This document shows, piece by piece, positions 1 to 64,000 of a DNA stretch of 64,000 nt. Each line of letters begins with the position of its first letter. Within the stretch, counting starts at the first letter, position 1. Source of the stretch: Dehalococcoidia bacterium (GTDB lineage Bacteria > Chloroflexota > Dehalococcoidia > SM23-28-2 > RBG-16-64-32); assembly GCA_963665775.2 (NCBI GenBank), contig CAXXTF010000002.1, forward strand, positions 1,408,001-1,472,000, written 5' to 3'. Both the position numbers and the translations under genes were made by a program. The notes under the pieces were generated by a model, which worked only from the letters and a program-made list of their open reading frames with translations, had not been told where the DNA came from and did no database searches.

Positions 1-879
1 CTAGCCCTGGCCACCCTGGAGGCCTATCGCAAGTACGATTGGGACCTTATCAAGGTGAACCCTCGGGCCTGCTACTACGCTGAAGATTGGGGCTCTCGTT
101 TCCGCGCTTCCGGCCAGCCCGACCGCGCGCCGGAGCTCATCGAGCCAGCCATCAAATCGCCGCCAGAACTGCGCCGCCTAGAACCTCTGGACGTCAGCCG
201 GGGTGCCTACGGTCAGCAGGTGGCGGCGCTGTCTGTCATCGCCCGAGAGCTGGCGGCTGAGGTGCCCTTTATCCAGACCGTATTCTCGCCCCTGGCGGCG
301 ATGACCCGCCTCTGCGGCTCGACTGCTCGAGTCCAGGAGTTCATGCGCGAACACCCGGACGATCTTCTGTCCGCTCTGGGAGCTGTTACCGACACCATTT
401 TTGCCTACGCTGCCGCCTGCCGTGATGCCGGCGCCGCCGGAATCTTCTTCGCTACCGTGGAGTGGGGCTCCGCTGATGTAATCTCCCCTGAGGCTTACGA
501 CCGGTTCGCCCGGCCCTTCGACCTGCGCGTGCTGGAGGCGGTTCGGGACGCGCCCCTTAACATCCTTCACATCTGCCGTCAGAACAACCACCTGCGCCGT
601 CTCCTGGATTATCCCGTCCACATCTTCCATTGGGCTGCCGACTCTACGTCCAACCCCTCCCTCGCCGATATCGCTGCCAGCACCGGCGGCGCCGTCATGG
701 GCGGCGTCGCCGTCGACTCGATGGGCGCGGACGGCTCCCCAGCCAACGTGGCCGCCGCAGCCCGTCGCGCCATCGAGGAGACCGAGGGGCGCCGCTTCCT
801 TCTGGCTCCCGGCTGCTCCATCAGTCCGCAGAGCCCGGAGGCGAACCTGCGCGCCCTTCGGGAGGCCACCCGGTTATGA
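1..879 (+). CDS. Uroporphyrinogen decarboxylase (URO-D/MtaA-CmuA) family protein, 5' end outside window
   Basis: Frame is open from base 1; motifs QTVFSP, GAAGIFF, LHIC, VMGGV and FLLAPGCSI fit the URO-D TIM barrel. Confidence 0.8.
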   Translation, partial: LALATLEAYRKYDWDLIKVNPRACYYAEDWGSRFRASGQPDRAPELIEPAIKSPPELRRLEPLDVSRGAYGQQVAALSVIARELAAEVPFIQTVFSPLAAMTRLCGSTARVQEFMREHPDDLLSALGAVTDTIFAYAAACRDAGAAGIFFATVEWGSADVISPEAYDRFARPFDLRVLEAVRDAPLNILHICRQNNHLRRLLDYPVHIFHWAADSTSNPSLADIAASTGGAVMGGVAVDSMGADGSPANVAAAARRAIEETEGRRFLLAPGCSISPQSPEANLRALREATRL

Positions 880-1814
880 GCGTGGCCCTGCTCCGCGGTG
901 AGCTTTCGCGCGTCGCCCCCGGGCGCCCATGCGCGGTGACTATCGGTGTCTTCGATGGTGTCCACAGGGGCCACCAGCACCTGGTGGCGCTCCTCCTGGA
1001 GCGCGCCCGGCGGGACGGGCTGGCCAGCGTGGCCCTGACCTTCAACCCTCATCCTCGCGCCGTCATCCGGCCGGGCACCGCCATCTCCTACCTCGCCTCG
1101 GTGGAAGAGCGGGTTGAGCTGTTGCAGGCCCTGGGCCTCGATGCGGTGGGAGTCCTCCCGTTCACGTCGGAGGTGGCGCAGCTCTCAGCCTGCGACTTCC
1201 AGTCTCTCCTGGTGGAGCAGCTGGAGATGAAGCTCCTCGTCGTCGGTCCGGACTTCGCCCTGGGCCGCAACCGGGAGGGCAGCGTTGGCGTCCTGCGCGA
1301 TATCGGCGACTCCCTGGGCTACCGGGTCGAGGTCGCCGCCCTTCTGGCCCAGGACGGCGAGAAGGTTGGCTCCTCCTCGGTGCGCCACGCCCTCGCTCAG
1401 GGAAACCTGGAGCAGGTAGCCGGTCTGCTGGGCCGGACCTTCTCCCTGCGCGGCCCCGTCGTCATGGGCGCACGCCGAGGCCGCACCATCGGCTTCCCTA
1501 CCGCGAACATAGCCCTCGGCCCGGACCGGGCCACTCCCTCCTTCGGCATCTACGTAACTCGGGCCTACCTCCGCGACGGCGTCCGGCCCTCCTGTACCAG
1601 CATCGGGGTCCGACCCACCTTCGACTCCGACGCCAGCCCCACGGTGGAGACCTACATTCTCGATTTCGATGGTGACCTCTACGGCCAGGAGCTGCGTATC
1701 GACCTCGTCCACCGGCTGCGCGACGAGCTCAAGTTCGATTCCGTGGACGATCTTGTGACCGAGATCCGCCGCGATGTCCAGAAGACGAGGGACTACTTCC
1801 GTGAGCACGGCTAA
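876..1814 (+). CDS. ribF: Bifunctional FAD synthetase / riboflavin kinase
   Basis: TIGVFDGVHRGH, TFNPHP, GRTIGFPTAN, GVRPTF, LRDELKF; ATG at 876 overlaps the upstream TGA. Confidence 0.95.
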   Translation: MSVALLRGELSRVAPGRPCAVTIGVFDGVHRGHQHLVALLLERARRDGLASVALTFNPHPRAVIRPGTAISYLASVEERVELLQALGLDAVGVLPFTSEVAQLSACDFQSLLVEQLEMKLLVVGPDFALGRNREGSVGVLRDIGDSLGYRVEVAALLAQDGEKVGSSSVRHALAQGNLEQVAGLLGRTFSLRGPVVMGARRGRTIGFPTANIALGPDRATPSFGIYVTRAYLRDGVRPSCTSIGVRPTFDSDASPTVETYILDFDGDLYGQELRIDLVHRLRDELKFDSVDDLVTEIRRDVQKTRDYFREHG

Positions 1815-3084
1815 GGCTCGCGTCCCGACCGACGAGGAGTTTCGCTGGATCACGACTCGCGCCGTCGCCGAGATCATCCCTCACGAGGAGTTCGTTAAAG
1901 CGCTGCGCTCTGGCCGTCGTCTACGCCTGAAGATGGGGTTCGACCCCAGTGCGCCGGACCTCACCCTTGGCCACACCGTCGGCCTGCGCAAGCTGCGCCA
2001 GCTCCAGGAGCTCGGGCACACGGTCGTCATCATCGTCGGCGATTGGACGGCGCGCATCGGCGACCCCTCCGGGCAGTCGCGCACCCGCCCCATGCTCACC
2101 CCGGAAGAGGTCAAGGCTAACGCCGATACGTACCTGCGCCAGTTCTTCACGATCGTCGACCGCGAACTGACGGAAGTGCGCTGGCAGAGCGAATGGTTCG
2201 ACGAGTTCACGCTCGCCGAGGTCGTTCGCCTGGCCGCCAAGTTCACCGTCTCCCAGATGCTCCAGCGGGACGACTTCGCCGACCGGTTCGCCGCCAAGAA
2301 GCCGATCGGCATCCACGAGTTCCTCTACCCCCTCCTCCAGGCCTACGACTCCGTGGCCGTGGAGGCCGACGTGGAGTTCGGCGGCACCGATCAGAAGTTC
2401 AACCTGCTCGTCGGTCGCGAGCTGCAGGCCGACCGCGGACAGCCTTCACAGGCCGTTTTCCTTGTGCCCCTCCTGGTCGGCACCGACGGCAAGATCAAGA
2501 TGAGCAAGTCGTTGGGCAACTACATTGCCGTGGACGATCCGCCCCACGACATGTACGGCAAGCTTATGTCCATCCCGGACGCCCTGATCTCCGCCTACTT
2601 CGAGCTTCTCACGGACGTTCCGGACGAGGAGCTTGCGGTCATCCGTGCGTCTATCGAGAAGCACACGACGAACCCCATGGAGCACAAGCTGCGCCTGGCC
2701 CGGGGGATCGTGGAGCAGTTCCACGGCGAGGAGGCAGGGCAGGCGGCGGCAGCGGAGTTCGAGCGGGTTTTCCGAAAGCGGGAGTCGCCGGAGGAGATGG
2801 TTGATCTCCCCCTGAACCAGCTGCCAAGGGCCAAAAGGAGTCCGAGTGCGGAAGGGGCGGGTGTTCAGTTATATGACCTTGGTGCCGCACTTTGGCGTTG
2901 TGGCTTCGCCCCCAGTAACTCTGAGGCCAGAAGACTTATCAAGCAGGGGGCAGTTGAGATCAACGGGGGGAAAATCAGCTCCAACGTGATCTCTCTAGAA
3001 TCAGGAATGGTCATCCGCGTGGGCAAGCACCGCTTCCTGCGCATCGTGGACGCCGATTCGAGCCAGGGGAGACAGCGGACCTAA
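1801..3084 (+). CDS. tyrS: Tyrosine--tRNA ligase
   Basis: KMGFDPSAPDLTLGH, YPLLQAYD, GGTDQKFN, KMSKS and a C-terminal S4 domain; GTG start at 1801 inferred. Confidence 0.96.
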   Translation: MSTAKARVPTDEEFRWITTRAVAEIIPHEEFVKALRSGRRLRLKMGFDPSAPDLTLGHTVGLRKLRQLQELGHTVVIIVGDWTARIGDPSGQSRTRPMLTPEEVKANADTYLRQFFTIVDRELTEVRWQSEWFDEFTLAEVVRLAAKFTVSQMLQRDDFADRFAAKKPIGIHEFLYPLLQAYDSVAVEADVEFGGTDQKFNLLVGRELQADRGQPSQAVFLVPLLVGTDGKIKMSKSLGNYIAVDDPPHDMYGKLMSIPDALISAYFELLTDVPDEELAVIRASIEKHTTNPMEHKLRLARGIVEQFHGEEAGQAAAAEFERVFRKRESPEEMVDLPLNQLPRAKRSPSAEGAGVQLYDLGAALWRCGFAPSNSEARRLIKQGAVEINGGKISSNVISLESGMVIRVGKHRFLRIVDADSSQGRQRT

Positions 3085-3139
3085 AAACTACCTAGCTGCC
3101 GGCTTCCTGCGGCTTACGCTATAATGTAGCGGCCTGCTC

Positions 3140-3574
3140 ATGCCTATCTACGAGTTCCACTGCAATAGCTGCCAGCGCCTGACCTCCGTGTTCAGCCGCA
3201 GCGTCGGCTCGCCGGTGGCCGCCGCCTGCGAGCACTGCAGCTCCGACGACCTCTCGCGCCTCATCTCCCGCACCGTGCACCTGAAGGGTGAGGCCAAGCG
3301 TATCGCCGAAACCGACGCCGGGCGGCTCATGGGCGGCCTCGATAACCAGACCATGCCAGACCGCGGCGAATTCGCCCGCTGGGCCCGGAAAATGGGCGGC
3401 GAACTGGGCAGCGAGATGGGGGCCAAGTTCCGTGACCTGTCGGACAAGGCCGAGGCCGGCGAGGACCCGTTGGAGCGTGTCGATCCCTACCACACCCTCA
3501 ACTATGCCCTCCAGGAGGGCGCTGACCAGGCCGGCGGAGACGCGGCGGACTCCGATGGCGCCGACGACGAATGA
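3140..3574 (+). CDS. FmdB family zinc-ribbon protein (copy 1)
   Basis: MPIYEFHCNSC...CEHCSS..LSRLIS signature; acidic C-terminus; TATAAT at 3120-3125. Confidence 0.85.
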   Translation: MPIYEFHCNSCQRLTSVFSRSVGSPVAAACEHCSSDDLSRLISRTVHLKGEAKRIAETDAGRLMGGLDNQTMPDRGEFARWARKMGGELGSEMGAKFRDLSDKAEAGEDPLERVDPYHTLNYALQEGADQAGGDAADSDGADDE

Positions 3575-3589
3575 CCCACCGTCTCGACT

Positions 3590-3955
3590 ATGCCTATCTA
3601 CGAGTTCCGCTGTAACCGCTGCCGGCGCCGCACCTCTGTGTTCAGCCGCAGCATCAGCTCGCCGGTGGCCGCCGTCTGCGAGCACTGTGGCTCCGACGAC
3701 CTCTCACGCCTCATCTCCCGCGTCGCCGTTCTCCACTCGGAGGACGACATCTTCTCGGGCCTCGACGAGTCCAGCCTGTCCGATATCGATGAGAACGACC
3801 CCCGCTCCGTCGCCCGTTGGGTCCGCCGCATGAGCCGCGAGAGGGGCGAGACGATGGACGCCGATATGGAGGGGGACCTGGAGCGCATGGAGGCTGGCGA
3901 GATGCCCGACGAGTTCGGCGACGATGAGGCCGACGATACCTTCGCCGAGGACTGA
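3590..3955 (+). CDS. FmdB family zinc-ribbon protein (copy 2)
   Basis: MPIYEFRCNRC...CEHCGS..LSRLISR; 5' part nearly identical to copy 1 at DNA level. Confidence 0.85.
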   Translation: MPIYEFRCNRCRRRTSVFSRSISSPVAAVCEHCGSDDLSRLISRVAVLHSEDDIFSGLDESSLSDIDENDPRSVARWVRRMSRERGETMDADMEGDLERMEAGEMPDEFGDDEADDTFAED

Positions 3956-3957
3956 CC

Positions 3958-4128
3958 ATGCCCACCTACGAGTTCAGATGTCAGGGCTGCGGCCACCTCA
4001 GCAGCGTCATCACCAGGAGCGTCGGCGCCTCGTTCGAGGAGTACGAGGTAGAGCTGCCAGAAGAGACCCGCGAGATGATAGACGCCGCCCGCGAAGGCGC
4101 GTTCCCAGGGCCGCTAAAGGAGCTGTAA
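3958..4128 (+). pseudogene. Third FmdB paralog, 56 aa, internally deleted
   Basis: Hand translation MPTYEFRCQGCGHLSSVITRSVGASFEEYEVELPEETREMIDAAREGAFPGPLKEL; second CxxC is absent. Confidence 0.65.
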
Positions 4129-4181
4129 GGCGTGAGCGTACCCCGCCCTGGGGCTAAGCGTTAAGGCTGTAGGGGTCTAAT

Positions 4182-5036
4182 GTGGCGCTTTCTTTCCGGT
4201 TCCTACCCGCAGTCGTTCTTGCTGCCACGGTTGCCCTGGTCGCCTGCGAAGACGGCGGTGAGCTCCCCGCCGCGTCAACGCCGAGCCCGACGGCTACGGC
4301 GAGGCCGACGCCGAGTCCTACCGCTACGGCGAACCCGACGCCGAGCCTAACAGTGGCCGCTACGCCGTCACCTACGCCTAGCCCGACGCCGATCGAGATC
4401 GAGGGCATGGAGGGATTCCGGGCCTTTGCCGCGCAAATGGACAGGGCTATAGCGACAGCGGACGTGAAGTTCTTTCTGGACAACGTCACCTTCGAAGACC
4501 TGGACTGCGACGACGCGCATGTGGCGCCGGACTCCTGCTTCCGGCTGGAGAACGATCCCTTGAAGGGCGTAGTAAGGGTAAGGATCGAGTCGGTGGATAC
4601 CGTACCGGGCATCGGCCTGGGGGTGTGGACATCGGAGGGCTTCGGGCTGGATGCCGCTGGATACGAAGAGTTCATTCGGGAGTCCTTGACAGAGTTTGAT
4701 GCCGGGGCCTCCGACGCTTATGGAGATGCTAAGCCCCAGCTCTACGCATACGCCATCTTACGTCCTGAGTTCCAAAGCCCATCCACTACCCTGGAGACGA
4801 TCCAGGCTATCACCACCCGCATCGTTCCCGGCCCCGCGCCGAGGTTCCCTCCGCCGGGAAGAGGCGTTCTTATCGTTCATACTAGCTTCGATGGCCAGCG
4901 CTGGACCATTACCCGCTTAACGGTTACCCCATCGCCGTTTCTCTACCCGCCCACAGCGGCACTTCTTGACCCCACCACGCCGGAGGCGATAGACATCTTG
5001 CAGTACTGGGAACGCTGGGAGGGGAGCACGCCATGA
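4182..5036 (+). CDS. Lipoprotein with Pro/Thr linker, unknown function
   Basis: Hydrophobic signal, lipobox LVAC, TPSPT repeats. Confidence 0.75.
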   Translation: MALSFRFLPAVVLAATVALVACEDGGELPAASTPSPTATARPTPSPTATANPTPSLTVAATPSPTPSPTPIEIEGMEGFRAFAAQMDRAIATADVKFFLDNVTFEDLDCDDAHVAPDSCFRLENDPLKGVVRVRIESVDTVPGIGLGVWTSEGFGLDAAGYEEFIRESLTEFDAGASDAYGDAKPQLYAYAILRPEFQSPSTTLETIQAITTRIVPGPAPRFPPPGRGVLIVHTSFDGQRWTITRLTVTPSPFLYPPTAALLDPTTPEAIDILQYWERWEGSTP

Positions 5037-5671
5037 ACACGGACGGACTCAGCGAGATCATCGAATCTATCCGCCTCCACCTGGACGCCAAGCATCGCGC
5101 CAGGGAGCGGGCCCTCGCCCTCTCCCGCGATGTTATCCGTCTCTCGGCCAACGCCATCCGCGCCGTCCACCGCCGCGACTTCGACGCCGCCGAGAAGCTG
5201 ATCGCGCAGGGGCGGAGCAACCTGGAGCAGGTCGCCGCTGACCTGGCCGACCACCGCGATATCTTCCATGCCGGCTTCGTCCACGACGCCCAGAAGGAGT
5301 ACGCGGAGGCCTCCCTCACCCTGGCCGTGATCGCCGGTCGCCCCCTGCCCTCGGCGGACAGCCTCGGCATCATGGCGCCCGCCTACCTCAACGGCCTGGG
5401 CGAGACCGTGGGCGAGCTGCGCCGCCACCTTCTGGACAGCCTTCGCCAGGGCGACATCGGCCACTGCGAGGAGACGCTCGCGGCCATGACCGACATCTAC
5501 GACATCCTCGTGACGATGGACTACCCGGAGGCCGTCACCGGCGGCCTCCGTCGCACCACAGACGCCGTACGCGGCATCCTGGAGCGCACCCGCGGCGACT
5601 TCACCGCCGCCTACGTTCAGCGCAACCTTGAGGAGAAGCTGGACGAGTTCGGCAAGCGGCTGGGCGCCTAG
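5033..5671 (+). CDS. Prokaryotic translin/TRAX family protein
   Basis: RE.AL.LSRDVIRLS, QKEYAEA, YLNGLGETVGELRR and LRRTTD..R..LE match translin family motifs. Confidence 0.8.
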   Translation: MNTDGLSEIIESIRLHLDAKHRARERALALSRDVIRLSANAIRAVHRRDFDAAEKLIAQGRSNLEQVAADLADHRDIFHAGFVHDAQKEYAEASLTLAVIAGRPLPSADSLGIMAPAYLNGLGETVGELRRHLLDSLRQGDIGHCEETLAAMTDIYDILVTMDYPEAVTGGLRRTTDAVRGILERTRGDFTAAYVQRNLEEKLDEFGKRLGA

Positions 5672-5744
5672 GACCAGAACTCGTCCGTCTGGCGCTGGTC
5701 CGCCGCGAAGGACCGGACCCTCCTTCTGTTGCTGGCATCGGGCC

Positions 5745-6194
5745 CTATCGAATCTCCAGGAGCTCCACCTCGAAGATGAGCGTGGCGTTAGGCGGTATGG
5801 CGCCGCCGGCGCCCCTTTCGCCGTAGGCGAGATCGGGTGGGATAATCAGCCGTCGCTTGCCGCCCACCTGCATCGTGGCCACGCCTTCGTCCCAGCCCCG
5901 GATCACCCCGCCCAGGCCGATGGCGAAGGAGAAGGGCTGGCCGCTGTCCACAGAGCTGTCGAACTTCGTTCCGTCCTCCAGCCAGCCCGTGTAGTGCACT
6001 ACTACCGTCTGCCCCGTCTTAGGAGACTCGCCGTCGCCTGGCTGGATGTCAACGTACTGAAGGCCGCTGTCTGTCGTGATCGTTTCGTTCTGTGTCATGC
6101 CATCTCCTCCGCCGCAGGCGACCAGGACGATCGCGCCGACCGTCAGGATCGCCAACAGTGCTAACTAGGTATGTTGATAACGAATACCGCTCAT
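5745..6194 (-). CDS. FKBP-type peptidyl-prolyl isomerase lipoprotein; in-frame TAG in the signal peptide (alternative TTG start at 6155)
   Basis: [38 protein letters not shown]; ATG at 6194 reads [26 protein letters not shown] with TAG at 6165-6167. Confidence 0.9.
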
Positions 6195-6251
6195 CTCTTC
6201 GCTGCTCCTGATTGGCTCTCATTCTAGCGCCAGGAGCTGGAGAGCGCTATC

Positions 6252-6288
6252 TAAAACCCTTGTTCTAAACCTGGTATATTGCTATAAT
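6252..6288 (+). promoter_or_regulatory. Probable LexA (Cheo-type) box and extended -10 promoter of uvrA
   Basis: TAAAAC-CCTT-GTTCTA is one mismatch from GAAC-N4-GTTC; TG-c-TATAAT ends at 6288. Confidence 0.6.
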
Positions 6289-6322
6289 AGTCCGTTGAGC
6301 CGAAACTCCAGCGGAGGCCTTC

Positions 6323-9233
<2,911 letters not shown>

Positions 9234-9604
9234 CGGAGGCGATGGGACGGACGCAGATGAACCCGGACGAGGAGCAAGCGGTGGGCGGAAAGGCGGCCCG
9301 GCTCGTCGCCCTGCCCCGACGCAATCGAAACGACGTCGAAATGACATATGATCCCGCCCGACACCATCGTCGATCCATCCGCCTGCCTGCGTACGACTAC
9401 GCACAGGCCGGCGCCTATTTCGTGACCATTTGTACCCAGAACCGGGATTTGATGTTCGGTGAGGTGGTCAAGGGACAGATGATCTTGAACGGCCCAGGCC
9501 AAATGATCGAATCGGTATGGCGTGAATCGCCACAACACTACCCCGGCGTCGAGATCGATACGTTCGTGCTCATGCCTAACCATCTCCGCGGTGTCATCAT
9601 CTTG

Positions 9605-9666
9605 GTAGGGGCAGGCCCCCGTGCCTGCCCTGACAATCCAGGGCAACCACCGGGGGTTGCCCCTAC
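9605..9666. repeat. Inverted pair of GTAG-type REP hairpins inside the RAYT gene
   Basis: GTAG-GGGCAGGC-cccgt-GCCTGCCC followed by GGGCAACC-accggg-GGTTGCCC-CTAC. Confidence 0.75.
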
Positions 9667-9892
9667 GGGGACGATGTCGTTGCCGGATGTGGTACATCGG
9701 TTCAAATCGTTGACCACGGCCAGATATCGCCGCCAGATTCTCCATGGCCGTTGTCTGCCATTACCCGGTCGGTTGTGGCAGCGCAACTACTATGAGCGGA
9801 TCATCCGCGACGATGCAGAATTTCACCGCGTCCGCCGGTACATAATCGATAACCCTGCCCACTGGGAGGAGGACCCGGAGAACCCGAGCGTG

Positions 9893-9920
9893 GTAGGGAC
9901 GCACGGCCGCGCGTCCCTAC
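9893..9920. repeat. REP-like palindrome at the RAYT 3' end
   Basis: GTAGGGACGC-acggccgc-GCGTCCCTAC. Confidence 0.7.
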
Positions 9921-9954
9921 ATTCCGACCGTCAGCAACGCGGAGGCGCCCTCCC

Positions 9955-10485
9955 ATGACCCGCTTCGCCCTCCGCCTCCCGCAGCACCAGGCGCGCCTCG
10001 TCGCCCTGGCCGTCAGCCACCACCTGGCCCGCCCCGGCTCCGAGCTGGACGCCGATACCCTGGCCCCGCACACCCACGGCCTCGCCGAGCTGCCCGCCCT
10101 CCTAGACCCCCAGCTGGACGCCGAGACCGCCGCCCTCGAGCTCAGGCCGCTGCAGGTCACCCTCCTCTCCACCGCCCTCTCCGCCGTAATCAGCGAGCTC
10201 AAGATCTACTCCATCCTCGATACGATGGCCGGCGCCAGCGCCCGGCCTCGCTCCACCGCCGCCGGCTTCGACGACCGCCTGCGCACCCTTTTCCCGCAGG
10301 TCGCGGGCGACCCCGCCTACGCCTCGCAGTTGGCGGAGGACACGATCATGCTGCGCCGTCAGCTCCCCTCGCCCCGTGCTCAGGAGCTCCTGGAGAAGGA
10401 GCGAAAGGCCACCCGGGAGGCTGTCCGGGCCAGGAGGCCCTGGCACTTCTGGAAACGCTGGATTTCCGGCCGTCGCACCCCTTGA
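9955..10485 (+). CDS. Hypothetical protein
   Basis: 176 aa ORF with host-like GC3 bias; no recognised motif. Confidence 0.65.
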   Translation: MTRFALRLPQHQARLVALAVSHHLARPGSELDADTLAPHTHGLAELPALLDPQLDAETAALELRPLQVTLLSTALSAVISELKIYSILDTMAGASARPRSTAAGFDDRLRTLFPQVAGDPAYASQLAEDTIMLRRQLPSPRAQELLEKERKATREAVRARRPWHFWKRWISGRRTP

Positions 10486-10510
10486 CTTGCCTACTTCGCC
10501 GCGATAGCAT
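10482..10510 (+). promoter_or_regulatory. Sigma70-type promoter of the ferredoxin gene
   Basis: TTGACT-17 nt-TAGCAT. Confidence 0.55.
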
Positions 10511-10583
10511 GATTACAGATATGGAGTTGGGCATGTTTACACTTGCTATAGTTTCTAAATAGCCACCAGGGAGGGGCGGGTCT

Positions 10584-10874
<291 letters not shown>

Positions 10875-10894
10875 CTCTTACCCGTTCGCAAGTC

Positions 10895-10927
10895 AGAGGG
10901 CGACCCTCAACCAGGGGTCGCCCTTTC
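10895..10927 (+). terminator. Intrinsic terminator hairpin between ferredoxin and thiE
   Basis: AGGGCGACCC ... GGGTCGCCCT followed by TT. Confidence 0.65.
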
Positions 10928-10958
10928 GTCTGTTCTCTGATGGTCTCAGGCGTGGTGG

Positions 10959-11594
10959 CTAGACGCTTGGGAACCGAGCCGCGAGACGGCTCGCCGCCTC
11001 CCGCACGTCCGCTGCCGCCACCACCGCCGCGATCACCGATGCCATCTGCGCCCCCGCCGCCAGCACCTCATCGATGTTCGATTCGTTGATGCCGCCGATG
11101 GCGCACACCGGCACCGACACGGCCGCGCGCACCGCTCGCAGGGTGTCCAGCGTCGCCGGGCGGGTGTCCCGTTTGGAGCCGGTGGGGAACAGCCGCCCCA
11201 CGGAGACGTAGTCCGCGCCGTCCGCCTCTGCCCGCTGGGCCTCCTCTGGGTTGTTCGTGGAGCAGCCGATGATCATCGCCGGCGGCGTCAGCCTGCGAAC
11301 CGCCGTCACCGGCAGGTCCTTCTGCCCCAGGTGTACCCCGTGCGCCCCCACAGCCAACGCCAGGTCCACGTGGTCGTTCACGATGAACAGTGCGCCCCGC
11401 TCCTGACACAGGGATCGTAGCGCCTCTGCCATGGGGAGTTGCGTTCCCTTCTCCCGACCCTTGTCCCGCAGCTGGACGAGCCGCGCTCCGCCCTCGATGG
11501 CTTGCCGCGCCACCGCCACCTCGTCCCGGTCGCCCATGACCTCCGGGTCGATAATGACGTAAAGCCCGCGTAGCCTCTCTCGTGCGCCGATCAT
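10959..11594 (-). CDS. thiE: Thiamine-phosphate synthase
   Basis: VQLRDK, FIVNDHVD, GVHLGQKD, FPTGSK, AIGGI. Confidence 0.93.
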   Translation of the reverse strand: MIGARERLRGLYVIIDPEVMGDRDEVAVARQAIEGGARLVQLRDKGREKGTQLPMAEALRSLCQERGALFIVNDHVDLALAVGAHGVHLGQKDLPVTAVRRLTPPAMIIGCSTNNPEEAQRAEADGADYVSVGRLFPTGSKRDTRPATLDTLRAVRAAVSVPVCAIGGINESNIDEVLAAGAQMASVIAAVVAAADVREAASRLAARFPSV

Positions 11595-11730
11595 TACGGT
11601 TGACAGCCTCTGTTATCCTGAGCGAGATTACATCAAGGATATGGAGCCGGTATGAGCCCCGTTTAGCCGGGGTTAGCATGTCCGCCTCCAACCCGTTTGT
11701 TGAGGATGGTTCCTCGGCTAGAATAGTAGC

Positions 11731-12933
11731 ATGTCGGGTAACCCTTCGCGCTTCTTACGCCGCTACTGGTTGGCGATCGCCATTATCGCCGCCTTCACCC
11801 TCCTGTGGGCTTCCCTTTGGAGCGTCCGCGAGACGAGGGTGGGCCTGACCGCCGCGTTCATAACGTCCGATCTCTTGCTCGATCTTCCGGTTAGCCCCCT
11901 GAAGCTCATCGGTGACGAGCCCATACGGGAGGAGGTCTGGCTGGACGCCCCCGAGGGACGCGGCCGCCTGGTGGCCGACGTCTATCGCCCGAAGGACGGC
12001 GATGCCCACGGTGCCATGATTATCTCCGTAGGGGCTGCCCCCAAGATCCGCGATCATCCGGGCATCGTTCGCCTGAGCAATGCTGCCGCCAGGGCCGGCA
12101 TTGTGGTCATGATCCCCCAGCTCTACTATCCGTTTCCGGAGAATGTCCTGCCTGAAGATGTCGCGGGGCTTGTGGACGCCTTTGGCACTAATATCCAGGA
12201 GATAGTCGCCTCTTACCAGTGGCTAAGCGAGCAACCCTACGTGGACCCGGACCGAGTGGGGATCTTTGGCGCCTCCGCCGGTGGCGGCATAGCCCTTATC
12301 GCCGCCGCCGACCCCCGCATCAGCGACGATGTCGATTTCGTCGCCGCTCTCGGCACCTATTACGACATGGTGGACTTGGTCAACGCCATCACCACCGAGT
12401 CGATCTCCTATAACGGCGAGTCTGAGCCCTGGGAGCCCAGGGTCAGGACCGTCCGCGTCCTCCACCGTTCCCTCATCTCGTTCCTGCCCGAAACTAGTGA
12501 CCGCGACATCCTCACGCGCATTTTGGTCGATGGGGATAGCTCAGCCGAGAAGGACGTTCCGTTGCTATCGGACCTGGGTCGCGATGTCTACGATGCCTTC
12601 CGGGAAAAGGACACGGAACGCGTTCTGGCCTTCTGGAGCGAAATGTCTCCTCAAGATGTCAGTAACCTGCGCAATATCTCGCCCTCCACGACCATTGCTA
12701 GCTTTAACACCGACCTCTTCATCATGACCGACCGCAGCGATCCCTATATACCGTATGTAGAATCTCGCCGTCTCCGCGATGCCGTTCCCCAAAACGGTAA
12801 TCATACTTACTACGCCGAGTTCAATTTCCTGAACCATGTGGAGCTGAGCAGCCCCGGCAATCCCTTCGCCTTCCTGGTTGACCTAGTCAAGCTGATTTTC
12901 AATTCCTGGCTCCTGTTATTGCATGTTCTCTGA
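11731..12933 (+). CDS. Membrane-anchored alpha/beta hydrolase
   Basis: N-terminal TM helix; VDPDRVGIFGASAGG nucleophile elbow; candidate Asp (DPYIP) and His (NHV). Confidence 0.75.
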   Translation: MSGNPSRFLRRYWLAIAIIAAFTLLWASLWSVRETRVGLTAAFITSDLLLDLPVSPLKLIGDEPIREEVWLDAPEGRGRLVADVYRPKDGDAHGAMIISVGAAPKIRDHPGIVRLSNAAARAGIVVMIPQLYYPFPENVLPEDVAGLVDAFGTNIQEIVASYQWLSEQPYVDPDRVGIFGASAGGGIALIAAADPRISDDVDFVAALGTYYDMVDLVNAITTESISYNGESEPWEPRVRTVRVLHRSLISFLPETSDRDILTRILVDGDSSAEKDVPLLSDLGRDVYDAFREKDTERVLAFWSEMSPQDVSNLRNISPSTTIASFNTDLFIMTDRSDPYIPYVESRRLRDAVPQNGNHTYYAEFNFLNHVELSSPGNPFAFLVDLVKLIFNSWLLLLHVL

Positions 12934-13154
12934 TAGAACTGGCGCGGCGGCGGCCCAGCACGGTCTACCCCCGATCTAAAAGGAGAGCCCGTCCGCCCGT
13001 TGGCGGCGATGGTGGCTGGGTCAGGGGCCGTCGCCCAAGCTAACGCCTGGTCGGGACGCTCGGACGGTGCCACGCCAGGGTAGGAGGCCGCCGCCGTGAG
13101 CCAGCGGACCCGGCTTAGGCAGAACGACAGGGCGGTCCGGTGTCCCCGTCTCCG

Positions 13155-13364
13155 CTACGCCTTGCCTGAGAGGCCGGTGCCAGCGCCGGGAGTGATCAGG
13201 AAGGCTGGCGGCTTTAGGGATTCGCTGGCGGTCTGTGGCTTCAGCTCGTCGTCGTCCTCCGCGGTGAAGCCACAATCCTCGCACATGTAGTATTCTCCCC
13301 ACATGTCCCAGGAGATCCCCAGAGGCTGGCTACAGCAGGGGCAGCGCTGGGGCGTTGGCTGCAT
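13155..13364 (-). CDS. Small zinc-ribbon protein (69 aa) downstream of c-di-AMP riboswitch 1
   Basis: CPCC-x16-CEDCG; strong SD AGGAGGTG upstream. Confidence 0.8.
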   Translation of the reverse strand: MQPTPQRCPCCSQPLGISWDMWGEYYMCEDCGFTAEDDDELKPQTASESLKPPAFLITPGAGTGLSGKA

Positions 13365-13391
13365 CTTGCCTCACCTCCTGTTAGCGCGACC

Positions 13392-13430
13392 AAAAAATAT
13401 AGCGGGCCGGAGGGCATAGCCCCGGCCCGA
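13392..13430 (-). terminator. Intrinsic terminator, expression platform of riboswitch 1
   Basis: Minus strand CGGGCCGG-ggctatgccct-CCGGCCCG then CTATATTTTTT. Confidence 0.75.
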
Positions 13431-13450
13431 TGGCTGCTATGACCTCTTTC

Positions 13451-13583
13451 AGCGGCCTGCGAGGTTAGCTGTCGGGTTAGGGCTGAAAGAGCTGCCCTTT
13501 CGCCGCCGGCGAATTCACCCCAGTCGGTCGGGTCCCCCGCTCTCCGCTCTGGCTATCTGGCCAGGCGGCAGATTCGGCCTAGC
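13451..13583 (-). ncRNA. c-di-AMP riboswitch (ydaO/yuaA class), copy 1
   Basis: Minus strand GGCCGAATC...GCGGGGGACCC...GGGGTGAAT...AGGG...CCCTAACCCGACAGCTAACCTCGCAGGCC matches the ydaO/yuaA consensus blocks in order. Confidence 0.9.
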
Positions 13584-13603
13584 TTGGTCGCGAACTCGAA
13601 TAC

Positions 13604-13632
13604 ACAATAGAAGGCGATCCAGGATTTGTCAA
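13604..13632 (-). promoter_or_regulatory. Sigma70 promoter for the riboswitch 1 transcript
   Basis: TTGACA-17 nt-TATTGT. Confidence 0.7.
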
Positions 13633-13774
13633 CGCGAATCGCCGTTCGGCTGTTAGAGTCGGCTGCCGCGGCGCCCCTCTGAAAGCTCACACCGCCGTGA
13701 CTCTTTCCTCTTATCGAGATGTAGCTGGCATTTGCCTGTAACGGCTGGGCTGCCGGCGCGTCTCTACAATTGGC

Positions 13775-14572
13775 ATGACCACACGAAGCTTGTCTAGAGG
13801 GAGATCGTCTGCCCAACTCCAGGAGCTGAGCAGCAATGTGGGAGCCAAGGCTGCCCTTGCCCTAGCCGACGCCGAACTGTGGTCGCCGGCCCTGGAGGCC
13901 TCTCTTCAGGACCTCGGCTTCAGCGTCTCCTTCGCCTTCGAGCTTCACGAGCTGTTTGAGGCCTCTCGCACCGAGACCGCTACCCTGCTGATCTTGGCCA
14001 AACGCAACCCTCGCTTCGTGGTACAGGCCTGCCGCGCTATGCGAGGCCTTCAGGACGTGCCTATCTTCGTCATCATGCCTGAGGAGAGCGATCTCATTCC
14101 TGTGCTGGACGCTGGCGCTGACGATGCCGTCGTCGCCCGTGTGGACCCCGGCGTCTTCGCCGCCCGCGCCCGCGCCCTCCTCCGGCGGGTCCACCGCTCC
14201 ACCCGCGGCAGTGTTATCGCCATCCGCGATCTGGAGATCGATCTGGACACCTGCCAAGTCACTATGGGGGGCCGCATCATTGCCCTCACTCCCACTGAGT
14301 TTCGCCTTCTGGCCATTCTGATCCAGAGCGCCGGCCGCGTTCTGGATGCCCGTACCCTCCTTTCCGCCGTTCATGAACACGACTACAGTGATCGTGACGC
14401 TCAGAGCCTGGTTAAGGTTCACATCGCCAACATCCGCCGCAAGCTGAACGACTCCCACACAGACAGTCCCTACATCCTTTGCGTCCGCGGCTTCGGCTAC
14501 ATGTTGGAGCGCCGCTTCGAGCCTCGGGAAGGCGATCCCCTGGCTCCTCTCATCAAGACCGGTGCCTCCTAG
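13775..14572 (+). CDS. Orphan OmpR/PhoB-family regulator with atypical receiver domain
   Basis: LDAGADD, LTPTEFRLL, VKVHIANIRRKL, VRGFGY; phospho-acceptor Asp and conserved Lys not evident; start may be ATG 13836. Confidence 0.88.
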   Translation: MTTRSLSRGRSSAQLQELSSNVGAKAALALADAELWSPALEASLQDLGFSVSFAFELHELFEASRTETATLLILAKRNPRFVVQACRAMRGLQDVPIFVIMPEESDLIPVLDAGADDAVVARVDPGVFAARARALLRRVHRSTRGSVIAIRDLEIDLDTCQVTMGGRIIALTPTEFRLLAILIQSAGRVLDARTLLSAVHEHDYSDRDAQSLVKVHIANIRRKLNDSHTDSPYILCVRGFGYMLERRFEPREGDPLAPLIKTGAS

Positions 14573-14721
14573 AGTCCCTGGGCCGTAGCAACCCCCCGTT
14601 TCCCAATCTGAGCCCTGAGCGGCTGGCACCGTTGGCGTTTGACCGCAATTATCGCTCTGTAATGATTGGCTGTCTGAATCGTCATAGCAGATAGGCTATC
14701 TAGATAAGGGAGGGAGAACAG

Positions 14722-15696
14722 ATGTGGGAACGGTTTGGGATACCACTAAAGTTGGTCCGCAAGTTGTTGAGAGATAAGAGCGGCCGGCTGTTCGTCGGCC
14801 TCGCCGTGGTCCTGGGCGTTATCGGACTCACACTTACATTTTTGGCGGTGCCTGGCTATAACGTTGAGGCTGATGGTCAGGGTAGTCCAGCGGCCTGCAA
14901 AAGTCCGAATGCAGACGTCACTAGCATTGAGGGCGACCCTGTCGCTCAATATGACGCCAGCCCTAATACCGTAACGGGTGTCTGTATCAAGTCAGGCTCT
15001 AACATGTTCGGAAGCAACCAACACAGTGGCTTAATAGAGGTAGATGGAAATTACGGTGGCCCCGCCCCGGGCAGCGATTGCTACACGGTTGCCGGCATTG
15101 GAACTACGATTGTCACTGTCACCAGAACCGCTTTAAGTCCTAGCTGCCAAGTACTAGGTCACATAGACGTCATCATCGATCCGGCGACAGCGTCGCCGAG
15201 TCCGTCGCCCTCGCCGACCCCAACACCGACCCCAACGCCAACGCCAACGGGGACGCCGACCGCAACGCCGGCGGAGACGGGGACGCCGACCGGGACGCCG
15301 ACCGCGACGCCGACCGGGACGGGGACGCCGACCCCAACACCGACCGCGACACCGACCGCGACGCCAACGGGGACGCCGGCGGAGACGGGGACGCCGACGC
15401 CGACCCCGACACCGACCGCGATACCGACCGCAACGCCGGCGGAGACGGGGACGCCGACGCCGACCCCAACACCGACCGGGACGCCGGCGGGTTCAGCCGA
15501 GACGCCTGAACCCACGCCCACGCCTGGTGAACTGCCGAATGGCGGCGGCCCTCCTCCCGCGGCCACGGGCGGAAGCGATTCCTGGCTGGCGCTGCTGCTC
15601 TTGGCCGGCGGTATTGCGCTGGTGATAGGCGGAGCGAGCCCCATAGTTGGCCTTATAGCCGCCTATAGACGATCACCCAATCGGCGCCGCATGTAG
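14722..15696 (+). CDS. Secreted surface protein with long Pro/Thr linker and LPxTG-like sorting signal
   Basis: Signal/TM segment, small Cys-containing domain, (TP)n repeats, LPNGG, hydrophobic helix and basic tail RRSPNRRR. Confidence 0.75.
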
Positions 15697-15855
15697 ACCA
15701 CCTGGCGCCCTTTGCAGTTGACCGCAAAGGTATAGCTCCAGGCGGTTGCTACTATCGACTCCACGCCGGTGGTCACTAGAATAGCGGCAGCTAGTCGGCG
15801 AGGGCCGATAGCGATTTGCGGTGAGTCAGGAAAACAGATACGATTTCAGCGGGGA

Positions 15856-15930
15856 GGGCCTGTAGCTCAGCGGTAGAGCTCCGGACTTTTAATCCGGGAG
15901 TCGTGGGTTCGAATCCCACCGGGCCCTCCA
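15856..15930 (+). tRNA. tRNA-Lys(UUU)
   Basis: Acceptor stem GGGCCTG/CGGGCCC, D arm GCTC/GAGC, anticodon arm CCGGA-CTTTTAA-TCCGG, GTTCGAATC T loop, encoded CCA. Confidence 0.95.
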
Positions 15931-16305
15931 CACTTAGATGTAAAGAGCCGGCCGGCGCGAATCTGGTATCTGGCCTCTAGACTCCCGGAGTGGATATCCG
16001 GGACTCTATGTGAGGTACTCTTGGTTTTTCGCATTCTTCTCCTTTGAAGCTATGGAACCTAGATGGTGTACGGGACGTCGAAATTCAGATGGGGCGTAGC
16101 GGGGTGCATTGACAGCTCAAGGGAACAGGAGTGAGATGTCGCCGAAGGGGAGGCTGTCGATCATGGCCTCGGGAGAGAGCCCACCCCGCCCCGAGGCGAA
16201 AACTCTCGGACGGGTCGTGTCATGCGGTCGGTAGCAGACATGACAACCTGGATCGAGGAGCTGAAGCGGAGTGAGTACGAAGCGCCAACATAGCTGGGAT
16301 AGATA

Positions 16306-17082
16306 ATGAAACGCGGCTTTGTCCTGGCCATCATCGCGGGAGCGATACTGGCGGTGACCGCCATCGCGTGTGGGGGCGGAGATGGAGACGATGCTGCCGC
16401 AAGCCCGACATCTACTCCGACGCCAGCTGCGACAGGCGAGGCAACTTCGACTCCAGCGCGTACCGCTACGCCAGCACCGACCCCGTCTCAGACGCCAGAT
16501 TCGCAGGACGCTCAGACGGATATTCGAGCGGAGGATCAGGCCCTGGCTGACAGCGTAGTACTGAAATTATCGGATTTTGCGACTGGTTGACGGGCCGATG
16601 AGAGCGACGATGAAGACGACGATGAGAATGGGTGTGGTCAGCCGGATTACTCTGCCCTGACGATTACTGGAAGGGCGGACTCGCCGACCTTCACGCGGGG
16701 TTCGGTGGCAAGTGTCTCTTCCACCGCAGTGGTTTACACATCGCAAGATGATGCGATTAGCGCCTATCAATTGTTTGAAGGGGCCGTTAATCAGGAAATA
16801 GGCGATTGCTTGGCCGAAACACTCGAAGACACGGACGGGATAAAGGTAATCGACATCTCGGCTGGAAGGTTGTCATTTCCCAGTTTTGGTGATCGCTCGG
16901 CTGCCTATCAGATTGCGATCGAATATGAATCCGAAGGGCTGACGCCAACATTCTATGTTGACATAGTAGTTCTTCAAGACGGCCGCGCACTTGCCGCCCT
17001 GATCTATTTAGACCTCCTTACCCCTTTTTCCGACTCAGAGAAGGAACGCCTAACCGAGATAGTCGCGGGCCGCATGCAATAA
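16306..17082 (+). pseudogene. Pro/Thr-linker lipoprotein interrupted by an in-frame TGA at 16588-16590
   Basis: Lipobox AIAC; frame continues LSDFATG*RADESDDED into ORF 16705-17082. Confidence 0.75.
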
Positions 17083-17086
17083 CGAC

Positions 17087-17854
17087 ATGAACTACCTTGG
17101 ACGATCGAGGATCTCAAGCATGGGGAGTATGAAGAGGCGCCATATCAGGCATAGAGGGAAGCCATGCAGCATTGCCCCGGTCCTCATCGGGGGAGCGATA
17201 TTGGCCCTGTCCGCCATCGCTTGCGGAGGCGAAGGCGGGGGAGGTGCCACTGCAAGCCCAACGGATAGTCCAGCCCCAACAGCCCAGGTAACCGCGACCG
17301 CGGCGCCCACTGCTTCCCCAACATCGACGCCCAGCCCGACACCTACCCAAACGCCAGTCCCGACTCCCTCACCCACGCCGACTCCTACCCCAGCGCCAGA
17401 TGGCAGCTCTAGGGCCAAAGCTGTTGCTGCCGGCGGAACTCTAATCCGGCCGGATGGCTATGAGATCCGAGTGCTCGAGTCGAATTGGGACGCTTGGCCC
17501 CTGGTGCTTGCGGAGAACCAGTTCAATGATCCACCGGCCGAAGGCAATCGCATGGTACTAGTGAGAGTACGCGTTTCCGTAGGGGTGGAAGCACTCGATG
17601 ACGACGAAGATACCATCATGGTTCGAGACTCCGATTTTTCCCTTGTCGGCTCCAACAATGAGGTTTATACGCCGTTCTTTAATTACTGCGGCGTGATACC
17701 CGATGAGCTAAGGGGCGAACTGTTCCCGCCGGCTGGTGCTGAAGGCAACGTTTGCTTTGAGGTTCCAGCCGACGAGACTGACTTCATCCTGATTCATGAG
17801 CCATTCTTAGAGTTCTTCGCCGATCGATGGTACTTGGAATTGGGAAGCCCATGA
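17087..17854 (+). CDS. Lipoprotein with Pro/Thr linker and DUF4352-like beta-sandwich
   Basis: AIAC lipobox; ENQFNDPPAEG, DFSLVGS, GELFP..GAEGNVCFEVP; start may be 17129. Confidence 0.7.
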   Translation: MNYLGRSRISSMGSMKRRHIRHRGKPCSIAPVLIGGAILALSAIACGGEGGGGATASPTDSPAPTAQVTATAAPTASPTSTPSPTPTQTPVPTPSPTPTPTPAPDGSSRAKAVAAGGTLIRPDGYEIRVLESNWDAWPLVLAENQFNDPPAEGNRMVLVRVRVSVGVEALDDDEDTIMVRDSDFSLVGSNNEVYTPFFNYCGVIPDELRGELFPPAGAEGNVCFEVPADETDFILIHEPFLEFFADRWYLELGSP

Positions 17855-18094
17855 TGGCCCCCTTGTGGACAGCGCATAACTGCACGCAAGAAGTGGGGGT
17901 CCAGGAGGGTCAGGGCCGGCCATCGCTATCTCGGCACCTCCCTGGCGAGGAGGGAGAAGATGAGCGGTGTAAGGCGGCGTTTGCCACCGATGTACGCCGG
18001 GAGCGCTTTGAAGAGTTTGTGCATTCCGATTATCATTAGTCTCAAAAGGGAACATCCTATGTGTCTCGAAGTACTTAGAGAGGGAGTCAGGGCC

Positions 18095-18628
18095 ATGGCG
18101 CGGTGGCAAGTCCGCCTCGCGGACTCAGCCTATGAAGATGTGATAAACGGTAAGATTGAAAAGGCTGAGGCTTGGGCTGCTACGGAGGCGGAGACAACTC
18201 CCAACTTCGGCGGCTACTGGGACACCCTGCATTCCGAATCTGGCAAAACTGGCCCGCACGAGTGGAACTTCTGGGTCGGGTACGTGGCAACTGGTAATCG
18301 GGAAGCTGAACAACTCACTCCCCAGTGGGACTTCAGTCGCCTGGACGATCGCCACGTGCCCTCTGTCCGTGTCGAGTGCAATAGTCTGAGCTATGCGGAC
18401 GAGACATTTCTTCGGTTCGCAGATGATCTAAAGGCCGATTCTGAATCCGGCGCGCTTGTCGTGGAATCGACAGGCATCCCACTTGCATGCTTCCTGCGGA
18501 AACCGAGTCTTAAGGAAAAGCGTGTCTTGGGACGATACGTTCGGCCGACGATAATAGTAGGTAGGGAGACGGACGGCCACGAAGTTCTCGCGCAGATCAG
18601 TGCGTCAACCCCCTTCAGATACGGATGA
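18095..18628 (+). CDS. Hypothetical protein, 3' end probably clipped by an IS end
   Basis: SD GGGAG before ATG 18095; stop codon lies inside the IS right-end motif. Confidence 0.5.
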   Translation: MARWQVRLADSAYEDVINGKIEKAEAWAATEAETTPNFGGYWDTLHSESGKTGPHEWNFWVGYVATGNREAEQLTPQWDFSRLDDRHVPSVRVECNSLSYADETFLRFADDLKADSESGALVVESTGIPLACFLRKPSLKEKRVLGRYVRPTIIVGRETDGHEVLAQISASTPFRYG

Positions 18629-18644
18629 CATTTTGCCCCCTACA
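18614..18644 (+). repeat. Isolated IS right end, identical to 20035-20065
   Basis: TTCAGATACGGATGACATTTTGCCCCCTACA occurs at both sites. Confidence 0.8.
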
Positions 18645-18788
18645 ATTCTAGTCAGCCATGAGGTCCTTCGGCACCCGAATCTGACCCGCCGTCTTGCGAA
18701 TCGAAAGCATGAGCGGTCCTCCCAGGAGGGCGCCAGCGGGTGTGCGACGGGCGACCTGAGCGATCAACCTACGAGACGTGAAGAATGG

Positions 18789-19682
18789 ATGGGATCCTTG
18801 AGACGGTTCCTGAACAGACCTAGACTCGTACGTCGAAGATGGCTGGTGCCGGGCCTCGGCGTGAGTCTGGCAACCCTCCTCGTGGCGGCCGCCTGCGGCG
18901 GCGATAGCGATGACGAAGCCGACAGCACACCATCGCCACAGGCGACGTCTCCGTCGCAGGCTACGCCTGACGGAGGCAACGGCGATGAAAGTCCCAGTGG
19001 CGGCGAGACACCCGGCGGCGAATCGCCGGGCACGGATGTCAGCAGCGGTGAGCCAAGGCCCGTAATGACGGCCCCAGCCGTGCAATCGTCTTCTTCGCCG
19101 GCGCCGTCCAGTGTCACCTTCATCTGCACGCTCGTGATCGGTTTCAGCCAGACACGACAATGGTACGAACCGGCCGGCGCCTTCGAGTCCAACGTCGGAA
19201 CAGACCATTGGCAACTACTCTGGGCTGGGGGAGCGGGAGTAGACAGGTGGAGGAACGCTAATTACGAAGGCTGGGCGAGAGAGGTCGCTTCGCCATGCTC
19301 TCAGAATAAGGACTCGCCCGACCGTGTAATTCTAACCATTAGCGGCCCATATGGATCGAACGAGGAAGCTTGGGCACAGGCTATTAGCGAAACGGCGGCA
19401 CTTGTAAGAACGAATTTCCCGTCCGTTCTCCAGATAATCCTTCAGTCCATCGTCGGCGGCCCTGACCACATGGACTGCCCAATTCCTGGTGGGCAGCGGG
19501 TTCGCGCCTCGTGGCAGCATGCTCATATCGACAATGCGATTCTTGCTGTCGTTGACGGAGACATGATCGCAGGCTCTTCGCCCGAAGTTCGAAGCTGCGA
19601 TGACTATGCGGACGAAATCGGGCATCTTACACCCGAGGGCGCGGTTGCGGCTGGCCACGCAATTGCGGAGTTTTACCGGTAA
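18789..19682 (+). CDS. Lipoprotein with low-complexity linker and possible SGNH-like hydrolase domain
   Basis: Arg-rich N-terminus, lipobox AAAC, LVIGFSQT and terminal DEIGHLTPEG resemble SGNH blocks I and V. Confidence 0.6.
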   Translation: MGSLRRFLNRPRLVRRRWLVPGLGVSLATLLVAAACGGDSDDEADSTPSPQATSPSQATPDGGNGDESPSGGETPGGESPGTDVSSGEPRPVMTAPAVQSSSSPAPSSVTFICTLVIGFSQTRQWYEPAGAFESNVGTDHWQLLWAGGAGVDRWRNANYEGWAREVASPCSQNKDSPDRVILTISGPYGSNEEAWAQAISETAALVRTNFPSVLQIILQSIVGGPDHMDCPIPGGQRVRASWQHAHIDNAILAVVDGDMIAGSSPEVRSCDDYADEIGHLTPEGAVAAGHAIAEFYR

Positions 19683-19707
19683 GCAAGGAAGGCACTCATG
19701 CAAAAGT

Positions 19708-20542
19708 TGTGGGGGTGCAAAACTGATCCGCCAGCGTTCTGGGGTCACGCGGCCTGCCTTTCGTATTCGTAGAGCAGGCCGCCAAGCACAGGCCGGGCGA
19801 TGATCCGGCCGCCTGAAACCAGCGCAAGGTGGACAGCTCCGGAGGGCGGATCGAGCTCCAGCGCACGATGTGGCCACACGGCAGGCAGCGGGATGTACCC
19901 TAAGTGACTGTGGGAGGGCAATACTAAACCGGGCCACCTGCTCGGGCTAGCCGGCCGCTGGTCGGCCTGATCGTTGCCCGGCCGGTGCTGGGGGGATTAC
20001 ATCACGAGTACGAATGGCTGGCTGCTTGACCTGTTTCAGATACGGATGACATTTTGCCCCCCTACAGCAGTTCGCCTTGGATGCGGACGGCGCCCCAGCG
20101 GGGGTTGTCGCCAGCCAACCTCTGGATGAGATCTCTCACCTCCGCTGAGATTCGCGGCCGGCCGGGAGGGCGGCGGCTACGCCATGTCCAGTAGTGTCGC
20201 CAGGCCGTGCGATGCCAGCGCACAATGGTGTCGGGTTGGACTACGACAACGGCTGACCGCCAGCGCGACCAGCGGCGGGAGAGCCAGCACCAGAGCAGGC
20301 GGTCCGCCGGTTCAAGGCGCGGGCGCCGGGCCGAGCGCATCAGGATGGCGAGCTGATGGCGCAGGGCCAGGTTCTCAAGTTCGACGTCCTGCCACGCTCG
20401 CAAGGCGTTACGTATAGTGCCGATGAGCAGAGAGAGGTAGATATTCATTGGCCAGATCCTCCTTGTAGCGAACGCTACGCGAGAGCTGGCCTCCGATCCA
20501 CCATCCGCGTACTCAGATACGAATTAGTTTTGCACCCCCACA
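19708..20542 (-). mobile_element. Internally deleted DDE (rve, IS3/IS481-like) insertion sequence
   Basis: 17 bp perfect terminal IR TGTGGGGGTGCAAAACT; N-terminus ENLALRHQL...VQPDTIVRWHR...NPRWGAVRIQGEL; C-terminal remnants PHRALELDPP and PVLGGLLYEYERQAA*. Confidence 0.85.
19909..20065 (+). mobile_element. 157 bp miniature derivative nested in the IS remnant
   Basis: TGTGGGAGGGCAA left end, transposase tail PVLGGLHHEYEWLAA*, right end ...TTTTGCCCCCTACA. Confidence 0.7.
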
Positions 20543-20591
20543 GGTCGCTTTCCATATATAACGAGAGGACATCGCAAGGCACGGGCAGCCC

Positions 20592-20641
20592 CCGGACTTT
20601 TAATCCAGGAGTCGTGGGTTCGAATCCCACCGGGCCCTCCA
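20592..20641 (+). repeat. tRNA-Lys 3' duplicate (att site)
   Basis: 50 bp copy of the tRNA 3' part with one mismatch; 5' part absent. Confidence 0.9.
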
Positions 20642-20749
20642 TCACTTAGATGTAAAGGGCTGGCCCCCCGTGGTCCTTGCCAATGATGGCTGGACTCCCG
20701 GAGTTAGAAACTGGGATTCTGGGACCCGAATCCCATCAGGTACTATGAC

Positions 20750-20924
20750 TGTGGGGTGCCATTATTCCATCCGGTGCCTGAGCTGCCAACCACTGGACCT
20801 CCTGCTTGCCAGGCAGGGAATCTAGTTGGACACTCTCCGCAGGTGCTCCTGGCCATCTAAGACCCAGATCGCCTGGCTGGCCGATCCGAATCTCCAGATA
20901 CGGATGAGGTTTTGGCACCATACA
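20750..20924. mobile_element. 175 bp MITE-like element of the same IS family
   Basis: Imperfect IRs TGTGGGGTGCCA...CATCCG and CGGATG...TGGCACCATACA; contains CAGATACGGATG. Confidence 0.65.
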
Positions 20925-20960
20925 GTCGCTGTGGACAAGCAACCTAGGCACCAGGATCTG

Positions 20961-21006
20961 GCTCCCCCGCAGGGGGCTGTGGGCTCGATCCCCATCGCCC
21001 GCTCCA
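20961..21006 (+). repeat. Degenerate tRNA-Gly 3' fragment
   Basis: GTGGGCTCGATCCCCATCGCCCGCTCCA nearly identical to copies ending at 31932 and 51628. Confidence 0.75.
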
Positions 21007-21071
21007 AACCCGGGCGAGGAAGCGCCGGCTCGAACAAGGGTATGTGTAGGCGGCATTCATGTTTCGGCCCT

Positions 21072-21413
21072 TTATAGAGCCGCCTCTCCCTTCTCGTCGG
21101 TGCGTACGCTCATCACCTCGATCACATCACTGATGAATATTATGCCATCGCCTATTTCTCCGGTGCGGGCAGCACCTTTGATGACCTGGCACACTCTGTC
21201 GATGTCGGCATCTCGCACCACCAAGGTCAGCCTGGTCTTGGGCAGCATATCTATGACCACCTCCGCTCCAGTCCTGCCGGTGCGCACAATACCTCTCTCA
21301 GAGCCCCGGCCAACCACTGAGACTACGTTGAGCCCCGCGAAGCCTGCCTCGGCCAAGGCAGCCGTCACCGCCGTCACCTTCTCCACGCGGATGATTGCCT
21401 CTATCTTTTTCAT
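21072..21413 (-). CDS. glnB: P-II nitrogen regulatory protein
   Basis: MKKIEAIIR, GRG, DMLPK, ARTGEIGDG.IF; T-loop lacks the uridylylated Tyr. Confidence 0.9.
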   Translation of the reverse strand: MKKIEAIIRVEKVTAVTAALAEAGFAGLNVVSVVGRGSERGIVRTGRTGAEVVIDMLPKTRLTLVVRDADIDRVCQVIKGAARTGEIGDGIIFISDVIEVMSVRTDEKGEAAL

Positions 21414-21524
21414 CGGTCATCTCCTCTCTGATCTCTCTCTCTATCGTAATTCCGGCCCGCTACGATATGGGTTCGTGATGTACACGACTCAAATTGAACA
21501 GCGTAGTTTACATTGCGACTGAAA

Positions 21525-21896
21525 CTACTCCAACGCAGCGCGGGCCTTTTCCAGGTCATCGGCGCCGAAGGCGATCCGTGAGTGCGTGGCCTCGTAAATC
21601 AGCTGTATGTTGACCCCAGCATAGGCCATTCGTCGGGCGAGCTTTGCGATTTCACCAGGTCGATCCGGGACGTCTACGACCAACATCGCACGTTCGCCGC
21701 TAACCTGAAACCCAGCCCCTTCGAGGGCACGTCGCGCTCCCGCTGCGTCCTCCACTAAAATATGGTCGACGGCCCCCACCTCTACTGGGTATCCAAACAT
21801 CCCATCGATGTTGACGCCAGCGTTCCCCAGGGCTTCCAGGATGCCGGCAAGTGAGCCCGGTTGATCCGGCACGAGAAGCATAAGATCCGTAGCCAT
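21525..21896 (-). CDS. Tandem ACT-domain amino-acid-binding protein
   Basis: PDQPGSLA..L..LGNAGVNI and PDRPGEIA..A.AGVNI; SD GGAGG before ATG 21896. Confidence 0.85.
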   Translation of the reverse strand: MATDLMLLVPDQPGSLAGILEALGNAGVNIDGMFGYPVEVGAVDHILVEDAAGARRALEGAGFQVSGERAMLVVDVPDRPGEIAKLARRMAYAGVNIQLIYEATHSRIAFGADDLEKARAALE

Positions 21897-22205
21897 GATT
21901 TTCCTCCTTCGCGTAGTGACTAAACGTCTGCCGCACATTATACCGTGCCACTTAGCTGTGGGGTGGAGCGAGGCCCTAAACAGAGTCGTACACGATAGGA
22001 CTCCGGCTGAAGCACGAGCTAACGAGCGGCGGCCTAACTACGTTCGTGCCGCTGATGTTTCCTTCTTCACATTGAGAGGCAAACCCCCATCTGGTGGTCG
22101 TACTTTTTTACCCCTGCTTATTGTCTAGACCACGCGGGGACCACTGCCTGACCAGAACACGGTGGACGCGCCCTTGGTCTAGACTGGTGTGAAATATTGC
22201 CCATT

Positions 22206-22258
22206 TGTAGGGCGTTAGCCTGGCTCACTTAGATACGGATGAGCATTGAGCCCCCACA
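22206..22258. mobile_element. 53 bp fused IS-end remnant
   Basis: TGTAGGG...AGATACGGATGAGCATTGAGCCCCCACA. Confidence 0.5.
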
Positions 22259-22275
22259 CCGCTTTGTCAGGGGGA

Positions 22276-23610
22276 TTACAGTATCGGCAAATAGCGCTTC
22301 AGTTCGTAGTCGGTTACGTGGCGGCGGAAGTTGCTCCACTCGATCTTCTTGTTGGTGAGCAGGCTCTCGAAGAGGTGGTCGCCCAGGCAGCGGCGCAACA
22401 GCTCGCTCCCCTCGGCGTACTCGATCGCCTCCCAGAGGCTGCCCGGCAAGTGGCTGATGCCATCCTGCTTGCGTTCCTCATCTGTCATCGCGAAGACGTT
22501 CCTCTCCACCGGCTGCGGGCAGGGATACTCCTTCTCGATTCCCTCTAGGCCGGCGGCGAGCATGGCGGCGAAGGCCAGGTACGGGTTGCAAGCCGGGTCC
22601 GGGGCTCTGTATTCGATGCGGGTGGCGCTCTCCTTGCCGGGCTTGTACTCAGGTATGCGGACCAGATCGGAGCGATTGCGGCGGGCCCAGGAGAGATATA
22701 CCGGGGCCTCAAATCCGGGGACGAGGCGCTTGTAGGAGTTGACCCACTGGTTGGTGACCAGGGTGATCTCCTTGGCGTGGTGGAGGATGCCGCCGACGTA
22801 GCTGCGGGCGAGGGCGGACAGGTGGTAGGGATCGTCGGCATCGAAGAAGGCGTTGCGCTCGCCCTTGAACAGGGACTGGTGAACGTGCATGCCGGAGCCG
22901 TTCTGGTCGGCCAGGGGCTTCGGCATGAAGGTAGCGTAAACGTTGTTCTTGAGGGCCACCTCTTTGACGACGAGCCGATAGGTCATGGTGTTATCGGCCA
23001 TTGTGAGGGCGTCTGTGTAGCGGAGATCGATCTCGTGCTGGGAGGGGGCGACCTCGTGATGAGAGGCCACGACAGCGATGCCCAACTCTTCCAGGGTGAG
23101 AACGGTCTCCCGGCGCAGATCGGTGGCGGCGTCCAGGGGGGTGAGGTCAAAGTAGCCGCCGGTATCCAGGAGCTCCGTGCTGTCTTGCCTAGCGAAATAG
23201 AAGTACTCCAGCTCTGGGCCTACGTAGAAGGTATATCCTAGGTCTGCGGCGCGCTGGAGGCTGCAGCGTAGGACGAAGCGGGGGTCGCCTTGGAAGGGGC
23301 TTCCGTCCGGGTGAAGGATGTCACAGAACATGCGGGCAACGCTGCGCTCCTGGGGGCGCCAGGGGAGGATGGCGAAGGTAGATGGGTCCGGCATCGCCAT
23401 CATGTCGGACTCGTCGATGCGGGCGAAGCCTTCGATCGAGGAGCCGTCGAAGCCGGTGCCTTCCTCGAGGGCCTGGGGCAGCTCCTCCACCGTAATGGCG
23501 ACGCTCTTGAGGAAGCCGAGGATATCGGTAAACCAGAGGCGGATGAACTTGACGTCGTGCTCTTTGGCCATCTGTAGCACGTAATCGATGCTCTGGCGGC
23601 GGTTATTCAT
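22276..23610 (-). CDS. glnA: Glutamine synthetase type I, alpha-like
   Basis: [57 protein letters not shown]. Confidence 0.95.
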   Translation of the reverse strand: MNNRRQSIDYVLQMAKEHDVKFIRLWFTDILGFLKSVAITVEELPQALEEGTGFDGSSIEGFARIDESDMMAMPDPSTFAILPWRPQERSVARMFCDILHPDGSPFQGDPRFVLRCSLQRAADLGYTFYVGPELEYFYFARQDSTELLDTGGYFDLTPLDAATDLRRETVLTLEELGIAVVASHHEVAPSQHEIDLRYTDALTMADNTMTYRLVVKEVALKNNVYATFMPKPLADQNGSGMHVHQSLFKGERNAFFDADDPYHLSALARSYVGGILHHAKEITLVTNQWVNSYKRLVPGFEAPVYLSWARRNRSDLVRIPEYKPGKESATRIEYRAPDPACNPYLAFAAMLAAGLEGIEKEYPCPQPVERNVFAMTDEERKQDGISHLPGSLWEAIEYAEGSELLRRCLGDHLFESLLTNKKIEWSNFRRHVTDYELKRYLPIL

Positions 23611-23723
23611 CTGGTTCAATCCCCTGGCTGGCCCCGATCTTGATCAAACCATAAGCAGGAGCCTGCACCCTCGGGAGCAACGCGCCCGGGCCGGCCGGCT
23701 CACGGAGGCCGGGCGAGGCGGCC

Positions 23724-25166
23724 CTAGACGTCGAAGTAGAGATAGAACTCCCACGGGTGGGGCCGCAGCCGGACGGGGTCGATTTCAGCCTCGCGCTTGT
23801 ACTCCTGCCAGACATCCAGGACGTCGCCGGTGAAGACGCCGCCATCGAGGAGGAAGTCGTGGTCTTCCTCAAGGGCGCGCAGGGACTCTTCCAGGGAGCC
23901 GGGGACGGTCCGGAGGGAGGCTTGCTCCTCTGGGGTGAGGTCGTAGGTGTTCTTATCCAGGGGCGGACCGGGATCGATCTCGTTCTTAATACCGTCCAGT
24001 CCGGCCAAGAGCAGGGCCGGAAAAGCCAGGTAAGGGTTGCAGGAGGGGTCTGGGGGGCGGAACTCTATGCGCTTGGCCTTAGGGTTAGTGTTGTAGACCG
24101 GGATGCGGGCGGCGGCGGAGCGGTTGCGGGCGGAATAGACGAGATTCACAGGCGCCTCATAGCCGGGAACCAACCGCTTGTACGAGTTGGTGGTGGGGGC
24201 GCAGAAGGCCATGAGAGCGGGGGCGTGCTTCAGCAGGCCGCCGATGTAGTAGAGGGCTGTTTTGCTGATCAGGGCGTAACCCTCGGGGTCGTAGAAGAGG
24301 TTGGTGCCGTTCTTCCAGAGGGACTGGTGGACGTGCATGCCGGAGCCGTTGTCGCCGAAGAGGGGCTTGGGCATGAAGGTGGCGACCATGTTGTGCTTGC
24401 GGGCGACGTTCTTGACGATGTATTTGTACCAGAGTACCTTGTCAGCCATGCTGGTGAGGGTATCGAATTTCATGTCGATCTCGCCCTGGCCGGCGGTGGC
24501 CACCTCGTGGTGGTGGACTTCGATGGGGATGCCGACACCCATCATGGTGAGGATCATCTCGCTGCGGATGTCCTGGAGGGAGTCGTGGGGTGGGACGGGG
24601 AAGTAGCCCTCCTTGAAGTGGGGCTTGTAGCCCAGGTTCGGGTTCTCCTCGCGGCCGCTGTTCCAGGCGCCCTCGATGGAGTCGATGTAGTAGTAGCCGG
24701 AGTTCTCGGTCTGGTCGAAGCGGATATCGTCGAAGATGAAGAACTCCAGCTCCGGCCCCCAGTAGGAAGTGTCGGCGACGCCGGAGTTACGTAGGTGTTC
24801 CTCCGCCTTGCGGGCGATGTAGCGGGGGTCGCGGGTATAGGGCTGCTTCGTCAGCGGGTCGTAGATGTCGCAGGTGATGGAGAGGGTAGGTATAGAGCAG
24901 GCGGGGTCCAGCCGGGCCGTGTCAGGGTCCGGAATAAGGAGCATGTCCGATTCCTGGATCTTCTGGAAGCCGCGGATACTGGATCCATCAAAGCCGATCC
25001 CCTCCACCCAGATGGAGGTGGTGAGATCCTCCATCTCCGTGAGCTGTGAGGGTGGGATGGAGAAGTGCTGCCAGAGGCCCGGCAGGTCGTTGAACTTGAA
25101 GTCAACGATCTGGATGTTGTGCTCCTTGATGAGATCGCTGACTTTCTGGGCGTCCTGTGGCGTCAA
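23724..25166 (-). CDS. glnA: Glutamine synthetase type I, beta-like
   Basis: [39 protein letters not shown], adenylylation-site-like DKNTYDL, ends YFDV. Confidence 0.96.
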
Positions 25167-25293
25167 GTCTCTGTTCCTCCTTGAGATGCGGAATTGCTGG
25201 GGCTAATCGTAAGGCTAGCTGCTACCAATTAACCGGGGCTCACGTTACATGTTTATTAACGATGGTGAGCCTGTGCCCTGATCCGGAGCGCTT

Positions 25294-25547
25294 CTAGACG
25301 ACGCTCTCCCCCCTTTCGCCGGTGCGGACACGGATGGCATCGCTGACCGGCATCACGAAGATCTTGCCGTCGCCTATGTTTCCCGTCTGGGCGGCCTTGC
25401 AGATCACAGAGATCACCTCGTCGGTCTGGCTGTCTTTCACTATGACGTCGACGTCGATCTTGACCTTTGGCAGCATGTCTTTCTGGCAGGTCTGGCCGCC
25501 GCGGCCCACAGCTTCTCGGGGCGGATGATCGCTTCTATCTTCTGCAT
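25294..25547 (-). pseudogene. glnK: P-II (GlnK-like) gene with internal deletion and frameshift
   Basis: ATG 25547 gives MQKIEAIIRPEKL, then frame change to GRGGQT..DMLPKVKIDVDVIV..TGNIGDGKIF; about 30 codons missing; directly after amtB. Confidence 0.85.
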
Positions 25548-25562
25548 GTTTCGGTTCGCTCC

Positions 25563-26912
25563 TTATGAGGCTTCGCTGCTGCCTTGCGGCGGTGCGGGCT
25601 GGGGGGTGGGGGCGGGCGTTCCGGCGGGGGCGATGGGACTCGCTTCCTCGAAGATGTAGCCCCGCTCGCCGTGTTGGGAGACGTCCAGGCCCAGCTGCTC
25701 CTCCTCTTCTGTTATACGCAACCCCATCACTCTGTCAAGCACGAGGAGGATGACGCCGGTGCCGACGAAGGAGAAGCCCCAGATGGCGCCGATGCCGGCC
25801 AGCTGCTTGGCTAGCTGGCCACCACCATCGCCATCGATGAGGCCGGCCCCTCCGCCTATAGCGGCGACCGCGAAGATACCGGTGGCGAAGGCGCCCCAGG
25901 TGCCGCCCACGCCGTGGACGCCCCAGACATCGAGGGAGTCGTCCAGGTTGAGCTTAATTCGGAGCTGGACGGCCAGATAGGTGAAGAGGCCGGCGCCGAT
26001 GCCGATGAGGAGGGCGGGGGCGGAGTTCAGGTAGCCGTCAGTGCCCGGCCAGGAGCCGATGAAGCCGGCGGCGGGGGTGATGGCAACCAGGCCGGCCACG
26101 GCACCGGTGGCGGCCCCTACTATGCTGGGCTTCTTGTGGAAGTACCAGCTCAGACCGACCCAGGTGAGGGCGGCGGCAGCGGAGGCGACATGGGTGACGA
26201 CGAAGGCGTTGGTGGCGAGGCCGCCCGCCGCCAGGGCGCTACCGGCGTTGAAGCCGAACCAGCCGAACCAGAGGAGCACGGCGCCCAGTACCACCATACT
26301 CACGTTGTGGGGCTCCATGGGCTCTCGGCCGTAGCCTAAGCGCCTGCCGAAGATGAGGGCCGCTACCAGCGCCGCCACGCCGGCGTTGATGTGGACCACG
26401 GTACCGCCGGCGAAGTCCAGGGCGCCCAGCTCGCCTAGCCAGCCGGTGGCACCATTGGCATCGAGGGCCCATACCCAGTGGGCGACCGGCGCGTACACTA
26501 TGGTCACCCAGAGCACGGTGAAGACCATGAGGGTGCTGAACTTGGCCCGCTCGGCGAAGGCGCCGATGATAAGGGCCGGGGTGATAACCGCGAACATCAT
26601 CTGGAAGACCATGAAGGCTTGGTGGGGGATAGTCGTGGCGTAGATCTCGGATGGCTCCAGCCCCACGTTTCGGAGGCCGAACCAGGAGAGGTCGCCGATG
26701 ATGCCACCTCGGTCAGGGCCGAAGGCCAGGCTGTAGCCCCAGAGCACCCAGACCACGCTGACGACGGCCAGGATGGCGAAGCTCTGCATGATGGTGGCGC
26801 TGGCGTTCTTGTTGCGCACCAAGCCGCCGTAGAAAAAGCCTACCCCCGGCGTCATAAGCATCACCAGGGCGGCCGAGATGAGAATCCAGGTCGTATCGCC
26901 CGTATCTAGCAT
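25563..26912 (-). CDS. amtB: Ammonium transporter
   Basis: FQMMFAVITPAL, DFAGGTVVHINAG, LWFGWFGFNAGS, DDSLDVWGVHG. Confidence 0.96.
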   Translation of the reverse strand: MLDTGDTTWILISAALVMLMTPGVGFFYGGLVRNKNASATIMQSFAILAVVSVVWVLWGYSLAFGPDRGGIIGDLSWFGLRNVGLEPSEIYATTIPHQAFMVFQMMFAVITPALIIGAFAERAKFSTLMVFTVLWVTIVYAPVAHWVWALDANGATGWLGELGALDFAGGTVVHINAGVAALVAALIFGRRLGYGREPMEPHNVSMVVLGAVLLWFGWFGFNAGSALAAGGLATNAFVVTHVASAAAALTWVGLSWYFHKKPSIVGAATGAVAGLVAITPAAGFIGSWPGTDGYLNSAPALLIGIGAGLFTYLAVQLRIKLNLDDSLDVWGVHGVGGTWGAFATGIFAVAAIGGGAGLIDGDGGGQLAKQLAGIGAIWGFSFVGTGVILLVLDRVMGLRITEEEEQLGLDVSQHGERGYIFEEASPIAPAGTPAPTPQPAPPQGSSEAS

Positions 26913-26968
26913 GGATGATCCTCCCTTATCTATTTGCGACAACTTATCACGGGGTCAGGGGGAGGCAT

Positions 26969-27006
26969 GTTACGGGCGTGTTACGCGGCGGTTAAGACTA
27001 TGTTAC
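26969..27006 (-). promoter_or_regulatory. Four GlnR-box-like pentamers with exact 11 bp period upstream of amtB
   Basis: Minus strand GTAAC-n6-TTAAC-n6-GTAAC-n6-GTAAC. Confidence 0.7.
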
Positions 27007-27316
27007 GGGGGTGGCGCGGGAGACTACGGGTCGTCGGCATCCTCATTCCTCGTTAACGCATCGGCTGCGGTTGGATCCAGGCGAAGGCCCTTGGGCCGAT
27101 CGGGCGGCCGTTATCCTCCCGTAGTCCCGATAGCCGGCGCTCCGGTGCTCCACCGCCATCGGCCCCGCCCAGGAGCCACGCCGGCGACTGCTTGACTCCA
27201 GGGTCAGTGCCGCTATTCAGCCATAGCGTGCGGAAGCGAACCAGGCCCAATCCCTCAACCGGGAACAGATCATACCTTTTAGCCCTTTCGTCCGTTATAG
27301 CAACGGAATAGGGAGG

Positions 27317-30004
27317 GTGACAATGCGCCCAGGATGGCAACTGTCTCTCGTTGTTCTCGCTCTGTTGGCCCTCGCCGCCGCCTGCGAGGACAAGGCGGAG
27401 CTATCGCCGGCCGCGTCTGAACAAGCGCCTACAGCGACGCCCTCGCCGATGCCAACGGCCACGCCGGCACCAACCCCGACGCCAACGCCGACGGCGACGC
27501 CCGCGGCCGGCGCACCCGCCGAGGTCCAGGCGTTAGTGGACGCCGCCCTCTCCGGCGACCCCGAGGCGCTCCGCCCGTTTCTAGATTATGCTGCTATCCC
27601 CTGCAGCACCGCTATACCCGTGGGCCCTGGCGGACCGCCCTTGTGCCGCGAGGGTGAAGCTGACGGCACTCTTGTCGATGTGTTGTTCCTTTCGAGCTGT
27701 GAGGGTGGGTACTCGCGCCCTGACGAGCTCGATCGGACGTTGGTCACGCTGTCGGATATCGACTTCTATGCTGTCTACCGAATGCCGGAGCGGTTCAACG
27801 CGTCGCCCTTCGCCGCCGAGTACGTGGCGATATTCTCGCGGATAATCGAGGGGGAAAAGGAGGATACCCAGGGCCTAGCGGGGCTGCTGGTCGATGAGGG
27901 CAAGCTAGTCGCCGTCATGTTTGGCTGTTTCCAGACGCCGGAGCAGTTCGTCGAGGCCTGGCAGCTGGAGGACGTCGTTGTTGCGCCGGCTTCGCCTCCG
28001 CTCGCCTCTCCTATTGCACCGCGATCGCCAACGATCACCCTTGACCTCCTTGCGCTGGAGTTCGGCAAATGCGGCTATTTTTCCGTTAGCGGGAAGGTCC
28101 TAACCACGAGCGGTTCGATTTCACGCCTAACTTGGCATTGGGGTGACGGCAGCATGACCACTAACCAGCTTCCAGCGTCACACCAGTACTCGACTAATGG
28201 TACCTATGAGGTGGAGGTAGGCGCGTTTTCCAGCACCGGCGATGCCGAAGCCCACGTAACAACTATTGCCATTGACATCACCAACGCTGACGACCCCGCC
28301 TGCAAAGGCAGCGTGCGAGCGCATCCGACAACCGTCATCCTCAGGGACGGCAAAACTACTGAACAACTTCGTCTTGAGATACGTGGCCCAAGCGGAGAGC
28401 TCGTTTCGCCGATTGGACGGGAAGTCATCTATACGAGTAGTGATCCCTCGCTGGTTCAAGTGGATGCATCGGGTGTGGTGACTAGCACCGGCTTCGGGGA
28501 GGCCGAGATTAGGGTATGGGTGGAAGGTATCGCGAGGCAGGGAACGACAAAAGTGATCGCCGGGCACTTTCGCGTTGAACCCCCGATCCTGCTGCTTTCC
28601 GTGGCCGATGAGCCGACCGGTGCCCTCATACTGAACGTGGCCAACGCCGACGGCACGCCGGTGAATCTGGCTGGCCGGAACATCAGCTTCTTCGGTGGAA
28701 ACAGTGTGGCGAGCGTAAACGGTACAGGGATGGTCACGGCCCATCGCCCTCCTCAATCGTTTGGTGAGACGCCGTATATCAGGGCAAGCGTGGATGGCAA
28801 TGCATCATCTAACGCCGCCGTAATAAGAGTCACTACCAACACTCTCGGACTTGACATGTTCCTCTTGGAGCAGTCCAACGTCGCCTTCTATATCCCTGAG
28901 CAGATCGGCGACTTCAACTATCGCCAGGTCTTCAGCGATTACGACATCGCTCGCATCATTAATCTAGCCTATGAGTTTGAGGCACAGCTCAGCGGCCTGC
29001 GTCCTTTCGATGCTGCCCTCCAGTATCTCGTCGGCGAACCCTATCCAGGCGACAGTACCGGTCCATGCGGGCTTTCTGGCAATCCGATCCGCCTTGGCGC
29101 AGATGTCGACAACGTCCAATTCAGCTGCCTGGCTGTGACGTCCCGACCAGCCATTCCCCACTGGGCTGTCTACTTACACGAGTTGGGCCACAACTTTACA
29201 TTTGCTTCGGTGCGCTTCGCTCAGTTCAAGCGTGGCAGCAACGTAGGCAATAGCAACTTTATCTACAGCGAAGCACTGGCCTCGATCGTGGGACTGTACG
29301 CCGCCGAGATGATGCAGAGAGAAGCAGCCCAGTACGGAATCCCTGCTAGTACGGTTGAGGCGGTGATGTCCCAATTCGGGCACGCCGAAGAAACACCAGC
29401 CCTTAGCGATTACATCGAGAGCGGGTCAGTGTACTCCCAGATCAACGTTGCCGTGCTATACGACATGATGGCGACAATCGTAGATAACTACGACGGCTAT
29501 GATACGTTGTATCGCTTCTTTTCCGTGTTTCTTCCGAGCGACGTCCCTCTTCCGTTTAATATCGACTCCGATGCCAGGCAGGCAACCTTCTTCGTCGCGG
29601 CGATGAGTGCTGCCGATGAGACTAACTTACGGCCGCTCTTCAGGGAATGGGGCTTCCCCTTGGATGACACCTATTACGATCAGATCTATCCCCAGGTGGA
29701 ACAGATGGTAGCCCAGCGTGACCCGGCGGCAAATGCGGGCAGAGATCGAGTGATACCGTTGGGACAAGATGTCGTACTGGACGATGCTTACGTCTTCGAC
29801 TGGGAGGGCGACCCGTTGACTCTCACCTGGGAAGTCGTAAGTCAGCCGCCCGGCAGTGCAGCCTTCTTTTCCGATCCGACAGGTCTGCACCCTACTTTTT
29901 CCGCGGATACGGTCGGCGCGTACGTCCTCACGCTCACAGCTCAGGGCGGAACGGTCGCCGGCATCTCTGACACAGTTACCGTCTCCGTTACGTTGACGCC
30001 CTAG
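27317..30004 (+). CDS. Large multidomain lipoprotein: Pro/Thr linker, PKD, Ig-like repeats, HExxH metallopeptidase, C-terminal PKD-like domain
   Basis: AAAC lipobox; WHWGDG..H.Y...GTY; YTSSDPSLVQVDASGVVT; LHELGHNF...YSEALA; ANAGRD..GDPLTLTW. Confidence 0.75.
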   Translation: MTMRPGWQLSLVVLALLALAAACEDKAELSPAASEQAPTATPSPMPTATPAPTPTPTPTATPAAGAPAEVQALVDAALSGDPEALRPFLDYAAIPCSTAIPVGPGGPPLCREGEADGTLVDVLFLSSCEGGYSRPDELDRTLVTLSDIDFYAVYRMPERFNASPFAAEYVAIFSRIIEGEKEDTQGLAGLLVDEGKLVAVMFGCFQTPEQFVEAWQLEDVVVAPASPPLASPIAPRSPTITLDLLALEFGKCGYFSVSGKVLTTSGSISRLTWHWGDGSMTTNQLPASHQYSTNGTYEVEVGAFSSTGDAEAHVTTIAIDITNADDPACKGSVRAHPTTVILRDGKTTEQLRLEIRGPSGELVSPIGREVIYTSSDPSLVQVDASGVVTSTGFGEAEIRVWVEGIARQGTTKVIAGHFRVEPPILLLSVADEPTGALILNVANADGTPVNLAGRNISFFGGNSVASVNGTGMVTAHRPPQSFGETPYIRASVDGNASSNAAVIRVTTNTLGLDMFLLEQSNVAFYIPEQIGDFNYRQVFSDYDIARIINLAYEFEAQLSGLRPFDAALQYLVGEPYPGDSTGPCGLSGNPIRLGADVDNVQFSCLAVTSRPAIPHWAVYLHELGHNFTFASVRFAQFKRGSNVGNSNFIYSEALASIVGLYAAEMMQREAAQYGIPASTVEAVMSQFGHAEETPALSDYIESGSVYSQINVAVLYDMMATIVDNYDGYDTLYRFFSVFLPSDVPLPFNIDSDARQATFFVAAMSAADETNLRPLFREWGFPLDDTYYDQIYPQVEQMVAQRDPAANAGRDRVIPLGQDVVLDDAYVFDWEGDPLTLTWEVVSQPPGSAAFFSDPTGLHPTFSADTVGAYVLTLTAQGGTVAGISDTVTVSVTLTP

Positions 30005-30109
30005 TGCATGGGGACGACTACTTCGCCGTATAGTCCGCCCGGTGCCGCAGGGGGGTTACGCGTAAGTTCGCGAGGCTGCCGGCCCTCGCCTTTCCGGCAG
30101 GCTAGGCAG

Positions 30110-30250
30110 CCCGGCGCAGGGAGCAACACCGTCTTCGCGGGCCGTGGGCTGGCCTTCAGTCCAGACGTGTTTTACAAACTCAACCAGCTACAGACGGGTG
30201 ATACGATCAGGCTCGTCAGGGAAAACGGAACGGTGCTTCTGTATTCAATT
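30110..30250 (+). pseudogene. Sortase (class D/F-like) internal fragment
   Basis: PGAGSNTVFAG-R...VFYKLNQLQTGDTIRL...G...Y; catalytic His replaced and no TLxTC motif. Confidence 0.6.
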
Positions 30251-30482
30251 CACATACTGGGCCTAGCATTATCCAGCCATGTTTCCGACTTACCTGCGGC
30301 CATCGCTGGCGGTCGCCACTCTATTCACACACCATTAACTCATAGTGTCGCGCCGTCGATTGATTCGTTTCGGCCGATTCGCTCCCGTTACGTCCCACGT
30401 TCTCCGCCGCCTCGCTTGACTTCCTCTTGCAGCAGAGTGATGAATGCAACACGGCCTTCTATATCTAAGTGTGGGGGGGAGC

Positions 30483-31457
30483 ATGGAGAGAAACGGCGAC
30501 GGCAACGGTAGCCACCAGCGGGACCTGACGGGGATCATCGAACTCTACCTCACCTCCTGTCGCATCGAGGGGAAGTCCAAGGAGACCATCCGGTCTTATC
30601 GGGAGACCCTTGGGATCTTTACGAATGTGATCGAGGAGAAGAGACTACCCGAGGATCTCGCCTCCTTCACCGCTGCCCACGTCTACCAGTTCCTGGGGTG
30701 CGTGGCCGACACCGGCGTCTCGGCCATGACCCAGTGGCGCCGGCAACGGGAGACCAGAGCCTTCTTCTCCTGGCTGATGCGTCATGACTACGTGGCGACC
30801 AACCCGTTCTCCAAGGTGAAGAACATCAAGGTGCCGCAGAAGGTGATTCGGCCCTTCTCCCAGGAGGATGTCCTGCGCCTTCTCGCCTACTGCCATCCCT
30901 CGACCCACAAAGGGGGCAGAGACCGGGCCCTCATTCTCGTCCTGCTGGACACTGGCCTTAGGGCGACCGAGTTATGTAACCTTCTGCTGGAAGAGGTCGA
31001 CTTTGAGACTGGGCGCATGCACGTCAGTCACGGGAAGGGGAACAAACAGCGGGTGGTCCGGTTTGGGGATGAGGCGCGCCGGGCCATCCAGCACTACCTG
31101 GGACGGTTCCGAGGCGGTGGCCCCGGGCCGCTATTTCTGACCTGCCGGGGCGGACAACTGTGCCGGACTGCCCTGCGGACCATCTTCCAGAGGCTGGGCC
31201 AGAAGGCCTCTCTACATCACGTACATCCGCATCGCTTCCGCCACACCTTCGCCACCTGGGCCATCGAGCAGCAAGCGAGGGAGATTGACGTACAGGCGCT
31301 TCTTGGCCACTCCACGCCGGCGATGCTACGGCGCTACACGGCGACCTACGATGCCGAGAAAGCGGCGCAGGCCCACGTCCTGTTCAGCCCGGCAGATCGC
31401 TTGAAGGGGAGGCTAGCGGAGGGTAGCCCGATTTCTGGGAAGGCCCGATTAGCCTGA
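30483..31457 (+). CDS. Tyrosine recombinase/integrase 1
   Basis: SAM-like N-terminus; LLDTGLRATEL, GKGNKQR, HPHRFRH, LLGHS, RRY catalytic set. Confidence 0.93.
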   Translation: MERNGDGNGSHQRDLTGIIELYLTSCRIEGKSKETIRSYRETLGIFTNVIEEKRLPEDLASFTAAHVYQFLGCVADTGVSAMTQWRRQRETRAFFSWLMRHDYVATNPFSKVKNIKVPQKVIRPFSQEDVLRLLAYCHPSTHKGGRDRALILVLLDTGLRATELCNLLLEEVDFETGRMHVSHGKGNKQRVVRFGDEARRAIQHYLGRFRGGGPGPLFLTCRGGQLCRTALRTIFQRLGQKASLHHVHPHRFRHTFATWAIEQQAREIDVQALLGHSTPAMLRRYTATYDAEKAAQAHVLFSPADRLKGRLAEGSPISGKARLA

Positions 31458-31486
31458 AGTTTCCCTAAAGGTATCCTCAAGATTCT

Positions 31487-31691
31487 GAATCTAGCGCCTT
31501 AGCAATTACCCTATCAATAAGGGCCCTCTCGGCTGGGGCGATCGCCCATGTAAATCCACCGAAGATTCACCGCAGGTTTACCGCAGGTTTGATTTGAGCC
31601 ATTTAGCAATTGGGCCCCTCAGCGAGGTCCCGTTTCACCCTGTTCTTACCCCAGTTTCACCTCAGTTTTTGAATCTAGGGCCTTAGCAATT
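31487..31691 (+). repeat. Repeated att-arm-like motif GAATCTRGSGCCTTAGCAATT
   Basis: Copies at 31487-31507 and 31671-31691, partial copy at 31603-31611, further copy at 51538-51558. Confidence 0.75.
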
Positions 31692-31705
31692 AGGGGTGAG
31701 AGCGT

Positions 31706-31752
31706 GACTTTTAATCCGGGAGTCGTGGGTTCGAATCCCACCGGGCCCTCCA
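31706..31752 (+). repeat. tRNA-Lys 3' duplicate (att site)
   Basis: 47 bp perfect copy from the anticodon arm to CCA, about 250 bp after the integrase. Confidence 0.92.
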
Positions 31753-31874
31753 ACTCTCATATGTAAGGGGCGGAACCCGGCGGATAGCGGGTCTTGGCCC
31801 TAGACCCCCGGAGTGAATATCCGGGACTCTACATCGAGTTGCCACCTAGCTCTCGAAGACTTTAGGGGCCAACT

Positions 31875-31932
31875 GTAGAGCACCTGCTTCCCACGTAGAG
31901 GGCCGTGGGTTCGATCCCCATCGCCCGCTCCA
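31875..31932 (+). pseudogene. tRNA-Gly(CCC) fragment lacking the 5' acceptor strand
   Basis: GTAGAGCACCTGCTTCCCACGTAGAGGGCCGTGGGTTCGATCCCCATCGCCCGCTCCA; expected 5' GCGGGCG absent. Confidence 0.8.
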
Positions 31933-32058
31933 GTAGGCATGAACTCCAGTTCATGGGTACGGTTCTTGTCCCCTGAAACCCCACCTTGACGGCATTTTAG
32001 CCTACATTGCCGCCGCTATCCACACATAGTAGCTTGTCAAGGACCGGACGGGCCACGG

Positions 32059-32967
32059 TTAGTCGCTCCTGGGCTCGTCCAATCGCCTCTCGACGTCGTG
32101 GAGGAACCGATCCAGCTCAGGAGAAAGCGTGGGGCTGTCTTCCTCTCGTGCGGGTGACTCCGGCTCTAAATCGTAGGCCGCCTCTAACTCGCGCACCATC
32201 GCTTCCGCACCAGAGTCCTGCCGGGTCTTCTCATCGAGGGCGGCGCACTGACCCCCCGATCTTTTCCGTACGTCGTCTAGGTTCAGAGATAGATCGTAGA
32301 GGCCGGACAGGAGTTCTAGCAGGGCGTTCAGGCCCCGGTAGTACGGGTCCACTTCAAAGTAGCCAGGCAACTGGAGCATCACGGTCAAGGTATCGATTCC
32401 TAGCGGTTGGACCTCGTTAGTAACGAGGCTAAGGATGGAGGTGGGCCCCTGATATGTTCCTGTGCCCACCCTTACGCCGAGCTGGCGCAGTCGCTCTTGA
32501 AGCGCGTCATCGCTGGCGCTGCCGCTAATTATCGGGGGCCTGGTGTGCGGCACCGGTGCCGACATGGAACCTACGCGGCAATAGTGGCGAACCCCAAGAT
32601 GCTGCAGGAGGGCGAGCACAGACGCCACGTACTCCTCGCCGTGCGCATGGGGTTCTAGCATGTTGAGGAGCAGCCAGTCTTGGCCGTCAGTCGCCTGCGC
32701 ATAGTGCAAGGAGGTGTTCGGCAGAGTTAGTTCACGCTGTCCCTCTTTTAGAGTCGTGGTGGGACGATATCGGGTGAAGTCATAAAAGGTGCCCGGCCGA
32801 GTTAGCTGTCCCAGCAGCTCTGCTCGCCACTCCTCCCCCAAGAAGGTCAGGGCCTTCGACCCCACGGAGCCAACGTCGATCCAGGGTCGGAGGGCCGCCA
32901 AGAGACGAGGGTGCCTAAGCTTAGGCACTGGCTCCCGAAGTTCAAAGGCGCCAACTTGGATGGTCAT
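32059..32967 (-). CDS. PAC2 (proteasome assembly chaperone) family protein
   Basis: PWIDVGSVG, FYDFTRYRP, LEPH, VPHTRP, YQGPTSI. Confidence 0.85.
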   Translation of the reverse strand: MTIQVGAFELREPVPKLRHPRLLAALRPWIDVGSVGSKALTFLGEEWRAELLGQLTRPGTFYDFTRYRPTTTLKEGQRELTLPNTSLHYAQATDGQDWLLLNMLEPHAHGEEYVASVLALLQHLGVRHYCRVGSMSAPVPHTRPPIISGSASDDALQERLRQLGVRVGTGTYQGPTSILSLVTNEVQPLGIDTLTVMLQLPGYFEVDPYYRGLNALLELLSGLYDLSLNLDDVRKRSGGQCAALDEKTRQDSGAEAMVRELEAAYDLEPESPAREEDSPTLSPELDRFLHDVERRLDEPRSD

Positions 32968-33074
32968 GGTTAACGCTATATTGCCACGATTCTGTAATGC
33001 AGGCACGCCCTCCGAAGAAACGAGCCTCTGGGCCAGGGGAGCACTTCGCACACCTGCGTCACGCTGTCTGGCCT

Positions 33075-33201
33075 CCTCCCTGCGAGCCAATATCTCGCTC
33101 CGGCGCCCGTAGTAGACGTCTGCGGGCGTGACGTTGCCAATCCCCTCGTGGTTGCGTCGGTTGTTGTAGTACGCGATGAAGGCGGCCACCGCCTCTTCCA
33201 G
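33075..33201 (-). mobile_element. IS3-family transposase C-terminal fragment
   Basis: LEEAVAAFIAYYNNRRNHEGIGNVTPADVYYGR. Confidence 0.75.
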
Positions 33202-33302
33202 CGCAGTGCTAGCAGGTTCGGAAGCGGTGGCGACAACCACAAGAGGGCGAGCCTGTCTGTGCCGCTACCTCGACGTGACGGCGCACTGTGGCTGAATAGT
33301 GT

Positions 33303-33461
33303 TCATCTAATAGGTGGCCGCTGGGCCTGACCTACGGCTATCTTGGGCCCGGGCTCGATCTCTATCCCGCACAGCAGGCAAGCATAGTAGTCACCGTAGA
33401 CGTCGTGCTGACGTACGAGGTCGCCCAGGCATCTGGGACACGCCTTCAGAACGAAACTCAT
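33303..33461 (-). CDS. Small zinc-ribbon protein (52 aa) downstream of c-di-AMP riboswitch 2
   Basis: MSFVLKACPRCLGDLVRQHDVYGDYYACLLCG; colinear with the 13155-13364 protein. Confidence 0.78.
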   Translation of the reverse strand: MSFVLKACPRCLGDLVRQHDVYGDYYACLLCGIEIEPGPKIAVGQAQRPPIR

Positions 33462-33540
33462 ATCGCCCCGGTCCTGCACCCGCTCTGGAGTTCGGTTGCG
33501 CATACAAACCGCCCTTCTCTTGCGGGCCGTCTCACCATGT

Positions 33541-33575
33541 AAAACGGAGCCAAGGGCCTTGCCTCTGGCTCCGTT
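33541..33575 (-). terminator. Intrinsic terminator, expression platform of riboswitch 2
   Basis: Minus strand AACGGAGCCA-gaggcaaggccct-TGGCTCCGTT-TT. Confidence 0.7.
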
Positions 33576-33596
33576 CAACGGCACATGCGGCCCTCT

Positions 33597-33720
33597 CAGT
33601 GGCCTACGAGGTTAGCTGACGGACTAGGGCTGAGAGTAACTACCCTTCCTGCCAATGCAGGATACGCCCCCAGGAATTGGTTCCCCCGTTCCCCAACGAA
33701 GCTGGGGATTTGGCCTTCAA
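33597..33720 (-). ncRNA. c-di-AMP riboswitch (ydaO/yuaA class), copy 2
   Basis: Minus strand GGCCAAATCCCC...GGGGAACGGGGGAACC...GGGGCGTATCC...AGGG...CCCTAGTCCGTCAGCTAACCTCGTAGGCC. Confidence 0.88.
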
Positions 33721-33728
33721 CGTCCCTA

Positions 33729-33758
33729 ATTAGATCACAGCCACCCAAATCCTGTCAA
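33729..33758 (-). promoter_or_regulatory. Sigma70 promoter for the riboswitch 2 transcript
   Basis: TTGACA-18 nt-TCTAAT. Confidence 0.6.
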
Positions 33759-33788
33759 TTAAACCAGGTCGAACGGACTAGCCAAAGC

Positions 33789-35222
33789 CTAGATGTCTGC
33801 CCGCTGGAGCAGCCTGGCGTACTGGACCAGGTGGCGCATGCCCAGGTAGTTCTCGCGTACTCTTTCGCCAGCGTTCCTACCGAGTTGCCCCGCGAAGTCA
33901 CTGTCCTCCAGGAGACGGCGTAACGCGGCGGTGAAGGACTCAAGGTCCGTCGGGTCTTGAAGCAGGAGGCCGTGAACCTCGTTCTCGATCTGGTCCTGGA
34001 TACCCCCGACAGCGCTGGCCACGATGGGGCGACGCTTCCACATGGCCTCGGTGACGGTCAGACCAAAGCCCTCCTCCAGGCTTTTCTGCACCATAACAGC
34101 AGCATGCCGCTGCAGCGCATTCACGATCGCCGCGTTCTCCTCCACGTCCGCCATGGGAAGGCAGGCAAGGCGAATCCGGTTTCGATCCGCATGAGACAGA
34201 CGGCGCCAAGCTTCGACCACCTCGTCGAAAGTAGCGGTCTGTTCGGGGTCGTCGTCGATCGCTCTCACATTGGGGCCCGCCAGGACCAGCTCGGCGTCGG
34301 CGGGTGCCGCGCCGTCCACCATCTCGGCGAATCCCTTGAGCACACCGACCGGGTCCTTCAGCCTATCCCATCGCGACACCTGCACCACCAGCGGCATCTC
34401 CCACATCGGGGCACGACCGACGCGGCTAATGTCGGCCCGGCGGTCCACGCGTCCCGGCGAGCCATCCTCGCGGACGAACGTTGGCGAAGCGTCGCCGGGC
34501 GGCCCTTCGACCAAACCTACATGCACCAGGATGGCCCGGATAGTGGGCTCGTCCAACTCCTGGTTCTTGGCGGAGAAGGGGTCGATGGAGGGCGGAATAA
34601 TAACGCTGCAGCCGCTATCGCAACACGCCGGGATGTACTGTTGACGGGTGAAAACGTTGGCCGCCACGTCCTCCAGGTAGGGGGCCAAGAAGTTCCATCC
34701 CAGATCTACCTGCTCGCTGACCTCGTCAGTGCCTATGTGGCATCGCCAGATCACTATGGCCCCCATCCGTATCAGATAGGGAGCCAGGCCAGCGGTCTGA
34801 GGATCGTGAAGGAGCACGAAATCGCGGGGACGGATCAGTCCTGACAGCTCCTCCGCATTGGCATGAAGCACCCGCTCATAGATGGCGCGTTCGGCCCCTC
34901 CTAGCGGCGTGCCGTCGCCTAAGGACCCGTGTAGAGTGTGGTGTAGGCGCTTGGTGATGTTGAAGAACTCGGGGGTTCCGCTTATGACGATCCATCGGGT
35001 GTCGATGTCTAGCCCGCGGGCGTACGGTAGGAGAGAGCGGATCATCTCGGCTACGCCGCCGCCCCGCGCTGTGGAACTCACGTTCCAGAAGACCCGACCC
35101 ACCATCCTTCTCCGCGCTTCCTCAGCTACTTCATAGACCTCGTGGACCCCTTCCTCCCCGAAAAACGGCAAGAAGCGGTCAATCGGCTGGGCGCTGACCT
35201 GAACCTCGTGCAGCCGGCTCAT
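33789..35222 (-). CDS. treT: Trehalose synthase (TreT-like GT4 glycosyltransferase)
   Basis: STARGGGVAEM, LHDPQ, WRCHI, QVSRWDRLKDP, QKSLEEGFGLTVTEAMWK. Confidence 0.88.
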   Translation of the reverse strand: MSRLHEVQVSAQPIDRFLPFFGEEGVHEVYEVAEEARRRMVGRVFWNVSSTARGGGVAEMIRSLLPYARGLDIDTRWIVISGTPEFFNITKRLHHTLHGSLGDGTPLGGAERAIYERVLHANAEELSGLIRPRDFVLLHDPQTAGLAPYLIRMGAIVIWRCHIGTDEVSEQVDLGWNFLAPYLEDVAANVFTRQQYIPACCDSGCSVIIPPSIDPFSAKNQELDEPTIRAILVHVGLVEGPPGDASPTFVREDGSPGRVDRRADISRVGRAPMWEMPLVVQVSRWDRLKDPVGVLKGFAEMVDGAAPADAELVLAGPNVRAIDDDPEQTATFDEVVEAWRRLSHADRNRIRLACLPMADVEENAAIVNALQRHAAVMVQKSLEEGFGLTVTEAMWKRRPIVASAVGGIQDQIENEVHGLLLQDPTDLESFTAALRRLLEDSDFAGQLGRNAGERVRENYLGMRHLVQYARLLQRADI

Positions 35223-35468
35223 GTCGTTCGTCTCATCCGTAAATCAGACAAGCAGATCACATTAAATAGAACGCTTTCCATGGCTCCAATGTTGCACAAC
35301 ACAGCCGGCCTGCGAGCAAGGGTTTCGGCCAAGTCCCGTGGGTCTCACTGACGCTACTCAGTGACTTGCCGATCTGACCAGCTATCATGAGATATGCATT
35401 TGCGTCATCAGGTACTGTTACGTAAAATGGCTGCGCTAAACGGGCGCTAGCTAGAGGAGGTAATACCA

Positions 35469-35753
35469 ATGGCATTGTTTATCGCTCTCGGTCGCTCCAC
35501 GGACGACGGGCTCAAGAACATCGCCGACATGACGGCGCGGCACAACGCCGCGGTCGAACGCGTCGAGGCGGCTGGGGTGAAGGTGCATGGCACCTACGCC
35601 GTCATGGGCCGCTACGACTATGTGGTGATCCTCGACGCGGCCGACATGGCCACCTGCATCCGGGTTCTCAGCAAGGAGGCATCCGGCGGGAACATCCGCT
35701 ACGAGACGATGCCTGCTATCTCCTCGAACGAGTTCGCTAGCCTGCTGTCCTAG
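35469..35753 (+). CDS. GYD domain protein
   Basis: MGRYDYVVILDA, GNIRYETMPA; SD GAGGAGGT. Confidence 0.85.
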   Translation: MALFIALGRSTDDGLKNIADMTARHNAAVERVEAAGVKVHGTYAVMGRYDYVVILDAADMATCIRVLSKEASGGNIRYETMPAISSNEFASLLS

Positions 35754-35914
35754 TCAGATCGTCATATCGGGGCCCTCTATACCAGCCGCATGATGACGAA
35801 GAGGACGAAAATGGCCACCATGGGGCGAGGGTGCTAACCACCAGTAGTTATGCCCAGCCACGGGTGTCCCAGGCGCACCAGGCGTGCAACTCGCGACCGT
35901 CCACCTCGAAGACG

Positions 35915-37615
35915 CTAGCTCTCCGCATGGTAGTCGCGCCGCCGGCGGGCCAGCACCGCCTGCACCTCCTGGCTGGGCACCCCGAACCGATGCAGCGTGT
36001 GCCTCACGAACTCCAGCCCCACCTCGAACTCCCCGTGCACCACCTCGGCGGCACCGGCCCCACGGAGCCGCAGATGGCTCTCCTCCTCGCCGCCGCGCGC
36101 GACGATGTCCAGCCGCGGGCTGATCTGGTGGGCCGCCACCGCCACCGCCTCCACCTGCGACACGTCGGTCAGCGTCACCGCCAGTAGCCGCGCCTCCTCC
36201 AGCCCTGCCTGCGCCAGGACGGCGGGTAGCGCCGGGTCGCCCAAGATGCAGGGCACCCCCTGTGCCTGCAACTGGCGGATTACCACCGGATCCTGGTCGA
36301 TGACAAGAAAGCGAAAGTCCCTGAAGGAGAGAGCTGCTGCCACCTCCCGTCCCGCCTCGTTGAATCCGCAAATGACCGCGTGGTTCACCAGCGCCTTGGG
36401 CTCAGGGACGTGGGCCTCGGTTCGCTCCTCCATGAGCCCTCCCAAACCGGGCGCACTCCGCAGGGCTCGGAGCAGCGCATCCTGTCCCAGGAAAAGGAGG
36501 GGGCTGACGGCGATGCTCAGAAGGATGGCAGCCAGCACCGCCTCATTGATCTCTACATCGAAGACACCCTCGCTCACGCCCTGGCTAGCCAGGACGAAGG
36601 AGAACTCCCCCATGTTCCCCAGAGCGATTCCCGCCGTCAGAGCAGCCTTCCGCGTATACCCGAAGGCCACGGCGATCCCGCTTACCAGCACCAGCTTGCC
36701 GACGATCCCCAGCGCCGCCGCGCCGAACACGATCTCAGGCTGGTCCACGAAGCTGTTGGGATCGATAAGCATACCGACGGCCACGAAGAAGACCACCGCG
36801 AATACCTCTCGCAGGGGGAACACCTCGGCCAGCGTCCTGTGAGCGTACTCCGACTCCGAGACCAGGAGCCCGGCCAGGAACGCTCCGAAGGCCAGGGTTA
36901 GGCCCGCCAGGGAGCTGACGGAGGCGGTGCCCAGAGCCAGCGCCACTACGGTGAGGAGGAACAGCTCTCGGGAACGCGCCAGGCTAACCCGCGCCAGGAC
37001 CCGCGGCACTATCAATGTACCGACGATCCACACACCGACCAGCAGCCCCGCCGCTTTAGCAGCCGCCAGCCCCAGGGACGGCAGAACGTTCTCTTCATCC
37101 CCAGCGATTACCGGGATCATGACGATGAGTGGCACCACCGCCATGTCCTGGATGAGGGCGAAGGCCACGCCCGCTCTGCCCGCCGCCGCGCCTATCTCGC
37201 CCCGGTCCTCCAGGAGGCGTAGCGCCACCATCGTGCTGGAGATGGAGATAACCGCGCCCAGGAGCAGCGCCTCGTCCGTCGATAGCCCCAGGGCCCAGCC
37301 CAGCAGGACGCCCAGGCCGATCATCACCCCAATCTGGCTCAGCCCGCCGAACACGGCGAGGCCGCGCACCCGTACCAGCTCGCGCAGCGAGAAGCGGATG
37401 CCCAGCGTGAACATCAGGAGGGCCACACCCAGATCGGCCACCGTCTGCACTTCGTCGATGTCGCCGACCAGGCCGGGGGTATTGGGCCCGATGGCGAGGC
37501 CCGCCGCCAGATAGCCTAGCAGAGACGGCAGCCGCAGCAATCGAGCCACCACCCCGCCCACGAGCGCAGCCGCCATCACGACGGCCAGGTTACCTACGAG
37601 GCCAAGTTCTTCCAT
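35915..37615 (-). CDS. Kef-type cation:proton antiporter (CPA2) with TrkA-N/KTN domain
   Basis: GVALLMFTLG, SISSTMVA, LIQD, GAFLAG, GEFSFVL; C-terminal VICGF...GDP. Confidence 0.9.
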   Translation of the reverse strand: MEELGLVGNLAVVMAAALVGGVVARLLRLPSLLGYLAAGLAIGPNTPGLVGDIDEVQTVADLGVALLMFTLGIRFSLRELVRVRGLAVFGGLSQIGVMIGLGVLLGWALGLSTDEALLLGAVISISSTMVALRLLEDRGEIGAAAGRAGVAFALIQDMAVVPLIVMIPVIAGDEENVLPSLGLAAAKAAGLLVGVWIVGTLIVPRVLARVSLARSRELFLLTVVALALGTASVSSLAGLTLAFGAFLAGLLVSESEYAHRTLAEVFPLREVFAVVFFVAVGMLIDPNSFVDQPEIVFGAAALGIVGKLVLVSGIAVAFGYTRKAALTAGIALGNMGEFSFVLASQGVSEGVFDVEINEAVLAAILLSIAVSPLLFLGQDALLRALRSAPGLGGLMEERTEAHVPEPKALVNHAVICGFNEAGREVAAALSFRDFRFLVIDQDPVVIRQLQAQGVPCILGDPALPAVLAQAGLEEARLLAVTLTDVSQVEAVAVAAHQISPRLDIVARGGEEESHLRLRGAGAAEVVHGEFEVGLEFVRHTLHRFGVPSQEVQAVLARRRRDYHAES

Positions 37616-37758
37616 AGAAAACCGTCAGCAGGTCTGTCGGGCGCGCGCGCAACTGCAGAGAATAAGAGCTGGCTGATACCGGCAGGGGCGATCCCGGCCG
37701 TATCGTATCACGATCGGCCGCTGCACCACCTGAGGCTGGTTCTACGCGGACAGGTGGC

Positions 37759-37968
37759 TTTGGGGGGAGAAAATCACATGCGTATCTGAGAGGTTAGGCA
37801 GCCAGCCAGTCTTACTCGTGATGTAGGCCGCCCAGCACGGGCCCAGCCACGATCCGCTCGGACTGCGGCGCCACCTGTCGCCGAGGTTCCAGGCTGGGTC
37901 GACGCGGCTGGCGGGAGCGGACTGCGAGTTGCTGGCGGAGAGCAATATTCTCCAGGACGAGATGTTGC
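37759..37968 (-). mobile_element. Collapsed remnant of the same rve IS family
   Basis: LVLENIALRQQLAV joined to GPVLGGLHHE*DWLAA* and end motif CAGATACGCATGTGATTTT. Confidence 0.7.
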
Positions 37969-37969
37969 T

Positions 37970-38123
37970 CCATGGCCGTGTTGTCCAGGGGCCGGATGTC
38001 GCAGGACGACGTGGCGTCCTCGTCCAGGACCTGCCCCAGGGCCTCTATGATGGGCTTCTCCTCCGGCCCCAGCACATCTACGTAGCCGAGGATACGCTCT
38101 AGAGCCTCTTCAACGCTGATCAC
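37970..38123 (-). pseudogene. moeA: MoeA (molybdopterin molybdotransferase) N-terminal fragment
   Basis: ISVEEALERIL...EALGQVLDED...DIRPLDNTAM then an IS junction. Confidence 0.8.
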
Positions 38124-38154
38124 AGGCGTTCACATCTCATCCCTTTAGGAGTCG

Positions 38155-38415
38155 CTACTCCTCCCCCGGGCTGATACCCCAGCTTACTAGGCAGGTGTTC
38201 GTCCGCAGCACTCCGTCCACCCGCTGGATGCCGCCCGTTATCGCCTGCCCTAGAGTGTCTAGGTCGTCCGATTCCAGAAGAACGATAATGTCATAGGGAC
38301 CCGTCACCGTGTCCACGGAGATCACCTCCGCGTCCTTGAGCCGCAGTTTCCTTACCCCATCCCCCACGGCTTTCGCGGTCCGTACGGCGGATTCGATGAG
38401 TACGTATGCCCGCAT
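38155..38415 (-). CDS. Stand-alone Lrp/AsnC ligand-binding domain protein
   Basis: MRAYVLIE, VTGPYDIIV, I..VDGV.RT.TC. Confidence 0.85.
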   Translation of the reverse strand: MRAYVLIESAVRTAKAVGDGVRKLRLKDAEVISVDTVTGPYDIIVLLESDDLDTLGQAITGGIQRVDGVLRTNTCLVSWGISPGEE

Positions 38416-38606
38416 GGTCCGGCACCTCCTTCTGGCCGCACCGCGCCAGCGGCTCACGGCTGCAGAGAATCATGACACGGTTTACCGCGTTGGAGTGGGC
38501 CCAGACGCGTTCTTGCACCTGCTGCATCCTATAATAGCGGTCAGCCCTCATCCGGGCCAACACGACCTATGTCTTCTGAATCAGAGGCAGCGTATAAGGT
38601 AAGGAG

Positions 38607-39553
38607 GGTTCCGTCAGAACTCAGGGCGCGGGGGTAAACTTGTCTCAATGTAGGAGAGGAGCCACCCATGAACTGCCCACACTGCCGATCGACGGCCACC
38701 AGCAAACGGATGCACCGCACCACCCTGGGATACCTCAGGTTCTCGTGTAGGTCTTGCCATCGTCGCTTCAACGAACGTACCGGTACGCCCTACAACGATC
38801 TCCAGTTCCCCACCGACATCGTCCTGTTGGCGGTCCTCTGGCGGCTACGCTACAAGCTAGGGTTCCGCGACGTCGCCGAACTGCTCCTTCAGCGAGGCTA
38901 CGAGGTCACGCACGAGACAGTACGGGCCTGGGAGTTCCGGTTTGCTCCTCTCCTGGGCGAACAACTGCGTACCCGGCGGCGCGGCCAGACAAGAGGTCTC
39001 TCCTGGTATCTAGATGAGACCTACGTGAAGGTCAGCGGTCGTTGGCGTTACCTGTACCGCGCCATTGACCCGGACGGCAATCTCCTAGACTCGATGCTGA
39101 GTGAGCGAAGGGATAGAGCGGCTGCCCGTCTCTTTCTACGGCGGCTGGCCGACGTCACGACCCACAAGCCGTTGCGCCTCACCACCGATCAGCATCCGGC
39201 CTACGGAAAGGCGATCCGCTGGATACTGGGACGGAAGGTCTTGCACCGGCAGAGCCGGTACCTGAACAATCGTATCGAGCAGGACCATCGGGCCATAAAA
39301 CAGCGCTACTACCCCATGCTGGGGTTCAAGCGAATGGAGTCGGCGAAGCGCTTCTGCTCGGCGTTCGAAGAGTTGCGTCAGTACTTGCGCATCCGCCCGC
39401 CCATTGGCAAGCAGGTGTCGTTGCCAGAGAGACGTCGAGTCTTCCTAGAGAGATGGAAAGCGTTGACGGCGGAGATGGCAGCGGCGTAATCGGTTCGGAT
39501 TTCGAACCGAGATTCATCTCCGCGGCATTGGCGCCCTGAGTTCTGACAGAACC
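38607..39553 (+). mobile_element. IS6-family insertion sequence (transposase 38668-39489)
   Basis: 23 bp IR GGTTCCGTCAGAACTCAGGGCGC with one mismatch; WYLDETYVKV, YLYRAID, NNRIEQDHR; N-terminal zinc finger; no target duplication seen. Confidence 0.93.
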
Positions 39554-39669
39554 CATATCGCCTCCCTCCTCCAGCCATGTCACGTCAACAATTGTGTCCG
39601 CTGTCAATCACGAGGCCTGATCGAGTCGAACTGCATCGGTCTCCTGAGCGGTCTGGGCCTAGAACTTTC

Positions 39670-40845
39670 CTAACGTACGCGGCCGATCGCAAACTTCAGG
39701 TAATCGCCTTCGGGGAACGCTGACAAGACCGGGTGGTCGAATGCGGCGCCGTACAGGGCTTCGAACACCCAGTGGCGGCCGGCTTGGCGGGCACCGGCCT
39801 CGATACTTGCCAGAAAGTCGTCCTTCCCGAAGTGGCTGGAGCACGATGACGCGCACAGCAGACCGCCCGGCGCGGTGACCGCCGACGCCAGCTTGTGCAA
39901 TCGCTGGTAGGCCTGGCGCGCCGCAGGCACCGCATCCTTATTAGGGGCGAAGCTAGGCGGGTCGGAGATAACGATGTCCCATCGATCGCCGCGCTCGATC
40001 GCCGCCTTCAAGAATGCGAAGGCATCGAGTGCGTGAAACCTCGCGCGATCCATGGGCAGATTGTTCAGTTCAAAGTTGCGCCGCGCGGCCTCGATCACGG
40101 GTCTCGCCATGTCGACGGTGTCCGTGCTGCGGGCGCCGGCCACCGCCGCCTGCACCGCGAAGCCACCCGTGTAGCCGAACAGGTTCAGGACGGACTTGCC
40201 ACGGGCGCGCCCCGCCACTCGTACACGGTTCTCGCGCTGGTCGATGAAGAGGCCGCCCTTTTGTCCGTGCGCCAGATCTACTACGAACCGGACGGCGTTC
40301 TCCAGAACCTCTCGTTCGTCTTCCTTGGCACCCGTCTTGCGCGAGGATCGATCCAGCACCGCCCGAATCGGCAAACGCGGTCGCGCTGCCAAGCGTAGCC
40401 GCGGTTCAAACGGATCGTAGAAAGCGCCTGCACCGTCACCGTCAAAACGAACGACGGCGGTGTCGGCATAGAAGTCGACGTGTACGCCTGGTAGGAGATC
40501 ACCCTCACCGTGCACCCAGCGAAATACGTTGGTCTTCGAAAGATCTAGTCGCTCCAGTCGGCGGTCCAGCGCCGCTCGCAGCCGTTCCGCGAGTAGCGAG
40601 TCCGGATCTGCGAAACGGTGGCCGGGTCCGCCCGATTCCAGCACCCGCACGGCGATCGGTGATCGCTTGTCCCAGAAGCCCCGGGCGATGGGTCTTCCAT
40701 CGCGCGTGTGGATTTCGACGAAGGCGCCATCGTCCGGGATGACGCGAACATCCAGCGCATCTCGGTAGATCCAGGGGCGGCCCTGTCGAATGGAGCGCGA
40801 AAGGTTCTTCTTGAGAACCACGGCGCGCGGCCGATCGCGGGTCAT
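39670..40845 (-). CDS. RlmI-like class I SAM-dependent rRNA methyltransferase
   Basis: PUA-like PWIY, HGEGDLLPG, GQKGGLFIDQRENR, VLNLFGYTGGF, SDPPSF. Confidence 0.88.
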   Translation of the reverse strand: MTRDRPRAVVLKKNLSRSIRQGRPWIYRDALDVRVIPDDGAFVEIHTRDGRPIARGFWDKRSPIAVRVLESGGPGHRFADPDSLLAERLRAALDRRLERLDLSKTNVFRWVHGEGDLLPGVHVDFYADTAVVRFDGDGAGAFYDPFEPRLRLAARPRLPIRAVLDRSSRKTGAKEDEREVLENAVRFVVDLAHGQKGGLFIDQRENRVRVAGRARGKSVLNLFGYTGGFAVQAAVAGARSTDTVDMARPVIEAARRNFELNNLPMDRARFHALDAFAFLKAAIERGDRWDIVISDPPSFAPNKDAVPAARQAYQRLHKLASAVTAPGGLLCASSCSSHFGKDDFLASIEAGARQAGRHWVFEALYGAAFDHPVLSAFPEGDYLKFAIGRVR

Positions 40846-41273
40846 GCTGAAGGCACTGCGCGAGCGTCGCCGCAGCTTACTGGTTCGGCGCCTCTCATCG
40901 GTGCTCCTCCACTTCTCCTTTTGCCCGCATCAATCGCCAGGTCACCGAGGCCGACCTAACCATGGGCACGGAGGCGTGGCTCAGCCTCCCCCGAAAGGGA
41001 GAGGAAGTGTTGCCGGGCGGAGAGCCGTTCCTCGTCACCGCGAGCAGGATAGTGGTTCGCCATGACGCCAGTTTACTCCCACAAGACAGATTATGGGAGG
41101 CGATTCCGCGTTCTCATCTTTGGGATTCGCACCTGTGGAGCGGCAATGGTCTGTCCGTAACTGAAGAGGTCGGCTTAACTTTCTTCCGGACCAGAGTGAT
41201 GCATATTCGTTGACGGCGCCAAGGAACGCCGCACTACTAGACCGAACGGCATCGCTTAGGAAGGAGGAGCATC

Positions 41274-41522
41274 ATGACTGCCAAGCGCCACCGCAAAAGG
41301 ATCGTCCGCGAACTGCCGCCCGCAGGCACCACCCTACAGGGTAGGTTCAGAAGCGAGAACTTCTCCGCCACCATGCTGGAGGCCGACGGGCTCCTGGCCG
41401 GTAGAGGAGTGAAGTTCGGCGAGGATATCTATCCTTCCCTTAGTGCAGCGGCCAGGGCCATCACGAAGCAGTCCGTGAACGGCTGGCGCTTCTGGCAGCC
41501 GGTCGAGCAAGACCACCATTAA
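41274..41522 (+). CDS. Small RAMA/DUF2924-like DNA-binding protein
   Basis: YPSLSAAARAIT...NGWRFW; SD AAGGAGGA. Confidence 0.75.
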   Translation: MTAKRHRKRIVRELPPAGTTLQGRFRSENFSATMLEADGLLAGRGVKFGEDIYPSLSAAARAITKQSVNGWRFWQPVEQDHH

Positions 41523-41701
41523 GCCGGGCCCATCACGGGCCACTTCAGCCGCCGGCAGCCCGTCTGACCGGCGGCTGGCTTCTGTCAGGCAGCCGAGCAA
41601 CTCGAACGCCTCTGGTGGCAACCAGCTCTGCAGTGTACCTCCCATTTTCTCGCACATTCGCCCCATCTTCGCTTGACTTCGTCGCCCCATCAGAGTGATG
41701 A

Positions 41702-42688
41702 ATGTACGTGCCTACCATGATTAGAATGCAGCGACACACCACGGTCAGAAGAGGTTACGGAAACGGCCGTCTTCAGCGAGACCTTGGTTCCCTCATCGAC
41801 CTCTACCTGCTTCGCTGTCAGGTCGAGGGGAAGTCACCCCAGACGGTCAGAGCCTACGCCGAGACCCTCCGGCGCTTCGCCAAGATCGCCCACGAAGAAG
41901 GCTTCCCCAAGGAGACCGCTGGCATCAACCCGGCGCACCTCTACGCCTATCTCGGCCGCTACACCAGCCACTCCCTAGAGACCCGCCATCGCTACTTCCG
42001 GGAGGTGCGCTGCTTCTTCAACTGGCTCGTGGCGGCTGACTACCTGCAGGAGTCGCCCTTCCGCTCCCTCCGCAACGCCCGCCTGCCGCAGAGGATCGTC
42101 CAGCCGTTCTCCCCGGAGGAAGTGGCCGGGCTACTGACCTGCTGCGATCCTGACACACCGGCGGGGGTCCGCGACCAGGCCATCCTCCTCACCCTTCTGG
42201 ACACCGGCGTGCGCTGCTCGGAGTTGGTGCAGCTCGACCTGGCCGATTTGGACCTGGAGAGCGGACGCCTGCGGGTCCTCCACGGCAAGGGGAACAAGCA
42301 GCGGGTCGTTCCCTTCGCCTCCAGGTGCCGGGAGGCGCTAGTCCGCTACCTCGCCTTTCGGGGCGATGCGCTGGGTCCGCTGTTCCTCGCCACCACTGGC
42401 CACGGTCGGCTCCTCCCCGGCGTGGGCCTGCGCAACAACGGCCTCAAGCAGATGCTGCGGCGTCGGGGCCGTGAGGCCGGCCTCCCCAAGGTCCACGCTC
42501 ATCGCTTCCGCCACACGTTCGCCACCTGGGCGATCGAGCAGGACGCCCGCGAGCTGGACGTCCAATATCTCCTGGGCCACTCCTCGCCGGATATGGTCCG
42601 CCGCTACGCCTCGACATACAACTGTGAGAAGGCCGCCCAGAGGCACGCGGCCTTCTCGCCGGGCGACCTCCTCAGCGCATCTCTCTAG
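41702..42688 (+). CDS. Tyrosine recombinase/integrase 2 (paralog of integrase 1)
   Basis: LLDTGVRCSEL, HGKGNKQRVV, HAHRFRHTFATWAIEQ, LLGHS, RRY. Confidence 0.93.
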   Translation: MYVPTMIRMQRHTTVRRGYGNGRLQRDLGSLIDLYLLRCQVEGKSPQTVRAYAETLRRFAKIAHEEGFPKETAGINPAHLYAYLGRYTSHSLETRHRYFREVRCFFNWLVAADYLQESPFRSLRNARLPQRIVQPFSPEEVAGLLTCCDPDTPAGVRDQAILLTLLDTGVRCSELVQLDLADLDLESGRLRVLHGKGNKQRVVPFASRCREALVRYLAFRGDALGPLFLATTGHGRLLPGVGLRNNGLKQMLRRRGREAGLPKVHAHRFRHTFATWAIEQDARELDVQYLLGHSSPDMVRRYASTYNCEKAAQRHAAFSPGDLLSASL

Positions 42689-42707
42689 GCCATCGTGCCC
42701 GGATGGA

Positions 42708-44362
42708 CTAGTAGTACAGCCAGCGAATGCCAGCACCGGACCTGCACTTTTCCGCCAGCAAGCAGTACACCTCAGCATGGGCGTAATGGTCCGCCTTACG
42801 ATTGTCGACCCACCTTGCCACCCAGTTTCCCGAGCTGTCCTGCTCCAGGGTTCGCTTGGGTGTCAACATTTCCCGATAGTACTCACCGAAGCCCTCCTTG
42901 ACCCGGCCACCCAGGTGGCGAGCATTGGCCGGCAACAACGCTCTTCCCTCTCGGAAGCGCTGATACATCTCGTCCAGGGCTTCGAGGCGGTTCACATGAT
43001 ATACGTTGGGGTCATCCCCCTTACTCCCTTCCCAGTCATGGCCGGATTCGTGGCGGTCGTATCGCGCCAACCAGGCCAGGCTTCCATGACGGAGGGCAAA
43101 CAGCCGCGCTAGGTGTGCCTCTGGCTGAGAATCGACGACGCAGCGTCTGATATTGAAGCGGTCCAGTAGCCCCTCCAGTTCGTCGAAGGAATCGAGCTCC
43201 CCGGTGAACCAGAGTCGAGGAGTACCGCCGTCATCTCCACCGGTAACTGATTCTCGGACTACGACATGGAGCTTTGTGCCGACGTCGACGCCAATGTCGC
43301 ATACTTCCCCGGCGTACTCGTCCAAAGTGTAATCATGGCGACAACGATCCAGGATATCGATGCTGGTGCCACCGCCGGGCGGCGCGAAGGCCTCCCCAAG
43401 GTCGCTATTTTGAAACTCCAGCAGGGCCGAAGGGGTGGTCGCCTCGCTGGCCTCGATCATCTCCCGAATGTTGGCCCACGGGCTGTACAGGCGGCTCAAA
43501 TGATAACCGTGGACGAGCCCGTTGCCCGGCGCCTGGGCCTGCCAGCGCCCTTGGGCCAAGACGTCTATGTGATGCCGACAGGAGCGGCAGACCACCAGGG
43601 CTTGCTCTAGGTCGACATTCTCCTCCCAGGTGAGCGGCTGTTCCAGCCCGCAGCCAGGGCAGGAAAGGAGGTAGCGGCGCTGATCGGACTGCAGGTAGAG
43701 ACCGTTGACGCCGGCCTCAGGTAGCCGCGGCGTGGAAGCGATACGAAGTAGACCCCGCTGGCTGGAGCTGAGCCGCTTCTTGGCCAACTCCAACACCCCT
43801 TCGCCCATCTGGTCGAATTCGTGTCCAAGATCACGAGGTCAGCGTCGACGCTGGCGATCTGGCGCCGGCTATCAGCGCCCCGCAGGTAGATGTACCCGGG
43901 CCCCAGGTGCTTCAATCTCTTGCTGTCCGCTCCTTTTCGTCGGGGTGGTTCAGGCTGCAGGCGGGTTCTGAGATAGGGGTTATCTTGAAGGGCCTGGTCG
44001 AAGCGGGCCTGAGCGAAATCTTCCATCATGTTCTGGGTCGGCATCAGGAAGAGGACGTGGCCCCGACCAGCGTGGCCTGTGTCAGCTGCCCACAGGGTCA
44101 GATTCACGAGGAGCTCAGTGGCCCCGACCTGGGCGGATTTCTGGATCACGACCAGGGGATGATCGTCGCGGGCGATGTCGGCTAGGGCGGGGAGGTGGAC
44201 CAATGGTCTGCCGCCGACGCTCCGATGGGCCATCGCCCAGGCGTAAGGGTCACCGGGGCTCCTTCTGGCCTTCTCCATCCAGAGCGCCCTCCGTGTATTC
44301 GAGGAGACGGTCGAGCTCCTCATCGCTGAGTCCTGCGAGTCTGGCGTTGATTCCGATTTCAC
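42708..44362 (-). pseudogene. Phage terminase large subunit (lambda GpA type), 2 bp duplication frameshift at 43821-43824
   Basis: KSAQVGATE Walker A; VILD[ac]EFDQM Walker B; ASTP; CPGC/CRSC; nuclease GVDVG and ADHY; true start may be 44278. Confidence 0.88.
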
Positions 44363-44765
44363 CGTTAACCTCCTGTCTGTCAGTAGGCTCGCCCCTGGCT
44401 AACCGCTCTAGCTTCGCGCCTTCTACGACAGCGCGGATCGCCGCGTCGGCGGTGGCATCGTCGGCGCCCATCGCCGCCAGCCATTCCGCCCCCTTCTGTT
44501 GTAGCAGCAAGGCCTCTTTGGCCTGGCGCTCGTACATTTCCTTGAGCGCCGCGATCCTGGCCTCATGTTCCGCCTGCTTTGCTTCCTGCTCCATCGCGGC
44601 TATCTGGTGCTGCCAGTGATGGAGGCGGGACCATTCATAAATGGTGCGGAGGTTAGGCGCCCGACCATCGGCCTCAAGCTCAGCGTGGAGCTGCTCCAGG
44701 GTGCACGCTCCTCCCATACGCCAGTAGAGCTCGAAGGCCTCACGGTGCCTGGTTTTCTCAACCAT
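44250..44765 (-). CDS. Putative terminase small subunit
   Basis: N-terminal HTH (AFELY...RTIYEWS...W), coiled coil, position directly upstream of the large subunit. Confidence 0.65.
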   Translation of the reverse strand: MVEKTRHREAFELYWRMGGACTLEQLHAELEADGRAPNLRTIYEWSRLHHWQHQIAAMEQEAKQAEHEARIAALKEMYERQAKEALLLQQKGAEWLAAMGADDATADAAIRAVVEGAKLERLARGEPTDRQEVNGEIGINARLAGLSDEELDRLLEYTEGALDGEGQKEPR

Positions 44766-45435
44766 CGCAGCCCTCGCGATACCGTCGGCAGATGAGGCCC
44801 AGGGCCCGACCGCGCCGGTTGGCGCCGTTGAGGTCTGCCATCGCGATGCTGATCGCTTGCTCGACGGCCTCCTCGTCCTCGGGCAGGACGGCGAAGGACA
44901 CCAGCCGTGGCGCTTCCTTCCGCTGGTGCTCGGCGGCGGCCGTCAAGTCTGCCAGCAGTGTCTCCGTGTCTAGATCGAGCAGCTGGATGGTCTCCGCGAT
45001 GGCTCGGCCATCCTCAGGTAGCAGCGCCGCTAGGTCCTCGGGCGGTAGTAGTCCGCTGAGCTCGGCGAGCAGCTCGGCTCGGCTGGCCGGCACATCCTCG
45101 CCCTCCAATCTGTTCAACGTTGCTAGGAGGATCAGAGCGGTAGCGTCGTCGCAGGGCCAGGGGAAGCAGACGACCTCGCCGTGCCCGAGACGGCGGAGGG
45201 CCTCCAGTCTTTGGTGGCCATCGAGGAGCTGGTAGGCCTCTTCCATGCTGGGATGGGGTCGCACGACCAGCGGCGGGTAGCGCCCCTCCCGAGCGATGTT
45301 CCGCGCGAGCTTCTCAAGGCGCTCCTTGGGCATAATATTGGCGTTGGTGGGGTGCGGATGGAGGTCTGCCAGTGGCACGCGGATCAGGCGCTCCTTAACG
45401 ACCGGCGACGACGAGGAATTCTTTGTTCGTGGCAT
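44758..45435 (-). CDS. ParB/Srx N-terminal domain protein
   Basis: LHPHPTNAN, PLVVR, LLDGHQRLEALRRLG, LNRLEG. Confidence 0.88.
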   Translation of the reverse strand: MPRTKNSSSSPVVKERLIRVPLADLHPHPTNANIMPKERLEKLARNIAREGRYPPLVVRPHPSMEEAYQLLDGHQRLEALRRLGHGEVVCFPWPCDDATALILLATLNRLEGEDVPASRAELLAELSGLLPPEDLAALLPEDGRAIAETIQLLDLDTETLLADLTAAAEHQRKEAPRLVSFAVLPEDEEAVEQAISIAMADLNGANRRGRALGLICRRYREGCDG

Positions 45436-46396
45436 TCTTCACCTCGGATGCGATAGAACTGAGATGTCGATAGGGGACGGATAGGGCTCTGAGTACCGGG
45501 TGATGATGCCTGACCCGGGCCACCAGATCTTCCAGGGTGATAGCAGGTCCGCCGTAGGAAAGAAGGAGCAACGGTATATGGCGAGCCGCATCGAGCAGCC
45601 GGTCAAGAGTCGGTGGCGCGCTGCGGCCTACCTCGTCGCCCAGCAGGGCGTCCAAGACAGCGTACTCCTTAGCATATCCCGTTGTGCCAGGGTATGGTGG
45701 GTCTAAGTAAAGGACTTCAGCTTCTACGCCGCCAATGACTTCGACAGCATCTCCTTTGCGGGACTCGCCGCGGCCGCCGAAGACGCCGACATTTACCACC
45801 TGCGCCACCGTCCAGACACCCTCCGGCGTGAGCATCCTCTCCGCCCTAAGGTAGTGGCCCAAACGGCGAGGGCTGACCCGGTCATAGTCGCCAGTGGCCG
45901 CCGCCCGGGCGTCGGTACCCGTTAGCATGCTCATAGACTGGCAGCGGAGAGCCACTTTGATGATGAGAAGTAGTAGTAGGCTTCGCACGGGCTCCGACCG
46001 GCGATTTGCCCGCGCCACAGCGCGGTCCAGCCAGGCGGCCTGAAATGCAGTGAAGACCGATGGAATGTGCTGGGCCGCGACCTGCGGATAGGAGTCGTCC
46101 GGTGACCGGAACAGGTCGAGCACGTCGTCCAACCTCAGCTGGCACGTGGAGTTCGCAATTAGGGCCCGGGCAACGATTGCCGCCCGCTCGGCGGCGTCGG
46201 AGGCGATGACGTGGAAACCCTGCGCCTTGGCGAAGAGAGCAATAGAGCCGCCACCGCAGAAGGGGTCGAGGAGGGTGTTATTCCGCCATTGTCCTCGGCG
46301 AAGATGCTCCCCAATGAGGGCGAAGATGAGGGGGCAGAGCCGCCTCTTCCCGCCAAGGTAGGAAGGTAACGCTCGAAAGAATTCTGGACCGGTCAC
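45395..46396 (-). CDS. D12-class DNA adenine methyltransferase
   Basis: YLGGKRRL, DPFCGGG, LYLDPPY, terminal EFL. Confidence 0.88.
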   Translation of the reverse strand: MTGPEFFRALPSYLGGKRRLCPLIFALIGEHLRRGQWRNNTLLDPFCGGGSIALFAKAQGFHVIASDAAERAAIVARALIANSTCQLRLDDVLDLFRSPDDSYPQVAAQHIPSVFTAFQAAWLDRAVARANRRSEPVRSLLLLLIIKVALRCQSMSMLTGTDARAAATGDYDRVSPRRLGHYLRAERMLTPEGVWTVAQVVNVGVFGGRGESRKGDAVEVIGGVEAEVLYLDPPYPGTTGYAKEYAVLDALLGDEVGRSAPPTLDRLLDAARHIPLLLLSYGGPAITLEDLVARVRHHHPVLRALSVPYRHLSSIASEVKNATNKEFLVVAGR

Positions 46397-46472
46397 GCGT
46401 CCAGCGTCTCATCGGATTAGGCTCCTGTCACGACCCGAAAAACCGCCGCGGTGGTTAAGCGGGCCGTGTTGC

Positions 46473-47150
46473 TCAAATCTTCCTGATGCCTGCCCTGCGT
46501 CGCAGTGTCTGTACGCGCTTCCGGTTGCGTGGCCCATTCTGGTAATAGTGCCCATCATCGGGCCATAGACCAGCCTGGCGACCGGCGTTGAAGATCTCCA
46601 CGTCGCTCCAATCCGGATGCTGCCTCATGGCTTCGATAACCCTTGCACGCTTCTCTTCCAGTGAACCCGGTGGCGGCCCTCCCTCATTTAACTCTCTTCC
46701 CAGGGCTTCCTGCTGCTGAAAGCTGATCAGTCCCCACAGCTCCCGATACTGGTCCGCCGTCAGGTCCGTGGCGTTCACCCAGACCTGGCCCAGATTCATC
46801 CCCTGCCTGACGCTCTGCACGTCGTCATCGCTCAAGAGGACCCTCACCGCTCTATCCGGAAACCCCGGAATACCATGTAGACGGAGAGGCAAGTGCTGGC
46901 CGGCCTCGGGAAACACCCCTGCGATCACGAGATTCAGGACCAACGCCTCTCCCAGGGTGTTCTTCAGCCCGGGCTCACAGTCGATGAGCAATTGCGCTGC
47001 GCGCTTACACAGTTCGAGAATCTGCCTTGCCAGGGACTCCGCTTCGGGATCGTGTTCACTCGCATCCCGCAGACCTTCGGCAGCGTGACGCGCCTCAGCC
47101 ATCGCTGCCATTACCTCAGGGTCTCTAAATGCGGCCCCTGCGACCTCCAA
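46473..47150 (-). CDS. Hypothetical protein with basic, possibly DNA-binding C-terminus
   Basis: 225 aa ORF co-oriented with the terminase module; start uncertain. Confidence 0.55.
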   Translation of the reverse strand: MEVAGAAFRDPEVMAAMAEARHAAEGLRDASEHDPEAESLARQILELCKRAAQLLIDCEPGLKNTLGEALVLNLVIAGVFPEAGQHLPLRLHGIPGFPDRAVRVLLSDDDVQSVRQGMNLGQVWVNATDLTADQYRELWGLISFQQQEALGRELNEGGPPPGSLEEKRARVIEAMRQHPDWSDVEIFNAGRQAGLWPDDGHYYQNGPRNRKRVQTLRRRAGIRKI

Positions 47151-47289
47151 GATATTGTCCAGCTGAAGCCGAAACGTGGGCGAGGCCTCCGGTTACCGCC
47201 TCCGATCGGCTGACATGTCTAGCAGGGCATCCTACCGTGTAAGTGCTGAATCATTATGGGCATCAAGTCGCTGAGCCCTGAAGGAGGTG

Positions 47290-47613
47290 CTAAGGAACCG
47301 AACCACCGCGGTCAGAGTTCTGGACCATGATGGCCTCGTACGTAGTCAAATGCGGAGGACCTTCCAGGAGACCTGCCAGTGATCCCTGCCGGTGTCCGGC
47401 CGCAAACGCCTCGCTTTCGGTCCATGCGGTGAAAGACTCCCGGTCCTCCCAAGTGCTGTGGCTTATGTACTCGCCCGGCGTGTCCCCCCGAAGCAGGGCA
47501 AACTGGACGAATCCTGGAACGTCTTTGAGGTAGGATCTCCGCTCTCTCCACGCCTGCTCAAAGTCCTGCTCCCGGCCCCCGCCGACGTTGAAGCGATTCA
47601 TAGCGATGAACAT
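47290..47613 (-). CDS. Antibiotic biosynthesis monooxygenase (IsdG/HmoA-like) protein
   Basis: MFIAMNRF, FE..W..R.S.L..VPGF, W...E.F.AWTESEAF..GH. Confidence 0.88.
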   Translation of the reverse strand: MFIAMNRFNVGGGREQDFEQAWRERRSYLKDVPGFVQFALLRGDTPGEYISHSTWEDRESFTAWTESEAFAAGHRQGSLAGLLEGPPHLTTYEAIMVQNSDRGGSVP

Positions 47614-47915
47614 TGGACTTCCTCCAGGCTGACGTAAGCGGCGGTTTTCATTTGGGCAGATGCGTCACCAACTCCACGCTGACTTTCGACTAGACACTTC
47701 CTTATCTTGCTCAAGAATACACCGTTCGGACCGGATAGAGCTTCTCTGTTCTCAATTCACGGCCAGGCGAAATGCGGGCTCTGCTATCAATGACGCCTGA
47801 CGCATCTATAATTGGCTTTGATCATTCGGCCCTGAGCTCCAGGGAGCGCTAGCGTGGGACGAGCGCATATAAGTTCGCCCTGTAGGGTAGAATATTCCTT
47901 GTTGAAGGAGGCCCT

Positions 47916-49112
47916 GTGCTGACTCTGGACGGAGTGAAGATTCTCGACATGTCGCAGTATACGCCCGGGCACCACGGTACGATGCTGCTTGGTGATATGG
48001 GTGCGGACATCCTGAAGATAGAGGCTCCTACGGTGACCATCAGAGGGGGGCTGTCCTCCCGCCGCGAGCCTCCGCCCGAAGAGCGCCAGCGATCGCAGGC
48101 CTTCGACGCCCTGGGCCGTAACAAGCGGAGCATCGCTATCAACCTGAAGGACGAGCGGGGTAGGGAGATCTTCTACAAGCTCGCACGGGAGGCAGACGTG
48201 GTGTTGGAAGGGTTTCGGCCGGGCGTTGTCAAGCGTCTGGGCGTGGACTACCAGACGATATCGAAAATCAACCAGCGGATCGTTTACGCCTCGCTTAGCG
48301 GCTACGGCCAGGACGGACCCTACAGCCAAATGGCGGGGCACGACATCAACTACATAGCCCAGAGCGGCGCCCTGGGCGTGATCGGCCCGGCGCCCGATGA
48401 GCCGCCGGTCATACCGATGAATTTTCTGGCGGACCTCGCCGGCGGCGGCACCATGGCCGCCCTGGGGATCGTAGCCGCGCTGCTCAATCGCGAGCGAAGC
48501 GGCCGCGGCCAGTTCATCGACATCAGCATGGCCGAGGGCGCCATGCAGCTGACCTCGTCCATGCTCAGCAGCTACCTGGGGTCCGGGCGGGTACCGGTGC
48601 GGGACCGGGAATCGCACAGCGGCAGCGTCGTCTACTACAGCGTGTATCAATGCAAGGATGGCAAGTGGATCAGCATCGGCTGTATTGAGCCGTACTTTTA
48701 TGAGAGCTTCTGCCGCGAACTGGGGAGGGAGGACTGGCTCCCTGATCAGCACGCGGATCCGGGCAGGCAAGCCGAGATGATCGCCGCGGCCCGGGAGATC
48801 TTCCTGACACGCACCCGGGACGAGTGGCATGAAGCCCTGAACAGGCACGACCTGTGCGCCATGCGGATCCTGGCGATGGACGAGATGGCGGATGACCCCC
48901 ACGTCCGGGCACGGGGGATGATCATGGAGCTCCAGCACCCGAAGATTGGGCGCGTTAAACAGATGGGATCAGCGATCAAGTTCTCAGAGACGCCATCATC
49001 GTTCCGCTCCTTCGCTCCAGCTAGGGGAGAGCACACGGATGCGGTGCTAAAGGAGTTGGGATACGCTACAGATCAGGTCGCCGCTCTCCGTGACGATGGC
49101 GTCGTGGTATGA
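47916..49112 (+). CDS. Family III CoA-transferase (CaiB/BaiF, AMACR-like)
   Basis: GDMGADILKIE, RNKRSIAINLK, EGFRPGV, GHDINY, ADLAGG, GEHT. Confidence 0.92.
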   Translation: MLTLDGVKILDMSQYTPGHHGTMLLGDMGADILKIEAPTVTIRGGLSSRREPPPEERQRSQAFDALGRNKRSIAINLKDERGREIFYKLAREADVVLEGFRPGVVKRLGVDYQTISKINQRIVYASLSGYGQDGPYSQMAGHDINYIAQSGALGVIGPAPDEPPVIPMNFLADLAGGGTMAALGIVAALLNRERSGRGQFIDISMAEGAMQLTSSMLSSYLGSGRVPVRDRESHSGSVVYYSVYQCKDGKWISIGCIEPYFYESFCRELGREDWLPDQHADPGRQAEMIAAAREIFLTRTRDEWHEALNRHDLCAMRILAMDEMADDPHVRARGMIMELQHPKIGRVKQMGSAIKFSETPSSFRSFAPARGEHTDAVLKELGYATDQVAALRDDGVVV

Positions 49113-49513
49113 CGGAGGTTGTGGGCCGCGGGTGCAAGCCATCAACGAATTTCGGACCTATCGGCCCGCTTTCTAGATATTACCTGAGCTCGCCCCACCA
49201 CTACCGGGCCCCGGCCCATTCGGAAGGGCGGGAGACTTGATTGATGCGGCGGCGGGCATAATGAATTGAAGGATTTGCGAGAGGGCTCGTTGATGGGTAG
49301 ACGCGACCATTCCAAGGGTAAACGATTTCTGGCGGGGCGCCGAGGAAAGCCTGGCGATGATCGTCTCCGATTTCTCGGCGCGTACCTGTAAAGGTTGACA
49401 GGGACGAACACCGGCGCCCCAGGTAGGGCTGTTATACCATTGTCACAAGCGCGGAAAATGGGCAGCTAACGTTTGGCGCTGGCTTCCACGAGATGCTCTA
49501 AAGGAGGCTTGTC

Positions 49514-49882
49514 CTGTCTACGCTCAATTACCGCAATCTCGGCCGTTCCGGCCTTAAGGTCTCTCCGCTCTGCCTGGGCGCCATGGACTTCGGCAATCAG
49601 CGCTTCGGCTGCGACGAGGAGACCACGCTCAATATCGCCCGCGACTATCTGGACGCTGGGCATAACTTCATAGACACTGCCAATCGCTACGCTGACACCC
49701 GGTCGGAGGTAATCGTTGGCAAGGCAGTGAAGGGACGGAGGGACAGTGTGGTCGTAGCTACGAAGGCTGCCTATCCGCTCGGCCCCGGCCCTTTCGAAGG
49801 TGGGACGAGCCGCAAGGCCCTGTTGACTGCTGTCGAGGAGACCTGGCGGGCTATCGTGCGGGATGTTCTCTTGATAGTCTAG
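49514..49882 (+). pseudogene. Truncated aldo/keto reductase
   Basis: YRNLGRSGLKVSPLCLGAM, NFIDTANRY, VVATK; ends after about 120 codons; SD present but start codon is CTG. Confidence 0.85.
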
Positions 49883-49887
49883 AGACT

Positions 49888-50742
49888 ATGGAAGACGGGC
49901 AGCGGAGGCTGGAACAGAAACTCCGAATCGAACTGATTCAGGACGGCTCTCCACGTGCGTTCCTGGCCGCCTACAACCAATTTCACCAACATGTTAACAG
50001 CCATGGTATGTGGGGCAAGCCCACATTCGGTCACCTATACCGGAGCAGGATTGATCTGATTGACACACTCCTGCTTCGTTTGATTCCGCCCCATTCCTCT
50101 GTGCTCGAGTTAGGAATCGGTGATGGAGTTTTCGCCTCAGCGTGCGCGAGCCAAAAGAGTAACGTAGTGGGCATAGACATCTCAGACATCGCCCTAAGGG
50201 TTGCGAGAGGCTTGCATGCGGATGGGGCTCAATTTCACGTCCTTCAAGGAGATGCTCGATTTCTTAGCTTCTTGGACGAATCCTTCCAGTATGTTATAAG
50301 CAGGGACCTCATAGAGCACCTGCCAGAGATAGATGTGGCAGCCCATCTCAGGGAGGTAAAGAGAGTGTTACAGCCTGACGGAATATATCTCCTCTGGACT
50401 CCGCCTCCCTGGCTCGGGCACTCTCTAGGACTTCACCTTAAGGAATATACGGCGAAACAAGTCCTCCACGAGCTTGATAAGGAGGGGTTCGAGGCGAAAA
50501 TAATTCCGCTGCAGCTCAGAATGTTAGGCCTCGCTCATTCACTTGCACGGGATTCATTGGCACTGAAGGCCTTCTTGCGACTAGAGACGGTAACGGTCCG
50601 GCTTGGTATGTCCAAGCTCATTGAGAAGCTACCTGTCCGCTTCAGATGGGCGCTCCTACCTTCCGCATGTGTCGTTGCCACCAAGAGGAGTTCATCGTGC
50701 CCTGCTCTCCCTGTCGCACGAATTATGCGAGGGTCGTCGTGA
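49888..50742 (+). CDS. Class I SAM-dependent methyltransferase
   Basis: VLELGIGDG, GIDIS, LIEHL, RVLQPDG; lower GC than host genes. Confidence 0.85.
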   Translation: MEDGQRRLEQKLRIELIQDGSPRAFLAAYNQFHQHVNSHGMWGKPTFGHLYRSRIDLIDTLLLRLIPPHSSVLELGIGDGVFASACASQKSNVVGIDISDIALRVARGLHADGAQFHVLQGDARFLSFLDESFQYVISRDLIEHLPEIDVAAHLREVKRVLQPDGIYLLWTPPPWLGHSLGLHLKEYTAKQVLHELDKEGFEAKIIPLQLRMLGLAHSLARDSLALKAFLRLETVTVRLGMSKLIEKLPVRFRWALLPSACVVATKRSSSCPALPVARIMRGSS

Positions 50743-51582
50743 TGGATCACTGGTCAGCAGGGCAGAGGCACATGCATCGAGTGCCTACACCTCAAGTTCG
50801 CTTTTACGCAGAGCGTTGCCGATCTTGAATACGTCGGAGGTGCCTGAGGAGACAATGGAGCGGATCAACGAAGTGAGCGAGCCGTAGGTCAGATACCCGC
50901 ACAACCGTGCTTCCATCGCACGCTCTGCACCGTCCTCGTGAGCAGCCCGTAGAGGGTCTGCATGGCGCCTGGTCTGCTGGCCCGCAGCCCTCCACATGTG
51001 GTTGTTAACCGATCCTGATTCCTGTGCCCGTAGCCCAATCTACAGCGGCTGTCCGGCTCGGTCTTGAGCCACTACCCATTGGGATTGGGGCCGGATGCCA
51101 CTACCTTGACACGATATCCCAGGGCGCCTCTGACGGATGCCACCGGGAGGACGCGGAATGCCTGAGTACGTAGTCGAGGCGTCCCAGGGATCGGGTAGGT
51201 CGAGAGGCCTTAGTGTCCAACGGCTCACCCCGAGCAGAAATAGTCAGCGCTGACAGCCATGTACGGGGCCCACGCAACCTCGCGCGGGCCCCGTACATGA
51301 CGTCGCCTTACCAGGCTGGGCAGGGGCATATTCGGCGGGCAACTTGACTGATTGGGCGGTGGGAGTGATGAATGGCACCAAAGTCGCGACGGCTCTGAGA
51401 AGTTGACGCGACGATGCAAGCTGTAAACAAGATAAGCGGCATGAGCGGTCCGCGGCAGGTCCTAGACTAAGTTTCAGTCGGTTATTCAGAGAACCGTTGT
51501 CAGCCTGCGTATTCCCTGCTGTTTACCTGCGGTTTTCGAATCTGGCGCCTTAGCAATTGACCTGCCCGGCGCAACCAGTGTT

Positions 51583-51628
51583 CTTCCCAAGCAGAGGGCC
51601 GTGGGTTCGATCCCCATCGCCCGCTCCA
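51583..51628 (+). repeat. tRNA-Gly(CCC) 3' duplicate (att site)
   Basis: CTTCCCAAGCAGAGGGCCGTGGGTTCGATCCCCATCGCCCGCTCCA, preceded by the GCCTTAGCAATT motif. Confidence 0.85.
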
Positions 51629-51822
51629 GATATACAATCGTCGAAATTCTGCCACGTCCTGGGGGACATGGCAGTGGTGATTCCTAGGATCCCACACCAT
51701 CCTCATCGACCAGGACCCGTAGCGCCAGACGATAGCCTAACCTGCATACTCGGGTCATCGATGGGCGCGTTGCGGTGTCTCGATAAGGGCTTACGTGCCG
51801 CGATTTTCTTTGACTTACTAAG

Positions 51823-53533
51823 CCCGAATCCACCGAAGGACGGCCTTGGGGACAGTCCTTGAAGAAGCCATCGGGTGCTCCTCTGAATCTGGGATAATGG
51901 TTTTGGAACAGAAACCAGCCCGGAAACAAGGAGCACCCAATAGATGCTGCCACAGAACAAACCCGACCGTATCCGCATCCTCTTTGACGACCATCGCCTG
52001 GTGGCCAATGCCGGCCTGCTCCTGCCAGCCACCCTAGCCCGGCACCTGGGCCTGCGGGAACTCGTCGACCATCACCTTGACCTCGGCGGAGCGCCGGGAC
52101 GGGCGAACACTGGGGACAAGATGCTGACGCTGGTCGCTTCCGCGCTGGCAGGCGGCGACTGCATCGACGACGCCGATGCGCTGCGCGCTGGTGGGACGGT
52201 CGGTGTTCTAGGCTGCGTGGTCAAGGCGCCATCCACCCTGGGGACCTTCCTGCGCAGCTTCCGGTGGGGGCATGTCCGTCAACTCGACCGCGTGAGCCGC
52301 CAGTTGTTGGCCCGGGCCTGGGCCGCTGGGGCCGGACCCGGCGACTCGCCCCTGACCATCGACCTGGACTCGACCATCTGCGAGACCTATGGACTGGCCA
52401 AGGAGGGAGCGCGCCACCACGGCTATACCGGCGCCCGCGGCTATCACCCGCTGCTGGCCATTGCCGCCGGCACCGGCGAGGTGCTGATGTCCCGGCTGCG
52501 CGAGGGCCGGGCCAACACCGCCCGTGGCGCCGCCCACTTCCTGCGTGAGACGGTGGGGCGGGTGCGCTACGGCGGGGCCAGGGGACAACTCACGGTGCGG
52601 GCCGACAGCGGCTTCTACGCCCACACTGTCGTTGCCGCCTGCCGGGAAATGGATGTCCGCTTCTCTATCACCATCCGCCAGCGCGCCAGCCTGCGGGACC
52701 TGATCGAGGCGATACCAGAGGAGGACTGGACTCCCATTCCCTACTGGATGGACGGCGCCGCCGATGTCGCCGAGACGACTTACACCCCGTTCCAGACCAA
52801 GCCGGACGCCGCGCCGGTGCGGCTCATTGTCCGGCGGGTGAAGCCGACGCCCGGTTCCCAGCTCGCCCTCTTCGCCAGATACAGCTATCACGCCTTCATC
52901 ACCGACCGCGATGGGGAGACGCTGGAACTGGAGGCCGATCATCGCCGCCACGCCGAGGTCGAGAACGCCATACGCGACCTCAAGTACGGCGTCGGGCTGA
53001 ACCACATGCCGTCGGGGCGCTTCGCCGCCAACGGCGCCTGGCTGGCGGTCCAGGTGATGGCGCATAACCTGGCCCGCTGGACAGCCCGCATCGGCCTGGG
53101 TCAGCAGATCGTGACCACCAAGACCCTCAGGCGGCGGGTCTTCGCTCTCGTGGGACGGATCACCCGCTCGGCGCGCCGCCTCACTTTGCATCTCCCCCGG
53201 CGCTGGCCTTGGGAAACCCAGTTCAGTCGCGCCTTGGCCCGGCTGCAAGCCATTCCATTCCCGGCCTGACGGCCAGCCTGCAACTGACCCAACGTCCCCG
53301 CAATCTCGCGCCACCCCGGTCGCGAGAGTCCCCTGCTGCGTATCCTCTCGCCATCCCGCGCATCGCAACTCCCGCATAGGGCCTTAGGGGCCCTGTGCGG
53401 CGACTGAAGACCGTCCGCCGGCCTCCCATCTACCCCAAGATCCAAGACCCCAGGCCATCTCCCTTGTAGCTCCCTCACCCACCCCCTTCCGCTGTCCTCA
53501 CGCCGTCCATCCGTGTCCTTCGGTGGATTCGGG
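51823..53533 (+). mobile_element. IS1380-family insertion sequence (transposase 51944-53269)
   Basis: Perfect 19 bp IR CCCGAATCCACCGAAGGAC; CTAAG direct repeat on both flanks; TIDLDST, VRADSGF, VENAIRDLK. Confidence 0.94.
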
Positions 53534-53625
53534 CTAAGGGATGATATAGTACTCGCCGTGAAGCGGCATGCGCGCCCTGCACCATGCCGCTGGATCGATG
53601 TTTCCGCACACTGATTGGGGGAGTT

Positions 53626-54990
53626 ATGTCAACCCGGAAGTATGACGTGATCGTAGCCGGCGGAGGGACAGGGAGGGACATCGTCCTGGCTGCTCACGCC
53701 CAGGGTCTTAAGGTAGCTCTGATCGAAAAGGGACCGTTAGGCGGCACGTGTCACAACCGCGGCTGCATGCCTTCGAAGATGCTCATCCACAGTGCCGACG
53801 TGGCTGAAACCGTCAGGAGCGGTGAGCGATTCGGGATCAAAGCTCAGATAGAGCACATCGACTTTCCTTCGATCGTGAAGAACGTGTTCGCCGTCTTGGA
53901 CGAGGAGACGAGGGAGCGGGAGGAGGCTTTGAGAGGCTCTTCCAACGTCACGTTCTATCAGACCGAGGGAAAATTCATCGGCCCTAAGACGATGCGGGTT
54001 GGGGAGGAGGAGATCACAGCGGACAAGGTTTTCATCTTTGGCGGCACCAAACCTACGGTTCCGAGAATAAAAGGGCTGGAAACTGTCCCTTACATGACGA
54101 GCGATGAAGCGCTCCGCTTGGAAGGACAGCCCAGGCGGCTGGCGATTATAGGAGGCGGCTACGTTGCGGCTGAGCTCGCCCACTTCTTTGGCTCACTGGG
54201 CACGGAGATAACAGTTCTTGCTCGGGGAGACCGGCTTCTCGATCGGGAGGACGCCGAGATCTCCGGATGGTTCTCACGTGAATTTTCAGCGAGGTACAGG
54301 ACGATCCTCAACACGGAGACAGAGGAGCTCTCCCGGAAGGGCAGCGATATTGAGATAAAGCTCAGGGCAAGCGACAGGACAGCTGTGGCCGATCAGATTC
54401 TCTTCGCCACCGGCAGAAAGCCCAACACTGATATCTGGGACGTTCCGGCAACCGGTGTTGAGCTGGACGAGAAGGGTTTCGTCAAGGTCAACAAGTACCT
54501 TGAAACGAACGTCGCGGGCGTGTGGGCTCTTGGCGACATAGTGGGGGGTATGCCTCTCAAACACGTCGCCGTCCGACAGGCCAAGCACGTTATACGAAAC
54601 GTCTTCTTCAGTGAGAGAAAGCCGATGCGTTACGGCGCGATTCCCCATGCGGTGTTCAGCTCGCCGCAAGTAGCAGCGGTGGGAAAGACCGAAGACGAGC
54701 TGAAGAAGGAAAACATTCCATACAAAGTAGGAAGGTACGAGTTCAAGAACACAGGCATGGGTATGGCGCTGAAGGAAAACGGGCTGGTGAAGGTGCTGGC
54801 GAGCGAGACGGATGACATTCTGGGATGTCACATCGTGGGGCCGGACGCATCCTGCCTAATCCAGGAGGCGGTAGTCGCCATGAATACGACGGGGAAGCTG
54901 GACGCCATTATCGACGCCGTTCACGCTCACCCCGCGCTACCTCAGGTCGTCGAAGAAGCCTTCAAGTCGGCGAAGGCAGCCACGGTTTAG
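53626..54990 (+). CDS. Pyridine nucleotide-disulfide oxidoreductase (dihydrolipoamide dehydrogenase / mycothione reductase-like)
   Basis: GGTCHNRGCMPSK, IGGGYVAAE, ALGD, HAHPAL. Confidence 0.9.
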   Translation: MSTRKYDVIVAGGGTGRDIVLAAHAQGLKVALIEKGPLGGTCHNRGCMPSKMLIHSADVAETVRSGERFGIKAQIEHIDFPSIVKNVFAVLDEETREREEALRGSSNVTFYQTEGKFIGPKTMRVGEEEITADKVFIFGGTKPTVPRIKGLETVPYMTSDEALRLEGQPRRLAIIGGGYVAAELAHFFGSLGTEITVLARGDRLLDREDAEISGWFSREFSARYRTILNTETEELSRKGSDIEIKLRASDRTAVADQILFATGRKPNTDIWDVPATGVELDEKGFVKVNKYLETNVAGVWALGDIVGGMPLKHVAVRQAKHVIRNVFFSERKPMRYGAIPHAVFSSPQVAAVGKTEDELKKENIPYKVGRYEFKNTGMGMALKENGLVKVLASETDDILGCHIVGPDASCLIQEAVVAMNTTGKLDAIIDAVHAHPALPQVVEEAFKSAKAATV

Positions 54991-55033
54991 AGAGAGCAGG
55001 CGTAGCAGACTTCCCGACCTCCCTCGCGCGCGG

Positions 55034-56362
55034 TCAATCCGTGATCCGTAGGGGCTCCACCTGTTCCGGCCCCGGCCGGTAGAGCCGGCGCCTTGGCGTT
55101 GGTCGCATCTCGTACATGTTGGTGCGCTCAGCCGCGTTCAGGAGGATCGGCATGAAATCCTCGCCGCGGACCTGGCCGAGCACGCCGCTCGCCGCCACTC
55201 TCTCGCCGAACTCCGCCACCGAGTCCACACGTACGTTCCCGCCGCGGACAGCGATAGGCACGCTCTCGCCGCTGTGCTGGTCGGAGAACTGTCCCCGAGC
55301 CTGACCTGCCCACACGGACGGGGTGGTGTGGTCCGTCGTTAGGACGGTGATGAGATCACGGTGGCCGGCGATCTCCTCCCAGTAGTACCCCATCCCCCTG
55401 TCCAGCGCCTCGATCACCTCGCGGACGCGCTCCGGCTCGTTGTCGTGCGACATCGGGTCAGGATACTTGGAGTGCAGATGGACGAACTCGAACCCCTGCG
55501 CCAGGAGTTCGCGGACCCGCCTCAGCCGCCGCCGCAGGTCGCCCTCGGGGTCCTCGCCCTAGATCTGCTCCAGGTGGAACCCCGCCTCGATCATGAGGCC
55601 GGACACCACCTCTTCGTCGGGAATGCTGGCCGCGCGCATGCCCCAGCGCTCCGCGAACGGCTCGTAGGCGGGCTTCAGGCCGGCCCACTTCGTGATCAGG
55701 CAGTTGATCGGCGGCTCGCCGTCCCGGGAGGCCGAGTGCGAGGCGAGCTGACCGTGGGCCCAGCGGAGGTATCGGTTCAGCGCCTCCGCCGTCCACCCCG
55801 CTAGCTCGGGATCGGTGGCCTCGGCGCGGGGCTTCGCCCGCAGGACGGGGAGGTCCAGACCCAGCGGATCGGTGTCCGTCAGCTGGTAGGAAGCCCCGCC
55901 CTCGATGAACAGGGTACCGTCGCCCCGGCCGCCATAGCTGTAGCGGAACGTCAACCCCTCCACCTCAAGGGTCACGATCGCCTCCGCCAGCGCCTCGCAC
56001 GCCGCCTCCCGCCCCTGGACGAAGCGCTGCACCAGCCGCAGATGGCCGTCCGCCTCCCGCACCGCGGAGGCGAAGCGCGCGGCCAGCACGACGGCCCCAT
56101 CCGGTATCGCCAGCCCTCGCGCCGTTGCAAGCAGCGGCCCGCGGTCCGGGAACTCCTCCTCCGGATAGCCGAACATCAGGTGCAGGGCGAGGGGGCTGCC
56201 CAGCGGATACCCCGGGGACTTAGGGTGGAGCAGGCCGTTGATCCCTTCCGCGGCCAGGCGGTCCAGGTTGGGCGTGCGGGCTGCCTCAAGGGGGGTCTTG
56301 CCGCCCAGTTCCGGGGCTGGACGGTCCGCCAGACCGTCGAAGATTACCAGAAGGATCCGCAC
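55034..56362 (-). pseudogene. ApgM-like cofactor-independent phosphoglycerate mutase family protein with in-frame TAG at 55559-55561
   Basis: DGLADRP, TPLEAARTPNLD, H.K.PD..SHD, TDHTTP, HSGESVP; frame continues EQI*GEDPEGD. Confidence 0.85.
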
Positions 56363-56367
56363 TACGG

Positions 56368-56907
56368 TCAGCGCCCCTGCTGGATCCGGCGGATCACCCT
56401 CGCCACGGCGGGCGGCACCAGCTCTTCCCAGTCCTCACCGCTCACCATCCGCCTGCGAATCTCCGTCGCCTCGATGGCCTTGGATATACCCGGGTGCAGC
56501 ACCTCCACCCGGTAGCCCTGCTCGCGCAGCCGGTCCACCTTCGCCTGCTCCCAGGGGGAGAACACTCTCAGGTAGTGGACCACCTCCGGCGGCAGATAGT
56601 AGCGCCATCTCTCCGGGGCGTGCACCGGGAAGGGTATGATCAGCAGGCGTTCCAGCGGGATGCCTTCCTCGATGAGCACCTCCCGTATCATGACCGACCG
56701 CTGGAAGAAGGTGAAGGGGTTGGACTCTGGCAGGTGACGGTGCTCGCTTGTCGCCTCCTCGGATATCTGGGTCGGGTCGGCGTTGGTGATCCCGATGACC
56801 ATGTTCTGGCTCCGGCTTTCCGCCGCCCGGAGGTACTCCAAGTGCCCGTTGTGGAACGGCTGAAAGCGCCCGTGGATCATGCCGAACTGCGGCTTCTCGG
56901 CGGACAT
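56368..56907 (-). CDS. NadM-like nucleotidyltransferase (HxGH family)
   Basis: GRFQPFHNGHLEY, NPFTFFQR, ATEIRRRM..G.DWEELVP. Confidence 0.85.
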   Translation of the reverse strand: MSAEKPQFGMIHGRFQPFHNGHLEYLRAAESRSQNMVIGITNADPTQISEEATSEHRHLPESNPFTFFQRSVMIREVLIEEGIPLERLLIIPFPVHAPERWRYYLPPEVVHYLRVFSPWEQAKVDRLREQGYRVEVLHPGISKAIEATEIRRRMVSGEDWEELVPPAVARVIRRIQQGR

Positions 56908-56911
56908 CGGA

Positions 56912-57958
56912 TCAGGGAAGTACGGTAACGCCCTCGCCGGCGGCGATCTCGCCCACGCGCCAGACGGGAAGCCCCTCCCTGGCGAAGCCGCTCTCCACCG
57001 CTGGGGCTTTCTCCTCTGCCACAGCGAACAACAGCCCCCCGGAGGTCTGCGGATCGTACAGCAGATGGGCCAGCTCCGCCGTCACCTCCGGCGAGATGCT
57101 GACCTTATCCTGGAGGTACTTGCGGTTGCGCGCCGCGCCCCCGGTCACTATCCCCCGATAGGCGTAATCCAGAGCGCCCGGCAGGAGCGGGACCTCGCTG
57201 GCGAACAGGCGCATCTCCACACCGCCCGCCGTCGCCATCTCGTAGCCGTGGCCGAGGATCCCGAACCCGGTGACGTCGGTCATGGCACGCGCCTCCACCT
57301 CCCGCACGATGTGGGATGCGCATCGGTTCAGCAGCGTCATGCTGCTGATGGCGGCCTCCAGGTGCTCCGGCTCCGCCTCATCAAACTTGGCGGCCGTGGT
57401 GACGATGCCGATGCCCAGGGGCTTGCTCAGGTAAAGCACATCGCCGGGCCGGGTGCCCGCCTTCGTGAACACGTGCTGCGGGTGCACCAGCCCCATCACG
57501 CAGAGCCCGTACTTCGGCTCCGAGTCGATGATCGTGTGTCCGCCGGCGATGACGGCACCCGCTTCCGTCACCTTGTCGGCGCCGCCGCGGATGATCTCGG
57601 CCACCACGTCGGGGTCAAGGTCCTCCGGGAAGGCGGCGACGTTAAGGGCGAGGGTGACCTCCGCCCCCATGGCGTAGATATCGCTCATGGCGTTGGCCGC
57701 GGCCAGGGCCCCGTACTGGTAGGGGTCGTCCACCAGAAGAGCGAAGAAGTCCACCGTGAGCACCACCGCCTGGTCATCGCTCAGCTTGTACACGGTGGCG
57801 TCGTACGGCGCGGCCAGGCCGACCAGGAGGCCCATGGGCTGGCCGTTCTACATTCCGGCCAGGTACCTCAATACGCGGGAAAGGTCCTCCGCCCCGGTCT
57901 TGGACGCGCAGCCGGCGCGGGCTGCCAGTTCTGTGAGGCGCACGGGATTCGTCACCAT
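56912..57958 (-). pseudogene. selD: Selenide, water dikinase (Cys type) with in-frame TAG at 57848-57850
   Basis: ATG 57958 gives RLTEL...AGCASK...AGM*NGQPMGLLVG; VDFF, ANAMSDIYAMG, GGHT, TDVTGFG, DPQTSGGLL. Confidence 0.9.
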
Positions 57959-58284
57959 GGCGGCCTCCCTTCCAAGGCACTACGGCACTTCCGAATTTTG
58001 GTACCGTCAGTAGATGCTACGCACGGGGTGCGTCAGCAGATGATCGGGCTGGTAGCAGCCCATTCTACGTTGCCTGGTGCAAGTTTTCAAGCGGTGTGAT
58101 GTGTCCGCGTAGCGTTCCCACCCGTCGCCGAGACCGCTGGGCTGCCCCTGGTGAAGCTGCGGCGGGCGTCGTGGCGCGATTGACAGCGTCCTGGCTCTGC
58201 CGGACAATCTCAGCGACGATCCACGGCAATCGGGCGTTATCCGACCCACGTATCCCATAGAGAAGGCGGGAATGACGACCGCCC

Positions 58285-58622
58285 TCACGGCCCGCCCCCC
58301 TCCCTCCCACCTGACCCAGCGCCCGCCCGGCGCGCATACCCATCTTCGTCCAGGCGGACGAATGCCAGCCTCGGTGCGAGCAGGGCCGATAGCTTCTCGC
58401 TTAGGCCGGTGCGGGAGAACCGCCCTAAGGATTCGCGGGCGAGCTCCCGGAACCGTTCGTCGTCCAGGTCACTCGGGGCGAGACCGATGACGCAGACCCG
58501 CCGCCGCATCGTAGCGCTGCCGCCGCTAGGTTGTAAAGGGCGGGCAGGAGCTTGCGGCGTGACAGGTCGCCGAACGCCCCCACCACGACCACATCCTGGG
58601 GCGCTGGCGGTTCAAGGCTCAT
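58285..58622 (-). pseudogene. zwf: Glucose-6-phosphate dehydrogenase N-terminal remnant
   Basis: VVVGAFGDLSRRKLLPALYNL, frameshift, then VIGLA...DDERFR; rest of gene absent. Confidence 0.85.
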
Positions 58623-59488
58623 TGTCCCTTCACGGCGTGCCCGCCGAACTCGTTGCGCAGGGCGGCGATCACTCTCATCGCGAAGGAGTCCTCCTGCCGC
58701 GAGGCGAAGCGGGCGAACAGGCTGGCGGCGATCGTGGGCGCCGGGACGTTCTCGTTGATCGCCTCGAACACCGTCCAGCGCCCTTCGCCGGAGTCCTCCA
58801 CGTAGCCGCGGATCTGGGACAGGTCCGGGTCCTTGTCGAAGGCGCTCTCCGCCAGCTCCAGCAGCCAGGAGCGGACGACGCTGCCGTGGTTCCAGAGAGC
58901 GGCGATCTGATGCAGGTCCAGATCGAACTGCGAGGCGTCCAGGATCTCGAACCCCTCGGCGTAGGCCTGTAGCATCGCGTACTCGATGCCGTTGTGTACC
59001 ATCTTGGTGAAGTGACCGGCGCCCGCGGGGCCTACGTGGGCGTAGCCGTCCTCCGGGGCAAGTGTCTTTAGGGCCGGCTCGATGTGGCGGAACGCCTCGT
59101 CGCTGCCGCCGACCATGAGGCAGTAGCCTATCTGCAGGCCCCAGATGCCGCCGGAGGTCCCGGCGTCCATGAACAGCAGCCCCTTCTTCTCCAGCTCGGC
59201 GCCGCGCCTCATGCTATCGCGGAAGTTGGAGTTGCCGCCATCGATAATGAGGTCCCCCTTGTCAAGCAGGCCCGTGAGTTCCTGGATGGTCTGCTCCGTG
59301 GGGTCACCGGCGGGCACCATCACCCAGGCCGCCCGCGGAGCCGTGAGCCTATCCACAAGCTCAGAGAGCGAACCGACGTCCGAGACCTCGGAATTGCGGT
59401 CGTAACCGATCACCTCGTGGCCGCCGCGGCGCAGCCGCTCCCTCATGTTGCCGCCCATGCGGCCAAGCCCGATCATGCCTAGTTGCAT
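58619..59488 (-). CDS. gnd: Short-type 6-phosphogluconate dehydrogenase
   Basis: IGLGRMG, IDGGNS, KMVHNGIEY, DSGEGRW, RNEFGGH. Confidence 0.95.
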   Translation of the reverse strand: MQLGMIGLGRMGGNMRERLRRGGHEVIGYDRNSEVSDVGSLSELVDRLTAPRAAWVMVPAGDPTEQTIQELTGLLDKGDLIIDGGNSNFRDSMRRGAELEKKGLLFMDAGTSGGIWGLQIGYCLMVGGSDEAFRHIEPALKTLAPEDGYAHVGPAGAGHFTKMVHNGIEYAMLQAYAEGFEILDASQFDLDLHQIAALWNHGSVVRSWLLELAESAFDKDPDLSQIRGYVEDSGEGRWTVFEAINENVPAPTIAASLFARFASRQEDSFAMRVIAALRNEFGGHAVKGQ

Positions 59489-59493
59489 CGTTA

Positions 59494-62091
59494 CTACACC
59501 TCCTCTAGATCTGATAGCCGGACCCTGGCGACCCTGCGCCCGCGGGCCCGCAGCGCCTGCAGGTCCCCCGCCGACTGGGCGTCCAGAAGCGTCCGAAACG
59601 TGTACGGCTTCCCGGGGATGGCCAGGTCCAGCGACGGCTCATCGACGACCTGGATGAAGACGCCAGTGGCCGACCCTCCCTTGTGGAGCTGTCCGGTGGA
59701 GTGGAGGAAGCGGGGACCGAAGCCAACGGTGGTCGCCACGCGCAGACGATCGCGCAGCCTTGCCCTGGCTGCCTGAAGTCGGGACGTGTTGTCCGGGGTG
59801 CGCGGCAGGTAGGCCTGGATGGCCAGATAGTCGCCGGGGCGTACCCCCTCCAGGAGCGTCGCCAGGTCGTTATACGGCTCCCTCGGGAGGGCGTCCGCCT
59901 CCAGCAGGTGACGGGTGGCGTCCTTCGCCTCCTGGACGTTGGGCTGATCAAAGGGGTGGATGCCCAGGACGTGGCCGGCCACCGCGGTGGCGAACTCCCA
60001 GCGGAAGAACTCCGCTCCCAGCTTGGCCGCGCCGTCGAAGGGGATCATCACGGAAGGCTCCAAAGCGGTCTCCACGCCAAGGGAGACGAACAGGCGGTCG
60101 CTGCCGTAGACGTCCGGCGGGCCCGGCGGCTCGCCATCCACGGGTACGATGCCCGTGCCTTCCTTGCCGGTCGATTCGGCGATGAGCTGTTCGAGCCAGG
60201 CGCCGAAGGCGGCTACCTCGGCAGGGACCAGGAGGGTCAGCTTGTCCCGCCCTGCCTTTGCGGCCTCGCCCATGAGCGCGCCCAGCCAGAGCCCCGGGTT
60301 GTCCGAGACCGGCGCGCAGTCGGCGCAGGCGCAGGCCATCTCTTCCGCCGAGTCCAGCAGGGCATCAAGGTCTACCCCGATGAGCGCTGCCGGTACCAGG
60401 CCGAAGTAGGAGAGGGCCGAGTAGCGCCCGCCTATATCGGCCGGGTTGAGGAACACGCGTCGGAACCCCTTTGAACGGGCCAGCGCCTCCAGCGGCGTCC
60501 CGGGATCTGTGATGGCGACGAACTGCTTGCCGTCCTTGACCTTGTCGTAGAAGTAGGCGAAATGGGAGAGCGTCTCCACGGTGCCGCCCGATTTGCTGGC
60601 GACGATGAATAACGTGTTGCTGAGGTCACCGTCCGTCTCCACTGCCGCTATCGCCTCTGGATGCGTGGTGTCCAGCGCAGTCAGCGGCTTGCCCCCGAAG
60701 GTCGTCGAGAACACCTCCGGCGCCAGGCTGGAGCCGCCCATCCCCAGGAGGACGATCCGCTCGAATGCTGCACAGCTCTGGGCGAACTCCTGCAGCTGGT
60801 CCATCTGCTCGCGCATCTTCTCCGGTAGCGCTAGCCAGCCCAGGCGGTTGGTAATCTCGGTCGGGTCCGGCTTCCAGACGGTGTGATCCAGCGCCCATAT
60901 GCGCCGGGGCACCCCCGCCTTCTCCATGCTGGAGAGGCGCTTCTCCAGGGGCTTCGCCAGCGCGCCCAGACTGACCCGAGGCTGCCCCTGGGCCGAGACG
61001 ATCCGTTCGCACTTGGCCTCGATCCCGGCCAGCAGCTTCTCGAAGTCCTTCTGAAACGCCGCCAGCCCGTCCTCCAGCAGCTTGGCCAGCACCTCATCCA
61101 ATCGCACGCCCAACTCCGGCAGCATACCGATCGTCATCTCAGCCTCTTCCAGGTCCGCCTCCAGCGCCGGCGGCGCCGACCGCAGCTGTCCGTGGTCGGC
61201 GAAGGCGTACAGCGTGCTCTCTGGCATCGTGTTCACGGTATGCGCGCCGATAAGCTCTTCGACGTACAAGACGTCCGAGTAGCCGGGGTTCTTCGTTCCC
61301 GTGGAGGCCCAGAGCGGGCGCTGGAGGCGCCCCCCCACCGCCGCCAGCCGATCCCAGCGCGGGCCGGAGAAGAGCCTGCGGAAGAGGCGGTAGGCCGTCT
61401 TCGCGTTGGCGATTGCGGCCTTGCCCCGCAGCGGCGACTCCTCCGGCAGCAGCGCGTCCACCGCCGTATCCACTCTAGAAACGAAGAAGGACGCCACGCC
61501 GGCGACGTCTTCGATCGACTGACCGGCCTCCAGCCGCCGCTCCAAGCCCGCAATGTAGGCCAGAGCGGCCTGCTCGTACGCCTTCACGTCGAAGAGCAAG
61601 GTAACGTTGACGTTGACGCCCTGCCTTGTCAGCTCCTCGATCGCCGGTGCGCCTTCCGGCGTGCCGGGGACCTTGATCATCACGTTGGGGCGCGCGAGCT
61701 CGCTGAACAGGCTCAGACCCTCCTGGATCGTGCCCTCGGCGTCTCGCGCCAGGTTCGGCGATACCTCAAGGCTGACGAACCCGTCGCCTCCCTTCCTGTC
61801 GTCGTAAACCGGACGCAGAACATCGGCCGTCATCCCGATGTCCTCGACTGCCAGGCGTAGGAAGATCGCCTTCGGGTCGCGCTGGCCGCTTTCCACGAGC
61901 GAGCGGAGGGCGTCATCGTAGTCGGTCGAGCCAGCGATCGCTTTGTTCAAGATGGTGGGGTTCGAGGTTACGCCAGCCACGGCGTACTCGTCGACCAGTC
62001 GCTTCAGGCCACCGGAAGTGATGAGGCCTCTACGGATGTAGTCGAGCCAGGGGCTCTGCCCGAAGTCTCGGAGCCGAAACAATGGGTTCAC
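59494..62091 (-). CDS. Bifunctional transaldolase / glucose-6-phosphate isomerase
   Basis: GVTSNPTI, MIKVP, WASTGTK; GMGGSSL, SKSGGT, GGRYS, QLIAESTGK, DQPNVQEAK. Confidence 0.93.
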   Translation of the reverse strand: MNPLFRLRDFGQSPWLDYIRRGLITSGGLKRLVDEYAVAGVTSNPTILNKAIAGSTDYDDALRSLVESGQRDPKAIFLRLAVEDIGMTADVLRPVYDDRKGGDGFVSLEVSPNLARDAEGTIQEGLSLFSELARPNVMIKVPGTPEGAPAIEELTRQGVNVNVTLLFDVKAYEQAALAYIAGLERRLEAGQSIEDVAGVASFFVSRVDTAVDALLPEESPLRGKAAIANAKTAYRLFRRLFSGPRWDRLAAVGGRLQRPLWASTGTKNPGYSDVLYVEELIGAHTVNTMPESTLYAFADHGQLRSAPPALEADLEEAEMTIGMLPELGVRLDEVLAKLLEDGLAAFQKDFEKLLAGIEAKCERIVSAQGQPRVSLGALAKPLEKRLSSMEKAGVPRRIWALDHTVWKPDPTEITNRLGWLALPEKMREQMDQLQEFAQSCAAFERIVLLGMGGSSLAPEVFSTTFGGKPLTALDTTHPEAIAAVETDGDLSNTLFIVASKSGGTVETLSHFAYFYDKVKDGKQFVAITDPGTPLEALARSKGFRRVFLNPADIGGRYSALSYFGLVPAALIGVDLDALLDSAEEMACACADCAPVSDNPGLWLGALMGEAAKAGRDKLTLLVPAEVAAFGAWLEQLIAESTGKEGTGIVPVDGEPPGPPDVYGSDRLFVSLGVETALEPSVMIPFDGAAKLGAEFFRWEFATAVAGHVLGIHPFDQPNVQEAKDATRHLLEADALPREPYNDLATLLEGVRPGDYLAIQAYLPRTPDNTSRLQAARARLRDRLRVATTVGFGPRFLHSTGQLHKGGSATGVFIQVVDEPSLDLAIPGKPYTFRTLLDAQSAGDLQALRARGRRVARVRLSDLEEV

Positions 62092-62201
62092 GTTCCCTCC
62101 TTCTCGATCACAGCGATTTTCTCGAGGCGGCGCACGATGCCCTCGCCATGGGCGTGCACCCTCATGTCCGGTCTCAGCTCAAGGTCGGCTTCGTCCGTCA
62201 T
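62088..62201 (-). pseudogene. 37 aa deletion remnant, C-terminus resembling RpiB
   Basis: Good SD and ATG; ends IVRRLEKIAVIEKEGT with stop overlapping the tal-pgi start. Confidence 0.35.
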
Positions 62202-62214
62202 TTCTCTCCTTCCT

Positions 62215-63135
62215 CTAGCCCGCCTTACCTTCGCTGCCAAACAGACGGATGCGGGCCTCGACTGCATTCCGTACAACGTCTTCAACATAGCCCATCAGCT
62301 CGTACAGATTGAAGATGTCCGGCTGCTCCGCGAGAACCTGACGCATCCGGCCCAAGGCCGCCAGCCTCAGGTCGGAGTCGGTGTTGATCTTCGCCACGCC
62401 GAGGGAGATGGCTCGCCTGATGAACTCCTCCGGGATGCCTGTGGCCTTCGGCAGCTGGGCGCCGTATCGCTCGGCGAACGCCACCTCCTCCTCACGGACC
62501 GCAGAGGCGCCGTGGAGGACGATTGGGTTGTCTAGGAGCCCGGCGATTGTGGCCAGCCGGTCGAAATCGAGTCGTGGTTCGCCTTTGAACTTGAAGGCGC
62601 CGTGCGAGGTGCCGATGGTGATGGTAAGCGAATCGACACCCGTCTCGGCTACAAACCGCACGGCCTCCTCGAGCACCGTGAAGGTGGCCGCCGCCGCCAC
62701 CTCGCCCAGGTCCTCGATTCCCGCCAGCTGACCGATCTCGGCTTCCACCTGGACGCTGCGGTCGTGAGCGTACGCCACGATCTCCCGCGTGGCGGCGATG
62801 TTCTCCTCTAGCGGCAGCCGCGACGTGTCGATCATCACCGAGGTGTATCCGGCCTCCACCGCGGCCCTCGCCACTTCGATGCTCTTGCCGTGGTCCATGT
62901 GAAGGGCGACGGGGACCGGGGCCTCCTCGGCGAGGCGGCGGACGATTGAGGCGATGTTGCCGAAACCGGCATGCTTGACGGCACCCTCCGACGTCTGAAT
63001 CATAACCGGCGCCCGTAGGTTCGTCGCCGCATCGACGACGGCCCGAGCGGACTCCAGGTTGTAGACGTTGAACCCCCCAACCGCCCAGCCGTTCGCGCGA
63101 CCCGCTCTCAGATACTCCAGCGGGTTAACCAGCAT
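62215..63135 (-). CDS. fba: Class II fructose-bisphosphate aldolase
   Basis: ALHMDHG, GYTSVMID, VEAEIG, GTSHGAFKF, VLHGAS, KINTDSD. Confidence 0.93.
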   Translation of the reverse strand: MLVNPLEYLRAGRANGWAVGGFNVYNLESARAVVDAATNLRAPVMIQTSEGAVKHAGFGNIASIVRRLAEEAPVPVALHMDHGKSIEVARAAVEAGYTSVMIDTSRLPLEENIAATREIVAYAHDRSVQVEAEIGQLAGIEDLGEVAAAATFTVLEEAVRFVAETGVDSLTITIGTSHGAFKFKGEPRLDFDRLATIAGLLDNPIVLHGASAVREEEVAFAERYGAQLPKATGIPEEFIRRAISLGVAKINTDSDLRLAALGRMRQVLAEQPDIFNLYELMGYVEDVVRNAVEARIRLFGSEGKAG

Positions 63136-63324
63136 CAGAGGGCTCCCCCTTGTTCGCAGGTAAGTCTCGCAGTTGCTCCTCTGGCGGCTCCTTACCCCCG
63201 TGTACCTTTCGCTCGTGTTCCTTGATCACTCGCCCTGAAGATAAGCTTATGTGGAGGCATGAGCATAAGGTGTCAATATTACCGTGTCAATATGTTCGAT
63301 GAAGAATGGAGTGAGCGGTCAAGC

Positions 63325-63993
63325 CTAGGCGGGGGAACGCAGTCTGCTTATCAAGGTTTGGAACTCGCAGCGGGCGCAGAACTCGTAGGCCTCCACGAGG
63401 ACGAAGAGGATCACGCCGCCCCAGAGATAGGCCGCCAGCACGTCGCTCGGCCAATGCGCGCCAGTGTATACCCGCTGGAGGCCCATCAGAGCGATCACCG
63501 CTAGGCTGGACCATCGCACCCATCGCCGTATCCGAGGACTGGCGATGAGCCACTCAGAGGCGAAGTAGACGAATCCCCACAGCAGAACCGCGCCCAACAC
63601 ATGGCCGCTGGGAAAGGAGAACCCACCCGCCTGCTCCGTGACCTCCACCTGGAATGGCGAGGGCCGTGGCCTCTCCACCAGCTCCTTCAGCAGGAATGCC
63701 GAACCGCGGGCGATCACGGCTAGGACCATAAACAACGCCATCAGCCGTTGCCTTCGCAACGTCATGAGGGCCACTATCGCTAGTGCGATGAGCTGGAACA
63801 CGGGTGAGAGCCCGATACGATAGACGAATTCGCTAAGCAGGTCCAGGCCGGGGAGGCGCACGTCCTGGACTGCTCGTGCCAGGGTTACGTCCCCCGGAGG
63901 GTAGGCGCCGAAGAAAGCGAGCGCCGTCAGGGCGATGGCAGCGATAAATGCCGCAAGCCACAGTCCCCACTGTCTGGGGCCAGGGGCTAGCAT
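63325..63993 (-). CDS. PAP2 family membrane phosphatase
   Basis: K..VERPRP, SFPSGH, RVYTGAHWPSDV; start may lie beyond the window. Confidence 0.88.
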   Translation of the reverse strand: MLAPGPRQWGLWLAAFIAAIALTALAFFGAYPPGDVTLARAVQDVRLPGLDLLSEFVYRIGLSPVFQLIALAIVALMTLRRQRLMALFMVLAVIARGSAFLLKELVERPRPSPFQVEVTEQAGGFSFPSGHVLGAVLLWGFVYFASEWLIASPRIRRWVRWSSLAVIALMGLQRVYTGAHWPSDVLAAYLWGGVILFVLVEAYEFCARCEFQTLISRLRSPA

Positions 63994-64000
63994 GGTCTGC

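Follow-up and report, generated by a model that had tools for sequence, protein, structure and literature searches.

The CIME concept covers integrase-less, cis-mobilisable elements that accrete with ICEs in a site-specific manner. Phage-ICE tandems have been described as a related accretion system (PMC13651849). Islander/TIGER-type arrays, as set out in the Islander account, consist of an intact tDNA with co-oriented 3′ fragments downstream, each fragment marking the end of an island; they enclose a tyrosine integrase and arise through reuse of one site (PMC4383910). Among the 3919 islands of that account there are 125 tandems of at least two and only four of at least three. Its filters require that a fragment be co-oriented with its tDNA and that a candidate island measure 2-200 kb (PMC4383910). 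The bipartite and tripartite ICEs of Mesorhizobium and Bradyrhizobium are single mobile entities with at least two attP sites for different attB sites (PMC5882170, PMC9174649). As these sources describe it, integration of the element places an attP head-to-head with a second attB, recombination inverts a large chromosome segment, and the parts are left at distant loci, each between att sites of different systems (PMC9174649, PMC5882170).

The window analyzed here is a 64,000-nt stretch of the genome of a Dehalococcoidia bacterium (GCA_963665775.2, contig CAXXTF010000002.1, 1,408,001-1,472,000). Like the Islander arrays as described, it has an intact tDNA, co-oriented 3′ fragments and a tyrosine integrase within. 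Unlike them, it alternates fragments of two tRNAs, one cognate gene lies 1.05 Mb off, and one member has no integrase. Given the co-orientation and 2-200 kb filters, Islander would reject the window's Gly fragments, as well as the orphan Lys cores discussed below. The reading we favor, which we rate as slightly better than an even chance, is that the 36 kb from 15856 to 51628 are a decayed tandem array at tRNA-Lys(UUU), in which an element-borne Gly core and an inversion of ~1.05 Mb swapped the distal parts of two arrays. The features of the window are as follows.

15856-15930, plus strand: K0, intact tRNA-Lys(UUU), head of the array (ARAGORN; Rfam tRNA, 74.7 bits)
15931-16010, plus strand: ext block, ~80 nt, 3′ of K0 (repeat families D12 and D15; alignment of 7 copies)
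15931-20591, plus strand: E1, 4.7-kb element without an integrase, from K0 to K1 (Pfam, PHROGs, window-versus-genome BLAST)
20592-20641, plus strand: K1, Lys 3′ core, 49/50 identical to the tRNA-Lys 3′ end (base-by-base comparison)
20642 to ~20725, plus strand: ext of K1 (alignment of 7 copies)
20785-20926, plus strand: IS481-like end remnant in the K1-Ga spacer, 92% identical to C2:356169-356309
20953-21006, plus strand: Ga, diverged Gly(CCC) 3′ core, 46/54 identical, last 22 nt perfect
21007-30443, no strand assigned: E2 cargo (Pfam; BLAST)
30444-31457, plus strand: E2 integrase, tyrosine recombinase of 337 aa (PF00589, 9.1e-39, plus SAM-like N-terminal domains; phrog_1 integrase)
31458-31705, plus strand: P arm of a Lys-type attP (repeat family D14; 12-mer search)
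31706-31752, plus strand: K2, Lys 3′ core, 47/47 identical to tRNA-Lys (base-by-base comparison)
31753 to ~31850, plus strand: ext of K2 (alignment of 7 copies)
31875-31932, plus strand: Gb, Gly(CCC) 3′ core of 58 nt, 55/58 identical, last 36 nt perfect
31933-51520, no strand assigned: E_G, 19.7-kb mosaic from Gb to Gc (Pfam, PHROGs, Rfam, IS6 ends), with the following genes in map order
PAC2-family gene, first in order (Pfam)
33586-33725, minus strand: c-di-AMP riboswitch (Rfam)
TreT-like glycosyltransferase, then GYD-domain protein
Kef-type antiporter
MoeA fragment and AsnC fragment
38607-39553: IS6 (ends located)
RlmI-like methyltransferase
41702-42688, plus strand: second integrase
42708-43808, minus strand: truncated large terminase
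44250-44765, minus strand: small terminase
ParB-like protein, D12 methyltransferase, ABM-domain protein
CoA-transferase, aldo-keto reductase fragment, methyltransferase (last in order)
51521-51582, plus strand: orphan P arm of a Gly-type attP
51583-51628, plus strand: Gc, Gly(CCC) 3′ core, 46/46 identical to the tRNA-Gly at C2:371087-371161
51818-53539, plus strand: IS4-like element (DDE_Tnp_1_4 transposase), 190 nt after Gc (Pfam; BLAST)

The tRNA-Lys(UUU) is the sole tRNA of the window (ARAGORN, with which an Rfam search at gathering level agrees), and neither search returns an intact tRNA-Gly in the 64 kb. Direct-repeat families D4 and D10 hold three Lys and three Gly copies in the window, all on the plus strand. 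This is the set that an earlier note had read from the letters: an intact tRNA-Lys, Lys and Gly 3′ ends in one orientation, and no intact tRNA-Gly. ARAGORN, the repeat families and the base-by-base comparison bear it out. The note's remark that a Lys att is twice closely followed by a Gly att also holds, with 311 nt from K1 to Ga and 122 nt from K2 to Gb. Core matches of 46-58 nt at such identity do not arise by chance. The intact tRNA-Gly(CCC) that the note left to be located is at C2:371087-371161, 1.05 Mb from the window, and is the sole match of its kind in the genome, which in total has seven Lys cores and four Gly(CCC) cores. The three mismatches of Gb, at tRNA positions 26, 37 and 39, all fall within its left 22 nt, and those of Ga within its left 32 nt. 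Element-derived sequence left of a crossover would confine mismatches in this way. Thus, Gb fits a hybrid, its left part putatively element-borne and its right part from the tRNA gene.

The earlier note pictured one locus. This picture misses a reciprocal locus at C2:341-371 kb, where orphan Lys cores lie near the very tRNA-Gly that is represented by fragments in the tRNA-Lys array, and it is this locus that points to an inversion of ~1.05 Mb. The array there is headless, lies ~12 kb from the tRNA-Gly, and has three Lys cores, K3-K5, and two further copies of the window's integrase. The cores are on the minus strand at C2:341615, 357100 and 359200, all <30 kb from the sole cognate tRNA-Gly, the nearest at 11.8 kb. 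By our estimate, the chance of a Lys array within ±12 kb of the tRNA-Gly is ~1% in a 2.35-Mb genome. No Gly fragments are found near this tRNA-Gly, and Gc, the one core that matches it perfectly, lies at a distance of 1.09 Mb, which also favors the inversion. So do the integrase-arm-core modules shared at K2, K3 and K5: the module at 30371-31847 is 89% identical in DNA to that of K5 and 91% to that of K3 (BLAST), and the E2 integrase protein is 92% and 95% identical, respectively, to those copies.

The tRNA-Gly segment itself was flipped locally. Two inverted IS6 copies, A (C2:369401-370347, minus strand) and B (371313-372259, plus strand), are 99.4% identical, and the 9-mer GACTGGACG touches A at its left end and B at its right end. 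Such a duplication is the pattern expected of intramolecular replicative transposition with inversion. It follows that the tRNA-Gly was once co-oriented with K3-K5. With this IS6-driven flip undone, the order is tRNA-Gly, cargo, integrase, arm, K5, K4, K3.

The Lys repeat unit spans ~130 nt, a 47-50-nt tRNA core followed by ~80 nt of ext, which is kept after all seven Lys cores of the genome and ends in a small inverted repeat (…CCCGGAGT…ATCCGGG…). Such units bracket both E1 and E2; an integrase is found in E2 only, and its catalytic residues are visible in alignment. The E2 cargo genes encode an ACT-domain protein, two glnA products, a P-II fragment, an ammonium transporter, a PKD-domain protein (895 aa) and a sortase-like ORF (Pfam), and the segment 22277-27011 recurs at C1:326433-331167 with 99.9% identity (BLAST). 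The right third of E1 (~18593-20540) consists of IS481-like remnants, and its right arm shares 90% identity with the arm preceding K4 at C2:357 kb (BLAST). The element at C2:357-359 kb, a relative of E1, is likewise att-bracketed, without an integrase, and conserved with E1 in the right arm. Both adjoin integrase-bearing elements that use the same att, and they may be CIME-like; their ORFs belong to no known family (Pfam, PHROGs).

The P arm of E2 has exact copies of the 12-mer GCCTTAGCAATT at 31496-31507 and 31680-31691 and a looser third copy near 31600. The only other exact copy in the window, at 51547-51558, precedes Gc. The same arm type precedes K3 and K5 and, beside homologous integrases in the genomes G025 and G064, Gly(UCC) cores. 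The attP layout of the family is integrase, arm with GCCTTAGCAATT repeats, tRNA 3′ core. G025 and G064 also have mirror-image units, in which a Gly(UCC) core is followed 160-190 nt on by a Lys-like core (three of four copies in G025). These composite units favor the inversion. Together with the common arm and the position of Ga and Gb right after Lys att blocks, they also support one part of the earlier note's interpretation, that elements of one integrase family carry the att of a second tRNA.

Several observations weaken the inversion reading. A Gly core follows only two of the seven Lys units (K1 and K2), and among eight integrase-arm-Lys-core junctions from five genomes it lies downstream only at K2. 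A comparison of the Gly core copies found no conserved sequence 3′ of them. The Gly arm lies 9 kb from the E_G integrase, whose own downstream att is replaced by the truncated terminase gene. Three full-length tRNA-Lys(UUU)-like copies occur in the relative G037, so the second Lys array of the present genome might once have had its own head. The relatives are too divergent to reveal the native flanks of tRNA-Lys or tRNA-Gly, so the sequence from 51629 onward is a candidate native tRNA-Gly flank. Finally, the contig joints listed include none from real excision.

The other part of the earlier note's interpretation, a landing pad for serial accretion, may apply but is not needed: the same end structure arises if a tRNA-Gly island came first and an element-borne core then recombined with tRNA-Gly. 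As a full account, Gly-type elements would have integrated serially into usable Gly attB-like cores of Lys-type elements, with no large inversion, and the Lys array by tRNA-Gly would be unrelated, its head lost. This we consider unlikely. Gb and Gc do bracket a 19.7-kb segment, Gc has a canonical arm, Ga and Gb are directly 3′ of Lys att blocks, and the composite units and the additional tRNA-Lys(UUU) copies of the family agree with it. But the remainder of a Lys-type element (integrase, arm, Lys core) is predicted after Gc, where instead a 190-nt flank, the IS4-like element and higher-GC genes are found. Further, no integrase adjoins any Gly core of the window, including Gc and its P arm, and a headless Lys array 12 kb from the sole cognate tRNA-Gly, in matching orientation, is left without explanation.

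An account through IS or homologous recombination only, in which two separate arrays were shuffled via IS6, IS4-like or integrase copies and the Lys-Gly adjacency is a deletion by-product, with no element bearing a second att, is similarly improbable. Inverted IS6 copies occur in both arrays, none with its own target duplication, and the window copy is a mosaic. The crossover could lie instead in two inverted IS6 copies, that of the window (38607-39553) and copy A, counter to the inversion reading given above; the flanks show no matching duplications in either case. Undoing an inversion between these two IS6 copies yields a neat island of tRNA-Gly, IS6, 39554-51582 and Gc. The genome has 17 near-full-length IS4-like copies, one 190 nt from Gc (relative to the window copy, 15 are ~99.3% identical and one 88%), and the terminal repeat motif of the IS481-like remnant stops 27 nt before Ga. 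Against this, the IS6 flanks have no crosswise match, the window copy is only 93% identical to copy A, Gb lies past K2 with no IS remnant in the 122 nt between, and analogous composite units occur in other genera beside the same integrase family.

It is very unlikely that an ancestral tandem pair, tRNA-Lys(UUU)-tRNA-Gly(CCC), was duplicated with the att region and its Gly copies decayed later. The Lys att homology does run well past the tRNA, so a captured flank could include a neighboring gene, and in G025 tRNA-Gly(UCC) and tRNA-Lys(CUU) are co-oriented at opposite ends of a ~105-kb island-filled stretch, as former neighbors might be. However, for this pair, which the earlier note had raised as a challenge to its own view, tRNA-Gly is within 1.5 kb of tRNA-Lys at none of 11 relatives' loci. 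The Lys arrays of G013 and G025 yielded no Gly core, nor did the Gly(CCC) arrays of G007 and G013 yield a Lys core. Also, the K1-Ga and K2-Gb spacers share no homology past ext, the 5′-most 17 nt of the tRNA are absent from Gb, the sequence ahead of Gb is unrelated, and five of seven Lys units have no Gly core.

An assembly artefact joining repeats of two loci is scarcely credible: the genome is repeat-rich, contig C2 begins within an IS4-like copy, and none of the contigs listed bridges K2-Gb, but the cores (≤150 nt) are far below the 1.7-kb IS copies that the assembly resolved 17 times, flanks are unique at each junction, and, as to the misassembly that the earlier note had raised, local contigs match the assembly at Ga, with Ga bridged into the element on its right in 4/4 public runs (three studies; one run may be the window's own source sample) and the run X16 contig (20626-22333) also spanning the K1 3′ end, ext and spacer.

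For the inversion, then, we propose the following history. Tyrosine-integrase elements would have accreted in tandem at tRNA-Lys, some of them carrying a fossil or captured, diverged Gly core just past the Lys att block, and E_G would be an ordinary tRNA-Gly island. One recombination between an element-borne Gly core and the tRNA-Gly locus, which lay in opposite orientation, either site-specific or via 36-58 nt of common sequence, would have inverted ~1.05 Mb and exchanged the distal portions of both arrays. By an alternative route to the same end state, E_G may have integrated into the element-borne core before Gc recombined with tRNA-Gly. Later IS6, IS4-like and IS481-like activity would have eroded the arms and deleted the integrase beside Gc.

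The outcome would be Lys at the head and Gly at the tail in the window and the reverse at C2:341-371 kb, the topology described for polypartite ICEs. The likeness is one of topology; nothing indicates continued reassembly here. Unlike those ICEs as described, neither array has conjugation genes (none among 56 window ORFs or 47 ORFs of the other locus), directionality factors were not found either, the parts measure 10-30 kb and are IS-eroded, and the second core is 122-311 nt from the first. In relatives, tRNA-Lys and tRNA-Gly are both array hot spots. The arm shared by Lys cores, Gc and the Gly(UCC) cores of G025 and G064 supports the view that one phage-type tyrosine-integrase family serves both tRNAs, with members that would differ in whether Lys or Gly is the target.

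The window holds a single tRNA gene by ARAGORN, tRNA-Lys(UUU), and a gathering-level Rfam search of the window returned this tRNA-Lys and two c-di-AMP riboswitches, nothing more. In a repeat search (families D4 and D10) the 3′ part of tRNA-Lys came up three times, and so did a tRNA-Gly-like 3′ part, all in one orientation, as follows.

tRNA-Lys gene and 3′ cores in the window (identities from base-by-base comparison)
15856–15930, + strand, intact tRNA-Lys(UUU) gene (K0)
20592–20641, + strand, Lys 3′ core (K1), 49/50 identity
20953–21006, + strand, Gly(CCC) 3′ core (Ga), 46/54 identity, final 22 nt perfect
31706–31752, + strand, Lys 3′ core (K2), 47/47 identity
31875–31932, + strand, Gly(CCC) 3′ core (Gb), 55/58 identity, mismatches at tRNA positions 26, 37, and 39
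51583–51628, + strand, Gly(CCC) 3′ core (Gc), 46/46 identity

The distance from K1 to Ga is 311 nt, and from K2 to Gb 122 nt. The earlier note had described interleaved Lys and Gly 3′ ends, all in one orientation, with no intact tRNA-Gly in the window; ARAGORN, the repeat search, and the base-by-base comparison bear this out in every particular. When ARAGORN was run on the whole genome (two contigs, C1 and C2, 2.35 Mb), in which the window spans C2:1408001–1472000, the cognate tRNA-Gly(CCC) was located at C2:371087–371161, 1.05 Mb from the window array. Counting K0–K2, the genome has seven Lys cores; the remaining four are listed here.

Lys 3′ cores elsewhere in the genome
C2:341615, − strand, K3
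C2:357100, − strand, K4
C2:359200, − strand, K5
C1:818017, − strand, K6

All seven are followed by a conserved block of ~80 nt, past which the sequence is unique in each copy. Thus, the Lys repeat unit extends over ~130 nt. A conserved block following the Gly cores was sought and not found. The Islander signature requires that an intact tDNA be followed by a 3′ fragment of itself in the same orientation. It is present for Lys (K0, K1, and K2); for Gly it is missing within the window because the tRNA-Gly gene lies so far off. A fourth Gly(CCC)-like 3′ fragment lies ~11.8 kb before the window start (C2:1396204–1396249, + strand); it diverges in the T arm (89% identity), and a tRNA-Gly(GCC) is 1.1 kb away. 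Just upstream of tRNA-Lys, an ORF at 14722–15696 contains 12- and 18-nt tandem repeats (D1 and D2) with GAC/GCC-rich codons and matches no Pfam family.

The cores delimit three segments, the ORFs of which were compared with Pfam (56 ORFs of 13–58 kb) and PHROGs (19 of those ORFs). The first element, E1 (15931–20591, between K0 and K1), has no integrase and no known families, and its right third is IS481-like debris. The second, E2 (21007–31705, between Ga and K2), carries an ACT-domain protein, two glnA genes, a P-II fragment, an ammonium transporter, a PKD-domain protein, and a sortase-like ORF. Its right end consists of a 337-residue tyrosine integrase (30444–31457), a 248-nt repeat-bearing arm, and K2. 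The exact 12-mer GCCTTAGCAATT occurs twice in this arm, and its sole other window copy is 24 nt before Gc. Within E2, the 4735-bp block 22277–27011, including both glnA genes, the P-II fragment, and the ammonium transporter, is 99.9% identical to C1:326433–331167, in inverted orientation; these nitrogen-assimilation genes have thus been copied into the island very recently, by segmental duplication. About 70 nt beyond the block's right edge is a ~115-nt repeat (27080–27194) with at least six other copies. A ~30-nt motif, TCAGATACGGATGAnnTTTTGCCCCC…CACA, is found genome-wide, e.g., at window positions 18614, 20035, 20512, 20893, and 22228; a search allowing up to two mismatches gave 60 matches, roughly 45 with full context. 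The motif looks like the terminal repeat of IS481/IS3-like elements, and many copies are solo ends grouped near att sites, including four within 900 nt after K4.

The third segment, Gb–Gc (31933–51582), is a 19.7-kb mosaic of metabolic genes, an IS6 element, a second integrase (41702–42688), terminases, a ParB-like protein, and a DNA methyltransferase. The integrase abuts a truncated large terminase, and a small terminase is in the same segment. The IS element belongs to the IS6 family, as its transposase matches DDE_Tnp_IS240 (PF13610, 1.6e-41) and its ends are GGTTCTGTCAGA…TCTGACAGAACC. The segment ends in an orphan arm before Gc, upstream of which no integrase remnant was found. The second of the two riboswitches (13439–13589 and 33586–33725, minus strand; 90.6 and 86.5 bits) lies inside this island, upstream of a PAC2-family gene (32059–33240) that has an 81% identical paralogue at C2:864415–865375. 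Past Gc, an IS4-like element of 1.72 kb (51818–53539) is one of 17 near-full-length genomic copies; another 15 show ~99.3% identity, and the remaining one 88%. C2 starts inside a further, partial copy, and the contig break is probably this IS repeat.

Both window integrases match phrog_1 integrase and have a catalytic domain with an N-terminal SAM-like core-binding domain: PF00589 scores 133.4 and 111.9 bits (cut-off 27.1) and PF02899 33.1 and 32.2 bits (cut-off 22.3) for the E2 and the second integrase, respectively. The catalytic residues of tyrosine recombinases are R, K, HxxR, H, and Y. By eye, an alignment of the four full-length genomic copies has LDTGxR, GKGNKQR, HRFRHT, LLGHS, and RRY stretches in each, so that all four appear to retain the catalytic residues. 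Two integrase clades are present, with 51% identity to each other, the same figure as between the second window integrase and that of E2. Integrase and att are directly adjacent in E2; in the Gb–Gc segment, the integrase is 9 kb from the Gly arm, its own att being deleted. Of 65 genomes in the order, 19 have members of the E2 integrase family (E ≤ 1e-40) and 15 have the second integrase (E ≤ 1e-50). Where their att is readable, members adjoin Lys, Gly(CCC), or Gly(UCC) cores or, for distant members, Arg. At locus L043 (G054:C257), ~50 nt separate an intact tRNA-Gly(CCC) from a degenerate downstream piece resembling a Gly anticodon arm. This piece continues straight into an integrase frame that begins near residue 44 and has 66% identity to the second integrase of the window; attP and integrase gene may overlap there.

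At the locus of the tRNA-Gly gene, K3–K5 lie 11.8–29 kb from the intact gene. K3 and K5 each follow an E2-type arm and an integrase with 95% and 92% identity, respectively, to the E2 enzyme, and the arm before K4 is 90% identical to the arm before K1. No Gly fragment was found near the tRNA-Gly. The gene itself lies within a 965-bp stretch flanked by two IS6 copies in inverted orientation, A (C2:369401–370347, minus) and B (C2:371313–372259, plus), which are 99.4% identical. IS6-family elements can invert intervening DNA by intramolecular replicative transposition. Directly against copy A at its left end, and against copy B at its right end, lies the 9-mer GACTGGACG, as would be expected from such an inversion of the tRNA-Gly segment. 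Comparison of the flanks of all IS6 copies gave no matching pair except this one, and no other copy with a duplication. With the flip undone, an orientation argument consisting of one 9-nt duplication, tRNA-Gly is co-oriented with K5, K4, and K3. The order is then tRNA-Gly, 152 nt, an IS481-like end and IS6, 8.8 kb of cargo, integrase, arm, K5, an E1-like element, K4, a 15-kb element with integrase and arm, and K3. Another decayed island region, the third, is C1:800–856 kb (L004–L006), which contains K6 together with IS6 and IS481-like copies. In it are an integrase C-terminal fragment with an arm (C1:837989–838625), 82–87% identical to the E2 counterpart, and an unusual tRNA-like gene (C1:846875–846946), labeled Gly(ccc) by ARAGORN and scoring 30.3 bits in Rfam against a gathering threshold of 29, which adjoins another integrase.

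The window array is headed by tRNA-Lys and has a Gly tail; the other is headed by tRNA-Gly and has a Lys tail, in the opposite orientation and 1.05 Mb away. The chance of a headless Lys array lying within ±12 kb of that tRNA-Gly is estimated at ~1%. This figure and the reciprocal head/tail layout suggest an inversion between the arrays; a reciprocal exchange, that is, an inversion with one end in each array, is the economical explanation. The history towards which we lean, with modest confidence, comprises tandem accretion by one integrase family, an element-borne Gly core, and one ~1.05-Mb tail-swapping inversion, followed by IS decay. The exchange point would lie between tRNA-Gly and K5 at one end and between K2 and Gc at the other.

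The crossover may have occurred in the Gly cores. Gb would then be a hybrid, its left part (with the three mismatches) element-borne and its perfect right part derived from the gene, and Gc would mark, in the ordinary way, the distal end of a tRNA-Gly island. Two orders of events are conceivable. The Gb–Gc island may have integrated at tRNA-Gly, with the inversion afterwards; or it may first have entered the element-borne core, with recombination between Gc and tRNA-Gly as the next step. Both orders would leave the same final structure in the sequence. Either order requires that a Lys-type element bore a Gly core beside its Lys att. Ga is likewise a Gly core beside a Lys att, with an IS481-like end 27 nt before it obscuring the original left flank. 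The earlier note's interpretation is partly supported: the carriage of a Gly core beside a Lys att has support, at Gb and Ga, and the proposed use of that core as a landing pad becomes one of two equivalent orders.

Alternatively, the crossover may have taken place in two inverted IS6 copies, one per array, which also fit the bracketed interval; their flanks lend no support, and the copies are just 93% identical. Continuity of a gene broken by the window IS6 was sought and none was found. The mosaic pattern of the IS6 copies is uninformative on the crossover site, and noise in the GC skew of both contigs is too high for an inversion to show. Native downstream flanks were sought by comparing the flanking proteins of both tRNAs and of the array end with relatives' loci in both directions, and by following one downstream protein through five genomes, and none could be fixed. 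The only syntenic flank was a response regulator upstream of tRNA-Lys, in three of four relatives.

Relatives bear on whether the layout is purely an IS accident. Within the family, tRNA-Lys(UUU) is an array hot spot in, for example, G013, G025, G004, G027, and G006, and tRNA-Gly(CCC) in, for example, G007 and G013; no Gly cores were found in the Lys arrays of G013 and G025, and no Lys cores in the Gly(CCC) arrays of G007 and G013. In G025 (a single contig, another family), tRNA-Gly(UCC) heads a ~105-kb stretch in which three more Gly(UCC) cores occur; the arm motif stands before each of the three, and two have an integrase just upstream of the arm. A Lys-like core follows three of the four Gly cores at 160–190 nt, and an intact tRNA-Lys(CUU) is at the far end of the stretch. 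This unit is found in G064 too, as integrase, arm, Gly(UCC) core, and Lys core. The complete genome G037 has, on C1, nine Lys 3′ cores scattered in both orientations and three full-length tRNA-Lys(UUU)-like copies. Its tRNA-Gly(CCC) is represented by 5′ fragments (positions 1–38) at 504463, 508295, and 1643907 and by a 3′ fragment (358175) that adjoins a tRNA-Lys copy back-to-back; these half-fragments, far apart, suggest exchanges similar to the window's. Composite Lys/Gly att regions recur around the E2 integrase family, and this recurrence counts against a pure IS accident. The second core may be a captured or fossil flank instead of a functional site. Simple duplication of an ancestral tRNA-Lys/tRNA-Gly pair, which the earlier note had named among the outcomes that would speak against its reading, finds no counterpart in relatives, none of the 11 tRNA-Lys loci having a tRNA-Gly within 1.5 kb. 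As evidence for such a pair, GATACGATTTC after tRNA-Gly in relatives was rejected: it occurs upstream of tRNA-Lys in the source genome and several relatives, and is read as promoter-like.

Six public sequencing runs contain 90–97% of sampled words of 27300–37299. Contigs of four of these runs, from three studies (one run may be the window's own source), were compared with 15501–35500. Ga is bridged by contigs in all four, and one contig also spans the K1 3′ end, the following ~80-nt block, and the spacer. None of the contig pieces listed bridges K2–Gb; contigs break within repeated cores, as in short-read assemblies. Joints among the contig pieces listed were rejected as excisions, being paralogues from the other locus or from conserved glnA/amt genes. 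An exact 30-mer scan of metagenome contigs gave no matches to the left end of the Gb–Gc segment.

Tandem islands at tDNAs are well known. The Islander account (PMC4383910) gives 3919 islands, with 125 tandems of at least two and four of at least three, and describes filters that drop fragments inverted relative to the gene or more than 200 kb from it. In bi- and tripartite ICEs (PMC9174649, PMC5882170), integration puts attP head-to-head with a second attB, and the chromosome is then inverted by a further round of recombination. The likeness here is in the two-locus, hetero-att topology. Two stretches have different att systems at their ends, as polypartite parts do, and lie in such an orientation that an inversion would restore them: K2 to Gc in the window, and tRNA-Gly to K5 at the other locus with the IS6 flip undone. 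Pfam families for relaxase or type IV secretion were found in none of the 56 window ORFs and none of 47 ORFs of C2:330–380 kb. Without a conjugation module, neither array is an ICE, and the likeness is one of topology alone. Unlike polypartite ICEs, the elements here are small, lack conjugation genes, are heavily eroded by IS, and have the second core 122–311 nt from the first. E1 can be likened to integrase-less cis-mobilisable elements. A bolder proposal, which we consider unlikely, is that small non-conjugative islands of one integrase family, with adjacent Lys and Gly cores, act as polypartite elements that recombine with both tRNA genes, repeatedly and perhaps reversibly inverting ~45% of the 2.35-Mb genome and exchanging cargo between the two arrays. 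Its signs would extend over several genera of the order, in the composite units seen in G025 and G064 and in G037, where the tRNA-Gly halves are split.

Island-finding programs expect to meet a tRNA fragment close to the gene it derives from and in the same direction. That assumption fails here, for a traceable reason, in a concrete, PCR-testable case outside the rhizobia. Should the region be no more than a relic of IS scrambling, it would count as an ordinary decayed island region. If element-borne second att cores link two tRNA hot spots, small islands, besides megabase symbiosis ICEs, can drive megabase inversions. Such islands would shuffle cargo between arrays, here including a fresh copy of the glnA/P-II/amt nitrogen-assimilation block, and the fossil att cores left behind would be a record of integrase target switches.

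Follow-up and report, generated by a model that had tools for sequence, protein, structure and literature searches.

The stretch of DNA analysed here, which we refer to as the window (64,000 nucleotides of a Dehalococcoidia bacterium), carries at positions 33303–33758 a c-di-AMP riboswitch followed by a very small open reading frame. Bacteria depend on the essential second messenger c-di-AMP to keep potassium and osmotic conditions in balance, and the outputs known for it so far comprise transporters, a small number of receptor proteins, and transporter and cell-wall genes under riboswitch control. The first-pass annotation of this DNA proposed that the unit at 33 kb and a second one at 13 kb are members of a family of c-di-AMP-repressed zinc-ribbon microproteins that had not been described before. 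We have followed this proposal from the layout of the unit itself to the distribution of the protein family and its association with the riboswitch, and finally to the role that the protein might play.

The riboswitch unit at 33 kb

The features of the unit and its nearest neighbours are as follows:

33758–33753 (TTGACA) and 33734–33729 (TCTAAT), minus strand: promoter-like element with an 18-nt spacer, read from the sequence
33586–33725, minus strand: c-di-AMP riboswitch aptamer, RF00379 (86.5 bits, E 8.6e-19, model positions 1–134)
33541–33573, minus strand: terminator-like hairpin followed by UUUU (stem 33573–33545, U-run 33544–33541; MFE fold, dG -20.6 kcal/mol)
33303–33503, minus strand: type C zinc-ribbon microprotein of 66 aa (P0016; identical database protein, relatives share the N-terminal extension)
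33461 (start), minus strand: the earlier 52-aa reading of the same type C ORF (P0001)
33789–35222, minus strand: treT (PF21269, E 1.6e-43), immediately upstream of the riboswitch unit
35915–37615: protein with Na_H_Exchanger and TrkA_N domains (Pfam)

The aptamers in the window were both judged over the whole model against the RF00379 gathering score of 38 bits, which this one clearly exceeds. The promoter–aptamer–terminator–ORF layout claimed for the unit is confirmed: the aptamer, hairpin, ORF and promoter-like boxes are all present, but the promoter was not called by our consensus scan (there is a C at the second position of the -10 box) and the hairpin was not called by the stricter terminator scan (the U-run has only four residues). 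The hairpin presumably serves as expression platform for an OFF switch, and as the ORF begins approximately 40 nt past the terminator it therefore lies outside this platform.

The first-pass annotation read the ORF as 52 aa, and in this it was probably mistaken. The upstream ATG at 33503 is the more likely start, giving 66 aa, because a 100% identical 66-aa database entry was recovered in the profile search of protein clusters, the arginine-rich N-terminal extension is kept in P0136, P0154 and 21 riboswitch-linked type C loci, and the internal Met that opens the shorter reading is unconserved. The protein has two cysteine pairs, CPRC and CLLC, separated by 16 residues. Metatranscriptome contigs from two runs of a single study cover 33490–33661 (the 3' part of the aptamer, the hairpin and the start codon) and 32963–33379 (the end of the ORF plus downstream DNA), and these give a weak hint, short of proof, of read-through transcription of the unit.

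The treT gene and a Kef/KTN-type antiporter had been reported close by, and both are borne out by the domain matches listed above. We also observed mobile-element scars on either side of the unit (30444–31457, 32059–33240 and 38668–39489), which comprise a phage-type integrase, an integrase-core (rve) fragment and an IS240-type DDE transposase, with the rve fragment fused in frame to the N-terminus of a PAC2-family ORF.

Related units in the same genome

The second unit in the window has the following features:

13604–13632, minus strand: promoter TTGACA-17-TATTGT (10/12 matches; 0.0 expected in shuffles)
13439–13589, minus strand: RF00379 aptamer (90.6 bits, E 6.4e-20)
13393–13429, minus strand: intrinsic terminator (10-pair stem with 9 G-C, T-run; dG -21.1)
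13155–13364, minus strand: type B zinc-ribbon microprotein of 69 aa (P0002; AGGAGG upstream, member of the type B alignment)

Here the promoter and the terminator were both called by the strict scans. Divergent from this unit is a gene (13775–14572, plus strand) for a 265-aa protein with a C-terminal Trans_reg_C domain (E 4.4e-20), which has the OmpR-type winged helix only and no recognised receiver domain.

The genome assembly (2.35 Mb in 2 contigs, 91% complete) contains exactly three RF00379 matches, and all three precede a paralogous zinc-ribbon microprotein gene. The third is located on the other contig (93.5 bits) and has the same layout as the window units, with a gene for a 68-aa type A protein (P0003) which has its own terminator downstream. 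A hairpin with a U-run is found 3' of the aptamer in 3/3 copies (dG -20.6 to -21.1), so that the layout which the earlier annotation saw twice, and for which our Rfam search gave a full-length RF00379 match each time, in fact occurs three times. The genome has one gene with a DAC (cyclase) domain.

The shared motif C-P-x-C-x3-L-x4-D-x-[WY]-G-[ED]-Y-Y-x-C-x2-C-G is present and ungapped in both window proteins, just as the first-pass annotation described it, and the 33-kb protein retains its four Cys and the D-x-[WY]-G core. The 33-kb protein finds the 13-kb protein in BLASTP with E 6e-07 and the third paralog with 2e-09, and is the most divergent of the three.

It should be noted that there is also a fourth, type A-like paralog approximately 20 kb past the end of the window (G000:C2:1491649-1491852, minus strand; positions 1050–1253 of locus L084). 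The terminator and the Shine–Dalgarno part of its leader are ~90% identical to the P0003 leader over the last ~100 nt, the aptamer region has diverged and has no RF00379 score, and the protein is altered at otherwise invariant residues. Located close to the end of the contig, this copy is probably a duplicate that is decaying or has been re-wired.

A family of zinc-ribbon microproteins under purifying selection

The proteins of these units belong to a family of C4 zinc-ribbon microproteins of 52–73 aa. A profile built from the three paralogs recovered 165 clusters at E ≤ 0.01, nearly all of 66–73 aa, unnamed or with generic names, and nearly all from Dehalococcoidia or Chloroflexota sources, as well as 1689 representatives at E ≤ 1e-3 (44 of them ≤ 1e-10). 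We distinguish three subtypes. Type A (P0003) consists of the ribbon, an acidic linker and the C-terminal tail RQRRRQPSHGKLRL; in type B (P0002) a variable tail follows the ribbon motif ISWDMWG...CGFTAEDDDEL; and type C (the 33-kb protein) has a basic N-terminal extension, LKxCPxCLGDLV and CLQC. The basic tail is absent from types B and C, whose tails are acidic or neutral, and type C grades into a wider group with LKxCPxCxGDL...CLQCG which is also present in riboswitch-free genomes.

The claim that the proteins are under selection is well borne out for type A. The 14-residue type A tail is identical in 79/80 loci even with 77 different DNA versions coding for it, the Cys pairs are 16 residues apart in 80/80 ORFs (CPRC-x16-CxxC, with one CARC), the median dN/dS is 0.12 (80 loci; 492 usable of 600 sampled pairs), and the entropy at codon positions 1, 2 and 3 is 0.51, 0.35 and 1.30 (80 loci). 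Type A genes are thus under strong purifying selection, and the dN/dS and codon-position entropy led us to reject a leader peptide or chance ORF as an explanation for them.

Among the genomes searched, the family is limited to one class of the Chloroflexota (Dehalococcoidia), with strong type A matches confined to this class in a phylum-wide sample of 401 genomes. Viral contigs yielded 2 weak matches among 192 candidates, and on this result we rejected a phage family. There was nothing above cut-off in Pfam and NCBIfam for P0001 and P0002, the best E in a PDB sequence search was no better than 0.09, and the ESM Atlas returned unnamed clusters only, either Chloroflexota or viral-labelled. We found no paper on a riboswitch-linked zinc-ribbon microprotein in the literature searched (an unremarked listing in the founding riboswitch papers or their supplements is possible). 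As neither a named family nor a paper was found in these databases and this literature, the association had no prior annotation there, as had been supposed, and the family is apparently undescribed as a microprotein branch of the c-di-AMP riboswitch regulon.

We note that some longer database entries (P0124, P0275 and similar) are ORF calls that run upstream through the aptamer and terminator. These over-extended calls are an annotation artefact of GC-rich DNA, and they mask the riboswitch.

Linkage of the family to the riboswitch

Type A loci were collected by a scan of contigs at one genome per species, from which the best 80 of 327 confirmed stretches were retained. Of these best 80 loci, 76 have RF00379 immediately upstream in the same orientation (20/20, 20/20, 19/20 and 17/20), and for the four aptamer-less loci there was no RF00379 match even at E ≤ 1. 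By a heuristic scan, 48 of 74 type A loci have a terminator-like hairpin and the other 26 show none.

Linkage was also determined for a sample of 151 genomes evenly drawn from the class, using a threshold of at least 88 bits for type A. RF00379 was found in 56/151 genomes with 174 matches, of which the 150 listed were compared by their coordinates, and type A accounted for 44 matches in 43/151 genomes. Of the type A genes, 33/44 are linked (28 by coordinates plus five by an Rfam scan of 16 loci) and 11/44 are without an aptamer. From tables read by eye, 43/43 genomes with type A are riboswitch-positive and 0/95 riboswitch-negative genomes carry type A, a co-occurrence which is descriptive as related genomes are non-independent.

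For type B we took 50 loci from a metagenome scan and sought aptamers with an nhmmer model built on 76 aptamers, which agrees with Rfam on 40/40 test loci. Linkage was seen in 43/47 testable loci (three further loci have too little upstream DNA), and two of the four aptamer-less loci are rubredoxin-like non-members. Type C was scanned for in 65 genomes of the order, 52 of which gave a match, and the aptamer is present in 21 of the best 30 loci; when only loci with the type C N-terminal extension are considered (judged by eye), 21/22 are linked, and those unlinked among the best 30 are wider-group members or truncated or broken copies. The aptamer was absent in 16/16 sampled loci of the wider group.

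The three subtypes, therefore, usually sit behind a c-di-AMP riboswitch, and the prediction of a riboswitch-linked family holds for types A, B and C and for 3/3 units of the genome itself, but it does not extend to the wider type C-like group (0/16). Taken together, these comparisons of sequence indicate that the microprotein branch of the c-di-AMP riboswitch regulon is real and conserved, and that its regulation by the riboswitch is well supported.

The first-pass annotation also held the pairing of switch and gene to be old. We constructed a tree of 98 aptamers, which with 144 columns is of limited resolution, in which a starred split (95) separates 37 type B, two type C and seven other aptamers from 38 type A and 14 others. 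When the gene subtypes are used as labels on this tree they change 11 times compared to a mean of 45.4 for shuffled labels, with 0/200 shuffles giving a value as low. The genome's three aptamers each cluster with their own gene subtype, with the 33-kb aptamer on the type B/C side. The aptamers group by gene subtype, and we therefore agree that the switch-plus-gene units are old and have been inherited as units.

Other riboswitch targets, neighbouring genes and a second control

Approximately 39 of the 174 RF00379 matches in the class sample precede a family member. Twenty other matches were inspected and have varied downstream genes, which encode DedA-like proteins (five), TreT, OtsA, MFS transporters (two) and a SulP transporter, with a YtxH-like protein, two other small zinc proteins and proteins of unknown function making up the remainder. 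In related genomes RF00379 directly precedes genes for a TreT homologue (L104) and for an OtsA-like protein (L113), so trehalose synthesis is part of the c-di-AMP riboswitch regulon of the class, and with the MFS, SulP and DedA-like genes this gives the regulon an osmotic character. The DedA-like membrane protein (~205–225 aa, named by eye) recurs as a direct target (L100, L103, L106, L107 and L108) within the same family and order. In two cases (L111 and L114), unrelated small Cys-rich or zinc-ribbon ORFs of 78 and 91 aa are directly behind RF00379, and the regulon may thus include small zinc proteins more widely. Another locus (L102, G025:C5) has two c-di-AMP aptamers ~1.9 kb apart on the same strand.

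Clustering of the neighbouring genes of 80 type A, 46 type B and 20 wider-group loci revealed neither a partner nor a sigma gene that recurs consistently, and the neighbours which are shared (ABC permease, Dabb-like, alpha/beta hydrolase, MgtE-like and dnaK/grpE) reflect synteny only. Cobalamin/AdoCbl riboswitches are found ~0.2–1.5 kb from the type A unit on the opposite strand at several loci (L015, L048, L051, L095, L097 and L098), and this is probably also conserved synteny.

A CRP-like palindrome, TGTN-N7-TCACA, extends from the -10 box to approximately +9 in 13/14 riboswitch-less type A loci, and is found at the promoter of 37/76 riboswitch-linked type A loci (within the range L004–L099). 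Type A is probably also controlled by a CRP/FNR-type regulator, which would provide a second, protein-based control.

Fold of the microprotein and relatives with sigma-4-like modules

The AF2 model has a three-stranded zinc ribbon (strands 15–21, 24–29 and 35–38) with pLDDT of 82–90 over residues 11–40, and a disordered linker and tail. Fold matches by Foldseek and VIA-align are weak and all below significance (Foldseek E of at least 0.046, VIA Z of at most 3.2), and include the ribbons of ZifS, TFIIB, RPC10/RPB9, NrdR and MqsA; ribosomal and initiation-factor ribbons (eS31, bL31/bL36, eIF2-beta and eIF5) are the equal of polymerase ribbons among them. The C4 ribbon is a generic fold, found as well among antitoxins, ribosomal proteins and translation factors. 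PF08271 had no match to P0001 or P0002 at E ≤ 10, and the fused relatives described below score 14–22 bits with this model compared to a gathering score of 29, which P0301 alone passes (29.7). Nor do the proteins have the zinc-binding anti-sigma (ZAS) domain motif, H-x3-C-x2-C, as there is no His four residues before either CxxC in P0001–P0003.

Longer relatives form 48 clusters, some of which arise from ORF predictions that run on upstream across the aptamer. Of the longer proteins, 18 have 1–4 N-terminal modules followed by a long charged linker, the ribbon and the conserved tail, and one of these is labelled Patescibacteria. The repeated module (..NPW.L...E.T.......G.s..e.A..lY..) was compared with sigma-70 region 4, which binds promoter DNA and the polymerase flap: an alignment of 22 modules matched one of 27 genuine region 4 segments, taken from this and related genomes, with an hhalign probability of 90.6% (E 1.3e-6, 49 columns), whereas controls against ribbon alignments had probabilities of 0.1–0.3%. 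The fused modules are below the PF04545 cut-off, with E of 0.014 and 0.029 in two proteins. As the modules resemble sigma region 4, the ribbon and tail accompany transcription-initiation domains in these relatives. The AF2 model of the fused form P0151 was too poor for use (pLDDT 49.6), and a complex prediction for the genome's own sigma-A regions 3.2–4 with type A gave no answer (a score of 0.04 against a mark of 0.32).

Possible role of the microprotein

The description of the family as c-di-AMP-repressed draws on the terminator architecture. If the switch works as this architecture suggests, at high c-di-AMP the aptamer would permit the terminator to form and the microprotein would go unmade, and at low c-di-AMP transcription would read through and the microprotein would accumulate. 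In other bacteria, falling c-di-AMP is a signal of low potassium or of a need for osmolyte uptake. We suggest, tentatively and giving it somewhat less than an even chance, that the microprotein is a trans-acting regulator of the transcription machinery. It might dock by its TFIIB/RPB9-like ribbon on RNA polymerase, a sigma factor or DNA, with the invariant basic tail of type A acting as the effector or anchor, and such a role would spread the c-di-AMP signal to genes which do not have a riboswitch. We rank this reading first because the ribbon and tail accompany sigma-4-like modules in the longer relatives, though such fusions are rare, come from other organisms, and are a matter of domain co-occurrence rather than of the function of the free protein. 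The structural matches are below significance for what is a generic C4 ribbon, and types B and C are without the basic tail, so a single mechanism may not suit all three subtypes. The neighbouring genes lack a consistent functional clue, and further points against this reading are the aptamer-less type A genes (11/44), the type A loci without a terminator (26/74) and the run of just four U at 33 kb. A bolder version, which we consider unlikely, would make the microproteins a new class of second-messenger-controlled transcription factors, with a TFIIB-like ribbon on RNA polymerase or sigma region 4 and RQRRRQPSHGKLRL as the active element, made only at low c-di-AMP; as the sole riboswitch output of this genome they would be its master relay, and when fused to sigma-4-like domains in Patescibacteria-type organisms they would be sigma-like initiation factors or anti-sigma factors.

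The same ribbon and tail would also suit a protein that binds RNA or the ribosome, like a ribosomal protein or translation factor, and tunes translation at low c-di-AMP. Ribosomal and initiation-factor ribbons score as well as polymerase ribbons (all weakly), and an invariant and very basic tail in type A is what might be expected if the target is a conserved RNA; it may also have something in common with the motif at the N-terminus of ribosomal protein bL34. We nonetheless find this rather unlikely, as there is no significant match, the fusions are to sigma-4-like HTH rather than to RNA-binding or ribosomal domains, and the tails of types B and C are acidic or neutral. If the osmotic setting is given more weight, the microprotein might be a feedback or feed-forward element, and not a gene regulator, acting on some protein involved in osmotic or c-di-AMP homeostasis, for instance a transporter or the Kef-like antiporter, trehalose synthesis, or else the cyclase or a phosphodiesterase. 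In keeping with this, type A is confined to riboswitch-bearing genomes, osmotic-type genes are behind RF00379 in related genomes, and the 33-kb unit directly follows treT and is near the Na_H_Exchanger and TrkA_N gene. However, it is only this copy that is close to treT, the neighbours are not conserved toward any one partner, and the fusions indicate DNA-binding modules, which makes such a role improbable in our judgement. It is very improbable that the ORF at 33 kb is non-functional, whether as a leader peptide, a chance frame or a decaying relic among mobile-element scars. This copy does lie between transposase and integrase remnants, is the most divergent paralog, and has a promoter and terminator that fail the strict scans, and the genome has one decaying copy elsewhere, but the identical 66-aa protein and its close relatives, the retention of type C with the aptamer in 21 loci of the order, the conserved four Cys and D-x-[WY]-G core, the position of the ORF outside the platform and the dN/dS of 0.12 for type A all argue for a working gene.

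The microprotein family is likely a sign that the RNA sensor feeds into a protein relay, a level of control which is undescribed for c-di-AMP, in a class of largely uncultured Dehalococcoidia-type Chloroflexota. It is also an example of how microproteins which annotation has missed or mis-called can be the chief target of a known riboswitch. The three proteins of this genome are small and easily synthesised, and the invariant tail and the sigma-4-like fusions provide handles for a partner search.

Comparison with known systems

The c-di-AMP riboswitch regulon, in the part of the published account available to us, includes transporter genes for potassium and amino acids together with genes of cell-wall remodelling and osmotic shock (PMC7266159). 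The units described here resemble it in having a full-length, high-scoring RF00379 aptamer, a terminator-type platform and an osmotic neighbourhood, and differ in that the controlled gene is a zinc-ribbon microprotein, which is not listed in that part of the account (PMC7266159), and in that this is the only kind of controlled gene in the genome (3/3).

Below threshold, the best matches of the family in Pfam, among PDB sequences and by fold are to the TFIIB, RPB9 and TFIIS ribbons (PF08271 and PF02150), with which it shares the CPxC-x16-CxxCG spacing and the three-stranded ribbon; in contrast, the family members are free-standing bacterial proteins of 52–73 aa with subtype-specific tails that fall below the Pfam cut-offs. 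The top fold match by both Foldseek and VIA-align, though weak, is ZifS from Thermus thermophilus (TTHA0897, 8yoz; Foldseek E 0.046 and TM 0.44, VIA Z 3.2 over 55 residues), which is likewise a free-standing bacterial zinc microprotein but has no sequence match to the family at E ≤ 10. The C(P)XCG micro-proteins of Haloferax volcanii, which are of <70 aa with two Cys pairs and are linked to stress adaptation, are similar by description only; they are archaeal, and a riboswitch or c-di-AMP link is not mentioned in the portions of these papers available to us (PMC6562870, PMC10716476 and PMC11241148). When compared to the C(P)XCG motif, the second knuckle of our proteins is CxxCG in all copies, and in the first, CPRC, the next residue is R, L or S rather than G.

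AsiA, Rsd, DksA/TraR and RbpA are small factors that target sigma region 4 or RNA polymerase, and we found no relation of the family to them in sequence or fold. The likeness is one of analogy only, with a small protein made under a particular condition that reprogrammes RNA polymerase, and the sigma-4-like fusions suggest that the microproteins may belong to the same arena.
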